Source of the DNA: Mobula hypostoma
Taxonomy: Eukaryota
Reading direction: 5' to 3'
Assembly: GCF_963921235.1 (NCBI RefSeq)
Contig: NC_086097.1
Span: 66,032,001 to 66,096,000, forward strand
DNA length: 64,000 nt
The position numbers and the translations under genes were made by a program. The notes under the pieces are model-generated. The model saw only the letters and a list, made by a program, of their open reading frames with translations. It did not search any database and was not told where the DNA came from. Positions 1 to 64,000 of the stretch are shown piece by piece (within the stretch, counting starts at the first letter, position 1; each line of letters begins with the position of its first letter).

Positions 1-480
1 TCTACATATAGGAACAATGTAAATAAGATTGAAAGAGTACAGAGAAAATTTACAACAATGTTGCCAGGATTGGAGGACCTGAGTTATAAGGAAAGATTGA
101 ATAGGTTAGAAGTTTATTCCCTAGAACATAGAAGATTGAGGGGAGACAATAGAGGTATACAAAATTATGAGGGATATAGAGATGGTAAATGCAAGCAGGC
201 TTACCCCACTGAAATTGGATGAGACTACAACTAGAGGTCATGGGTTAAGGGTGAAAGGTGAAATGTTTAAGAGGAACATGAGGGGAAACTTCTTCACTCA
301 GAAAGTGGTGAGAGTGTGGAATAAACTGCCATCACAAGTGGTAGATACAATTTAAATTCAAGGAATAAGAGAAGTTTGGATGGGAAGGGTTTGGAGTGCT
401 ATGGTCCGTGTGCAGTTTAAATGGTTTGGCACAGACTAGATTGGCCAAGTAGCTTGTTTCTGTACCGTAGTTTTCTATAA
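1..480 (+). mobile_element. CR1-clade LINE, decayed 3' fragment (end of ORF2 plus 3' UTR)
   Basis: Translates to LERVQRKFTTMLPGLEDLSYKERLNRLEVYSLE and TRGHGLRVKGEMFKRNMRGNFFTQKVVRVWNKLP, the typical CR1 ORF2 C-terminus. It parallels 33080-33440 in this window and ends in a CR1-type tail (ttggcc...cttgtttctgtaccgtagttttcta). Confidence 0.85.
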
Positions 481-1844
481 CACTAACCTATCAGAATTAC
501 AATAAGGGCATTGGATACCTTCATTGCCTGAAAGATGAAGGAAATCTTATATGCTCCAGATCATTTGTCCCAAGTTGCAGTTTACAGTGTTCAAGATAAC
601 TTTGGTATTCAGAAAGGACCTTCCTTGGAGAGTGACTCTTGTCTTTCAGAAGCCCTTTAACTGGCAAAGAAGCACAAAGAAGACCATCTTTTAAATTACT
701 CCTCAGACACTGCTACAGGGATTCCTCGATTATCAACCAGATGCTTTTTTTTTCTAATCTGTTCAAAACTGTTTTTACATTTTAATTCTTATTTCCCATT
801 TTCAAGTAAGTGAGAAATTGATCAGTCTATTATCTACCCACCATGCCCACTACATGAAGAACCCTTTGCAGTGTGTGACCACCAATGTGAACGAATAAAT
901 GGACATGACATAATTAGCTTTTCTGAATGACTATAAGCTCCATCATTAGATAACCATGAAAAATCTATTCTTTTTACTGTAAAACCTAATCTGAACTCAT
1001 AGTGTCTTTTCCCTAAATTTTAAGCATATTGTTCTTTCCCTAGTATCACACAAATTGATTGGCGTTTGCAACTGCACAAAACAGATCAGGCAAAAGTGGG
1101 TATTCCTATGCTCATTTAAAGCTAGAAGAGAGCCACAGCTCACTGGGTCTCTGGTGTTTCTTCAGGACAGACTGATTACATCTACAAATTCCACAAATGA
1201 AGACAAGCACCAGAGAAAGTTCACAGATATGATTAGGGTAGTTAGAAGGCAACATACTGCCCCTTCTTTCGTTTATTGCTTGGATAATGTTATGTTAGAG
1301 CATAATGTGAATGATTATCACTCTCGTCACTGCTCCTCCTTAGCAAGTGTACAGAAAGCTCCTCAGTTGCAGTGTAGCTATGGGTTCTCTATCTCAGTAA
1401 CCAATGCTAAGAATTTCCAACTCCTTGACCTGAATTGTTGGTATGCAGAATCCCTTCAAAGCTATTCCTTCAGCTTAGCACGGTAGAAATACCAATACAT
1501 TTTGTTTAAAAATAGTTATATTTTGTAAAGCAAGGGCAATTGAACTAAGTTGTGAATCTGTTGAAAACCTTCAGCCTGGGCCAATTTTATTTAAAATTCA
1601 ACAAGGTAACTTTCAGACCAAATCAGTCTATTAGTTTGAATTAACAAAAGATAATTCCACCATGGTCACTTACCTATTTAAAAAAGATTGGTCCTTTTTT
1701 TCAGAAGCTTTGGTTTTGAACCATTCTGTAGATGGTTTAACATACCAATACAGTTCTCCCAGTGATGATAGTTCAATCTGTAAAGAGTACTATAATGGAT
1801 ATAAAGAGTACTTTCTACAAACTCAGCTGCTTGATCTATCATTT

Positions 1845-2035
1845 TGGATCTCTCCCTCTCCCTCCCACTTTCAAATCTCTTACTAGCTCTTCCTTCAGTT
1901 AGTCCTGACAAAGGGTCTCGGCCCAAAATGTCAACTGTACCTCTTCCTAGAGATGCTGCCTGGCCCGCTGTGTTCACCAGCAACTTTGATGTGTGTTGCT
2001 CGATTTTCCAGCATCTGCAGAATTCCTCGTGTTTG
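1845..2035 (+). mobile_element. Penelope-like element terminal-repeat (pLTR) derived short repeat containing a degenerate hammerhead ribozyme
   Basis: agtcctgacaaagggtctcggcccaaaatgtcaactg followed by agatgctgcctggcccgctgtgttcaccagcaactttgatgtgtgttg. I recognise this as an abundant chondrichthyan repeat; the family assignment is from recall, not a search. Confidence 0.6.
1901..1937 (+). ncRNA. Minimal type I hammerhead ribozyme motif, degenerate
   Basis: AGTC-CTGACAA-A-GGG-TCTCGG-CCC-AAAAT-GTC-AACTG fits stem I, CUGANGA, stem II, GAAAC, GUC, stem I'. All four deviations (ACAA, CCCA, AATG, GTCA) are CG->CA or CG->TG changes. Confidence 0.6.
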
Positions 2036-5000
2036 CTTGAACTATTTGGTGGTTGAATTTGTTAGTAAAATGGATAGGCATGAGTGCTGCAAAGTTAAGA
2101 GAGCATTCTGTGGCTTTTGAGTAAAGCAATAGTACTTTAGCCTCAGATTGTATTAAATGACTGAGTATTGCTGCAGATAACCATGGTTATGGTAATAAGT
2201 ATCCTGACCATATGATCATGCAAAATGATCATAGTTAATTCAAATACATAATTTTAATATAAACATATATGTATGTATATGCACCAGGAAAATTTAATGA
2301 TTTGGCTTATTTTACTTTCATCACCAAATCTGATGTATTACTGACATCATCTGGGAGAATAACAACGTTTCCTGATTCTCCCTAATAAACAACTTCCTCT
2401 AACCCCACTTTTCTCTGTATTCATTGTTGCCTTCAAAACCAAGCTCAGGTAGTTCAAGGTTTTTGATTTCAAGATTGATCCTATACCTTAAACATGAGTA
2501 TCTACACTATTTATGAACTTTATGATGGTTCTGATTCTTTCTCCCTTCCTCTCTTTCTTTCCCTATTTGCCTTCATTTATTTCATTCTAGTTTTCTGTCT
2601 TTCCCCACCTTGCTCTCAGTTTGTTTGTTACAACTCTACCTTCCTTCATTCTATCTCCCTATTCTTCCCTGTTTGATTTTAGTGATTTGCGATATTTTGT
2701 GTGGGTAACTGTAGATGCTTAACTAGTGTTCGTTTCCAATTTACAGCTTCACCACTCATTTTCTTGCAACTGCAGATGATGAAGTTATACATATGGTTTC
2801 ACAGTTAGTTAGCTTATATGCCACATAAATGTCCATTCCTTGTGCGAGGCTAGATAGTATTAGTTCCACCCAGTTAATTGACCATGGAGATACCGAAGCC
2901 AATCCAAATCTTGCTTGGCATCTCCTTGCACCAACTTATGGGAGTGCCTGGACAGCAACAGACCAGCGAAGTGGAAGTGTAAAGGAACTGGAGCAGTTGG
3001 ATGTAAACTTCATGGTTCACAGAGAAAATATGCAACCTCTAGCCATCTGTGGAATTACATACTCTCCCTGTGATATGTTTATAAATGTTGAGCCATATCG
3101 AGATGTCAGAATTCCATCCTGAGGATATCCTGCATCCTGTATTTAGTCCAGCAGTATCCAAATTGTTTCCTTTTAAGTGACTTTAGAGTCATGCTCCAAA
3201 ATGAAATCCAGTTTTCCATTAATATACAGTTCAAGAGTATCCACCACTGATGGCTCTTTGTAAACTGATAGGCCTTAATATTTGTTTAGCTAGCTGTCAC
3301 TTTTGAGAGTTACTTAAAAATAACGCTACATTTTATACCAATTTCCAGAACTTCAGGTGTGCACATCAATGAAATAAGATGTCTGAGTTTACAAGTAGCA
3401 TGTCTTCGACCTTATCCCTAATGGTATTACACCTTTAAGTGTAATTAATGAAAGTAATTCAACATAAAGTGAGATTAATTTAATACAGTAACATTACCTT
3501 TAATAGCTATCTTTAGCTTGTTAGCATGTTGTCACTTATCTCTGACGTGCACTGTTAAACCCAGGGTAAAGGACATTCCCCTATAAGTAGATTAAAGTCA
3601 CACAACTACTGCTCAACTTTTATTGGACCTCAGAAATGGAGATTAGAGAGCTGGAAATAACATCTCTTTCTAATGGTCATTTGAGGGCAGTAATGGTTGG
3701 AGAGAAGTATTGTCCAATTTGGCTGTGGTTCTCCTGGTAAAACATCAGCAAGTCCTGAAGTCAGTATGGAGTGATGTACATTTTGCCTTTGTGCACCAAA
3801 GAGCACCATTTATAAACCTTAATGCTCACATCCCTCTTTGTACTAACTGATAATGTCCCTGAAGTTAGATCCATAGTTAAAACCACTGCACAGTGCATTA
3901 TCGTCATAACATCTCTATTTTTGTGTTTGAGCAAAAACTTCTGACACAGCAACAAAAGGCACAGTGTTAGAAAAACTGCAGTAGAGTATAATGCAGTATT
4001 AACATATCAACATAATGTTAGAATGAAGGGCAGGAAATTATCCAGATATTAACAAAATGGGTCAAATGGGAGAAAGGTAGAACTTACAGGCAGAAAATGC
4101 AAACCTATCATCATTCAGCGCGTCTTTTTCATTGAAAGGTTTACGGTCTAGAAGTCAGCCCATCTGAAAAGTTGGGGTTCTAGACGTTGGGAGTTAATAT
4201 GTTCAAGCTGGCTGCCAGATTTACAAATTGGCTCAATTGGCTCAAATTGGCTTATGGAGTCCCATACCTGACATCCAGAGATCAGCTTCCTAACTGCAGA
4301 TTCCTGCATGGGAGGATGACAGGGAGAACTTAAAGACTGGGGAAAATATTCTTGCTCCTCAAGGGCCATTGCAGGGTTGGGAAAATGTTTATATTCCAAC
4401 TCTCCCCTTCTCAACCAATTACATTAAACTACCTTTGCTTCTATCTAATGATCTATTAGTAAACTAATGATATTTTGGTTAATAGAAGAATAAACTGCCA
4501 GCCTCGTTAAAATATATTAATTACCAACACAGTCCAAGAGAGATTTAATTGCACAACCCTGCTCTGGTCCCTTTAAACTACAAATAGGCAATTCTGAAGA
4601 TCTTTAAATAGTTCATATCAGTATTGACCCCAACTCAACCATTTGTCACTGTTTTCATTTGAAATCTTGCTGTGGGACATACTTTTGCAAAAAGTGTATC
4701 AAGGGTATTGTGCAAGTTAACCGTCAAACTGGAGGGAATACTGAGCTTTGCTGGAAAAATTCGACAACTTATAAGTACAGAACAGTACTTATAACTACAG
4801 TACTTCAATGTGAAAACAATATCATATGAACATTAATAAACAGTTAATCTGATTTTGTTTAATGCTGATGAGCTTTGTTGAAGAAAATGAGTTGTTGGAG
4901 GCGTGTAGAAAACTCTCTGGCTTTCTTGGCATTATTACATTTTGGTATCAACTTGAAAAACAAAAAAGAGCACAGTGTGGCATGTCAGACTGGAATAAAG

Positions 5001-6809
5001 TGAACATTGAGCTATGATCTTTCTAGCTCATAAATGTTGCATAATATATATGATTTGATAAATAACATGCTATTGGTCCTGAAAAGTCAGAAAATAATTA
5101 ATTTTATTATTGTGAAGTAGAAACATTTGCTTATTTGAACAAGGTCAAACTAACTGTAAAGCCATTCTAAAGGATACAAGAATATAATTCAAGACTATGA
5201 TTTTGAAGTCATATTTTAAAATAAATTTTTAAACAAATTTAAAATGTTTTGAAAGATTCCCTCAATTTTTTCCTCAAATTTTAAAAGACAAATATTACAT
5301 GAGACTTATTTATTTATTTCAACCTGGTTCATTAGTATCATAATTATTTCAGAATACTGAAATACTTGTGCATTCCCTGTGAAAGGTGTCAGTACTCCGT
5401 GGTAGTTGCTAACATCCTTCAATTTGTGCCAATGGAATTCAGCAATGTAGTTTGGAAATATGAAGGACTATGAAACAATTACACCTCAATGTGAAATGAC
5501 CTCTAAGCCTTGAAATCCATGAGATATTACATGAGTTGTTCAAGGAAGTTCTAACACTCTTTCTAACATGGCTGTGAGAAAAATGTGATTGAAATCCTGA
5601 GTTCCTTATGCAATTTTATTTGCAAAGGAACTCTGGAGGAACATGGAATTTAACACGTTAGTGTTGAATGTCGTTTCATTGATTGAAGGTTAGGAAAATG
5701 GAGTGAACAATTTTGGCAATGAGAATCTAGGCAGTGCTTATTTCATTTAAAAGTGAACATTGCTCACCCAAAAGTTAAATGTTAAGGATTTTTTTGGTAT
5801 GATAGAGGGTCATGTTACATTTGGGAAGAAAGTATGATGATCTTTTGATTGTTGACCAAAACTGAAAAAAAAATGCATATCAAAACTGTTTGGCAAGAGT
5901 AGCTTCATTTTTAGAAATTTTCTGAAAAGCCTCAAAAACAACTTGCTTTTTTGTTGTTTTCTGTTGCATTGACTTCAATCTTTTCTATTAGTTATTTATA
6001 TTCATACAATTGGTTATATTACATCATTAATCTTGCAATGGTCAGTTTTATGGCTGCCTTTTTGAAACTACTCAACAACAAGTTGTTATGTTACCATTAC
6101 TAGAGAAACATTTTTGGAGCAACCTCTGCATGAGTTTTACTGTTAAATCAATACAGATATGAAGTAATGTACAGACTTTCATCTTCCATCTAACTGTTTT
6201 AGGCAAACTGCAAATGAACATGCAAGTCCACAGATTTCTGCAAAAATGTAGTAGTGTGTAGTGAGAAGCTGACATTGTAGTAACTACTACAGTTTGCCGA
6301 TAGTGACGTTGTGTCACAGAGATGACCAGTACTTACAAACTCGTTCTTTTTTAAGTGTATACAAATCAGTCTCACTTACAGTGGCTGATGCCTGAAAGAT
6401 TGGAGTGCTTTGCAATAAAATATCAAACTGATTTTTGAAGAAATGATTCTGATACAAAATCTGAATAGTAAACATTAAATATTTATATTAAGGTTGCCAA
6501 CAGTTTTATTAAGATCTATGTTTGGAGAATTTAGTAAGCTGTAGCATGTTATTTGAATTGGGAAGAGAGAAACTGCAATAGAAAAATTAGCTTGAGCATT
6601 TTAACAAACAGGTTAACTAGTTTATCTGTTTTGAGAACAATAACACTCTTGGAAACAAAATGAAGGTATGATTTTGTATCCTGGACCAGTGTCTGTGATG
6701 CATAGCACATCTTTGTTTCTTAATGACCACCAGACAAGCTTCTCTACTGTGCAAACACTGTTGCTTTCAGCCTATGAATTTCTAATGCTAGCTCCTCTTT
6801 TTCCTGCAG

Positions 6810-6876
6810 GTTGGAACGCCTGGTAGATGTCCTGAGAAAGAAAGTTGGGACAGGGAACGTCAGGACAGTGACCTGA
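6810..6876 (+). CDS. MIPOL1: MIPOL1 (mirror-image polydactyly 1) final coding exon
   Basis: Polypyrimidine tract and acceptor (ctctttttcctgcag|G), then LERLVDVLRKKVGTGNVRTVT*, matching the known MIPOL1 C-terminus (LERLVDVLRKKVGTGTMRTVI in human). MIPOL1 is the convergent neighbour of FOXA1. The exon is too short to appear in the ORF track. Confidence 0.9.
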
Positions 6877-6928
6877 TTGAATTAGTAGTCACATCTGGTG
6901 ACCAGGCTGTTCTATTCATCACTATACA

Positions 6929-6998
6929 AATAAAAAGGCCTGGTCTTAGCAAAGAGTTGCTGTAATTAGCACATTGACATAGCAATACAAAAAATAAA
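6929..6998 (+). terminator. Candidate MIPOL1 polyadenylation signals
   Basis: AATAAA at 6929-6934 and 6993-6998, just downstream of the stop; another at 7520-7525. Confidence 0.4.
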
Positions 6999-9900
6999 TA
7001 AAATGTGTATTTTTAAAGTGTGGAAACTTGGAAGCATTGTGTATTAATGATATTTGTAGATATGCAAAAGAAGCTTTCAGATTTGCCAATTTAACAGTAA
7101 CTTTTAGAATGTATGTCCATAAATGCATCACATTTTAATGCATGTTTAATTAAATAGTATTCAGAATTATTAAGTTATTTGTAAAAAAAAAAGCTTCCTT
7201 AAATCCAGTATAAATCCATAATGTTGATCACTTAATAGCTGAAAACGGGACAATAGCCAGGATACATATTTTTACACATCTGAACCAAAATTAGGATATT
7301 GCAGATTGAATCGATTTTTTTTTGCTCTTTGATGTTTAATTTTGTTTTAAGATAATGTGCATGAATCAGTACCTTGGTCTTTTCTTCTAATATTTAAACT
7401 TTTTAGTAGTTTAGTTATAGTGTAACAGTAGCTTATTCAGAACTGTAATGTCAATTCTTTGTCCTTGTCTCACGATTTTAATTTGTTCAGAATTTACATC
7501 TAATCCGCTGTAGCACTGAAATAAAGAACAATGTAAATTTGCTAATATTGAGTAAATTTTGACTTTTGGGGAGTATCATGAGTTTTGCATCATGAGTTAG
7601 TCTTTTGCAATCTCTAGTTCTACTCGAATCAAGGAACAATTGCAATTATGGTATCATCGATGTTGCGTGTTTTTGAAGTGATATAAAAGCTACCATAAAT
7701 ATGAAAAATAGAATGGTAACATGGATAGTGAAGATGGATAGTTAGAACTATTGTAGCAAGTCCCAAATCTATTAATAATCTGCCATAACTATTTGTGTAA
7801 GAAAATGTTATCCCTAAAATATATTAATATTTTAAATGTAATGAACAGGCTGTTTTAACGTCCAAAATCAAAGTCAAATTAATGTGTTGGCAAATTAAAA
7901 TTTATGCAGTACATTTAAGTCTGTACCATCTACGAACTGAGCTGCTCTGCATGTGCTCTGATTATGTGAAGGCACGAAGTTTTTAAATTATCAGCACCAC
8001 CAACCGTAATGCTAATAAACGATTACAAAGAAAGAAAAGGGGAGAATTATCAAACGTGGACTGTTTAAGTGCGGATCTGCAGTTTATTTAATATATTCCG
8101 TGCAGGTTCGTTGCTATGATTCTACATGGAAAAAAGAGCGGTTCAGTGAAAAAAAAATGTGAAACGATCTTATATATTGGAGGTTATTAATTCAAATAGA
8201 GCTGGGAAGGGAGCGAACCATTTTTCCAAGGAGTTGGTCATTATCGTGAGGTAATATACAGGAAAGATTTTGCATCTGTGCAGTTTATGATGCATTCGCG
8301 GTATTCAATTAGATGCAACTGTTCTTAAAGGAATCTGTTTTCAAATAGCACAGATCATTATTTCCCTAAATAACTCCATAACCCCTCTTGAATATACCAT
8401 TCACCATTAACGTATGTTTTAATATTATTTCTGTTTTTTTTTTCTTTTCCAATGCATCATTAGAAATCAAGTTAACGGGAAGGGAGAAAGTGGAAAGCCC
8501 AGCCTCTTGCCACATCCAAGAGTTAAGTTAAGTTGGGAGTTACATTACATTCTAATGTATGTTAATATTAAGGCAAAATGATGTGTTTTCAGTAGAACTA
8601 TCAATTTGGACAAAAGCTATTTCAAATGTTTGCGATTAAAATCTCCACCATCTAAGATATTTAGAATCTCAATTACTCCGCTATGTTTTCCCCGCATTTT
8701 ATGTGCACACGTTGTTTTGTTTTATCTTTTGGTAAACAGTAATACAAACAGAGTGACGATATATCTATTCATGATCCAAATCTTCTCAACGTCTTTCAAG
8801 AAAGGATGAGCGCTGGAAATAAGGCGGAGAAGTAAAACGGTCCTAGAAGAACGGTTGCAAAGTAAACGATTCTGTGAAGGAATGCAGAGAAGCAATTCTT
8901 TTAAGTAGAAATACGCCATTACATATGTTGCCGAGATGAGCAAGGTAAAATTAAGTAGCGGAGAAATGGATGCGGGAACAATGTCAACACCAAATCTTTG
9001 TACACCATAAGGGAAAAACATGGATATTGACACTGTGGGGATCACATGTAATTACATAATATGGAATAAGGAGGTATTAAACGTGAACCGTACCATCCGC
9101 GAGTGAAAGTTCATAAGCAGACTTCAGTCACGTTGTTCATTACATAGAGGGATTCTAACTTGCATTAAATGGAACTTAAAAACTCAGCTCGAAATGTTAT
9201 TAATACGATGGCACGTCGTCGTTTTTAACAAGAATGTTAGAAGAAATTTCTAAACAGGATCAGAAATATCACAAATTGATAGGTCGTATCTGACATTCTC
9301 CATCTGCGATTTTAATAATAATTCAGTGCCTTTAGTTGCAAATTGCGGAAAAGTAGTTGCCCATCCAAGTGTACGTGTGCCAAATCATCTCTTCTTCGAT
9401 TATTAGCACCCCTGACTCTCCTAAGGGGCTGGAATGCACCTTCTGATACGTGTCTAGACGGCTACGCAATCTATTATTCAGCCGGCCAAATAAATAATAG
9501 CCAAATCCAAACCTGCCTAAAGATCTTGGAGTTCGTTTAAACTTAGTTTTATTCAATTGGCTCATTTTCTGATTTCTGTTGTAAAGTTCGGCACCTAGAA
9601 CTGCGATAGGCCCTAATTATTGAACTTTTTTGGTATAATTAGCTCGTGACTGCATCTGTGACTGTATTTTATCACATATATCAGCTTAGTAGACAACATA
9701 CATATTGTTCGCCTTGAGGTTCCTGTTGAATGGAATCCTAAGATTGATTCCTTTTCTCCAATATAATTTAAATTCTACTCGACGCAAAATTACATAGAAA
9801 TTCTGGTTTTACAAAACTGTTTATAAAGAAATCAAAATTACAGATATTGACAATCAATCCGTAAAACGTGAACAAGTTTTTCTCATTCAAAGTTTGTCTT

Positions 9901-10089
9901 TCAGTGTTCTACATTGCTGCTACAGTAATCTGAAATTGTGCATTTGCCTTTATCTAAACCCGAAGAGCAGTGTTTCAGGGTCTGCGTCCTGCCAACTGTA
10001 ACTTATAGTTAGTGAGACAATTGATGATGTGTGAATACTGTCACTGGTTTTATTGGATTTCCCCTTTCGCATGTGACGGTGCAAGTTTT

Positions 10090-10260
10090 TGTTCTGACAG
10101 GAGCTGGCTGCTGAGAGCACCTCCCCTCAAATAAAGAACACTATTAGATCTTGTAGAATTCACCTCCAACCGTAACCCTGGAGATGGCACAACCTGGGTG
10201 TCCTTTCTCTAATTCCAAAAGAGTCGGCACTGCATGTTTTCGAGTTTAAGTCGTTTTCTG
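10090..10260 (+). mobile_element. Possible ancient SINE remnant (Deu-domain-like)
   Basis: Loose resemblance (agatcttgtagaattcacctcc...ggcactgcatgttttcgagtttaagtc) to chondrichthyan DeuSINE bodies; heavily diverged and judged by eye only. Confidence 0.2.
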
Positions 10261-13200
10261 TTGTCGGTAATCCCATGCTGCCAAATAAATACATTGTCTC
10301 AACTGTTCAGACCAACATCAAAAGAAAAGTGCCTATCTGAAAGGAGGAAGAGAATATTTCTCTTCAAATTTTTTCGTTGAAGACTGACAAACGTCCTTTA
10401 TCAATTATGACACCAGCGGCAAATTATTTCAAATAGATACTATCTATATGAGAAGATCTAATGAAGTGATAACGCTTCAGTTGTTGCAAATACAATAGAT
10501 TATGTTGCACGCTTGCTCATCCAACAAAAGGCGATGAAGCCTGATTAACCATTTTGAGACCAAAAAGATGTCGACAAGGCTACAAAACAACTTTTTATAC
10601 GGTTTAATTAAAAACGTGTTACGAGAACAGAAAGGATGAATGCGATCTGAGGAAGCGTGGCTGAACTGGTTGCTATAACGACAGTAAATCTTTTACGCCT
10701 GTAGTGTTTCATACACTCCCATTGCAACCAGTAATCAGCACCTGCTACCGCACCAACCAAAGTCCAAAAAAAGTCCGGAACACATTAGCAATATCACACC
10801 CATTTATTGTCGTTGCATGTAGGGTCAATATCTGGGAGTCGCGTGCAATGCGTCGACCAGTTTCCTGCATTATCCGAAGTGCAAAATAATTATCCTTTCC
10901 GATGCTGCCCTTGCTGTATCTGTAGATTCCACTGAAGGGACAATCCCTGCCAAAATAATTTCTCTGTGAGTGTTGGGAAGGTGGTCATCCCGCCATTTGA
11001 ACAGGTTTCTTTTGCGCGGCATTTAGTTCCATTTATATTAAAATTTAAAAATAGGAAAATTCTAAAAAATAAGATTTTATGTGTCGTTCTCCTACTAATT
11101 ACTATAACATAACATTAAGTGTGTTGATCCAATCATATTGCTTGGCTCTAGCGATTTTTTTTGTAAAATCATCACACCTTGAATTTGGTACTTAATGTGG
11201 GTTTGCCTACCGGGTTCCCGAGACACACGCAACTAATTAGATGATATCTCAATCGGTTCATCCTTTGTAGTGCTTTGTAGTCTTGGTCTGTTGCTCTGGA
11301 AAGCTAAATACAGTTAAATCGGTTGTTCTTGTATTTCTGTGAAGCTTTAATAAAACTGCCCGTAAACTTCTGATAAAAAGAGCAGCTGTTCCACAAGGAG
11401 ATTTCGATAGAGATCTTCTCTCCACTCCTCTCACTGCTTTTTCCCCCTCCTGCTCTGAAGGGTTTTGCTTTGCTCTTTTCGTTGGCCAAGCACAATTGTG
11501 TTATTGGAGATAATTAATTCAATCCCGATCAAAAGGCATTAACACGCCTTTGGTTGTAGTGGGTTTAAAACGAGAAGAAAGGGAACACAAAACTCGCCGA
11601 GCAGCCATACTGATAACTGCTTTGAAGTGAAAGGGTTGAAGGACTGTAGTCGAAATTTTTGCCCATACGGCACAAAAAAAAAGTCGGAGCTTTTGATGGA
11701 CATATGAAGACTACCTCATAACGGGAGCAACAAGTAGCTCCCTCGTCGTCATCCTCCTTTGAGTCGGTGCTTTGCCTGCTGATAACATATGTCAGCTCTT
11801 AATACAGAACCCCCAATCTAATTACTTCTGCTCACCGACTACACTGGCGTGGAGCTAAATGCTAATTCTCAAGAGAAAAAAAATCGTGTCCGGGGAGCAT
11901 TCCCAACTCGGAATGGAAAGTGGAGTTAGGGCACTGTTAAAAAGAGTCCAATAAGGCCCTTTTATATCTGCTATTGCACTTAATGAAACACTAACGAAGG
12001 TCTCCAGAGTCAAGAAGGCTGATGTATTACTTTTTCTTTAGATCGAAAAAGAAATTGGTCGTAATAAGCAAACGTGGACAAGAACGAGGGTCGTTATAAT
12101 AGATAACTTTGTGACGGGATGTTAGAAAATGTAGTTTGGCAAGATTCGATATTAAAACGTTATTGACAAAAGAAACGTTTTTGAGTGATGTTTCTTGATA
12201 AACGCGCCGTGAATTGTAAATTGGTTTAATATTACTTAATTATCATTTACAAAGCAATTTATACAATTACATCTTGTTTCGCTCTAATCTGAGTGCGGCG
12301 CGAGAAACATTTAAACCAGTATTACCAAAATATAAACACACGTGGAACAAAAAAACCAGTATTGGGTATAACTAACGGCAGTCTTTAATGGTGTGACAAA
12401 AATTCGTGCTCTTCTACGCCCAGAAAGACGATAGGCGCATATATTCAACTGTAACATTTCAATGGATGTTTAGACAACTTGAAAAACAATATTACTCAAA
12501 AGAGAATTGCTCCATTCTAGAATTATTGTCTTCGCAATTTTTAAATTAACGTTTCACGACATTTTTAATCTTGGAAACAAAACAAACGATATTCACAAAA
12601 TTATCTCCTTTTATGTTTGCCATTCTGAAATCAATCCTGCATCATTACCAGTTTTTAAAAATACAATTGAAGTACATTTTAAAATGATTTCAACTCAACA
12701 TCCACCAAATTTAAATACAAATAACAAAACGAGAGCTGGAATCATAATAATATGCATAAAGTTTCGGGTCGTCTGTGAGGCTGGCATTTAAAATAATCTG
12801 CAACTATAAATAGGGCATTAAGAAATCAAAGTTGAGGGCTGAATTCGTCGCTTGCCAGTCGGAACCAATGCAGTTTCAAAATACACAGTCAGAAGTAATG
12901 CAAGAGATAAGCAAGCAGCGCGGATATCAGATTATTTTGAGACTCAACGCTTGTGTACAGATTTCACTGTTTTCGTATAATCGTAAATTATTTCCAGGGT
13001 TGAAAGTCAGACTGTTGACAATTTGAGAGCGAAAAACACACAGCACTGGTAGGTTATATATACAAAGAAGGGCATCGTGGCTGGCAGGGAAAAAATGTTT
13101 ACGGCTGTGCATCCTCTCCAGAAACAGTTTCTCAGATGTACGTAAGTTAACAAGGAAATGTGAAAAATACAGAGGTTTAGAGTTTTTTCTGGATCCTCCT

Positions 13201-16200
13201 GAAATTAGATGAATTGCATGTGGAAAGGGGTGATTTATTTTAAATTATTACAGGTTTCAGCTTCCAGTTCAATATATTTCCATTTTATGATGAGACAGAT
13301 TCTTTACCCAGGTAGTGATTGTTAAATCCAGTTCCTGTCAGAGGTCAGGAGACGTTGTTTGTCCTGTCCAAAGTTCGTATTGAATGGATTTTGGCACCCT
13401 GTCTGGTGGATTAGAAGTCACAAAGAGAGAGGGGAAAAACAAGCAAGACTGGACCCAAGAAACTGGTGGGATGGAACAAAATGCTAACTGTCAGAAGACC
13501 AAGTGCTCTCGCTCAAATCTGCCTTTATTACTTTTGTTCCTTCCTTAAAACTGGAAGATTTATCTTAGAGAAAAAAATACTGGGCCGGACCGGGTGTCCA
13601 GTAACCGACATTGTTCGACCTTGAATCTCTAAAGTTAACTACCATCGATTTATTTGCATGTTGCAAATGCACATTCGTCTCGTACTTTTCCCTTAAACAT
13701 CCGATATTTTACCATCCTTTTCGATGGAACGGCTTGTTTTTTTTAATTACACGGCAATTTTTAACGCACCCCGTTTCTATCCTGTGACATTATCATTTCC
13801 AAGAAATACCGAAGACGCCGAAGAACCAACGACGATGCACCCATGCTCTCCGCTAAAGTTTTCATGGAAAGGAATGAGAAATGCAATATGTATATTAAAT
13901 CCGATGTGTGGTTCTTACGGTATAGGTAAGATCTCTGAGGAAGATGTTCAGTCATAATTTAATATTCAGGTAGGATACATCATTGACAAATGATCAAATG
14001 TTCTGCGTAATTTTTAATGAGTGCATCCTTTTGAGTTTTATTTAAAACCCTTCTAGGTCTTACACAACGATATGAATCATGTACGTTTGGCAGTTAATGT
14101 AACAATGGCGATAGTGTCTATTAATCGAAACTGGACTTTGTGTTCCGCCAGTACTGAAAAGCAGCACCTACTCCAGCTCATTTTAGCCTGTTATTTCGCT
14201 GATTTTACGAATCGTGGCTCATCCAACCCCCATGTTTGCACTGTCCATATTGAGTGTTTATACATCGATTTTAGTTTTAAACTTGTAAAATAATCAGAAA
14301 ATCTATCGATTAAGGGGAAGAGATTCGCTTAAAGTCATGACGGCCGAATGTTCAGACGCATAATCCGCGCCACCAGCGTGCACGCCAACCCAACAGATTT
14401 TCACGTGTCTCATTTTATCATACATCACGAGCATTCTCCTTTTGTAGAGTAGAAAGCTTTGAAATAAAGTATTTCCTCGATTTGTTTTAAGGAAGCTATG
14501 TGGACCTCGAACAAAGGCTGCAATTACAATGAACAACCTTTAGACATTGAGAAATAAATAGCTACCTGTAGTATCAAACAGTGGATAGCCGGCAAGCAAC
14601 AATTCGTTTCGCAGTCTACTGATCTTCGGCGAATGTGCAGTTATGGAAGAGTGTGACAGTAAATTAAAAGTGATGGTCCTTCTGTTACTATCAAACAATA
14701 TTAACAACACAGCTTAGAAATTAGCTCCAATGTAACCCGACGGTGTCTTCAGAAAAGAAGAATGCAGAACTTCAAAATCTGACTTGGCTCTCATAGGGAA
14801 AATTATTAACCTGAAAAGCTCTCGGCCCCTCGCTGATGGATTACAAATCACAAAGAGAAGAAAATCAGTTTGGAATAGGGAATGAAGCGCATGTGAACAG
14901 AGCAAAGTCCTAAAAGCAAAGCAGTAAACGCCTTCAGTCAGTATTTGCCTTGACATCTACTAACATCATCCTTAAAATATTAACGAAGGAAATACATTTT
15001 GTTCAGAAAATTCACATAAAAAGATCTCACATCCAACCTTGACTACTGGTTTTGAAGTTGGTATCGTGCTCTTGTCCACCCGTAAAACCTGGTGTTTTCA
15101 GAACTGGAAATTGTTTGTGAGTGCATTTGGGGATATGTAGTAGATCAGGGTGTGTGTTGGAAAGCTGGGGGTTGAAACCGAAACCTACATATCTCGCCCC
15201 ATTAGAGTATTAAATTAAAAAGGATGTATAAATGTTTTGATGAAAAGAACAAATAACACTCCACTATTCGTCATATCATTGCCATGTTTGAGAATCGAGC
15301 AATTTAATTCTTTCTCCCTTTCTGGGCATGCTCGACGTCTTTATTGTAAAAGGGCAAATGCACGTCATCTGGTGGTGTAATGAAAATTATCAATATTCTT
15401 GCTGCTGGAAGTGGGGGAGGGGAAGGGTTGAGTTCTTTAAAGAGTTTCCATACTTTGCCTGAACGCTGGTTTGTTCTATTGACTTTAGCACCAAAGAAAA
15501 CAACCTGCTCTTGTACAATTCAATATTACATCGGACTGTCAAACGAGATTGATCCTTCTTACATATTCACCGTTGAGAAGAATTCAAGAACGGTCGATGC
15601 ATTTTCTTCTGTATTTATTTCGAAAGGGTATTCTGATCCGAGCAGAGGCAAATGTCAAAAAGAGTTCACCGGCTGATTTACTTTTATTTACTTATGATGT
15701 TCTTGCGCCATTCTAAAATTATTATACCAACAAAAATGAAATTTAAATGCAGGTACAATAACGTCGTCACTAGTAGACGGAGAAGGAATTTCTGGAGTGA
15801 TTTCACTGGTTACTGACTTCTACTACTTCGCTAAATCGCCAACACTAACAAGGTCTCATTTGGAAAAGTTGCACGGTTGAAAATGCGTTCAGTTACTATC
15901 AAATTAAACACCATTTTAATTAAAATAAATACAAATCTGTTTAAGGATATATGAAACAGCGTAAAGGCAAAACCTCACTTGCACTTCCTGACAGCGGCGT
16001 TTTGATTAAAACAAGGGGTTTCAGTAGTAGGCGAAATAAATCCAACACCTAACACCCCTGCGGTTCAATATTGTACAACGGAATTTCGGCAAGCAATATA
16101 GTAGTAGGATTTTAATGTATCGGAACTTTTCCCAACAAACCAATCTGAAACCAGTCATAGCTTGATAATTGGTTCATACATCAATAAAGAAAATTCATAG

Positions 16201-17707
16201 CTATCTGATTTTATCTTTTATACATTTGGTTATGTATCTTTTATAAAAATGCGCTTTGTTTTAAAATGACTTTTCTGGAAATGTATTTAATCGCTGAATT
16301 GATTTTGTGGCCAAAATTATACTCTGGTCATTTCACTGCAGCTTTTCCAGATTGTGTTTATGACTAAGTATTCATAAAATATTCTCAAATTTATTTTACA
16401 AATATCGTAACTCACTTAGACTTGTGGATAAATAAACAGAGTTTAGCAAGGCTCACATCTCTAACGCACGAACGTGGATCTTGGATATTCAGTGGATTCG
16501 CTACACCCTCTTAATTTCGCACTGCGTTTTTCCACTCATCAGGGGGCAATTACATGATAATTAAAAGAATTTCACGGTTACTCTAACAATGTGTGTGTCC
16601 CACCAGTGATCAACGATCAAAGCGAAAGCTATTGATGTCCAAAATCCACTTGGTGGATCGAAATTACAGAGTGTTTTGTGCCCGGATACAAAGAAATGCA
16701 ATACTGTTACACATTGCAGCAATTGTATTAGACAATACTTTGTCCTTGTTCTCAGCGTGACTAAGGAAACAGACTAGTAAATCTTTCTCTCTACAGTGTA
16801 CTTAACTGTTCCGCGCATACTTTATCAATTATCGGTTTTGATGGCGGTCTGATTTCATTTCTGTCCGGTTTTGTTGGTTGTGGTTGATTTTGTTTTCGGC
16901 GGAGATATTTTGCCGGAATATTTAAGACACAGCATGCATGAAAACGATACAAAATAACCCCAAATCACTTAATTAACTGTCAATATGAAATATAAATTTA
17001 TAACCATATATAATGGTCACTTTTCGCGCACGGGGACAGGGCATTGGCAGCAATTTCCCACTTGCCAATACAGAAACGGTGCTGCCGCTGCTTTATAAAC
17101 AATCATGTTACTTTTAAAGTGCTTGACTGTAGTTGAAAACGTTGTTATTGTTGTGGCATTCAATCCCTAGATCTACCTTAAATATGTTGAACGCGCTGAA
17201 ATATTCTCTGCTAACCTCGTTTCCTTTAATTACTCTGGTGAGCTTTGATTTCTTGACCAGGTATCATCTATGTAACTTTTTAATATAAATTATAAGGTCT
17301 GAACCTGAACGACTAAATTGTCGTTTAGGGGAAAGTGGTGAAGGAATCCAATCACAAGATCTGTTGTGCTTGGGAATCTTTCAATGAAAATCTGATTATT
17401 GTAAAGAGACACAACAGTTATTGTAGGATTAAAGAAACATTATTTAAGATATAGGACCACTGAATAACAATTTTAAATCAATCTTCCGTTTGCTTTTAGC
17501 TGTTATTTTCGGAAGATCAACATTCTATTTGTCATAATCATTTTACCGGCAAAATTACTTTGCGAAATATCAGATCGATTTTAGTTAATATAAATCGCCG
17601 CTTGTGCCGAATTGCATATATCAGAAATAATTTGAATGTTTTAAAGATAAGCACATTAAACGCTGAACCGTCTAATAACAACTTACAAAGTGGGTGCGAA
17701 TTATCCT

Positions 17708-17740
17708 TTTATTTTCTCATCAAATCAAAATAATTTTATT
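17708..17740 (-). terminator. Candidate FOXA1 polyadenylation signals
   Basis: TTTATT on + (AATAAA on -) at 17708-17713 and 17735-17740, about 0.8 kb past the FOXA1 stop, after an AU-rich 3' UTR. Confidence 0.5.
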
Positions 17741-18546
17741 TTCATAGAATTACAAATACAAAATTAACAACTCCTTAAATTCCATTTGTAATTTGTATTA
17801 TTATTTTTAAACAACGTAAGACTATAAAGGACCTAGAGTTGACCATGCAATAAATTAGGCACATTGAGAAAAGCTGTAAGAACCCGCCTGGCTATTTACT
17901 AACACCGACATTTCTAGACAGCTAAACACGAGGGGGGGAAAGTGCATACACACCGAGTAGAAATTATAATTAAAAGTCATTGTCGAACGATAAAAAGGTA
18001 ACTTTTCGAGGTTCCTGATGCAGGTAACATTTGGTTCATTTTTTACAATAAACCCGCTTTTTAAAAATTTATTCGCAAAAGTTGAAATCATGCAAACCGA
18101 GTCAAGAAACAGTCTTCCAGGCTCATTAAAACTGTACAGCATCCAAAAAACTGTGAAACAGCAGTTTCATAAAATTAAGATATAATTATTTTCTCCAAGC
18201 AGCCCGTTTAGTTGATTACTACCACCCGCACGCTCATCTTTTCAAGTCTTGAACCAACTTCTGTGCAGCTACTGGGAACGTTGAGTGGACACGGAGAACA
18301 ATATATCACAACGAATTCTAAAATCTTACAGCACGTCTGAAAAATATTAAATACATTCTGCAGGTGTCTGCGATATATACAACCGTGATTCATCGGCAAA
18401 CATTGCAGCTACTTTACACTTCCACAGTTTCTATACATATTAACGTTACAAAGTAACAGTCCTTGCACACGGGGTGCATTTATTAGCAATCCCAATGCGG
18501 GAAAAGTGTTTGTCATTACAATTGCGGGACGGGTTTAGCTTCGTGA

Positions 18547-19749
18547 CTAAGAAGTGTTGAGAACAGGTCTGGAATACACACCTTGGTAGTAGGAAGCTTC
18601 GCTGGTCAGCATCGAGGGCTCCATGCCGTTCTTGCCCACGGAGCCGAGAGGCAGCCCGCTGGTCATGCTGCTGCCGTAGCCGGAGTAGTGCATAGCCTGC
18701 TCGTAAGCCTTCAAGTCCATCTTGTGGTGATGCTGCTGCTCGGAAGACATGAGGTTGTTGATGGAGAAGGGGTGGTTGAACGAGTAGTGCGGGTCCGCCT
18801 TCAGCTGGTGAAGCTGCGGCGGCTCGGCCGCCACCGACACGTGGCTCAAGGGCTGTAACAGCGGGGGTGCGTGAGAGGACTGCGGGCCCAGGGCGCCGCC
18901 GATTGCCGAGGTCGAGCTCGCCGCCGGCGCCTGGCACTTGAGGTCGAGGCGGGGCGCCGTGTCTGGATTGGGCTCAACTCGGTTACGGGTCCGGCCGCCG
19001 GCGCTGTTGTTTCCAGCCGGGGGCGGTGAGCCGACCGCCGTCTCTTCGTCCTTCCTCGGCCCGTCCGGGCCCGCCTTCAGCGAAGCCTTCTTGTCGCACT
19101 TGAATCGCTTCTGGCGCCGCAGGTAGCAGCCGTTCTCGAACATGTTGCCCGAGTCCGGGTGCAGGCTCCAGTACGAGCCCTTACCGGGCTTGTCGGGCGA
19201 GCGCGCCACCTTGATGAAGCAGTCGTTGAAGGAGAGCGAATGGCGAATGGAGTTTTGCCAGCGCTGCTGGTTCTGCCGATAGTAGGGGAAGAGCTCCATG
19301 ATCCACTGGTAGATCTCGCTGAGGGTCAACATCTTGCTAGGCGCTTGCTGGATGGCCATGGTGATGAGCGAGATGTAGGAGTAGGGCGGCTTGGCATGCG
19401 GGTAGGTACGGCGCAGGCTCTTGGCGTCGCGGGGTCGGCTGACGTTGGCCTGCGGGTAAGCCATGGGGCTCATGCCCGGGTATGGGCTCAGGCCGTTCAG
19501 CGAGGCCTGCTGGCCGCTGAGGCCGGGACTGATAGCCGCGCCCATCGCCGTCATGCCGGCACCCATTGCCGGCCCGCCGCCGGCCATGCCGCCCATGCCG
19601 GAGCTGAGGCCGGCGCCGATGGCCGGGTTCCCGTAGGTCATGTTAAAGGAGCCGGAGGTCATGTTGCTGCCGGAGCCCATGGTGTTCATGCTCATGTAGG
19701 TACTCGCTAGTCCCGGGTTCATGCTGCTCACCGGCACCGACGAATAGGC
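18547..19749 (-). CDS. FOXA1: Forkhead box A1 (HNF3-alpha), exon 2
   Basis: Acceptor ttttgttgtgaag|GCC at 19749. Begins [10 protein letters not shown]. Contains the complete forkhead domain ([32 protein letters not shown]...[11 protein letters not shown]), the EH1 motif [10 protein letters not shown] and the FOXA1-type C-terminus [14 protein letters not shown]. Confidence 0.97.
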
Positions 19750-19760
19750 CTTCACAACAA
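18560..19760. other. CpG island over FOXA1 exon 2
   Basis: Very GC- and CpG-rich sequence against an AT-rich background. Confidence 0.75.
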
Positions 19761-20392
19761 AATAAAGGTGTTAGTTGTATGGACCAGAACTCCTCTCCTC
19801 TTCCTCATACCCCAATTTGTCCCTGCTGCCTTGGCAGGAAACTGACTTTTTAGCCCAGACTGGTGGGTCATTTGAGTAAAAAAAATAGGCGAGAAAGCCA
19901 CGCCTCTTAAAATAAAGTACAAACGTGTATAGCACCTTTCTCCCTGGCATTACTGTAACATACAGAATCGCGCCACAACTGGATGTTTGTGAAGACCCCA
20001 GTTGGCTCTCTACACCAGAGCGGGCCGGCCGCTCCAGGGGTCCCAACTCCACCCCACCCCCGCCCCAAGCCACCCCGTGGTCAATAAACTTGGAGAGACC
20101 CGCTTAGCCCCCGCGCCGTTCTCAAATGAGAAACATGAAGCAGTTCTGTGAACCATTGGTGCCCACTGAGCTGACATCCTTTCGTTCAGAGGTCTCCTAA
20201 ACTGCCCACATGACATCGCCACACATACTGAAAAAAAATGTTATTTCTTTGGGGGGGGGGGAGAGAAAGTTCCCCGGCGGATTGCCGATAACCTTGTCAT
20301 GAAAACGACATTAGAAAACTACAATGCCTGGTGTTAGTTAACGATCGTAAGTGCTCACCTCAAAAGGAGGTGCAAACGAGACTTTTACTTAC
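19750..20392 (-). other. FOXA1: FOXA1 intron 1 (643 nt, phase 0, GT-AG)
   Basis: Donor CAGGAG|gtaagt at 20392 and acceptor ag at 19751-19750 join EPQE|AYSS in frame, the same junction as in mammalian FOXA1. Confidence 0.93.
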
Positions 20393-20464
20393 CTCCTGTG
20401 GTTCTCCGTAGAAATTGCTCCACTCGGAAGCTTCGTGTCCTTCCATCTTCACTGTACCTAACAT
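20393..20464 (-). CDS. FOXA1: Forkhead box A1, exon 1 (72 nt coding)
   Basis: Encodes MLGTVKMEGHEASEWSNFYGEPQE, followed by a gtaagt donor. An adjacent in-frame ATG lies at 20467. Confidence 0.95.
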
Positions 20465-20624
20465 CATGGGGGCAAAGCACAATAAAGAAACATCAAGGCT
20501 TGCCCCCAAAATAAAATCCCACCGCGGATGCACACTGGCTGAAGCCGAGTGAGACCGATAGAATAGAGAATGCGGGAGTGGGAAGTGTTGGGAGGTGAAC
20601 ACTTTGAGTGGCGCTGGGGACATG

Positions 20625-20960
20625 CGTAGTGATCCAACTACTCACAGATCCTGCCTCCTATTCCGATTTGCGCAGATTTTTCTTTATTTGAATAGTTAGC
20701 TCTCACCTAGGCGTTAGGATACTCTGCTCCGATTGCATACTTGCCTTTAACTACAGCTGCCGCTTGCGTCCCAACAAGCTGCCAGTCAGCGGGGCCGAGA
20801 TCTTTAGCCATTGAAAATAGTCCCTATTGGTTTTTGTAACGAGACTAATTGGTTTAACTCGGAAACAATAGAAAAGACAAACTCCTACAATGGGACAAGA
20901 AGCGATCAATTAATTGGGCAGCAAAAAGCTAACCAAGGGTGCATTTTCGCCTGGAGATTA
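20625..20960 (-). promoter_or_regulatory. FOXA1 proximal promoter region
   Basis: Lies directly upstream of exon 1. ATTGG (CCAAT on -) near 20826, 20848 and 20913; homeodomain-type TAATTA near 20909; CpG-rich. The TSS was not determined. Confidence 0.45.
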
Positions 20961-23029
20961 AATGGGTGAGGAAAACGGAGGACGTTTTGTGCACCTTACC
21001 TCTGGTACAGCGACATTCTTTTTCAAACTAGTTAATTAATGTTTTTCTCAGTCATTTTAATCAAACATTTCCAAACAACGACGTCCTTTACCTTAAATAT
21101 CTCCTGTGGCAAATTGAAGATATGGGACATCAGTAAGGGGATAAATGCAAAAATACTCTGAAACTGCACACTTTCCTGGTTTATTTGGCCTTCCAGCAGT
21201 CTAAATCTGACTACTACAACTCCCGAGTCCCACAGATGTAACGCACCGCCACAAGTATATCAATACAGGTTTCGTAGAGGAACATCCCATTAGCCTAAAA
21301 TAAACTGGTGAAGGTTGAAGCGATTGTGTCAACTGCATTGCTCCGGCCAATCAGTAATCTGTAAAACTGATAGTTGGTCTGGCAGCCTGTCTAGCGATAG
21401 CACCGTTAGCAAACCTTTGGCCGGCAAAGATTTTATCTCGATTAGTATCGGCAGCCGTCCGAAAGCAAGACATTTCTGGGAAATTTTCCGGATCCCAAGT
21501 GATTCGTTAAATTCCACGGTTATGTGAGCTACGATCTGAGCAGCACATGTTGGTTGGACGGGCTGGTAAGGGCGAAGGACCTTTCTGTCTGCTGTTCATT
21601 TAGAAATCTAAACAACTGTCTGTTTAATAAGGCTTTAGGGCCAGCGACATTCCTACCGTGAAAGAGAGGAGTCGGCCTGAAAGTGGCAGATGTAATTAGC
21701 CCGAGGAAGAATTTACTCTGCAGCGTGACGTCTTTGAGGAATGGTGTTAAATAAACGCATTCTTCGCCCTTCTTTCGTCGGGATAGGTCGTAAAAATGCA
21801 GATTGGAAGAATAGTTTGCATTCAAGATCACGTACCTCGGTTACCCTCTCCGAAGTTTGCAGCCAGCGACAGCCCTCGCTTCAGATCACCAATAAGTGAG
21901 ACTGCAGCTTACCCCTTGGCTCTATGTAGCGCCTAGCAACGGGACTGCTTTTGGATCAGAGATGTTAACCGCAACGAAATGAATAGTTCTGGACTCCTTT
22001 CTCGGTATGCCTTAAGAAGAAGTTTGCTGTCCACCCATGAACGGCCCCGAGTACATTAGAGAGAACATTGTGCACTACTGCTGAAAACACAAACCCTAAC
22101 ATCTCACAGATCAAGAAGGTTTGGTCAGTGACAAGGTCTTCAATTTTACGTCTTTGTGAAAGCAACGTGGTTTTAAATGTTGTTAGAAACTGAAAGCTTT
22201 GCGAATGTGAGGTAGTTGAGTTGATTAAATCTTCTTTATGAGAAGAGAGGCTGGTAAAACAACACGATGCGATACCATGAAGGGAAACGACCTCTGGCTC
22301 AGATAGCATTATAACTCCACTTCAGATGTGCTGAGAGCGCACAGTTAAAAGGCCACGCAACATGTCTTCCAGTGAGGTATTGGTCAACGAATTCAAGAAT
22401 GAATGTGTACTAAACTGTCGGGAGGAATATAATTTCCAGCATATCCCTGAATGAAAAGTCTACGTAACACATTCTCAGCAATCTAAAGGCTTATATATTT
22501 TGTGAAATAAAAATATCCAAAATCTTGTCAATTTAACTAATCCGTATGTAATGTCTAGGTGACATCATCAATGGAGATGTCCATTGGTTTTGATAATTTT
22601 GATTTTGTTGCAATGTTGTGTAGGGAAAACAATGGCAAAGTAAGATCATAGTTTTAAGTAAATTAGCGATAGACGAAATTACAGCTTGGCGTACTTGAAC
22701 AGCTCAACCAATACGCGCCAGAGGAATTAGTGACCTTTCCTTTTCATTTCATTTCCCTGGAGGGTCTGGCTGAGTGTACAACATATCGCCTAGAAATGGG
22801 TGGTCAGCTCTACTTGAAAATCATTTAGGGGACAGTTCGTATTTGTGACGGCACATAACACAGGCTCCTAAAGTAATATTTAAAGAATTTCAATTTTAGA
22901 GCTTTTGAGAAGTACTAAAGAATATCGAATGAAATGCTCATTTAATATTCATTACTTTAGGTGCAGTATGCAAACATTTTCAACTCTGAAGTGTAATTTG
23001 TTCACTGATTTACACGGAGTAGTCAGCAT

Positions 23030-24010
23030 AAACTGAGGCCATTCTGCCCAACCGGTCCATGCCGGCGTTCGGGTTCCACCCCTACCCTTTCCATCCTCCG
23101 TCATGTGGTAGTGTCTAAATAATTTCATCTTCCTTTCTAAGTCAAGGCTTCCCCAAATCCATTCGTAGTTGTTTCATTGGGCATTTTCCCTAGTATTACT
23201 GTTCGGATAAAGAATTATGTCCTCAAACCCTGTTTGGTAGCTCAATTACTAATTTATGTTCATTGCTCCTAATTGAGATTTGATTCCTATTATTGTTACC
23301 ATTGGTTCTGTGTCATTTAAGTAATAATTTCAAAGATCTCCCACAGAACGTCCGTTCGCCTTCTCTTTCAAGAAGGAGACCCAGCTTGTTGCTAGTATAA
23401 TTTGGTATTTTTGCTACCACGCTGGTGTGTCTTTCTAGATACTGCATTCCTTTTTAAAGGACAAAATATGGCGACCAGACTTACACGAGCCTCCCAGGGT
23501 GGTTTGACAAAAGTTCAGTGTAAGTTTAGAATAACTTCTTGACTTTTCAATTCAATACATCTAGACATAACAAACATTGGATTTGCTTTTTTATGCCTTT
23601 TATTCACCTGAATCTCTACATTTAGTGATTTGTGTGTCTGTATTCCAAGATTCCTTTGCTCCTCTGTGCCAGTAGTTTTGTTACTTTTCTTAGCAAAATG
23701 TAATTCCGCACACGTGACTGAGTTAAAATTCTACTAATTAAGCGACCATTCTGGATGTTTATTGATGCCTTCTCGTAGTTTGAAGCAGTCCTTCCCGTTG
23801 ATGACGTCTCGTCCACAAGTTTGGCGTCATTCACAAAAAGTACAGAATCATTTTTGATTATGAAATCTAAGTGTTAGTACAAATTTGTAAGTACATCTGT
23901 CCCAGTGCAGCCGTAGCTGACCCCCTTACTGCCGAACCCTTTACTATATGCTTTTTGTTTGAAGCCTGCTGTTCTGAATTGATTCCTACTTTCACTTTAT
24001 TCATTAGTCT
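23030..24010 (-). mobile_element. Old CR1 LINE fragment, antisense
   Basis: Reverse-complement CR1 landmarks: 3' tail (gaggccattctgcccaaccggtccatgcc), FADD-like region (tttggcgtcattcacaaa, about 23820) and PQGSxLG-like region (gtcccagtgcagccgtagctgacccc, about 23900). Heavily decayed. Confidence 0.6.
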
Positions 24011-26075
24011 ATAAGGTGGCATAACTGAATGCCTAGATGAATTACAAGCAGATTGCAAAATGTTAAAATAGATGATACAATAAGATTTTAAAATATTGAA
24101 ACAATAAAACCACTTGCCTTTTCACGGGTCCTGCAATCTATTGATTATGTTTGTTGTTGCAGTTTTTACATCAGAAAACCGTGGCATGAAGTTTGCCTTT
24201 GGCCTCTCTCATCGCCGGCAGCTGATCTGACCTCGCGAAGCCGTGCAGAACAGCGGTTCTCCACAGAACCACCGGCTGAAGAGGAACTTCCTCTAGCTAT
24301 TAATCTTGTTGCACCCTCTATAGGTGCTTCCTGATCTGCTGAATACTCCTCGTACTTTAATGTGTGTTTTCTAACTCCGTCGCTTCTGCCTTCCTTCGGT
24401 GCTTATAGTACTTTAGCTGTAACTGCTTCTGTACTGGCAACACTAAATATGGGCATAATGTCTCTGCTGTTTATTTTCTGGATTCTTTTCAATTATGCAG
24501 ACGCAATTTTTTTAAACCTCATTTCAGCCTATTAATCAATCATGAGTCAATAATTCCTTATGTGTTTTAAATACGGTTTCAGATTTTGCTTTCCATTGGC
24601 ACATCCACCTGAGCCTCTCCTGAAGCAATGTTTACTAGTTAACGTTTCCGTCTTTTGGCTGCGACAAACCCGGGTGTTATCCCGTCCATTCTTCGGCGGC
24701 ACGTTTGCATTTTGGCCCTTTTATTTATATTTTTGTGGAATATGTTACCACTTCTCCTTATACGCGAAATTTCCACCACCCCTACAGAGTTTTCCTGTCA
24801 CACCGGCTTTCATAGGTTTGGGATTTTTTTAAGGGGAAAAAATATAGCTATAATTAGCTCTGCATTGCTTGAAGTGTGATACGATTTCGGATAAGAATAC
24901 CACGGATGAAAAATGCTCTTACTCCGTCCCATCGTGCAAAGGAAGCAAATTAATTGACCATAAACGAACAATTTAATATATTCACGTGTGTAATTTAAAG
25001 TAGTGTTACGGATTACGGGCTGAAATAGCTTCTAGTAATTAAAGGTCCGCACCCATAAAATCCAACAGAGAAAGGGGTCGGAGTAGAACCAACCGAGAGC
25101 AGAAAGCAACATCTCGAGAGCGCGCCTCCAGGGACGCTGACGGTTTCAGAAAGGTCTCATTAGCATCTAAAGAGCAATATGCACTGAGTGGATTTTCGTA
25201 ACAATGTTGCAAAATTAATTGGACAATTCTAATTCAACCAGGCTATCTATAACCAACAGTGCAAATCTCGGTAAATTTGAGTGTTGTGGTTCCTAATAGC
25301 CACTCTTAATGAACTAATACGTGTTTTGTGCTTTTTTTTGGGTTAATCTTTATATCGTATAATTAATTATAGCATGTTTGGCCTCCAACACCAAAATAAC
25401 AAGTAAGGTCGAGAGTTACTTATTAACAAAGCCGCATTGCCCTTCATCATTTAATGTATCTGATTGTATTAAAATAAATTATGTAAGTACAGGAAGCGCT
25501 CGGTGCGGAGGTGCGGGGAGTTTTTGTGGTGTGATGCAGGGCGGAGCCTACCACTTGCAGCTGCACGCGGTCATTCATAAACGCGCCCCAATGTTTTAGG
25601 GAAACGGGACAGAAACTCCACGATTTTCTCACTGATTATTGCCATATTCAGCTTCGGCTGTATAATTACGATTGCCGCCAAGGTAATAATTTATGAGCCT
25701 CTTATGACCAACCGTGACATGATACAATTGGAATTTACTTTCTACATCCTTTTTGGAGACATGGTACAAATAACACGACCTTTGCTTGTTACCAGAATGC
25801 CCTTCAATATTTTGTACCAATCTTCCAGAGTAGATTCGGTACTGATTTTATTAATCTTATGAACTCTTAAAAATAAAACTTTTCTTCACAATACAGAAAG
25901 TTTTAAGTTCCCGCTATTGAATTAGCAAACACTCCCACTGGGCTTCCGTATTCTTATAATCAATTTCACCTCTGAAAATCCCAAGCCCCGCCAGAAAAAA
26001 CAAACGTACCCAACACATTACCACGCAGAAATAGTTACGGCTGTGACATATGAGTACTTCTGTTAACATTTGGAG

Positions 26076-27424
26076 TCATAGAGAGATACTACACGGAAGG
26101 AGGACGAAACATACAGTTCTACAGCGTGGAAACAGGCCATAACATAGAGTTAAACAACATGGAATCAGGCCGAAACATAGAGTCATAAAGTGTGGAAACA
26201 GGCCGTAACATAGAGTTATACAGCGTGGAAATAGGCCGTTACGTAGAGATATACAACACAGAAACAGGCCATAATATAGAGTTCTGCAGCGTGGAAACAG
26301 GCTGTAACGTAAAGTTATACAGCGAGGAAACAGGCCGTAATATAGAGTTATACAGCGAGGAAACAGCCCGTAACGTAGATTTATACAGCTTGGAAACAGG
26401 CCGTAACGTAAAGTTATACAACACAGAAACAGGCCGTAACATAGTGTTATAAAACACGGAAACAGGCCGTAACATACAGTTATACAGCGAGGAAACAGCC
26501 CGTAATGTAGAGTTATACAGCATGGAAAGAGCCCATAATGTAGAGTAGTACAGCATGGAAATAGACTGTAACGTAAAGTTATACAGCGTGGAAACAGGCT
26601 GTAACGGAGAGTTATACAACACGGAAACAGGCCGTAACATAGAGTTATAAAACACGGAAACAGGCCGTTATGTAGAGATATACAGCATGGAAAGAGGCCG
26701 TAACATAGAGTTGTACAGCATGGAAACAGGCCATAACATACAGTTATACAGCATGGAAACAGGCCATAACATAGAGTTGTACAACACGGAAACAGGCCGT
26801 AACATAGAGTTCTACAACATGGAGACAGGCTGTAACATAGAGTTATACAGCATGGAAACAGGCTGTAACGTAAAGTTATATGGCGAGGAAACAGCCCGTA
26901 ACAGATATACAGCGTGGAAAGAGGCCGTAACATAGTGTTGTACAGCATGGAAACAGGCCGTAACATAGAGTTACAAAACACGGAAACAGGCCGTAAGATA
27001 GAGTTCTACAACACTGAAACAGGCTGTAACATAGTTATACAGCATGGAAACAGGCTGTAACTTAAAGTTATACAGCGAGGAAACAGGCCGTAACATAGAG
27101 TTATACAGCGTGGAAACAGGCCGTAACGTAGAGTTATACAGCATGGAAACAGGCCATAATGTAGAGTTCTACAACACTGAAACAGGCCATAACATAGAGT
27201 TATACAGCGTGGAAACAGGCCGTAACATAGAGTTATAAAACATGGAAACAGGCCGTAACATAGAGTTCTACAACACTGAAACAGGCCGTAACATACTTAT
27301 ACAGCATGGAAACAGGCTGTAATGTAAAGTTATACAGCAAGGAAACAGGCCATAATGTAGAGTTATACAACACGGAAACAGGCCGTAACATAGAGTTATG
27401 CAGCGTGGAAACAGGCCGTAACAT
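26076..27424. repeat. 33-bp minisatellite (about 40 units, AACATAGAGTTATACAGCGTGGAAACAGGCCGT)
   Basis: Direct tandem periodicity; gives 11-aa repeats in the ORF track (CITLCYGLFPC). Two further units resume at 28974-29035. Confidence 0.95.
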
Positions 27425-28973
27425 TGTCATGGTCCGGTCCATGGACTCAGGACTCCGGGTCTTCCAGCTGTCCCTTGTTTGACTAAATCAAAAGCACCTG
27501 ATTCCCATCTTGAGGCTTGGAATATAAGTAGCCTCAGGGTTGAGTGTGGGCTGCTGGTTTGTCTTGTCAGTCCCGCTTGGAGCACACTGCTGATGGAAGG
27601 CTAGTAAACCATTTGTGATCTCTAGGCCTGGTTGGAGGACCACTGCTTCAAGGAGCCTTGTTGTCACTCATTGGAGTGGTCTTTGTGGTATGGATTCGGC
27701 TGTTTCCCGGGCCAGCTGAGGTTGCTGGCTGAACTGAGACTCAGAGCTTCCCCGGAGCAGACATGGAACTGTCTGTCGTCCTTTGGTGTTTGTCTCTTCT
27801 TGTCCTTGCCTCTGTGGGGTAAGACAGGCTGTTTTTCTGTTGCCCTGTGGGGGACCTGTCTTGTCTTGTCCTTGCCTCTGTTGGGTAAGTCCTACTGTTC
27901 TGTCATTACCTGATGGAAAGACTTGTCCCACCTTGGTGTGGAGATGAAGTTGAGTCCCAGCTTGTCATAGGATAATTCCCGGCTCTATGTCTATGTTCTG
28001 TCCCGTCTCATGTTAGTGTTGTTAAAGATGAGTCCTGGCTTGTTGAAGGATAAGTCCCGGCTCTATGTTGATGTTCAGTTCCCAGTCTGCCTCTCAGCTC
28101 CAGTCTCTGAGTTATCAGCCTCCACATTCCAAGATGAAGATCCCAAGCCAAGCTCAAGACCCAAGACCCCAAGCCTCGAGGATCCCAAGCCAAGCTCAAG
28201 ACCCAAGACCCCAAGCCTCGAGGATCCCAAGCCAAGCTCAAGACCCAAGACCCCAAGCCTTGAGGATCCCAAGCCAAGCTCAAGACCCAAGACCCCAAGC
28301 CTCGAGGATCCCAAGCCAAGCTCAAGACCCAAGACCCCAAGCCTCGAGGATCCCAAGCCAAGCTCAAGACCCAAGACCCCAAGCCTCGAGGATCCCAAGC
28401 CAAGCTCAAGACCCAAGACCCCAAGCCTCGAGGATCCCAAGCCAAGCTCAAGACCCAAGACCCCAAGCCTCGAGGATCCCAAGCCAAGCTCAAGGCCCAA
28501 GACCCAAGCATTGAGGATCCCAAGCCAAGCTCAGGACCCAAGACCCCAGCCTCAAGCTATGTCATGTCCTTGCCTGGTTCTGGGGTCCAAGCCCGAGGCA
28601 AGAACCAGGTTCTGGGTCCTTGTCTGGTCTCGGGCTCGGAGTCCGAGCCTCGTCTTGTCTCCAAGCTCAGGCCTCTAGACCCCAGCCACATCCTGTCCTG
28701 AAGCCATATCATGTCCTTGCCTGGTGCCAGGGTCTGGGCCCGAGGCAAGACCCAGGTGCTGGGTCCTTGTCAAGTCTCGGGCTCAGAGTCCAAGCCTTGT
28801 CTCCTAGTCCATGGTTCCTAGTCCTGGTCCTGCTTTCCCTAGCCCAACTCTGCGTTCTTGTCCCTGCTCCTTGCCTGAATCCTGTCATGTTCCGACTCTA
28901 GTCAAGTCCTGTTCCTTGTACTTCAGTGTCAGTGTCTTGCATTTGGGTCTGTTTCCAGCACCCTATTGTGACA
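27425..28973 (+). mobile_element. Solo-LTR-like element (1549 bp), TGTCA...TGACA ends, 5-bp TSD AACAT
   Basis: AACAT (27420-27424) | TGTCATGG ... TTGTGACA | AACAT (28974-28978). TATA-like aatataag near 27521; no coding domain. Orientation is inferred. Confidence 0.8.
28135..28556. repeat. 42-bp VNTR inside the LTR-like element (about 10 units, GAGGATCCCAAGCCAAGCTCAAGACCCAAGACCCCAAGCCTC)
   Basis: Near-perfect tandem copies; gives EDPKPSSRPKTPSL repeats in the ORF track. Confidence 0.95.
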
Positions 28974-29480
28974 AACATAGTTATGCAGCGTGGAAACAGG
29001 CCGTAACATAGAGTTATACAACGTGGAAACAGGTCGTTCGATCCAATTCGTCCTTTTGGCTTTGTTCTCAGCGAGTTAGACCCATCTGCATACGCTCGAC
29101 CCATAGCCCTCTGAATGTTTGCTATCCACGTCCTTATCTCGATGGCTTTAAAATGGATGCTAAGTTGTCTGTCTCAACCACAATTTCAGGCAGCTCATTC
29201 CAAATATGCACCACTGTTTGTGAAGAAGCTTGTTTAAATACCCCGCCTCTGATTTTAACCCCGCCGCCCCCCCCCCCCGTTTTCAGCACGTTTATTCAGC
29301 GAAAAGGGGTCTGCTGTTTCACTCAGTCTACGCTCCTCATCATCTTCATCCCTCCAGGGTAGGGTCCCCCCTCCCCCCCCCACTCTCCTGCATTCTAGGG
29401 AATGAAATAACGCAACCTTTCCTTGTAATTTAGGACCCCAAATTCAGGCAACATCCTGGTTAATTTATCCCGCACGGCAC
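28974..29480 (-). mobile_element. CR1 LINE 3' fragment, antisense, contiguous with the 33-bp minisatellite
   Basis: ...ggaaacaggtcgttcgatccaa...ccatagccctct...ggcagctcattccaaatatgcaccactgtttgtgaagaag...caggcaacatcctggt is the reverse complement of the CR1 3' UTR and ORF2 end (compare 55-480 and 33100-33440). Confidence 0.7.
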
Positions 29481-30984
29481 TAATTTCAAGCGAAGAATAC
29501 TATTTTACTTCACACCAGCAACATTAACGGCAATTTTACCGGGCCAGGATGAACGCTGAGCATCTCGGAGAGAAGCGAGCTCTCGGAGCCGAATACCCGA
29601 TTCTTGCTCCCAATTCCTAAATTCGTGTTATTAGTTTAACGACGCACTCCGCGATTATTCTACAACATGGTAACTGGATGAAATTCAATGCAGATTGTAC
29701 AGAAGGATTATTTTGAAAGTGGCATACAAAACCAAAAGGACAAAAAGTAACATGCAAAATTGAATTCTGACCCGCGTCCACGATGTAATTATTGGTCGTA
29801 TTTGTCAGCCTACGTCGGCTTTCAGTTATGTGCGCTGGGAATTGCCGAGGCTTTGAACAGTCTTTTATTTCTTTACTGGACTGTTGTTTAGCACAGTCAA
29901 TACTTTTCTCTTAAATCCCGCCATCAGAGATAGTCGTTTCCGGTCTCCCCCCCCCCCCCCGGCTACTCTGGACTTCGCCTTGGAACATTAATTTGGTTTT
30001 TCTCTTCAAAGAATCCGGCGGACATTTCTCGTATTTCCGGTTGTGATTTGGACCTCCCGTTTCCACATTTATGTTTTGGATCTTGGCTGTTTATGTCCCG
30101 GTGTCTGTAAGCCAAGTAAAAATAATATTTCGTAGAAACTAAACATTTCAAATAATCATATTATGAGAAAGTCAACATATAATATGGTTTCAGATAATAC
30201 TTTAACGTAAAGATTTCGTGAACGAAAGTGTGTACGGAAACTCTGAACCAGTTTGTAACGTGGAATAAAATGCCATCTAGTGAACTATTAAGTTATCAAA
30301 TTGGTTCAAAGGATGTCTCTGTTCCAGGTGAATAATAAGGATCACCTCACAGGCTGAAGCATAATATTAGATTTTTAAAAAGTTAGATTTTGGAGATTAA
30401 TGTATAAAGGCACCAACAAATTTGCAATGTTGGCAGATTTAAATCCCTATTTTCAGTGAATTTTTGTGTTCTACTTAGGCACTGTAAATTATCAGCTTAA
30501 ATATTTATTAATTACACAAAACAAAACTATGCATGAAAGCCAGCAAGCTACAATTCATGGAAATCGAAAATACTGGAATGATTTGATCATCTGCAGCAAA
30601 AGAAAATCTGATTTGATAACCTACAGCAACAAAAATGCTCTCAGTAAAAATGAACACCAACCGTTGTAAAACCCAAAAACAGCTGAGCCTGAAAGGTTCC
30701 AGAGATGGTATGAAGCCCATTTGAGGCAAGGGGCAGTATATTAGATCTCTTCTCCGAGCATTTTATTGCCATTTTCTTCAGCGATACTCACTTGCTGTAA
30801 TCTGGTTCCACTAACGGTGTGTGCCCTCTGATACCTTGGTTTGTGATCAGTAACCTTGAAATGATTGTTGATAAGCCATTCAGTTATTAGAGAGAGTTTT
30901 CAGTCATTCTACAATATAGACTTCAAAGACTGCTAGATAGCAATCAAGAACAGAACTTATAGATGGAAGATGGAACTTATGGGT

Positions 30985-33462
30985 GGAAGTCAGGAACAGG
31001 AAGGGAACAGTTACTCTATTGGGAGTATTCTATAGGCCCCCTGGTAGCAGCAGAGATACCAAGGAGCAGATTGGGAGGCAGATTTTGGAAAGGTGCAAAA
31101 ATAACAGGGTTGTTATCATGGGTGACTTTAACTTCCCTAATATTGATTGGCACCCGATTAGTTCCAAGGGTTTAGACGGGGCAGAGTTTGTTAGTTGTGT
31201 CCAAGATGTTGACAGGCCGACTAGGGGGAATATCATACCAGATCTAGTATTAGGTAATGAACCGGGTTAGGTCACAGATCAGTGGGTGACCATCTGGGGG
31301 ACAGTGACCACCGCTCCCTGGCCTTTAGCATTATCATGGAAAAGGATAGAATCGGAGAGGACAGGAAAATTTTTAATTGAGGAAGGGCAAATTATGAGGC
31401 TATAAGGCTAGAACTTGTGGGTGTGAATTGGGATCATGTTTTTGCAGGGAAATGTACTATGGACATGTGGTTGATGTTTAGGGATCTCTTGCAGGATGTT
31501 AGGCATAAATTTGTCCCAGTGAGGAAGATAAAGAATGGTAGGGTGAAGGAACCATGGGTGACAAGTGAGATGGAAAATCTAGTCAGGTGGAAGAAGGCAG
31601 CATACATGAGGTTTTAGGAAGCAAGGATCAGATGGGTCTATTGAGGAATATAGGGTAGCAAGAAAGGAGCTTAAGAAGAGACTAAGAAGAGCAAGAAGGG
31701 GGCATGAGAAGGCCTTGGCAAGTAGGGTAAAGGAAAACCCCAAGGAATTCTTCAATTATGTGAAGAACAAAAGGATGACAGGAGTGAAGGTAGGACCGAT
31801 TAGAGATAAAGGTGGGAAGATGTGCCTGAAGGCTGTGGAAGTGAGTGAGGTCCTCAATGAATACTTCTCTTCGGTGTTTACTAATGAGAGGGAATTTGAT
31901 GATGGTGAGGACAATATGAGTGAGGTTGATGTTCTTGAGCATGTTGATATTAAGGGAGAGGAGGTGTTGGTGTTGGAGTTGTTAAAATACATCAGGACGG
32001 ATAAGTCCCTGGGACCTGATGGAATATTCCCCAGGCTGCTCCACAAGGTGAGGGAAGAGATTGCTGAGCCTCTGGCTAGGATCTTTATGTCGTTGTTGTC
32101 CACGGGAATGGTACCGGAGGATTGGAGGGAGGTGAATGTTGTCCCCTTGTTCAAAAAAGGTAGTAGGGATAGTCCGGGTAATTATAGACCAGTGAGCCTT
32201 ATGTCTGTGGTGGGAAAGCTGTTGGAAAAGATTCTTAGAGATAGGATCTGTGGGCATTTAGAGAATCATGGTCTGATCAGGGACAGTCAGCATGGCTTTG
32301 TGAAGGGCAGATCGTGTTTAACAAGCCTGATAGAGTTCTTTGAGGAGGTGACCAGGCAGATAGATAAGGGTAATGCAGTGGATGTGATCTACATGGATTT
32401 TAGTAAGGCATTTGACAAGGTTCCACATGGTAGGGTTATTCTGAAAGTCAGAAGGCATGGGATCCAGGGAAGTTTGGCCAGGTTGATTCAGAATTGGCTT
32501 GCCTGCAGAAAGCAGAGGGTCGTGGTGGAGGGAGTACCTTCGGATTGGAGGGTTGTGACTAGTGGTGTCCCACAGGATCGGTTCTGGGACCTCTACTTTT
32601 CGTGATTTTTTTTTATTAACGGCCTGGATGTGCGGGTAGAAGGGTGGGTTGGCAAGTTTGCAGATGACACAAATGTTGGTGGTGTTGTAGATAGTGTAGA
32701 GGATTGTTGAAGATTGCAGAGAGACATTGATAGGATGCAGAAGTGGGCTGAGAAGTGGAAGATGGAGTTCAACCCGGAGAAGTGTGAGGTGGTACACTTT
32801 GGAAGGACAAACTCCAAGGCAGAGTACAAAGTAAATGGCAGGATACTTGGTAGTGTGGAGGAGCAGAGGGATCTCGGGGTACATGTCCACAGATCCCTGA
32901 AAGTTGCCTCACAGGTAGATAGGGTACTTAAGAAAGCTTACGGGGTGTTAGTTTTCATAAGTCGAGGGACAGAGTTTAAGAGTCGCGATGTAATGATGCA
33001 GCTCTATCAAACTCTGGTTAGGCCACACTTGGAGTACTGTGTCCAGTTCTGGTTACCTCACTATAGGAAGGATGTGGAAGCATTGGGAAGGGTACAGAGG
33101 AGATTTACCAAGATGCTGCCTGGTTTAGAAAGTATGCATTATGATCAGAGATTAAGGGAGCTAGGGCTTTACTCTTTGGAGAGGAGGAGGATGAGAGGAG
33201 ACATGATAGAGGTGTACAAGATAATAAGAGGAATAGATAGAGTGGATAGCCAGCGCCTCTTCCCCAGGGCACCACTGCTCAATACAAGAGGACATGGCTT
33301 TAAGGTAAGGGGTGGGAAGTTCAAGGGGGATATTAGAGGAAGTGTTTTTACTCAGAGAGTGGTTGGTGCGTGGGATGCACTGCCTGAGTCAGTGGTGGAA
33401 GCAGATACACTAGTGAAATTTAAGAGACTACTGGACAGGTATATGGAGGAATTTAAGTTGGG
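30985..33462 (+). mobile_element. CR1 LINE ORF2 (APE endonuclease plus reverse transcriptase), 5'-truncated and disrupted
   Basis: APE motifs GVFYRPP, MGDFNFP and GDSDH. RT motifs NYRPVSL, QHGF, YMDFSKAFDKV, GVPQ and FADDT. C-terminus LVRPHLEYCVQFW...TRGHGFK. Several stops and frameshifts; the 3' UTR tail is missing at the junction with the next element. Confidence 0.93.
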
Positions 33463-36400
33463 CTGTGTACATACATCTATTGATGCTTCTGGACACATCT
33501 TCAGTGATGTTCCTGGAATCGTCGGGTGTTTCGGGTCTTTCAACATCATACAACCTCCTCCAGTTGACCCAGCCGGGGCTGATCAGACCCCAGCTTGTGT
33601 CCAGATGGCTAGCTACTTATGACTCCATGGCTCCCCTCTTTTGAGCCACAGCCATCTTGAGGCCCTCTCTGCCACATCGGTGGTCCTCTTCCTCTCTCCC
33701 TTGATGCCCAAAATGCTGAAGGCTCAAACTAAAGAACGGGCTACGAATGCCCTACAACCAACCTCCACTGGGAGACACCTCGCTCTCCATCCAGCCTGCT
33801 GACAGTTGCTGACCAGTCCTGTGTACTTGGAGAGCTTCCTTTCAAAGGCCTCTTCCAAGCTAACTTCCCATGGGACTGTCAGCTCCAGCAGCACCACTTG
33901 CTTAGTAGACTCAGACACTAGGACAATGTCTGGTCACAGGGTGGTGGCTGCGATATGGTTAGGGAACTTCAGCTGCCCTTCGAGGTCCACCAACAGCTGC
34001 CAGTCCCTTGCAGAGGTCAGGATGCCTGCAGATGTTCTTCTGGCAGGTATTGGCTGCTCCCCGGCTCTGACAAAGGCAATGGTCTGCTTGGAGGGTCGGG
34101 ACCGCTTCGCCCACTCAACTCCTGCGCTGACGGCTTCAGCAATGGTCTTCAGGACCTGATCATGCCTCCACCTGTACCTTCCCTCACCAAGTGCCCTAGC
34201 ACAGCCGCTGAGGATGTGCTCCAGGGTTCCTTGCTTGGAGCACAGTGGGCACGCAGATGACTCTGCCTTGCCCCATGTGTGCAGGTTTGATGGGCTTGGA
34301 AGCACATCGTACACTGCCTGGATGAGAAATTGGATGCGGTGTGGTTCGGCTTTCCAAAGATCAGCCCAGGTCACTTTCCTCTCAACTGCATTCTCCCATC
34401 TTGTCCAAGCTCCCTGTTGCTTCATTCCCACCGCCTTGCAGGCTCTGATCTCCTCCACTACTGCTCTCACCTCCTCCTGAACTAGACAATGCCTTTTCTT
34501 CCCTCTGGTGTCCATTTGGGGAGTTGGAAAGGAGCCTAGCCCAGCTTGGCCTTGTGTGACCACTCCCGCCAGCCTCCTGTGACACAGCCTCACCTCTGCC
34601 TCCTGAACAGCTTCCTCTGCCCTTCACTTCCTGCCAGTACTTACTTGGATCCCTGCTCTAGCCACCTTCGGGTCACTTGAGTCCCTATACTGTAGCACTT
34701 CTCTGGCTCTTGTTACCTTGAATTCTTCCTCCAAGGATTTGAAGGGCAGTTGCAGTTTGTTGTGGTGTCCGTAGAGTGCGATGCTGCTCAGGCTCTTTGG
34801 CAGCCCCAGCCATCTCCTGAGGTGGTTGCTAACCCTCCTCTCTAAGGTTTTGACTGTCGAGATCGGAACTGCATAGACGAGGAGGGGCCACAAGATTCTG
34901 GGAAGAATGCCATGCTGATACACCCAGGCTTTAAACTTCCCAGGTAGGCCAGATTTGTCCACAGATTTCAGCCAGCCATCCAACTCGGTGCAGGTCACTT
35001 GGATGGATGTTGTGTCCCTTAAAGAGCTGTCAAAAACTTTGCCTAAGCTCTTGACTGGCTTTTCTGTGATGGTTGGGATGGCTGTGCCTGCGATGCTGAA
35101 CCGGAACTTGTTCTCCACCTTCCCTTTCCTCAGCACCATCGATCTTGATTTGGCTGGTTTGAAACGCATCCGGGCCCACTCCACCAGCTTTTCAAGCCCT
35201 TGCAGAATCCTCCGGCAGCCTGGGATTGATTCTGTGGTGACTGTGAGGTCATCCATGAATGCCCTGATAGGTGGTTGCCGTTGAGCGGAATTCATTCTGG
35301 GCCCTCTGCACTCTGGTTCAGCAGACTTAGTGAGCATGTTCATGGCTAGGGAGAACAGTGTCACTGAGATAGTGCACCCTGTGATGATGCCGACCTCCAC
35401 CTTGTGCCAGGTTGGTGTAATTGCTCCTGAGGAGACCCTCATCATGAAGTTGCTGTAATAATCAGCGATAAGGTCTCTGATTCTGCTGGGGATGTAATAT
35501 TTGGTCAGTGTGAGCTGCACCAGCTTGTGCGGAATGGAGCCATATACATTTGCCAGGTCGAGCCACAACACTGACAGGTTGCCCTTGTTCTCTTTGGCCT
35601 CCCTGATGAGCTGTGTCACCACACCGATGTGCTCCAGACAGCCGACATCCCTGAAATGCCACCCTTCTGGACCGATGTATCAATATAGGTGTTCTTTGCT
35701 AGGGAGGTGCACAGCCGGTTAGAAACAGCACTGGAGAAGATCTTCACCTCGACACACAGCAGGGAGATGATGCGAAACTGATCTATCTGGGTGGCATTTT
35801 CCTACTTCGGGATCCACACCCCTTCAGCCACTCCCCACTGCTCTGGGTTCTTCCCCCTTCTCCAGAAGATTCTCAGGATCTTCCACAGACGCAGCAGGAG
35901 TTTGGGGCAGTTCTTGTACACTTTGTACAAGGTGTTGCTTGGTCCTGGAGCCGAGCTTGCCCTTGCTTTGCGGACAACCTCTCTGACTTCCTTTAGTTGC
36001 AGCTCTGACATGTCGAACTGCACATCCGGTTCAGGGGGGTCTATTAGGATGTCGCACTCTCCCAACTCCTGCTCTCTTTCAGGATCATTATATATCTTCC
36101 TCAGATGTTGGTCTATGTCTTCCTGCAAACAGGCCAGTTTCCCACTGCACTTCTCCCCCAGCAACTCCTTGGTGAACTTGAAGGGGTTGGTGATAAAGGC
36201 AGCACGTTTTCGAGCCCTTTCACGACGCCGCCTCCAATGCCACTCTGCCCGGCGGAGGACCCTGATCTTCTTTCGTAGTATGCACATCAGCTGGGCCAAG
36301 CCAATGCGCTCCTCTTCTCCTGCCTCCTCATATTGGGAATTCAGTGCTTTCATCTCCTGCCTGATGTTGTGGATCCTCAATGCTCTTTGGTTCTTCGAGT

Positions 36401-36791
36401 AAGATGCTTTAGAGCCTTCCTTCTCCTCTTCTCCGAACCGTTCAGCTGTGATACTGACAATAATTGTTGTCGTGGCTTACAGCTTCCTATCAACCCCTCC
36501 CTTCACTGTTGCCTCCAGAATTTGGTTAACATCTTCATCAAACTGCTTCCATAGTAAAGTCATGTTCGCTGCAGGCTATTTGATCCGCCTCCTGTTAGAC
36601 TTCACGTTCGAGGGATTAGTTTACAACACTTGGAGGTTCTGGGCACTATGGGGTGACTCCGGGCCTGGCCCCTCCTTCGTCTCACCAGGTTGGACACCTG
36701 TGCGTTGTGCTGCTCCTGCTCCCGCCAAACACTTCATCCTCGCTTGGTGGATCTTCAAGCCGCGATCATTCTTACAGATTTTGCCACATGC
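33463..36791 (-). mobile_element. RLE-type non-LTR retrotransposon (HERO-like clade), disrupted single ORF
   Basis: N-terminal zinc finger CGKICKNDRGLKIHQARMKC. RT motifs SAPGP, WLDLANVYGSIPH, GIITGCTIS and AFMDDL. CCHC knuckle CPLCSKQGTLEHILSGC followed by RWRHDQVL. RLE motif (R>*)PDIVLVSESTKQVVLLELTVPWE. Ends SRWLWLKRGEPWSHK* at 33613, then a 150-nt 3' UTR. Confidence 0.88.
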
Positions 36792-37170
36792 TGTCATAAG
36801 GGCGGTAGCTGGGAACGGACCCAAGTGCAAGACACAGACACTGAAGTACTAGGGACAGGACTAGGATACAAGGACATGGACAGGAAAACCAGGAACATGG
36901 AACAGGACTGAACAAGAGAGCTAGGAGCCCGGGCTTGGACTCAGAGCCAGAGACTGGACAAGGACCCAGTACCCGGGTCTTCCCTCTGGCTCGGACCCCA
37001 GAACTAGGCAAGGACGAGGCTTGGCTGGCACGCAGGACGAGGCTGGAGTCTTCAGGCCAGAAGTTAGAGGCTGGAGAATTGGCTTGGCTTGGCAAGGGGC
37101 TTGAGGCTAGAGGCTTGGCTTGGCTAGAGGCTAGAGGCTGGACTCTACAGGCTCAAGGCAAGGCAAGAGG
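36792..37170 (-). mobile_element. Terminal portion of a second LTR-like element, related to 27425-28973 and inverted
   Basis: The reverse complement ends tacttcagtgtctgtgtcttgcacttgggtccgttcccagctaccgcccttatgaca, versus tacttcagtgtcagtgtcttgcatttgggtctgtttccagcaccctattgtgaca in copy 1. Both copies also share tccttgcct(a/g)gttctggggtcc(g/a)agcc...ctgggtccttgtc. Confidence 0.85.
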
Positions 37171-40100
37171 CGAGGCAGGAGACTAGAGGCGAGGCTGGAG
37201 GCAGGAGACTTGACGTGAGGCTGGAGGCTGGAGACTAGGGGCGAGGCTGGAGGCTTGAGGCTGGAGACTGGAGGGGAGACGGGAGGGGAGGCTGGAGACT
37301 AGGGGCGGGGCGAGGCTGGAGACTGGAGACTAGGGGCGAGGCTGGGGACTGGGGCGAGGCTGGAGGCTGGGGACTAGGGGCGAGGCTGGAGGCTGGGGAC
37401 TAGGGGCGGGGCAAGGCTGGGGACTAGGGGCGGGGCGAGGCTGGAGGCTGGAGACGAGGGGCGAGGCGAGGCTGGAGACGAGGGGTGAGGCGAGGCTGGA
37501 GACTAGGGGCGCGGTGAGGCTGGAGACTAGAGGCGAGGCTGCAGGCTAGGGGGCGAGGCGAGGCTGGAGGCTGGAGACTAGGGGCGAGGCTGGAGACTAG
37601 AGGCGAGGCGAGACTGGAGACTGGAGGCTGGAGACAAGGGGCTGGAGGCTGGAGACTAGGGGCGAGACTAGAGGCGAGGCTGGAGACTGGGGTGGGGCGA
37701 GGGTGGAGACTAGAGGCCAGGCTGGAGGCTGCAGATTAGAGGCAATGCGAGGCTGGAGGCTGGAGACTGGGGGCGAGGCGAGTGGAGACTGGGGGCGAGG
37801 CGAGGCTGGAGGCTGGAGATTAGAGGCGAGGCTGGAGACTGGGACAAGGTGAGGCTGGAGGCTGGAGACTAGGGGCGAGGCGAGGCTGGAGACTAGGGGC
37901 GAGGCTGGAGACTAGAGGCGAGGCTGGAGGCTGGAGACTAGGGGCGAGGCAAGGCTGGAGACTAGGGGCGAGGCTGGAGACTAGGGGTGAGGCTGGGGGC
38001 GAGGCGAGGCTGGAGGCTGGAGACTAGGGGTGAGGCTGGAGGCTGGAGGCTGGAGACTAGGGGCGAGGCGAGGCTGGAGACTAGGGCGAGGCGAGGCTGG
38101 AGACTGGAGGCTGGAGACTAGGGGCGAGGCGAGGCTGGAGACTAGGGCGAGGCGAGGCTGGAGACTAGGGGCGCGGCGAGGCTGGAGGCTGGAGACTGGG
38201 GCACGGCGAGGCTGGAGGCTGGAGACTAGGGCGAGGCGAGACTGGAGGCTGGAGACTAGGGCGAGGCGAGACTGGAGGCTGGAGACTAGGGGCGAGGCTG
38301 GAGGCTGGAGACTAGGGGCGCGGCGAGGCTGGAGGCTGGAGACTAGGGCGAGGCGAGGCTGGAGACTGGAGGCTGGAGACTAGGGCGAGGCGAGGCTGGA
38401 GACTAGGGCGAGGCGAGACTGGAGGCTGGAGACTAGGGCGAGGCGAGACTGGAGGCTGGAGACTAGGGCGAGGCGAGACTGGAGGCTGGAGACTAGGGGC
38501 GCGGCGAGGCTGGAGACTAGGGGCGCGGCGAGGCTGGAGGCTGGAGACTGGGGGCGAGGCGAGGCTGGAGACTGGGGGCGAGGCGAGGCTGGAGGCTGGA
38601 GACTCGAGGCGAGGCTGGAGACTGGGGGTGAAGCGAGGCTGGAGACTGGGGGCGAGGCTGGAGACGAGGGACGGGGCAAGGCTGGAGACGAGGGACGGGG
38701 CAAGGCTGGAGACTGGAGACTGGATACAAGGCGAGGCTGGAGACTAGGGGCGGGGCGAGGCTGGAGGCAGGAGACTGGGGGCGAGGCGAGGCTGGAGACT
38801 CGAGGCGAGGCTGGAGACTGGTGGCGAGGCGAGACTGGAGACTTGAGACTGGAAGCGAGGCTGGAGACGAGGGGCGAGGCGAGGCTGGAGACTGGGGGCG
38901 AGGCGAGGCTGGAGACTGGGGGTGAGGCGAGGCTGGAGGCTGGAGACTTGAGGCGAGGCTGGAGACTGGGGGCGAGGCGAGGCTGGAGACTGGGGGCGAG
39001 GCTGGAGACGAGGGACGGGGCGAGGCTGGAGACTATGGGCGGGGCATGGCTGGAGACTATGGGCGAGGCATGGCTGGAGACTGGGGGCGAGGTGAGGCTG
39101 GAGACTGGAGGCGAGGCTGGAGACTGGTGGTGAGGCGAGGCTGGAGGCAGGAGATGGGGCGGGGATGGCTGGAGGCTGGAGACTAGAGGCGAGGCTGGAG
39201 ACTGGGGTGGGGCGAGGCTGGAGCCTGGAGATGGGGCGGGGATGGCTGGAGGCTGGAGACTAGAGGCGAGGCTGGAGGCTGGAGACTAGAGGCGAGGCTG
39301 GAGACTGGGGTGGGGCGAGGCTGGAGACTAGAGGCGAGGCTGGAGGCTGCAGACTAGAGGCAATGCAAGACTGGGGGCAAGGCAAGGCTGGAGCCTGGGG
39401 GCAAGGCTGGAGACTGGGGGCGAGGCGAGGCTGGAGATTAGGAGCGAGGCGATGCTGCAGGCTAGGGGCGAGTCGAAGCTGGAGGCTGGAGACTAGGGGC
39501 GAGGCTGGAGACTAGGGGCGAGGCTGGAGACTGGAGACTAGGGGCGAGGCTGAAGACTGGAGACTAGGGGTGAGGCTGGAGGCTGGAGACTAGGGGCGAG
39601 GCTGAAGACTGGAGACTAGGGGCGAGGCTGGAGGCTGGAGTCTAGAGGCAAGGCTGGAGTCTAGGGTCGAGGCTGGAGACTGGAGTCTAGAGGCGAGGCT
39701 GGAGGCTGGAGACTAGGGGCAAGTCAGGGCTGGAGACTAGAGGCGAGGCTGGAGACTAGAGGCGAGGCTGGAGACTAGAGGCGAGGCTGAAGGCTGGAGA
39801 CTAGATACAAGGCGAGGCTGGAGGCTGGAGACTAGAGGCAAGGCTATAGACTAGAGGCGAGGCTGGAGGCGAGGCTGGAGGCTGGAGACGAGGGGTGAGG
39901 CGAGGCTGGAGACGCGAGGCGAGGCTGGAGACTAGGGGCAAGGCTGGAGGCTGGAGACCAGGGGCGAGGCGAGGCTGGAGACTAGGGGCAAGGCTGGAGA
40001 CTGGGGGCGAGGCTGGAGGCTGGAGACTAGGAGCGAGGCGAGGCTGGAGACTAGGGGCGAGGCGAGGCTGGAGACTCGGGGCGAGGCGAGGCTGGAGGCT

Positions 40101-43100
40101 GGAGACTCGGGGCGAGGCGAGGCTGGAGGTTGGAGATCAGGAGCGAGGCGAGGCTGCAGGCCAGGGGCGAGACGAGGGTCGAGGCTGGAGACTACGGGCG
40201 AGGCGAGGCTGGAGACAAGGGGCTGGAGGCTGGAGACTAGGGGCGAGGCTGGAGACTGGGGCGGGGCGAGGCTGGAGACTAGAGGTGAGGCTGGAGGCTG
40301 CAGACTAGAGGCAATGTGAGGCTGGAGACTGGGGGCGAGGCGAGGCTGGAGGCTGGAGACTGAGGGCGAGGCGAGGCTGGAGACTAGGGGCGAGGCGAGG
40401 CTGGAGACGCGAGGCTGGAGGCTGGAGACTAGGAGTGAGGCTGGAGACTAGGGGTGAGGCGTGACTGGAGGCTGGAGACTAGGGGCGAGGCTGGAGGCTG
40501 GAGACTAGGGGTGAGGCGAGGCTGGAGGCTGGAGACTAGGGGCACGGCGAGGCTGGAGACTGGAGGCGAGGCTGGAGGCTGGAGACTAGAGGCGAGGCTG
40601 GAGACTGGGGTGGGGCAAGGCTGGAGACTAGAGGCGAGGCTGGAGGCTGCAGACTAGAGGCAATGCGAGACTGGAGGCGAGGCTGGAGGCTGGAGATTAG
40701 GAGCGAGGTGAGGCTACAGGCTAGGGGCGAGGCGAGGCTGGAGACTAGGGGTAAGGCAACGCTGGAGACTAGGGGCGAGGCTGGAGACTAGAGGCGAGGC
40801 TGGAGACTAGGGGCGAGGCTGGAGGATGGGGTTGGAGGCTGGAGATGAGGGGCAAGGCTGGAGGCTGGAGACTAGGGTGCGAGGCGAGGCTGGAGGCTGG
40901 AGACTGAGGGCGGGGCGAGGCTGGAGACGGGGCGAGGTGAGGCTGGAGGCAGGAGACTGGGGGCGAGGCTGGAGAATGGAGACTGGGGGCGAGGCTGGAG
41001 ACTGGGGCGAGGCGAGGCTGGAGACTGGTGGCGAGGCGAGACTGGAGACTTGAGACTGGAGGCGAGGCTGGAGACTAGGGGCGGGGCGAGGCTGGAGACT
41101 TGAGACTGGAAGCGAGGCTGGAGACTAGGGGCGAGGCGAGGCTGGAGACTGGGGGCGAGGCGAGGCTGGAGACTGGGGGTGAGGCGAGGCTGGAGGCTGG
41201 AGACTTGAGGCGAGGCTGGAGACTGGGGGCGAGGCGAGGCTGGAGACTGGGGGCGAGGCTGGAGACGAGGGACGGGGCGAGGCTGGAGACTATGGGCGGG
41301 GCATGGCTGGAGACTATGGGCGAGGCATGGCTGGAGACTGGGGGCGAGGTGAGGCTGGAGACTGGAGGCGAGGCTGGAGACTGGTGGTGAGGCGAGGCTG
41401 GAGGCAGGAGATGGGGCGGGGATGGCTGGAGGCTGGAGGCTGGAGACTAGGGGCGAGGCTGGAGGCTGGAGACTAGGGGCGCGGCGAGGCTGGAGGCTGG
41501 AGACTAGGGCGAGTCGAGGCTGGAGACTGGAGGCTGGAGACTAGGGCGAGGCGAGGCTGGAGACTAGGGCGAGGCGAGACTGGAGGCTGGAGACTAGGGC
41601 GAGGCGAGACTGGAGGCTGGAGACTAGGGGCGCGGCGAGGCTGGAGACTAGGGGCGCGGCGAGGCTGGAGACTGGGGGCGAGGCGAGGCTGGAGACTGGG
41701 GGCGAGGCGAGGCTGGAGGCTGGAGACTCGAGGCGAGGCTGGAGACTGGGGGTGAGGCGAGGCTGGAGATTGGGGGCGAGGCTGGAGACGAGGGACGGGG
41801 CAAGGCTGGAGACTGGAGACTGGATACAAGGCGAGGCTGGAGACTAGGGGCGGGGCGAGGCTGGAGGCAGGAGACTGGGGGCGAGGTGAGGCTGGAGACT
41901 CGAGGCGAGGCTGGAGACTGGTGGCGAGGCGAGACTGGAGACTTGAGACTGGAAGCGAGGCTGGAGACTAGGGGCGAGGCGAGGCTGGAGACTGGGGGCG
42001 AGGCGAGGCTGGAGGCTGGAGACTTGAGGCGAGGCTGGAGGCTGGAGACTTGAGGCGAGGCTGGAGACTGGGGGCGAGGCGAGGCTGGAGACTGGGGGCG
42101 AGGCTGGAGACGAGGGACGGGGCGAGGCTGGAGACTATGGGCGGGGCATGGCTGGAGACTATGGGCGAGGCATGGCTGGAGACTGGGGGCGAGGTGAGGC
42201 TGGAGACTGGAGGCGAGGCTGGAGACTGGTGGTGAGGCGAGGCTGGAGGCAGGAGATGGGGCGGGGATGGCTGGAGGCTGGAGACTAGAGGCGAGGCTGG
42301 AGGCTGGAGACTAGAGGCGAGGCTGGAGACTGGGGTGGGGCGAGGCTGGAGACTAGAGGCGAGGCTGGAGGCTGCAGACTAGAGGCAATGCAAGACTGGG
42401 GGCAAGGCAAGGCTGGAGCCTGGGGGCAAGGCTGGAGACTGGGGGCGAGGCGAGGCTGGAGATTAGGAGCGAGGCGATGCTGCAGGCTAGGGGCGAGTTG
42501 AAGCTGGAGGCTGGAGACTAGGGGCGAGGCTGGAGACTAGGGGCGAGGCTGGAGACTGGAGACTAGGGGCGAGGCTGAAGACTGGAGACTAGGGGTGAGG
42601 CTGGAGGCTGGAGACTAGGGGCGAGGCTGAAGACTGGAGACTAGGGGCGAGGCTGGAGGCTGGAGTCTAGAGGCAAGGCTGGAGTCTAGGGTCGAGGCTG
42701 GAGACTGGAGTCTAGAGGCGAGGCTGGAGGCTGGAGACTAGGGGCAAGTCAGGGCTGGAGACTAGAGGCGAGGCTGAAGGCTGGAGACTAGATACAAGGC
42801 GAGGCTGGAGGCTGGAGACTAGAGGCAAGGCTATAGACTAGAGGCGAGGCTGGAGGCGAGGCTGGAGGCTGGAGACGAGGGGTGAGGCGAGGCTGGAGAC
42901 GCGAGGCGAGGCTGGAGACTAGGGGCAAGGCTGGAGGCTGGAGACCAGGGGCGAGGCGAGGCTGGAGACTAGGGGCAAGGCTGGAGACTGGAGGCGAGGC
43001 TGGAGGCTGGAGACTAGGAGCGAGGCGAGGCTGGAGACTAGGGGCGAGGCGAGGCTGGAGACTCGGGGCGAGGCGAGGCTGGAGGCTGGAGACTCGGGGC

Positions 43101-46100
43101 GAGGCGAGGCTGGAGGTTGGAGATCAGGAGCGAGGCGAGGCTGCAGGCCAGGGGCGAGACGAGGGTCGAGGCTGGAGACTACGGGCGAGGCGAGGCTGGA
43201 GACAAGGGGCTGGAGGCTGGAGACTAGGGGCGAGGCTGGAGACTGGGGCGGGGCGAGGCTGGAGACTAGAGGTGAGGCTGGAGGCTGCAGACTAGAGGCA
43301 ATGTGAGGCTGGAGACTGGGGGTGAGGCGAGGCTGGAGGCTGGAGACTGAGGGCGAGGCGAGGCTGGAGACTAGGGGCGAGGCGAGGCTGGAGACGCGAG
43401 GCTGGAGGCTGGAGACTAGGAGTGAGGCTGGAGACTAGGGGTGAGGCGTGACTGGAGGCTGGAGACTAGGGGCGAGGCTGGAGGCTGGAGACTAGGGGTG
43501 AGGCGAGGCTGGAGGCTGGAGACTAGGGGCACGGCGAGGCTGGAGACTGGAGGCGAGGCTGGAGGCTGGAGACTAGAGGCGAGGCTGGAGACTGGGGTGG
43601 GGCAAGGCTGGAGACTAGAGGCGAGGCTGGAGGCTGCAGACTAGAGGCAATGCGAGACTGGGGGCGAGGCGAGGCTGGAGGCTGGAGATTAGGAGCGAGG
43701 TGAGGCTACAGGCTAGGGGCGAGGCGAGGCTGGAGGCTGGAGACTAGGGGTAAGGCAACGCTGGAGACTAGGGGCGAGGCTGGAGACTAGAGGCGAGGCT
43801 GGAGACTAGGGGCGAGGCTGGAGGATGGGGTTGGAGGCTGGAGATGAGGGGCAAGGCTGGAGGCTGGAGACTAGGGTGCGAGGCGAGGCTGGAGGCTGGA
43901 GACTGAGGGCGGGGCGAGGCTGGAGACGGGGCGAGGTGAGGCTGGAGGCAGGAGACTGGGGGCGAGGCTGGAGAATGGAGACTGGGGGCGAGGCTGGAGA
44001 CTGGGGCGAGGCGAGGCTGGAGACTGGTGGCGAGGCGAGACTGGAGACTTGAGACTGGAGGCGAGGCTGGAGACTAGGGGCGGGGCGAGGCTGGAGACTT
44101 GAGACTGGAAGCGAGGCTGGAGACTAGGGGCGAGGCGAGGCTGGAGACTGGGGGTGAGGCGAGGCTGGAGGCTGGAGACTTGAGGCGAGGCTGGAGACTG
44201 GGGGCGAGGCGAGGCTGGAGACTGGGGGCGAGGCTGGAGACGAGGGACGGGGCGAGGCTGGAGACTATGGGCGGGGCATGGCTGGAGACTATGGGCGAGG
44301 CATGGCTGGAGACTGGGGGCGAGGTGAGGCTGGAGACTGGAGGCGAGGCTGGAGACTGGTGGTGAGGCGAGGCTGGAGGCAGGAGATGGGGCGGGGATGG
44401 CTGGAGGCTGGAGGCTGGAGACTAGAGGCGAGGCTGGAGACTGGTGTGGGGCGAGGCTGGAGCCTGGAGATGGGGCGGGGATGGCTGGAGGCTGGAGACT
44501 AGAGGCGAGGCTGGAGGCTGGAGACTAGAGGCGAGGCTGGAGACTGGGGTGGGGCGAGGCTGGAGACTAGAGGCAATGCAAGACTGGGGGCAAGGCAAGG
44601 CTGGAGCCTGGGGGCGAGGCTGGAGACTGGGGGCGAGGCGAGGCTGGAGATTAGGAGCGATGCGATGCTGCAGGCTAGGGGCGAGTCGAAGCTGGAGGCT
44701 GGAGACTAGGGGCGAGGCTGGAGACTAGGGGCGAGGCTGGAGGCTGGAGACTAGGGGCGAGGCTGAAGACTGGAGACTAGGGGCGAGGCTGGAGGCTGGA
44801 GACTAGGGGCGAGGCTGAAGACTGGAGACTAGGGGCGAGGCTGGAGGCTGGAGTCTAGAGGCGAGGCTGGAGTCTAGGGTCGAGGCTGGAGACTGGAGTC
44901 TAGAGGCGAGGCTGGAGGCTGGAGACTAGGGGCAAGTCAGGGCTGGAGACTAGAGGCGAGGCTGGATACTAGAGGCGAGGCTGGAGACTAGAGGCGAGGC
45001 TGGAGACTAGAGGCGAGGCTGGAGGCTGGAGACTAGATACAAGGCGAGGCTGGAGGCTGGAGACTAGAGGCAAGGCTATAGACTAGAGGCGAGGCTGGAG
45101 GCGAGGCTGGAGGCTGGAGACGAGGGGTGAGGCGAGGCTGGAGACGCGAGGCGAGGCTGGAGACTAGGGGCAAGGCTGGAGGCTGGAGACCAGGGGCGAG
45201 GCGAGGCTGGAGGCTGGAGACTAGGGGCAAGGCTGGAGACTGGGGGCGAGGCTGGAGGCTGGAGACTAGGGGCGAGGCGAGGCTGGAGACTAGGGGCGAG
45301 GCGAGGCTGGAGACTCGGGGCGAGGCGAGGCTGGAGGCTGGAGACTCGGGGCGAGGCGAGGCTGGAGGTTGGAGATCAGGAGCGAGGCGAGGCTGCAGGC
45401 CAGGGGCGAGACGAGGGTCGAGGCTGGAGACTACGGGCGAGGCGAGGCTGGAGACAAGGGGCTGGAGGCTGGAGACTAGGGGCGAGGCTGGAGACTGGGG
45501 CGGGGCGAGGCTGGAGGCTGCAGACTAGAGGCAATGTGAGGCTGGAGACTGGGGGCGAGGCGAGGCTGGAGGCTGGAGACTGAGGGCGAGGCGAGGCTGG
45601 AGACTAGGGGCGAGGCGAGGCTGGAGACGCGAGGCTGGAGGCTGGAGACTAGGAGTGAGGCTGGAGACTAGGGGTGAGGCGTGACTGGAGGCTGGAGACT
45701 AGGGGCGAGGCTGGAGGCTGGAGACTAGGGGTGAGGCGAGGCTGGAGGCTGGAGACTAGGGGCGCGGCGAGGCTGGAGACTGGAGGCGAGGCTGGAGGCT
45801 GGAGACTAGAGGCGAGGCTGGAGACTGGGGTGGGGCAAGGCTGGAGACTAGAGGCGAGGCTGGAGGCTGCAGACTAGAGGCAATGCGAGACTGGGGGCGA
45901 GGCGAGGCTGGAGGCTGGAGATTAGGAGCGAGGCGAGGCTACAGGCTAGGGGTGAGGCGAGGCTGGAGGCTGGAGACTAGGGGTAAGGCAACGCTGGAGA
46001 CTAGGGGCGAGGCTGGAGACTAGAGGCGAGGCTGGAGACTAGGGGCGAGGCTGGAGGATGGGGTTGGAGGCTGGAGATGAGGGGCAAGGCTGGAGGCTGG

Positions 46101-49100
46101 AGACTAGGGTGCGAGGCGAGGCTGGAGGCTGGAGACTGAGGGCGGGGCGAGGCTGGAGACGGGGCGAGGTGAGGCTGGAGGCAGGAGACTGGGGGCGAGG
46201 CTGGAGAATGGAGACTGGGGGCGAGGCTGGAGACTGGGGCGAGGCGAGGCTGGAGACTGGTGGCGAGGCGAGTCTGGAGACTTGAGACTGGAGGCGAGGC
46301 TGGAGACTAGGGGCGGGGCGAGGCTGGAGACTTGAGACTGGAGGCGAGGCTAGAGACTGGGGGCGAGGCTGGAGGCTGGAGACTGGGGGCGAGGCTGGAG
46401 ACTGGAGACAAGGGGCGGGGCGAGGCTGGAGACTATGGGCGGGGCGTGGCTGGAGGCTGGAGACTATGGGCGAGGCGTGGCTGGAGGTTGGAGACTAGGG
46501 GTGAGGCGAGGCTGGAGGCTGGAGACCAGGGGCGAGGCTGGAGGCTGGAGACCAGGGGCGAGGCTGGAGGCTGGAGACTGGGGGCGAGGCTGGAGACGAG
46601 GGGCTGGGCAAGGTTGGAGACGGGGCGAGGCAAGACTGGAGACTTGAGACTGGAGGCGAGGCTGGAGACTAGGGGCGGGGCGAGGCTGGAGACTTGAGAC
46701 TGGAGGCGAGGCTGGAGACTGGAGGCAAGGCGAGGCTGGAGGCCGGAGACTGGGGGCGAGGCTGGAGACTGGAGACAAGGGGCGGGGCGAGGCTGGAGGC
46801 AGGAGACTAGGGGCGAGGCTGTAGAATGAAGACTGGGGGAGAGGCTGGAGACTGGGCCGAGGCGAGGCTGGAGACTGGTGGCGAGGCGAGACTGGAGACT
46901 TGAGACTGGAGGTGAGGCTGGAGACTAGGGGCGGGGCGAGGCTGGAGACTTGAGACTGGAGGCGAGGCTGGAGACTGGAGGCAAGGCGAGGCTGGAGACT
47001 GTGGGCGAGAATGGAGATTGGAGACAAGGGGCGGGGCGAGGCTGGAGACTATGGGCGGGGCGTGGCTGGAGGCTGGAGACTAGAAGTGAGGCGAGGCTGG
47101 AGACCGGGGGCGAGACTGGAGGCTGGAGACCGGGGGCGAGGAAGGAGGCTGGAGACTAGGGGCAAGGCGAGGCTGGAGGCTGGAGATTAGGGGCGAGGCA
47201 ACGCTGGAGACTAGAGGCGAGGCTAGAGGCAGCAGACTAGAGGCAATGCGAGGCTGGAGACTGGGGGCGAAGCGAGGCTGGAGGCTGGAGACTAGGGGCG
47301 AGGCTGGAGGCTGGAGACTAGGGGCGAGGCTGGAGACTAGAGGCTGGAGGCTGGAGAATAGGGGCGAGGCTGTAGGCTGGAGACTATGGGCGAGGCGAGG
47401 CTGGAGACAAGGGGCTGGAGGCTGGAGACTAGGGGCGAGGCAACGCTGGAGACTAGGGGTGAGGCTGGAGACTAGAGACTGGAGGCTGGAGACTAGGGGC
47501 GGGGTGAGGCTGGAGACTAGAGGCGAGGCTGGAGGCTGCAGACTAGATACAAGGCGAGGCTGGAGGCTGGAGACTAGAGGCGAAGCTGGAGACTAGAGGC
47601 GAGGCTGAAGGCTGGAGACTAGATACAAGGCGAGGCTGGAGGCTGGAGACTAGAGGCGAGGCTATAGACTAGAGGCGAGGCTGGAGAATGGAGACTGGGG
47701 GCGAGGCGAGGCTGGAGACTGGGGGCGAGGCTGGAGACTGGTGGCGAGGCGAGACTGGAGACTTGAGACTGGAAGCGAGGCTGGAGACTGGGGCGCGGCG
47801 AGGCTGGAGACTAGGGGCGAGGCTGGAGGCAGGAGACCGGGGGCGAGGCTGGAGACCAGGGGCGAGGCTGGAGGCTGGGGGCGAGGCGAGGCTGGAGACT
47901 GGGGGCGAGGCTGGAGACTATGGGCGAGGCGAGGCTGGAGACTGGTGGTGAGGCGAGGCTGGAGGCAGGAGACTGCAGGCAGGGCGAGGCTGGAGATGGA
48001 GCGGGGATGGCTGGAGGCTGGAGACTAGAGGCGAGGCTGGAGACTAGAGGCGAGGCTGAAGGCTGGAGACTAGATACAAGGCGAGGCTGGAGGCTGGAGA
48101 CTAGAGGCAAGGCTATAGACTAGAGGCGAGGCTGGAGGTGAGGCTGGAGACTGGGGGCGAGGCTGGAGGCTGGAGACTGGAGGCGAGGCTGGAGACTGGG
48201 GGCAAGGCGAGGCTGGAGGCTGGAGGCTGGAGACTGGGGGCAAGGCGCTGGAGGCTGGAGACAAGGGGCGTGGCTGGAGGCTGGAGACTATGGGCGAGGC
48301 GTGGCTAGAGGCTGGAGACTAGGGGTGAGGCGAGGCTGGAGACGCGAGGCGAGGCTGGAGACGCGAGGCGAGGCTGGAGACTAGGGGCAAGGCTGGAGGC
48401 TGGAGACTGGGGGCGAGGCGAGGCTGGAGGTTGGAGATCAGGAGCGAGGCGAGGCTGCAGGCCAGGGGCGAGACTAGGGTCGAGGCTGGAGACTACGGGC
48501 GAGGCGAGGCTGGAGACAAGGGGCTGGAGGCTGGAGACTAGAGGCGAGGCTGGAGACTGGGGCGGGGCAAGGCTGGAGACTAGAGCCGAGGCTGGAGGCT
48601 GCAGACTAGAGGCAATGCGAGACTGGGGGCGAGGCGAGGCTGGAGGCTGGAGACTAGGGGCAAGGCAACGCTGGAGACTAGGGGCGAGGCTGGAGGCTGG
48701 AGACGAGGGGCAAGGCTGGAGGCTGGAGACTAGGGTGCGAGGCGAGGCTGGAGACGAGAGGCGAGGCTGGAGGCTGGAGACTAGAGGCGAGGCTATAGAC
48801 TAGAGGCGAGGCTGGAGACTGGGGGCGGGGCAAGGCTGGAGATGGGGCGTGGTGAGGCTGGAGGCAGGAGACTGGGGGCGAGGCTGGAGAATGGAGACTG
48901 GGGGCGAGGCGAGGCTGGAGACTGGAGACAAGGGGCGGGGCGAGGCTGGAGACTATGGGCGGGGCGTGGCTGGAGGCTGGAGACTATGGGCGAGGCGTGG
49001 CTGGAGGCTGGACACTAGGGGTGAGGCTGGAGAATGGAGACTGGGGGCGAGGCTGGAGACTGGGGCGAGGCGAGGCTGGAGGCTGGAGACTGGGGGCGAG

Positions 49101-52100
49101 GCGAGGCTGGAGACTGGTGGCGAGGCGAGACTGGAGACTTGAGACTGGAGGCGAGGCTGGAGAATACGGGCGGGGCGAGACTGGAGGCGAGGCTGGAGAC
49201 TAGGGGCGAGGCGAGTCTGGGGGCTGGAGACCAGGGGTGAGGCGGGGCTGGAGGCTGGAGACCAGGGGCGAGGCAAGGCTGGAGACTAGCGGCGAGGCTG
49301 GAGGCTGCAGACTAGAGGCAATGCGAGGCTGTAGGCTGGAGACTAGGGGCGGGGCGAGGCTGGAGGGTGGAGTCTTGGGGCAGGGCGAGGCTGGAGACTT
49401 GATGCGAGGCTGGCGGCTGGAGACTAGGGGCGGGATGAGGCTGGAGGCTGGAGATTAGAGGCGAGGCAAGGCTGGAGACTAGAGACGAGGCTGGAGGCTG
49501 CAGACGAGAGGCAATGTGAGGCTGGAGGGTGGAAACTAGGGGCGGGGCTCGGGGCTGGAGACTGGGGGCGGGGCAAGGCTGGAGACTAGGGGCGAGGCGA
49601 GGCTGGAGACTGGGGGCGAGGCTGAAGACTGGGGGCGAGGCTGGAGACTAGAGGCGAGGCTGGAGACTGGGGCGGGTCAAGGCTGGAGACTAGAGCCGAG
49701 GCTGGAGGCTGGAGGCTGCAGACTAGAGGCAATGCGAGACTGGGGGCGAGGCTGGAGACTGGGGGCGAGGCGAGGCTGGAGGCTGGACATTAGGAGCGAG
49801 GCGAGGCTGCAGGCTAGAGGCGAGACTGGAGGCTGGAGACTGAGGGCGGGGCAAGGCTGGAGACTAGGGGCGAGGCGAGGCTGGAGACTGGGGGCGAGGC
49901 TGAAGACTGGGGGCGAGGCTGGAGACTAGGGGCGAGGCTGGAGGCTGGAGACCAGGGGCGGGGCGAGGCGAGGCTGGAGGTTGGAGACCAGGGGTGAGGC
50001 GGGGCTGGAGGTTGGAGACTAGGGGCGGGGCGAGGCTGGAGACTGGGGGCGAGGCTGGAGGCTGGAGACTGGAGGCGAGGCTGGAGACTAGGGGCGAGGC
50101 GAGGCTGGGGGCTGGAGACCAGGGGCGAGGCGGGGCTGGAGGCTGGAGAGCAGGGGCGAGGCTGGAGGCTGCAGACTAGAGGCAACGTGAGGCTGTAGGC
50201 TGGAGACTAGGGGCAGGGCAAGGCTGGAGACTTGATGCAAGGCTGGCGGCTGGAGACTAGGGGCGGGGCGAGGCTGGAGGCTGCAGACGAGAGGCAATGT
50301 GAGGCTGGAGGCTGGAAACTAGGGGCGGGGCTCGGGGCTGGAGACTGGGGTCGAGGCGAGGCTGGAGACTGGGGGCGAGGCTGGAGACTAGGGGCGAGGC
50401 GAGGCTGGAGACTGGGGGCGAGGCTGGAGGCTAGAGACTAGGGGCGAGGTTGGAGACTAGGGGCGTGAACAGGCTGTAGGCTGGAGATAAGGGGCGAGGC
50501 GAGGCTGCAAGCTGGAGACTAGTGGCGAGGCGAGGCTGGAGACTAGATGTGAGGCTGGAGGCTGGAGTCTAGGGGCGAGCTGAGGCAGGAGACTAGGGGC
50601 GAGGCTGGAGACTAGAGGCGAGGCTGGAGGCTGGAGACTAGGGGCGAGGCTGGAGGCTGGAGACTAGGGGCGAGGCAACGCTGGAGACCAGGGGCGAGGC
50701 TGGAGACTAGAGGCGAGGCTGGAGATGAGAGGCAATGTGAGATTGGAGGTTGGAGATTAGGGGCGAGGCGAGGCTGCAGGCTGGAGACGAGAGGCGAGGC
50801 GAGGCTGGAGACAAGGGGCAGGGCGAGGCTGGAGGCTGGAGACCAGGGGCGAGGCGAGGCTGGAGGCTGGAGACCAGGGGCGGGGCGAGGCGAGGCTGGA
50901 GGTTGGAGACCAGGGGTGAGGCGGGGCTGGAGGTTGGAGACTAGGGGCGGGGCGAGGCTGGAGGCTGGAGACTGGGGGCGAGGCTGGAGGCTGGAGACTG
51001 GAGGCGAGGCTGGAGACTAGGGGCGAGGCCAGGCTGGGGGCTGGAGACCAGGGGCGAGGCGGGGCTGGAGGCTGGAGAGCAGGGGCGAGGCTGGAGGATG
51101 CAGACCAGAGGCAACGTGAGGCTGTAGGGTGGAGACTAGGGGCAGGGCGAGGCTGGAGGGTGGATTCTAGGGGCAGGGCGAGGCTGGAGACTTGATGCGA
51201 GGCTGGCGGCTGGAGACTAGGGGCGGGGCTCGGGGCTGGAGACTGGGGGCGGGGCAAGGCTGGAGACTAGGGGCGAGGCGAGGCTGGAGACTGGGGGCGA
51301 GGCTGAAGACTGGGGGCGAGGCTGGAGACTAGAGGCGAGGCTGGAGACGAGGGGCGTGAACAGGCTGCAGGTTGGAGATTAGGGGCGAGGCGAGGCTGCA
51401 GGCTGGAGACTAGTGGCGAGGCGAGGCTGGAGACTAGAGGCGAGGCTGGAGGCTGGAGATCAGGGGCGAGGCTGGAGGCTGGAGACCAGGGGCGAGGCTG
51501 GAGGCTGGAGACAAGGGGCGGGGCGAGGCTGGAGACAAGGGGCGGGGCGAGGCTGGAGGCTGGAGACCAGGGGCGAGGCTGGAGGCTGGAGACCAGGGGT
51601 GAGGCAAGGCTGGAGACCAGGGGCGGGGCGAGGCGATGCTGGAGGTTGGAGACCAGGGGTGAGGCGGGGCTGGAGGCTGGAGAGCAGGGGCGAGGCGAGG
51701 CTGGAACTGGGGGCGAGGCTGCAGGCTGGAGACCAGGGGCGGGGCGAGGCGGGGCTGGAGGTTGGAGACTAGGGGCGGGGCGAGGCTGGAGGCTGGAGAC
51801 TGGAGGCGAGGCTGGAGACTAGGGCCGAGGCGAGTCTGGGGGCTGGAGACCAGGGGTGAGGCGGGGCTGGAGGCTGGAGACCAGGGGCGAGGCGAGGCTG
51901 GAGACTGGGGGCGAGGCTGGAGACTGGGGGCGAGGCTGGAGGCTGGAGACTAGAGGCGAGGCTGGAGATGAGAGGCAATGTGAGATTGGAGGTTGGAGAT
52001 TAGGGGCGAGGCGAGGCTGGAGACGAGAGGCGAGGCGAGTCTGGAGACAAGGGGCAGGGCGAGGCTGGAGGCTGGAGACTAGGGGCGAGGCTGGAGGCTG

Positions 52101-55100
52101 GAGACCAGGGGCGAGGCGAGGCTGGAGGCTGGAGACCAGGGGCGGGGCGAGGCGAGGCTGGAGGTTGGAGACCAGGGGTGAGGCGGGGCTGGAGGTTGGA
52201 GACTAGGGGCGGGGCGAGGCTGGAGACTGGAGGCGAGGCTGGAGACTGGAGGCGAGGCTGGAGACTAGGGGCGAGGCGAGGCTGGGGGCTGGAGACCAGG
52301 GGCGAGGCGGGGCTGGAGGCTGGAGAGCAGGGGCGAGGCTGGAGGCTGCAGACTAGAGGCAACGTGAGGCTGTAGGCTGGAGACTAGGGGCAGGGCAAGG
52401 CTGGAGACTTGATGCAAGGCTGGCGGCTGGAGACTAGGGGCGGGGCGAGGCTGGAGGCTGCAGACGAGAGGCAATGTGAGGCTGGAGGCTGGAAACTAGG
52501 GGCGGGGCTCGGGGCTGGAGACTGGGGTCGAGGCGAGGCTGGAGACTGGGGGCGAGGCTGGAGACTAGGGGCGAGGCGAGGCTGGAGACTGGGGGCGAGG
52601 CTGGAGGCTAGAGACTAGGGGCGAGGTTGGAGACTAGGGGCGTGAACAGGCTGTAGGCTGGAGATAAGGGGCGAGGCGAGGCTGCAAGCTGGAGACTAGT
52701 GGCGAGGCGAGGCTGGAGACTAGATGTGAGGCTGGAGGCTGGAGTCTAGGGGCGAGGTGAGGCAGGAGACTAGGGGCGAGGCTGGAGGCTGGAGACTAGA
52801 GGCGAGGCTGGAGGCTGGAGACTAGGGGCGAGGCTGGAGGCTGGAGACTAGGGGCGAGGCTGGAGACTAGAGGCGAGGCTGGAGATGAGAGGCGAGGCGA
52901 GGCTGGAGACAAGGGGCAGGGCGAGGCTGGAGGCTGGTGACCAGGGGCGAGGCTGGAGGCTGGAGACCAGGGGCGAGGCGAGGCTGGAGGCTGGAGACCA
53001 GGGGCGGGGCGAGGCGAGGCTGGAGGTTGGAGACCAGGGGTGAGGCGGGGCTGGAGGTTGGAGACTAGGGGCGGGGCGAGGCTGGAGGCTGGAGACTGGG
53101 GGCGAGGCTGGAGACTAGGGGCGAGGCCAGGCTGGGGGCTGGAGACCAGGGGCGAGGCGGGGCTGGAGGCTGGAGAGCAGGGGCGAGGCTGGAGGATGCA
53201 GACCAGAGGCAACGTGAGGCTGTAGGGTGGAGACTAGGGGCAGGGCGAGGCTGGAGGGTGGATTCTAGGGGCAGGGCGAGGCTGGAGACTTGATGCGAGG
53301 CTGGCGGCTGGAGACTAGGGGCGGGGCTCGGGGCTGGAGACTGGGGGCGGGGCAAGGCTGGAGACTAGGGGCGAGGCGAGGCTGGAGACTGGGGGCGAGG
53401 CTGAAGACTGGGGGCGAGGCTGGAGACTAGAGGCGAGGCTGGAGACGAGGGGCGTGAACAGGCTGCAGGTTGGAGATTAGGGGCGAGGCGAGGCTGCAGG
53501 CTGGAGACTAGTGGCGAGGCGAGGCTGGAGACTAGAGGCGAGGCTGGAGGCTGGAGACCAGGGGCGAGGCTGGAGGCTGGAGACCAGGGGCGAGGCTGGA
53601 GGCTGGAGACCAGGGGCGAGGCTGGAGGCTGGAGACCAGGGGCGAGGCTGGAGGCTGGAGACAAGGGGCGGGGCGAGGCTGGAGACAAGGGGCGGGGCGA
53701 GGCTGGAGGCTGGAGACCAGGGGCGAGGCTGGAGGCTGGAGACCAGGGGCGAGGCAAGGCTGGAGACCAGGGGCGGGGCGAGGCGATGCTGGAGGTTGGA
53801 GACCAGGGGTGAGGCGGGGCTGGAGGCTGGAGAGCAGGGGCGAGGCGAGGCTGGAACTGGGGGCGAGGCTGCAGGCTGGAGACCAGGGGCGGGGCGAGGC
53901 GGGGCTGGAGGTTGGAGACTAGGGGCGGGGCGAGGCTGGAGGCTGGAGACTGGAGGCGAGGCTGGAGACTAGGGCCGAGGCGAGTCTGGGGGCTGGAGAC
54001 CAGGGGTGAGGCGGGGCTGGAGGCTGGAGACCAGGGGCGAGGCGAGGCTGGAGACTGGGGGCGAGGCTGGAGACTGGGGGCGAGGCTGGAGGCTGGAGAC
54101 TAGAGGCGAGGCTGGAGATGAGAGGCAATGTGAGATTGGAGGTTGGAGATTAGGGGCGAGGCGAGGCTGCAGGCTGGAGACTAGTGGCGAGGCGAGGCTG
54201 GAGACGAGAGGCGAGGCGAGTCTGGAGACAAGGGGCAGGGCGAGGCTGGAGGCTGGAGACCAGGGGCGAGGCTGGAGGCTGGAGACCAGGGGCGAGGCGA
54301 GGCTGGAGGCTGGAGACCAGGGGCGGGGCGAGGCGAGGCTGGAGGTTGGAGACCAGGGGTGAGGCGGGGCTGGAGGTTGGAGACTAGGGGCGGGGCGAGG
54401 CTGGAGACTGGAGGCGAGGCTGGAGGCTGGAGACTGGAGGCGAGGCTGGAGACTAGGGGCGAGGCGAGGCTGGGGGCTGGAGACCAGGGGCGAGGCGGGG
54501 CTGGAGGCTGGAGAGCAGGGGCGAGGCTGGAGGCTGCAGACTAGAGGCAACGTGAGGCTGTAGGCTGGAGACTAGGGGCAGGGCAAGGCTGGAGACTTGA
54601 TGCAAGGCTGGCGGCTGGAGACTAGGGGCGGGGCGAGGCTGGAGGCTGCAGACGAGAGGCAATGTGAGGCTGGAGGCTGGAAACTAGGGGCGGGGCTCGG
54701 GGCTGGAGACTGGGGTCGAGGCGAGGCTGGAGACTGGGGGCGAGGCTGGAGACTAGGGGCGAGGCGAGGCTGGAGACTGGGGGCGAGGCTGGAGGCTAGA
54801 GACTAGGGGCGAGGTTGGAGGTTGGAGACTAGGGGCGTGAACAGGCTGTAGGCTGGAGATAAGGGGCGAGGCGAGGCTGCAAGCTGGAGACTAGTGGCGA
54901 GGCGAGGCTGGAGACTAGATGTGAGGCTGGAGGCTGGAGTCTAGGGGCGAGGTGAGGCAGGAGACTAGGGGCGAGGCTGGAGGCTGGAGACTAGAGGCGA
55001 GGCTGGAGGCTGGAGACTAGGGGCGAGGCTGGAGACTAGAGGCGAGGCTGGAGATGAGAGGCGAGGCGAGGCTGGAGACAAGGGGCAGGGCGAGGCTGGA

Positions 55101-58100
55101 GGCTGGAGACCAGGGGCGAGGCTGGAGGCTGGAGACCAGGGGCGAGGCGAGGCTGGAGGCTGGAGACCAGGGGCGGGGCGAGGCGGGGCTGGAGGTTGGA
55201 GACTAGGGGCGGGGCGAGGCTGGAGGCTGGAGACTGGAGGCGAGGCTGGAGACTAGGGGCGAGGCGATTCTGGGGGCTGGAGACCAGGGGCGAGGCGGGG
55301 CTGGAGGCTGGAGAGCAGGGGCGAGGCTGGAGGATGCAGACCAGAGGCAACGTGAGGCTGTAGGGTGGAGACTAGGGGCAGGGCGAGGCTGGAGGGTGGA
55401 TTCTAGGGGCAGGGCGAGGCTGGAGACTTGATGCGAGGCTGGCGGCTGGAGACTAGGGGCGGGGCGAGGCTGGAGATTAGAGGCGAGGCAAGGCTGGAGA
55501 CTAGAGACGAGGCTGGAGGCTGCAGACGAGAGGCAATGTGAGGCTGGAGGCTGGAAACTAGGGGCGGGGCTCGGGGCTGGAGACTGGGGGCGGGGCAAGG
55601 CTGGAGACTAGGGGCGAAGCGAGGCTGGAGACTGGGGGCGAGGCTGGAGACTGGGGGCGAGGCTGGAGGCTAGAGACTAGGGGCGAGGTTGGAGACTAGG
55701 GGCGTGAACAGGCTGTAGGCTGGAGATTAGGGGCGAGGCGAGGCTGCAGGCTGGAGACTAGTGGCGAGGCGAGGCTGGAGACTAGATGCGAGGCTGGAGG
55801 CTGGAGACCAGGGGCGAGGCTGGAGGCTGGAGACAAGGGGCGAGGCTGGAGGCTGGAGACAAGGGGCGGGGCGAGGCTGGAGACAAGGGGCGGGGCGAGG
55901 CTGGAGGCTGGAGACCAGGGGCGAGGCTGGAGGCTGGAGACCAGGGGCGAGGCAAGGCTGGAGACCAGGGGCGGGGCGAGGCGATGCTGGAGGTTGGAGA
56001 CCAGGGGTGAGGCGGGGCTGGAGGCTGGAGAGCAGGGGCGAGGCGAGGCTGGAACTGGGGGCGAGGCTGCAGGCTGGAGACCAGGGGCGGGGCGAGGCGG
56101 GGCTGGAGGTTGGAGACTAGGGGCGGGGCGAGGCTGGAGGCTGGAGACTGGAGGCGAGGCTGGAGACTAGGGCCGAGGCGAGTCTGGGGGCTGGAGACCA
56201 GGGGTGAGGCGGGGCTGGAGGCTGGAGACCAGGGGCGAGGCGAGGCTGGAGACTGGGGGCGAGGCTGGAGGCTGGAGACTAGAGGCGAGGCTGGAGATGA
56301 GAGGCAATGTGAGATTGGAGGTTGGAGATTAGGGGCGAGGCGAGGCTGCAGGCTGGAGACTAGTGGCGAGGCGAGGCTGGAGACGAGAGGCGAGGCGAGG
56401 CTGGAGACAAGGGGCAGGGCGAGGCTGGAGGCTGGAGACTAGGGGCGAGGCTGGAGGCTGGAGACCAGGGGCGAGGCGAGGCTGGAGGCTGGAGACCAGG
56501 GGCGGGGCGAGGCGAGGCTGGAGGTTGGAGACCAGGGGTGAGGCGGGGCTGGAGGTTGGAGACTAGGGGCGGGGCGAGGCTGGAGGCTGGAGACTGGGGG
56601 CGAGGCTGGAGGCTGGAGACTGGAGGCGAGGCTGGAGACTAGGGGCGAGGCCAGGCTGGGGGCTGGAGACCAGGGGCGAGGCGGGGCTGGAGGCTGGAGA
56701 GCAGGGGCGAGGCTGGAGGATGCAGACCAGAGGCAACGTGAGGCTGTAGGGTGGAGACTAGGGACAGGGCGAGGCTGGAGGGTGGATTTCTAGGGGCAGG
56801 GCGAGGCTGGAGACTTGATGCGAGGCTGGCGGCTGGAGACTAGGGGCGGGGCGAGGCTGGAGATTAGAGGCGAGGCAAGGCTGGAGACTAGAGAAGAGGC
56901 TGGAGGCTGCAGACGAGAGGCAATGTGAGGCTGGAGGCTGGAAACTAGGGGCGGGGCTCGGGGCTGGAGACTGGGGGCGGTGCAAGGCTGGAGACTAGGG
57001 GCTAGGCGAGGCTGGAGACTGGGGGCGAGGCTGAAGACTGGGGGCGAGGCTGGAGACTAGAGGCGAGGCTGGAGACGAGGGGCGTGAACAGGCTGCAGGT
57101 TGGAGATTAGGGGCGAGGCGAGGCTGCAGGCTGGAGACTAGTGGCGAGGCGAGGCTGGAGACTAGAGGCGAGGCTGGAGGCTGGAGACCAGGGGCGAGGC
57201 TGGAGGCTGGAGACCAGGGGCGAGGCTGGAGGCTGGAGATAAGGGGCGGGGCGAGGCTGGAGACAAGGGGCGGGGCGAGGCTGGAGGCTGGAGACCAGGG
57301 GCGAGGCAAGGCTGGAGACCAGGGGCGGGGCGAGGCGATGCTGGAGGTTGGAGACCAGGGGTGAGGCGGGGCTGGAGGCTGGAGAGCAGGGGCGAGGCGA
57401 GGCTGGAACTGGGGGCGAGGCTGCAGGCTGGAGACCAGGGGCGGGGCGAGGCGGGGCTGGAGGTTGGAGACTAGGGGCGGGGCGAGGCTGGAGGCTGGAG
57501 ACTGGAGGCGAGGCTGGAGACTAGGGCCGAGGCGAGTCTGGGGGCTGGAGACCAGGGGTGAGGCGGGGCTGGAGGCTGGAGACCAGGGGCGAGGCGAGGC
57601 TGGAGACTGGGGGCGAGGCTGGAGACTGGGGGCGAGGCTGGAGGCTGGAGACTAGAGGCGAGGCTGGAGACTAGGGGTGAGTTTGGAGGCTGGAGAATAG
57701 GGGCATGAACAGGCTGCAGGTTGGAGATTAGGGGCGAGGCGAGGCTGCAGGCTGGAGACTAGTGGCGAGGCGAGGCTGGAGACTGGAGGCGAGGCTGGAG
57801 GCTGGAGACTAGGGGCGGGGCGAGGCTGGAGACAAGGGGCGGGGCGAGGCTGGAGGCTGGAGACTATGGGCGAAGCGAGGCTGGAGACTATGGGCGAGGC
57901 GAGGCTTGAGACTAGGGGCGAGGCTGGAGGCTGGAGACCAGTGGCGAGGTGAGGCTGGAGGCTGGAGACCAGGGGCGGGGCGAGGCGAGGCTGGAGGTTG
58001 GAGACCAGGGGTGAGGCGGGGCTGGAGGTTGGAGACTAGGGGCGGGGCGAGGCTGGAGGCTGGAGACTGGAGGCGAGGCTGGAGACTAGGGGCGAGGCGA

Positions 58101-61100
58101 GGCTGGGGGCTGGAGACCAGGGGCGAGGCGGGGCTGGAGGCTGGAGAGCAGGGGCGAGGCTGGAGGCTGCAGACTAGAGGCAACGTGAGGCTGTAGGCTG
58201 GAGACTAGGGGCAGGGCGAGGCTGGAGGGTGGAGTCTAGGGGCAGGGCAAGGCTGGAGACTTGATGCGAGGCTGGCGGCTGGAGACTAGGGGCGAGGCTG
58301 GAGATTAGAGGCGAGGCAAGGCTGGAGACTAGAGACGAGGCTGGAGGCTGCAGACGAGAGGCAATGTGAGGCTGGAGGCTGGAAACTAGGGGCGGGGCTC
58401 GGGGCTGGAGACTGGGGGCGAGGCAAGGCTGGAGACTGGGGTCGAGGCGAGGCTGGAGACTGGGGACGAGGCTGGAGACTAGGGGCGAGGCGAGGCTGGA
58501 GACTGGGGGCGAGGCTGGAGGCTAGAGACTAGGGGCGAGGTTGGAGGTTGGAGACCAGGGGCGTGAACAGGCTGTAGGCTGGAGATTAGGGGCGAGGCGA
58601 GGCTGCAGGCTGGAGACTAGTGGCGAGGCGAGGCTGGAGACTAGATGTGAGGCTGGAGGCTGGACTCTAGGGGCGAGGTGAGGCTGGAGACTAGGGGCGA
58701 GGCTGGAGGCTGGAGACTAGAGGCGAGGCTGGAGGCTGGAGACTAGGGGCGAGGCTGGAGACTAGAGGCGAGGCTGGAGATGAGAGACAATGCGAGATTG
58801 GAGGTTGGAGATTAGGGGCGAGGCGAGGCTGCAGGCTGGAGACTAGTGGCGAGGCAAGGCTGGAGACTAGGGGCGAGGCTGGAGGCTGGAGACTAGGGGC
58901 GAGGCTAGAGGCTGGAGACTAGGGGCGAGGCTAGAGGCTGGAGACAAGGGGCGGGGCGAGGCTGGAGACAAGGGGCTGGGCGAGGCTGGAGGCTGGAGAC
59001 CAGGGGCGAGGCGAGGCTGGAGGCTGGAGACCAGGGGCGGGGCGAGGCGAGGCTGGAGGTTGGAGACCAGGGGTGAGGCGGGGCTGGAGGTTGCAGACTA
59101 GGGGCGGGGCGAGGCTGGAGGCTGGAGGCTGGAGACTGGAGGCGAGGCTGGAGACTAGGGGCGAGGCGAGTCTGGGGGCTGGAGACCAGGGGTGAGGCGG
59201 GGCTGGAGGCTGGAGACCAGGGGCGAGGCGAGGCTGGAGACTGGAGGTGAGGCTGTAGGCTGGAGACTAGGCGCGGGGCGAGGCTGGAGACTAGGGGCGG
59301 GGCGAGGCTGGAGGCTGGAGACTAGGGGCGAGGCTAGAGGCTGGAGACTAGGGGCGAGGCTAGAGGCTGGAGACAAGGGGCGGGGCGAGGCTGGAGACAA
59401 GGGGCGGGGCGAGGCTGGAGGCTGGAGACTAGGGGCGAGGCTGGAGGCTGGAGACCAGGGGCGAGGCGAGGCTGGAGGCTGGAGACCAGGGGCGGGGCGA
59501 GGCGAGGCTGGAGGTTGGAGACCAGGGGTGAGGCGGGGCTGGAGGTTGGAGACTAGGGGCGGGGCGAGGCTGGAGGCTGGAGGCTGGAGACTGGAGGCGA
59601 GGCTGGAGACTAGGGGCGAGGCGAGTCTGGGGGCTGGAGACCAGGGGTGAGGCGGGGCTGGAGGCTGGAGACCAGGGGCGAGGCGAGGCTGGAGACAAGG
59701 GGCGGGGCGAGGCTGGAGGCTGGAGACTATGGGCGAAGCGAGGCTGGAGACTATGGGCGAGGCGAGGCTTGAGACTAGGGGCGAGGCTGGAGGCTGGAGA
59801 CTGGGGGCGAGGCTGGAGGCTGGAGACTGGAGGCGAGGCTGGAGACTAGGGGCGAGGCGAGGCTGGGGGCTGGAGACCAGGGGCGGGGCGAGGCGAGGCT
59901 GGAGGTTGGAGACTAGGGGCGAGGCTGGAGGCTGGAGACTGGGGGCGAGGCTGGAGGCTGGAGACTGGAGGCGAGGCTGGAGACTGGGGGCGAGGCTGGA
60001 GGCTAGAGACTAGGGGCGAGGTTGGAGACTAGGGGCGTGAACAGGCTGTAGGCTGGAGATTAGGGGCGAGGCGAGGCTGCAGGCTGGAGACTAGTGGCGA
60101 GGCGAGGCTGGAGACTAGATGTGAGGCTGGAGGCTGGAGACTAGGGGCGAGGTGAGGCTGGAGACTAGAGGCGAGGCTGGAGGCTGGAGACTAGGGGCGA
60201 GGCAACGCTGGAGACTAGGGGCGAGGCTGGAGACTAGAGGCGAGGCTGGAGATGAGAGGCAATGCGAGATTGGAGGTTGGAGATTAGGGGCGAGGCGAGG
60301 CTGCAGGCTGGAGACTAGTGGCGAGGCGAGGCTGGAGACTAGAGGCGAGGCTGGAGACTAGGGGCGAGGCTGGAGGCTGGAGACAAGGGGCGGGGCGAGG
60401 CTGGAGGCTGAAGACTAGGGGCGAGGCTGGAGGCTGGAGGCTGGAGACCAGGGGCGAGGCGAGGCTGGAGGCTGGAGACCAGGGGCGGGGCGAGGCGAGG
60501 CTGGAGGTTGGAGACCAGGTGTGAGACCGGGCTGGAGGTTGGAGACTAGGGGCGGGGCGAGGCTGGAGGCTGGAGACTGGGGGCGAGGCTGGAGGCTGGA
60601 GACTGGAGGCGAGGCTGGAGACTAGAGGCGAGGCTGGGGGCTGGAGACCAGGGGCGAGGCGGGGCTGGAGGCTGGAGAGCAGGGGTGAAGCTGGAGGCTG
60701 CGACTAGAGGCAACGTTAGGCTGTAGGCTGGAGACGAGGGGCAGGGCGAGGCTGGAGGGTGGATTCTAGGGGCAGGGCGAGGCTGGAGACTTGATGCGAG
60801 GCTGGCGGCTGGAGACTAGGGGCGGGGCGAGGCTGGAGATTAGAGGCGAGGCAAGGCTGGAGACTAGAGACGAGGCTGGAGGCTGCAGACGAGAGGCAAT
60901 GTGAGGCTGGAGGCTGGAAACTAGGGGCGGGGCTCGGGGCTGGAGACTGGGGGCGAGGCAAGGCTGGAGACTGGGGGCGAGGCTGGAGTCTAGGGGCGAG
61001 GCGAGGCTAGAGACTGGGGGCGAGGCTGGAGGCTAGAGACTAGGGGCGAGGTTGGAGGTTGGAGACTAGGAGCGTGAACAGGCTGTAGGCTGGAGATTAG

Positions 61101-64000
61101 GGGCGAGGCGAGGCTGCAGGCTGGAGACTAGTGGCGAGGCGAGGCTGGAGACTAGATGTGAGGCTGGAGGCTGGACTCTAGGGGCGAGGTGAGGCTGGAG
61201 ACTAGGGGCGAGGCTGGAGGCTGGAGACTAGAGGCGAGGCTGGAGGCTGGAGACTAGGGGCGAGGCTGGAGACTAGAGGCGAGGCTGGAGATGAGAGGCA
61301 ATGCGAGATTGGAGTTTGGAGATTAGGGGCGAGGCGAGGCTGCAGGCTGGAGACTAGTGGCGAGGCGAGGCTGGAGACTAGAGGCGAGGCTGGAGACTAG
61401 GGGCAAGGCTGGAGGCTGGAGACTAGGGGCGAGGCTGGAGGCTGGAGTCGAGGGGCGGGGCCAGGCTGGAGACAAGGGGCGGGGCGATGCTGGAGGCTGG
61501 AGACTAGGGGCGAGGCTGGAGGCTGGAGTCAAGGGGCGGGGCGAGGCTGGAGACAAGGGGTGGGGCGATGCTGGAGGCTGGAGACTAGGGGCGAGGCTGG
61601 AGGCTGGAGACCAGGAGCGAGGCGAGGCTGGAGGCTGGAGACTAGGGGCGAGGCGAGTCTGGGGGCTGGAGACCAGGGGTGAGGCGGGGCTGGAGGCTGG
61701 AGACCAGGGGCGAGGCGAGGCTGGAGACTGGATGCGAGGCTGGAGGCTGGAGACTAGGGGCGGGGCGAGGCTGGAGACAAGGGGTGAGGCTGGAGGCTGC
61801 AGACTATGGGCGAAGCGAGGCTGGAGACTATGGGCGAGGCGAGGCTTGAGACTAGGGGCGAGGCTGGAGGCTGGAGACCAGGGGCGAGGTGAGGCTGCAG
61901 GCTGGAGACCAGGGGCGGGGCGAGGCGAGGCTGGATGTTGGAGACCAGGGGTGAGGCGGGGCTGGAGGTTGGAGACTAGGGGCGGGGCGAGGCTGGAGGC
62001 TGGAGACTGGGGGCGAGGCTGGAGGCTGGAGACTGGAGGCGAGGCTGGAGACCAGGGGCGAGGCGAGGCTGTAGGCTGGAGACTAGGGGCAGGGCGAGGC
62101 TGGAGGGTGGAGACTGGAGGCGAGGCTGGAGACTAGGGGCGAGGCGAGTCTGGGGGCTGGAGACCAGGGGCGAGGCGGGGCTGGAGGCTGGAGAGCAGGG
62201 GCGAGGCTGGAGGATGCAGACCAGAGGCAACGTGAGGCTGTAGGGTGGAGACTAGGGGCGAGGCTAGAGGCTGGAGACAAGGGGCGGGGCGAGGCTGGAG
62301 ACAAGGGGCTGGGCGAGGCTGGAGGCTGGAGACCAGGGGCGAGGCGAGGCTGGAGGCTGGAGACCAGGGGCGGGGCGAGGCGAGGCTGGAGGTTGGAGAC
62401 CAGGGGTGAGGCGGGGCTGGAGGTTGCAGACTAGGGGCGGGGCGAGGCTGGAGGCTGGAGGCTGGAGACTGGAGGCGAGGCTGGAGACTAGGGGCGAGGC
62501 GAGTCTGGGGGCTGGAGACCAGGGGTGAGGCGGGGCTGGAGGCTGGAGACCAGGGGCGAGGCGAGGCTGGAGACTGGAGGTGAGGCTGTAGGCTGGAGAC
62601 TAGGGGCGGGGCGAGGCTGGAGACTAGGGGCGGGGCGAGGCTGGAGGCTGGAGACTAGGGGCGAGGCTAGAGGCTGGAGACTAGGGGCGAGGCTAGAGGC
62701 TGGAGACAAGGGGCGGGGCGAGGCTGGAGACAAGGGGCGGGGCGAGGCTGGAGGCTGGAGACTAGGGGCGAGGCTGGAGGCTGGAGACCAGGGGCGAGGC
62801 GAGGCTGGAGGCTGGAGACCAGGGGCGGGGCGAGGCGAGGCTGGAGGTTGGAGACCAGGGGTGAGGCGGGGCTGGAGGTTGGAGACTAGGGGCGGGGCGA
62901 GGCTGGAGGCTGGAGGCTGGAGACTGGAGGCGAGGCTGGAGACTAGGGGCGAGGCGAGTCTGGGGGCTGGAGACCAGGGGTGAGGCGGGGCTGGAGGCTG
63001 GAGACCAGGGGCGAGGCGAGGCTGGAGACAAGGGGCGGGGCGAGGCTGGAGGCTGGAGACTATGGGCGAAGCGAGGCTGGAGACTATGGGCGAGGCGAGG
63101 CTTGAGACTAGGGGCGAGGCTGGAGGCTGGAGACTGGGGGCGAGGCTGGAGGCTGGAGACTGGAGGCGAGGCTGGAGACTAGGGGCGAGGCGAGGCTGGG
63201 GGCTGGAGACCAGGGGCGGGGCGAGGCGAGGCTGGAGGTTGGAGACTAGGGGCGAGGCTGGAGGCTGGAGACTGGGGGCGAGGCTGGAGGCTGGAGACTG
63301 GAGGCGAGGCTGGAGACTGGGGGCGAGGCTGGAGGCTAGAGACTAGGGGCGAGGTTGGAGACTAGGGGCGTGAACAGGCTGTAGGCTGGAGATTAGGGGC
63401 GAGGCGAGGCTGCAGGCTGGAGACTAGTGGCGAGGCGAGGCTGGAGACTAGATGTGAGGCTGGAGGCTGGAGACTAGGGGCGAGGTGAGGCTGGAGACTA
63501 GAGGCGAGGCTGGAGGCTGGAGACTAGGGGCGAGGCAACGCTGGAGACTAGGGGCGAGGCTGGAGACTAGAGGCGAGGCTGGAGATGAGAGGCAATGCGA
63601 GATTGGAGGTTGGAGATTAGGGGCGAGGCGAGGTTGCAGGCTGGAGACTAGTGGCGAGGCGAGGCTGGAGACTAGAGGCGAGGCTGGAGACTAGGGGCGA
63701 GGCTGGAGGCTGGAGACAAGGGGCGGGGCGAGGCTGGAGGCTGAAGACTAGGGGCGAGGCTGGAGGCTGGAGGCTGGAGACCAGGGGCGAGGCGAGGCTG
63801 GAGGCTGGAGACCAGGGGCGGGGCGAGGCGAGGCTGGAGGTTGGAGACCAGGTGTGAGACCGGGCTGGAGGTTGGAGACTAGGGGCGGGGCGAGGCTGGA
63901 GGCTGGAGACTGGGGGCGAGGCTGGAGGCTGGAGACTGGAGGCGAGGCTGGAGACTAGAGGCGAGGCTGGGGGCTGGAGACCAGGGGCGAGGCGGGGCTG
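37170..64000. repeat. G-rich satellite array (at least 26.8 kb), core GGGGCGAGGCTGGAGACTA, with higher-order repeats
   Basis: Continuous tandem variants of a 19-bp core with optional GCGAG (+5) and GCTGGAG (+7) inserts. Identical ORF-track translations recur at 2.2, 3.0 and 3.33 kb spacing. The array runs off the window end. Confidence 0.97.

Follow-up and report, generated by a model that had tools for sequence, protein, structure and literature searches.

A satellite of 168 kb in the Mobula hypostoma genome sits between the two halves of one solo LTR whose TSD is intact, and it very probably grew there after the insertion from the short repeat slot resident in that LTR. The window, the 64,000-nucleotide stretch of DNA analysed here, is G000:C1:66,032,001-66,096,000 in an assembly of 3.48 Gb and 200 contigs, and extended coordinates carry its numbering on into the adjoining downstream stretches (Table 1). 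The first-pass annotation had described an inverted LTR-like element, copy 2, with its end at 36792 and a terminal block grading into satellite; we see the same arrangement, and TRF tracks the satellite to 64000. Beyond the window it continues to extended ~204,990 (G000:C1:66,236,990), in one polarity throughout and with one 200-N gap (extended 150,077-150,276), which makes the satellite past 36792 larger than the more than 26 kb first noted. Copy 2 as a whole spans 168,743 bp in the assembly, the LTR itself being about 1 kb without the array. Both an LTR end on the far side and a TSD of CATGC beyond it had been predicted, and both are there: the far half ends in GGACTAGGACA at extended 205,534 and CATGC follows directly. 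That half is 87-92% identical to half of another family copy, although its expected likeness to the 5′ part of copy 1 (27425-28130) proved patchy, with 39 bp at 82% and 107 bp at 75%. Copy 2 has TGTCA at one end and GGACA (+) at the other, one substitution from TGACA with the terminal dinucleotide kept. It thereby shows the TG...CA termini and the 4-6-bp TSD on both sides (CATGC/CATGC) of a solo LTR, and 14 two-LTR copies carry its sequence as a pair of direct repeats enclosing PBS and PPT. The 40 best family copies, the window's own among them, are 89-100% alike to the block at 36792-37075.

Table 1. Features in and beyond the window, and long LTRs closed at both ends (extended coordinates are marked as such)
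Feature	Position	Strand	Details
FoxA-type forkhead gene	18547-20467	-	Forkhead E=1e-38, Forkhead_N E=1e-11; exon limits by eye; context only
Copy 1, solo LTR, sister subfamily	27425-28973	+	TGTCA...TGACA, 5-bp TSD AACAT
42-bp VNTR in copy 1 slot	28139-28553	+	9.9 copies, 96% matches, 420 bp inside TGACA end
Host non-LTR retrotransposon	33460-36791	-	RVT_1 E=1e-16; zf-RVT E=1e-5, below cut-off
TSD CATGC, left copy	36787-36791	.	right copy at extended 205,535-205,539 (beyond window)
Copy 2 LTR, 3′ part	36792-37075	-	in sense ends ...CCCTTATGACA; PBS next in two-LTR copies
Satellite in copy 2 slot, window part	37076-64000	-	TRF array up to 64000
Copy 2 LTR, 5′ part	extended 204,991-205,534 = G000:C1:66,236,991-66,237,534	-	carries TATA-like box and PBS-complementary site
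Closed long LTRs, C1 census	C1		168.7, 24.9, 18.7, 11.6, 7.4 kb
Closed long LTR	C12		119.4 kb, gap-free; TSD CAATG
Closed long LTR	C18		81.9 kb, one gap; ATTAT/ATTAA
Closed long LTR	C5		28.5 kb, middle read in part; TSD AAGAG
Closed long LTR	C76		15.0 kb; TSD GATTT
Closed long LTR	C1:61.9 Mb		7.5 kb; GACCA/GACTA

The window part of the satellite is 68% GC, with G making up 52% of the + strand, and is built of short words such as GAGGC, TGGAGAC and TAGGGGC (+). Over its 168 kb the array holds 131 AGCT, 2 three-tier G4 motifs and 5,098 two-tier motifs, which leaves a reading as an Ig-switch-like or three-tier G-quadruplex sequence weak. No LTR ends were found within the array, ruling out tandem multiplication of whole elements as its source. 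The developmental transcription factor gene that had been placed about 16 kb from the array is of FoxA type, carries Forkhead and Forkhead_N domains and has its first ATG 16.3 kb from 36792, with the array upstream of it.

Copy 2 lies in a non-LTR retrotransposon, the last ~100 bp of which lie past the far end of the array (extended 205,535-205,641). We examined nine uninterrupted copies of this host element out of 40 listed; in eight the left and far right flanks adjoin with a 5-bp overlap, CATGC is single in 8/9, and the ninth has only 14 bp in common past the insertion site. Because the flanks adjoin in these eight copies, they were once a single site, and all that lies between them therefore came with one LTR or grew inside it. 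Next to the host element, tail to tail with it, is a decayed LINE with RT-like frames (window ~30950-33460, +).

Copy 1 has the coordinates given for it, and its 42-bp VNTR lies as described about 420 bp inside the TGACA end. The proposed relation between the two copies also holds, their terminal blocks being 69% identical over 303 bp and 86% over 84 bp. The satellite-like words reported around the VNTR are present at 28075-28138, where common satellite 7-mers reach 15.5% vs 1-2% in the first 650 bp of copy 1, but the 42-bp unit itself shows no enrichment for the words of the giant array (569 of 2000 shuffles were as high). Of 93 loci examined in copy 2's subfamily, seven share a 16-19-mer with the VNTR, and a broader 12-mer count finds 11 of the 93, with at least one of 60 shuffles higher. 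Among the relatives of copy 1, 16 of 19 examined contain tandem units, with periods mostly of 36-43 bp or multiples. Copy 1 belongs to a sister subfamily with 36-43-bp units of its own and does not represent the unexpanded state of copy 2's subfamily, which is found elsewhere in the genome with slots of 0.1-0.9 kb; the idea that both slot states are visible within 10 kb is thus not borne out. The two subfamilies hold a variable slot at the same LTR position, filled by different units. Copy 1 itself splits a 33-bp minisatellite of 40 copies near its end (window 26101-27424 and 28974-29037).

The LTR family has roughly 3,000 members. A 35-mer of one end has 975 exact matches and a 23-mer near the other end 1,392, and the overlap of these markers on C1 (30/100) gives a rough figure of ~3,250 LTRs. 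The slot normally holds a short stretch, 0.1-1 kb, of satellite words. In 14 two-LTR copies the LTRs measure 0.8-2.8 kb and the whole elements 1.8-4.2 kb; a non-coding inner part of 145-177 bp with PBS and PPT is present in all of them, and an exact TSD in 12. Their LTR pairs diverge by 4.5-10.3% in the unique ends, so that none of these copies is very young. The LTR end occurs at high depth in organism B and is also present in organism C, which makes it likely that the family is older than the split of these two from Mobula hypostoma. A TATA-like box stands at sense position 137-139 in 14/14 two-LTR copies, and a complement of the PBS (11-mer, at most one mismatch) at 170-172, ~30 nt past the box, in 11. 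In the predicted MFE fold of one short copy the LTR 5′ end pairs with the PBS and the slot falls in a loop; the stability of the whole fold of that copy is no greater than that of shuffles (z 0.23). The family likely self-primes from the PBS-complementary site near the predicted transcript 5′ end, a layout known from Tf1/sushi elements (PMC6317226).

We regard the family as non-coding and TRIM-like, probably of Gypsy type, and Tf1/sushi-like in part. Like TRIM and Cassandra elements (PMC12486564), it has direct terminal repeats, a short non-coding inner part with PBS and PPT and 5-bp TSDs, and it likewise occurs as solo LTRs and as three-LTR tandem forms. TRIMs measure ~0.5-1 kb, whereas LTRs here are mostly 0.8-1.4 kb and elements ~2-4 kb, so that the family is too large for a TRIM and is filed as TRIM-like only; moreover, the repeating unit of TRIM arrays is an LTR together with its inner part (PMC12486564), whereas the growth seen here is that of a slot within one LTR. 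The likeness to the Tf1/sushi group lies in the start TGTCATA, which fits TGTYANR (PMC6317226, PMC3601003), and in the PBS complementary to a site ~30 nt past the TATA-like box (PMC6317226), a predicted transcript 5′ end in 11/14 copies. An AATAAA close to the LTR 3′ end is a feature of that group (PMC3601003), whereas neither AATAAA nor ATTAAA occurs in the sense strand of 36792-37075; unlike Tf1/sushi elements, the family has no gag-pol, and its 3′ end fits CNTNACA at 6/7 positions (PMC6317226, PMC3601003). All 15 PBS-junction matches have a second LTR end ~145-180 bp off and none a long inner part, and neither these matches nor 30 DUF4939 loci (of at least 150 listed) yielded an autonomous coding partner. 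The layout of LTR end, PBS and ATGGAC resembles that of 2 of the 30 DUF4939 gag loci examined in the same genome. Two of the 30 lie near a copy-1-type LTR end but lack a PBS, which we attribute to chance insertion and do not take as evidence of a partner.

The giant array is one of many. In a census of 58 left-end matches on C1, a length was obtained for 49 LTRs (median 1.1 kb), the other nine being truncated or unpaired; five LTRs of at least 7 kb hold 231 of the 283 kb, and without the window's own copy 4 of 48 are this long. Together with those from elsewhere (Table 1), ten LTRs of at least 7 kb are closed at both ends, with eight exact TSDs and two with one mismatch, and range from 7.4 to 168.7 kb; given short slots as the norm, they support the proposal of a family with a variable slot that seeds satellites. 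Further arrays with an open end, their middles read in part, exceed 95, 89, 67, 50, 47, 42, 36, 19, 18 and 16 kb. At least nine arrays are longer than 40 kb, and the satellite seen totals ~1 Mb, the open arrays being partly read. Individual chromosomes carry several long arrays separated by tens of Mb, and one array is a neighbour of FoxA, a spread that may speak against confinement to centromeric constrictions; on C1 the seven arrays of at least 4 kb are spread over 61.9-117.7 Mb. All seven census LTRs of at least 2 kb fall at 66-132 Mb, in mid-C1, which may be chance since 41 of the 58 matches also lie at 52-142 Mb.

We also approached the arrays from the satellite side. A common satellite 25-mer has 6,445 matches genome-wide, 556 of them in the window array, and the 100 listed form two clusters; one new array found this way has LTR halves at both ends. 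A rarer 30-mer, picked from LTR-bounded arrays, has 81 matches in 19 clusters, 13 of them new. The 26 ends of these 13 comprise 12 LTR halves, two ends that are not, one gap and 11 not reached, while two arrays are without any resolved end. An LTR half thus stands at 12 of the 14 resolved ends, contrary to the outcome named beforehand as damaging, that the satellite would occur mostly without LTR flanks across the genome. A C50 array of 23.6 kb has the right LTR half only, the left being absent. At C81:21.87-21.88 Mb, a 6.3-kb array of the same words stops abruptly at both ends, neither of which has an LTR half.

The LTRs of one element are at birth copies of a single template. Their slots nevertheless differ within one element, 462 vs 2165 bp and 346 vs 1401 bp in two cases, and at C36:99.2 Mb 0.3 kb vs over 50 kb. 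Across 12 arrays compared, the fraction of 50-mers repeated within an array is 0.51-0.91 in 11 and 0.14 in the shortest, and the fraction common to another array is at most 0.14. Such private 50-mers, taken with the unequal slots of sister LTRs, indicate that growth came after insertion. In the window array, tiles find their best match at most 15 kb off in 36 of 41 cases (median 5.5 kb, identity 82-100%), stretches of 2-11 kb are locally duplicated, with periods of 2.2, 3.3, 10.2 and 11.1 kb, and at 57-99 kb there are blocks with 1-kb tiles 99.9-100% identical to copies 3-11 kb away. The window array appears to have been built up by local duplication over many rounds, of which some are old and others either recent or errors of assembly.

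Three other explanations for the giant array have to be weighed against growth in place. The least probable of them by some way, and largely refuted, is that an LTR landed beside or in an older satellite, so that the satellite would be a free family captured by LTRs. The C81 array speaks for it, as the one cluster without an LTR among 11 satellite-first clusters with a resolved end; LTR halves end the other ten, family members normally carry these words in short slots, and the array is enclosed both by a TSD and by a host element that is also known in its empty form. An assembly artefact, by which unrelated arrays were joined across the 200-N gap or haplotype copies stacked, would have the gap at 150,077 and the near-identical 10-11-kb duplications in its favour, and these do leave the exact length of the array uncertain. 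The TSD and the host element nevertheless agree across the gap, the same private word occurs on both sides, and 18% of far-side 50-mers are also found on the near side, mostly next to the gap, vs 0-5% in other arrays; the gap-free 119-kb copy on C12 has the same anatomy. The length may be off, an error in the bracket is unlikely, and as an account of the whole structure an artefact is very improbable. Paralogues dominate among public contigs matched to both junctions, and no listed piece spans either one.

Only slightly less improbable than an artefact is import, in which the bulk of the array would have come from another satellite locus, whether through circular DNA that reinserted, through ectopic break-induced replication or through gene conversion. 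The fraction of 12-mers common across the 12 arrays is 0.11-0.96, which is sufficient homology for copying between loci; the C81 array stands without LTR flanks, and the comparison covered 12 of what are probably hundreds of arrays. Against this, none of the 11 others contains more than 1% of the 50-mers of the window array, whose leading word GAGACTAGGGGC occurs 7.4 times per kb here and 0.0 times per kb there, a 60-mer taken from the window array has a single occurrence in the genome, and the best matches of the array's tiles are local. We accordingly retain growth in place as the preferred reading.

Such growth might have proceeded as follows. The family would be copied by borrowed Gypsy enzymes. 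Its slot, positioned after the TATA box and the self-primer site and before the LTR 3′ end, would form the loop of the predicted priming fold, so that little would constrain its length, and the ~3,000 LTRs would each land with 0.1-1 kb of G-rich words. Landed slots then change independently, as the pattern of the arrays shows, and take up new sequence from a distance of a few kb, in a single polarity. Slippage at the scale of words could give way to kb-scale unequal sister exchange or break-induced replication, longer arrays may grow faster, and about one LTR in 12 would attain at least 7 kb. On a genome-wide scale we lean towards regarding the family as a vertebrate satellite seeder, in which ~3,000 slot-bearing LTRs have given rise to ~200-300 arrays of 7-170 kb, each independently grown and with a private dialect, on chromosome arms and near developmental genes.

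The passage from short repeat to long satellite is usually inferred from its end states, the birthplace being erased. Here arrays of 0.1-169 kb still have around them, many times over, the birthplace, the scar of insertion and, often, a sister LTR that did not expand. Since TSDs, sister LTRs and paralogous sites in the empty state record how each array began, they provide, if our reading is true, a replicated time series of satellite birth. With these starting states preserved, one can measure directly whether arrays grow in place or spread from a library, how growth rate relates to age, and what chromosome position contributes. Were the seeder reading true, such arrays would be a real share of this lineage's tandem-repeat load. 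The locus also shows that a 1-kb insertion can displace the upstream DNA of a developmental gene by 168 kb without further transposition.

The birth of satellites from retrotransposon-internal repeats is already known; what is unusual here is its preservation and its replication. The mouse minisatellite loci Ms6-hm and Hm-2 are reportedly of kb size. Both lie in MaLR LTRs (Kelly 1994, as tabulated in PMC9659126), a human 8.7-kb array of a 33-bp minisatellite lies between MLT1D pieces (PMC4411736), and mouse TR-MTA arrays consist of repeated element fragments (PMC3218096). The MaLR and MLT1D cases resemble ours as vertebrate tandem repeats expanded in or between LTR pieces but are single loci, whereas the slot here is a standing part of a family and has reached 40-169 kb in at least nine places (PMC9659126, PMC4411736). 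Expansion of retrotransposon-internal repeats to satellites is reviewed in PMC12628747 and PMC9659126. In the Ogre elements (Ty3/gypsy Tat) of Lathyrus sativus, short arrays in dispersed LTR retrotransposons occasionally become long satellites (Vondrak et al., PMC7004042), and both sides of that pattern are found here: dispersed elements carry a short array at a constant position, and a fraction of these arrays have grown long (nine over 40 kb). The skewed distribution of array lengths and the non-autonomous carriers are further likenesses (PMC7004042). The Ogre slot, however, lies in the inner region after gag-pol, whereas ours lies inside the LTR and persists in solo LTRs; long Ogre arrays are reported mainly or solely from primary constrictions, whereas ours occur at several places per chromosome, most of them, unlike Ogre arrays, still bracketed by LTR halves and a TSD and one of them 16 kb from FoxA (PMC7004042). 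In a search of mainly open-access papers we found no dispersed vertebrate family with an LTR slot and many TSD-bracketed giant arrays, and the text consulted of two ray-genome preprints does not mention the LTR family.

We made several further observations on the structure of family members. At four loci (L122, L161, L211, L274) three LTRs stand in tandem, separated by inner parts. A tandem array at C1:78.77-78.80 Mb has at least six units of ~3.4-4.2 kb, each composed of an LTR half, an inner part, the next LTR start and ~2 kb of extra sequence, and beside it lies a separate two-LTR copy with TSD ATTAC. At L091:6664-9293, 3.4 kb away from a solo LTR of 3.2 kb, there is a second, diverged element that has two LTRs, a variant PBS and the TSD GTCTG. 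Of the two LTRs of an element, the one at the sense 5′ end is often longer: this holds by length for 9 of the 14 two-LTR copies and also for the case with over 50 kb, in a small sample partly picked for long slots. Finally, at C12:12.397 Mb a divergent reading frame, the start of which we take, from a motif, to be Hsp70-like, has a two-LTR copy ~0.9 kb upstream of it.
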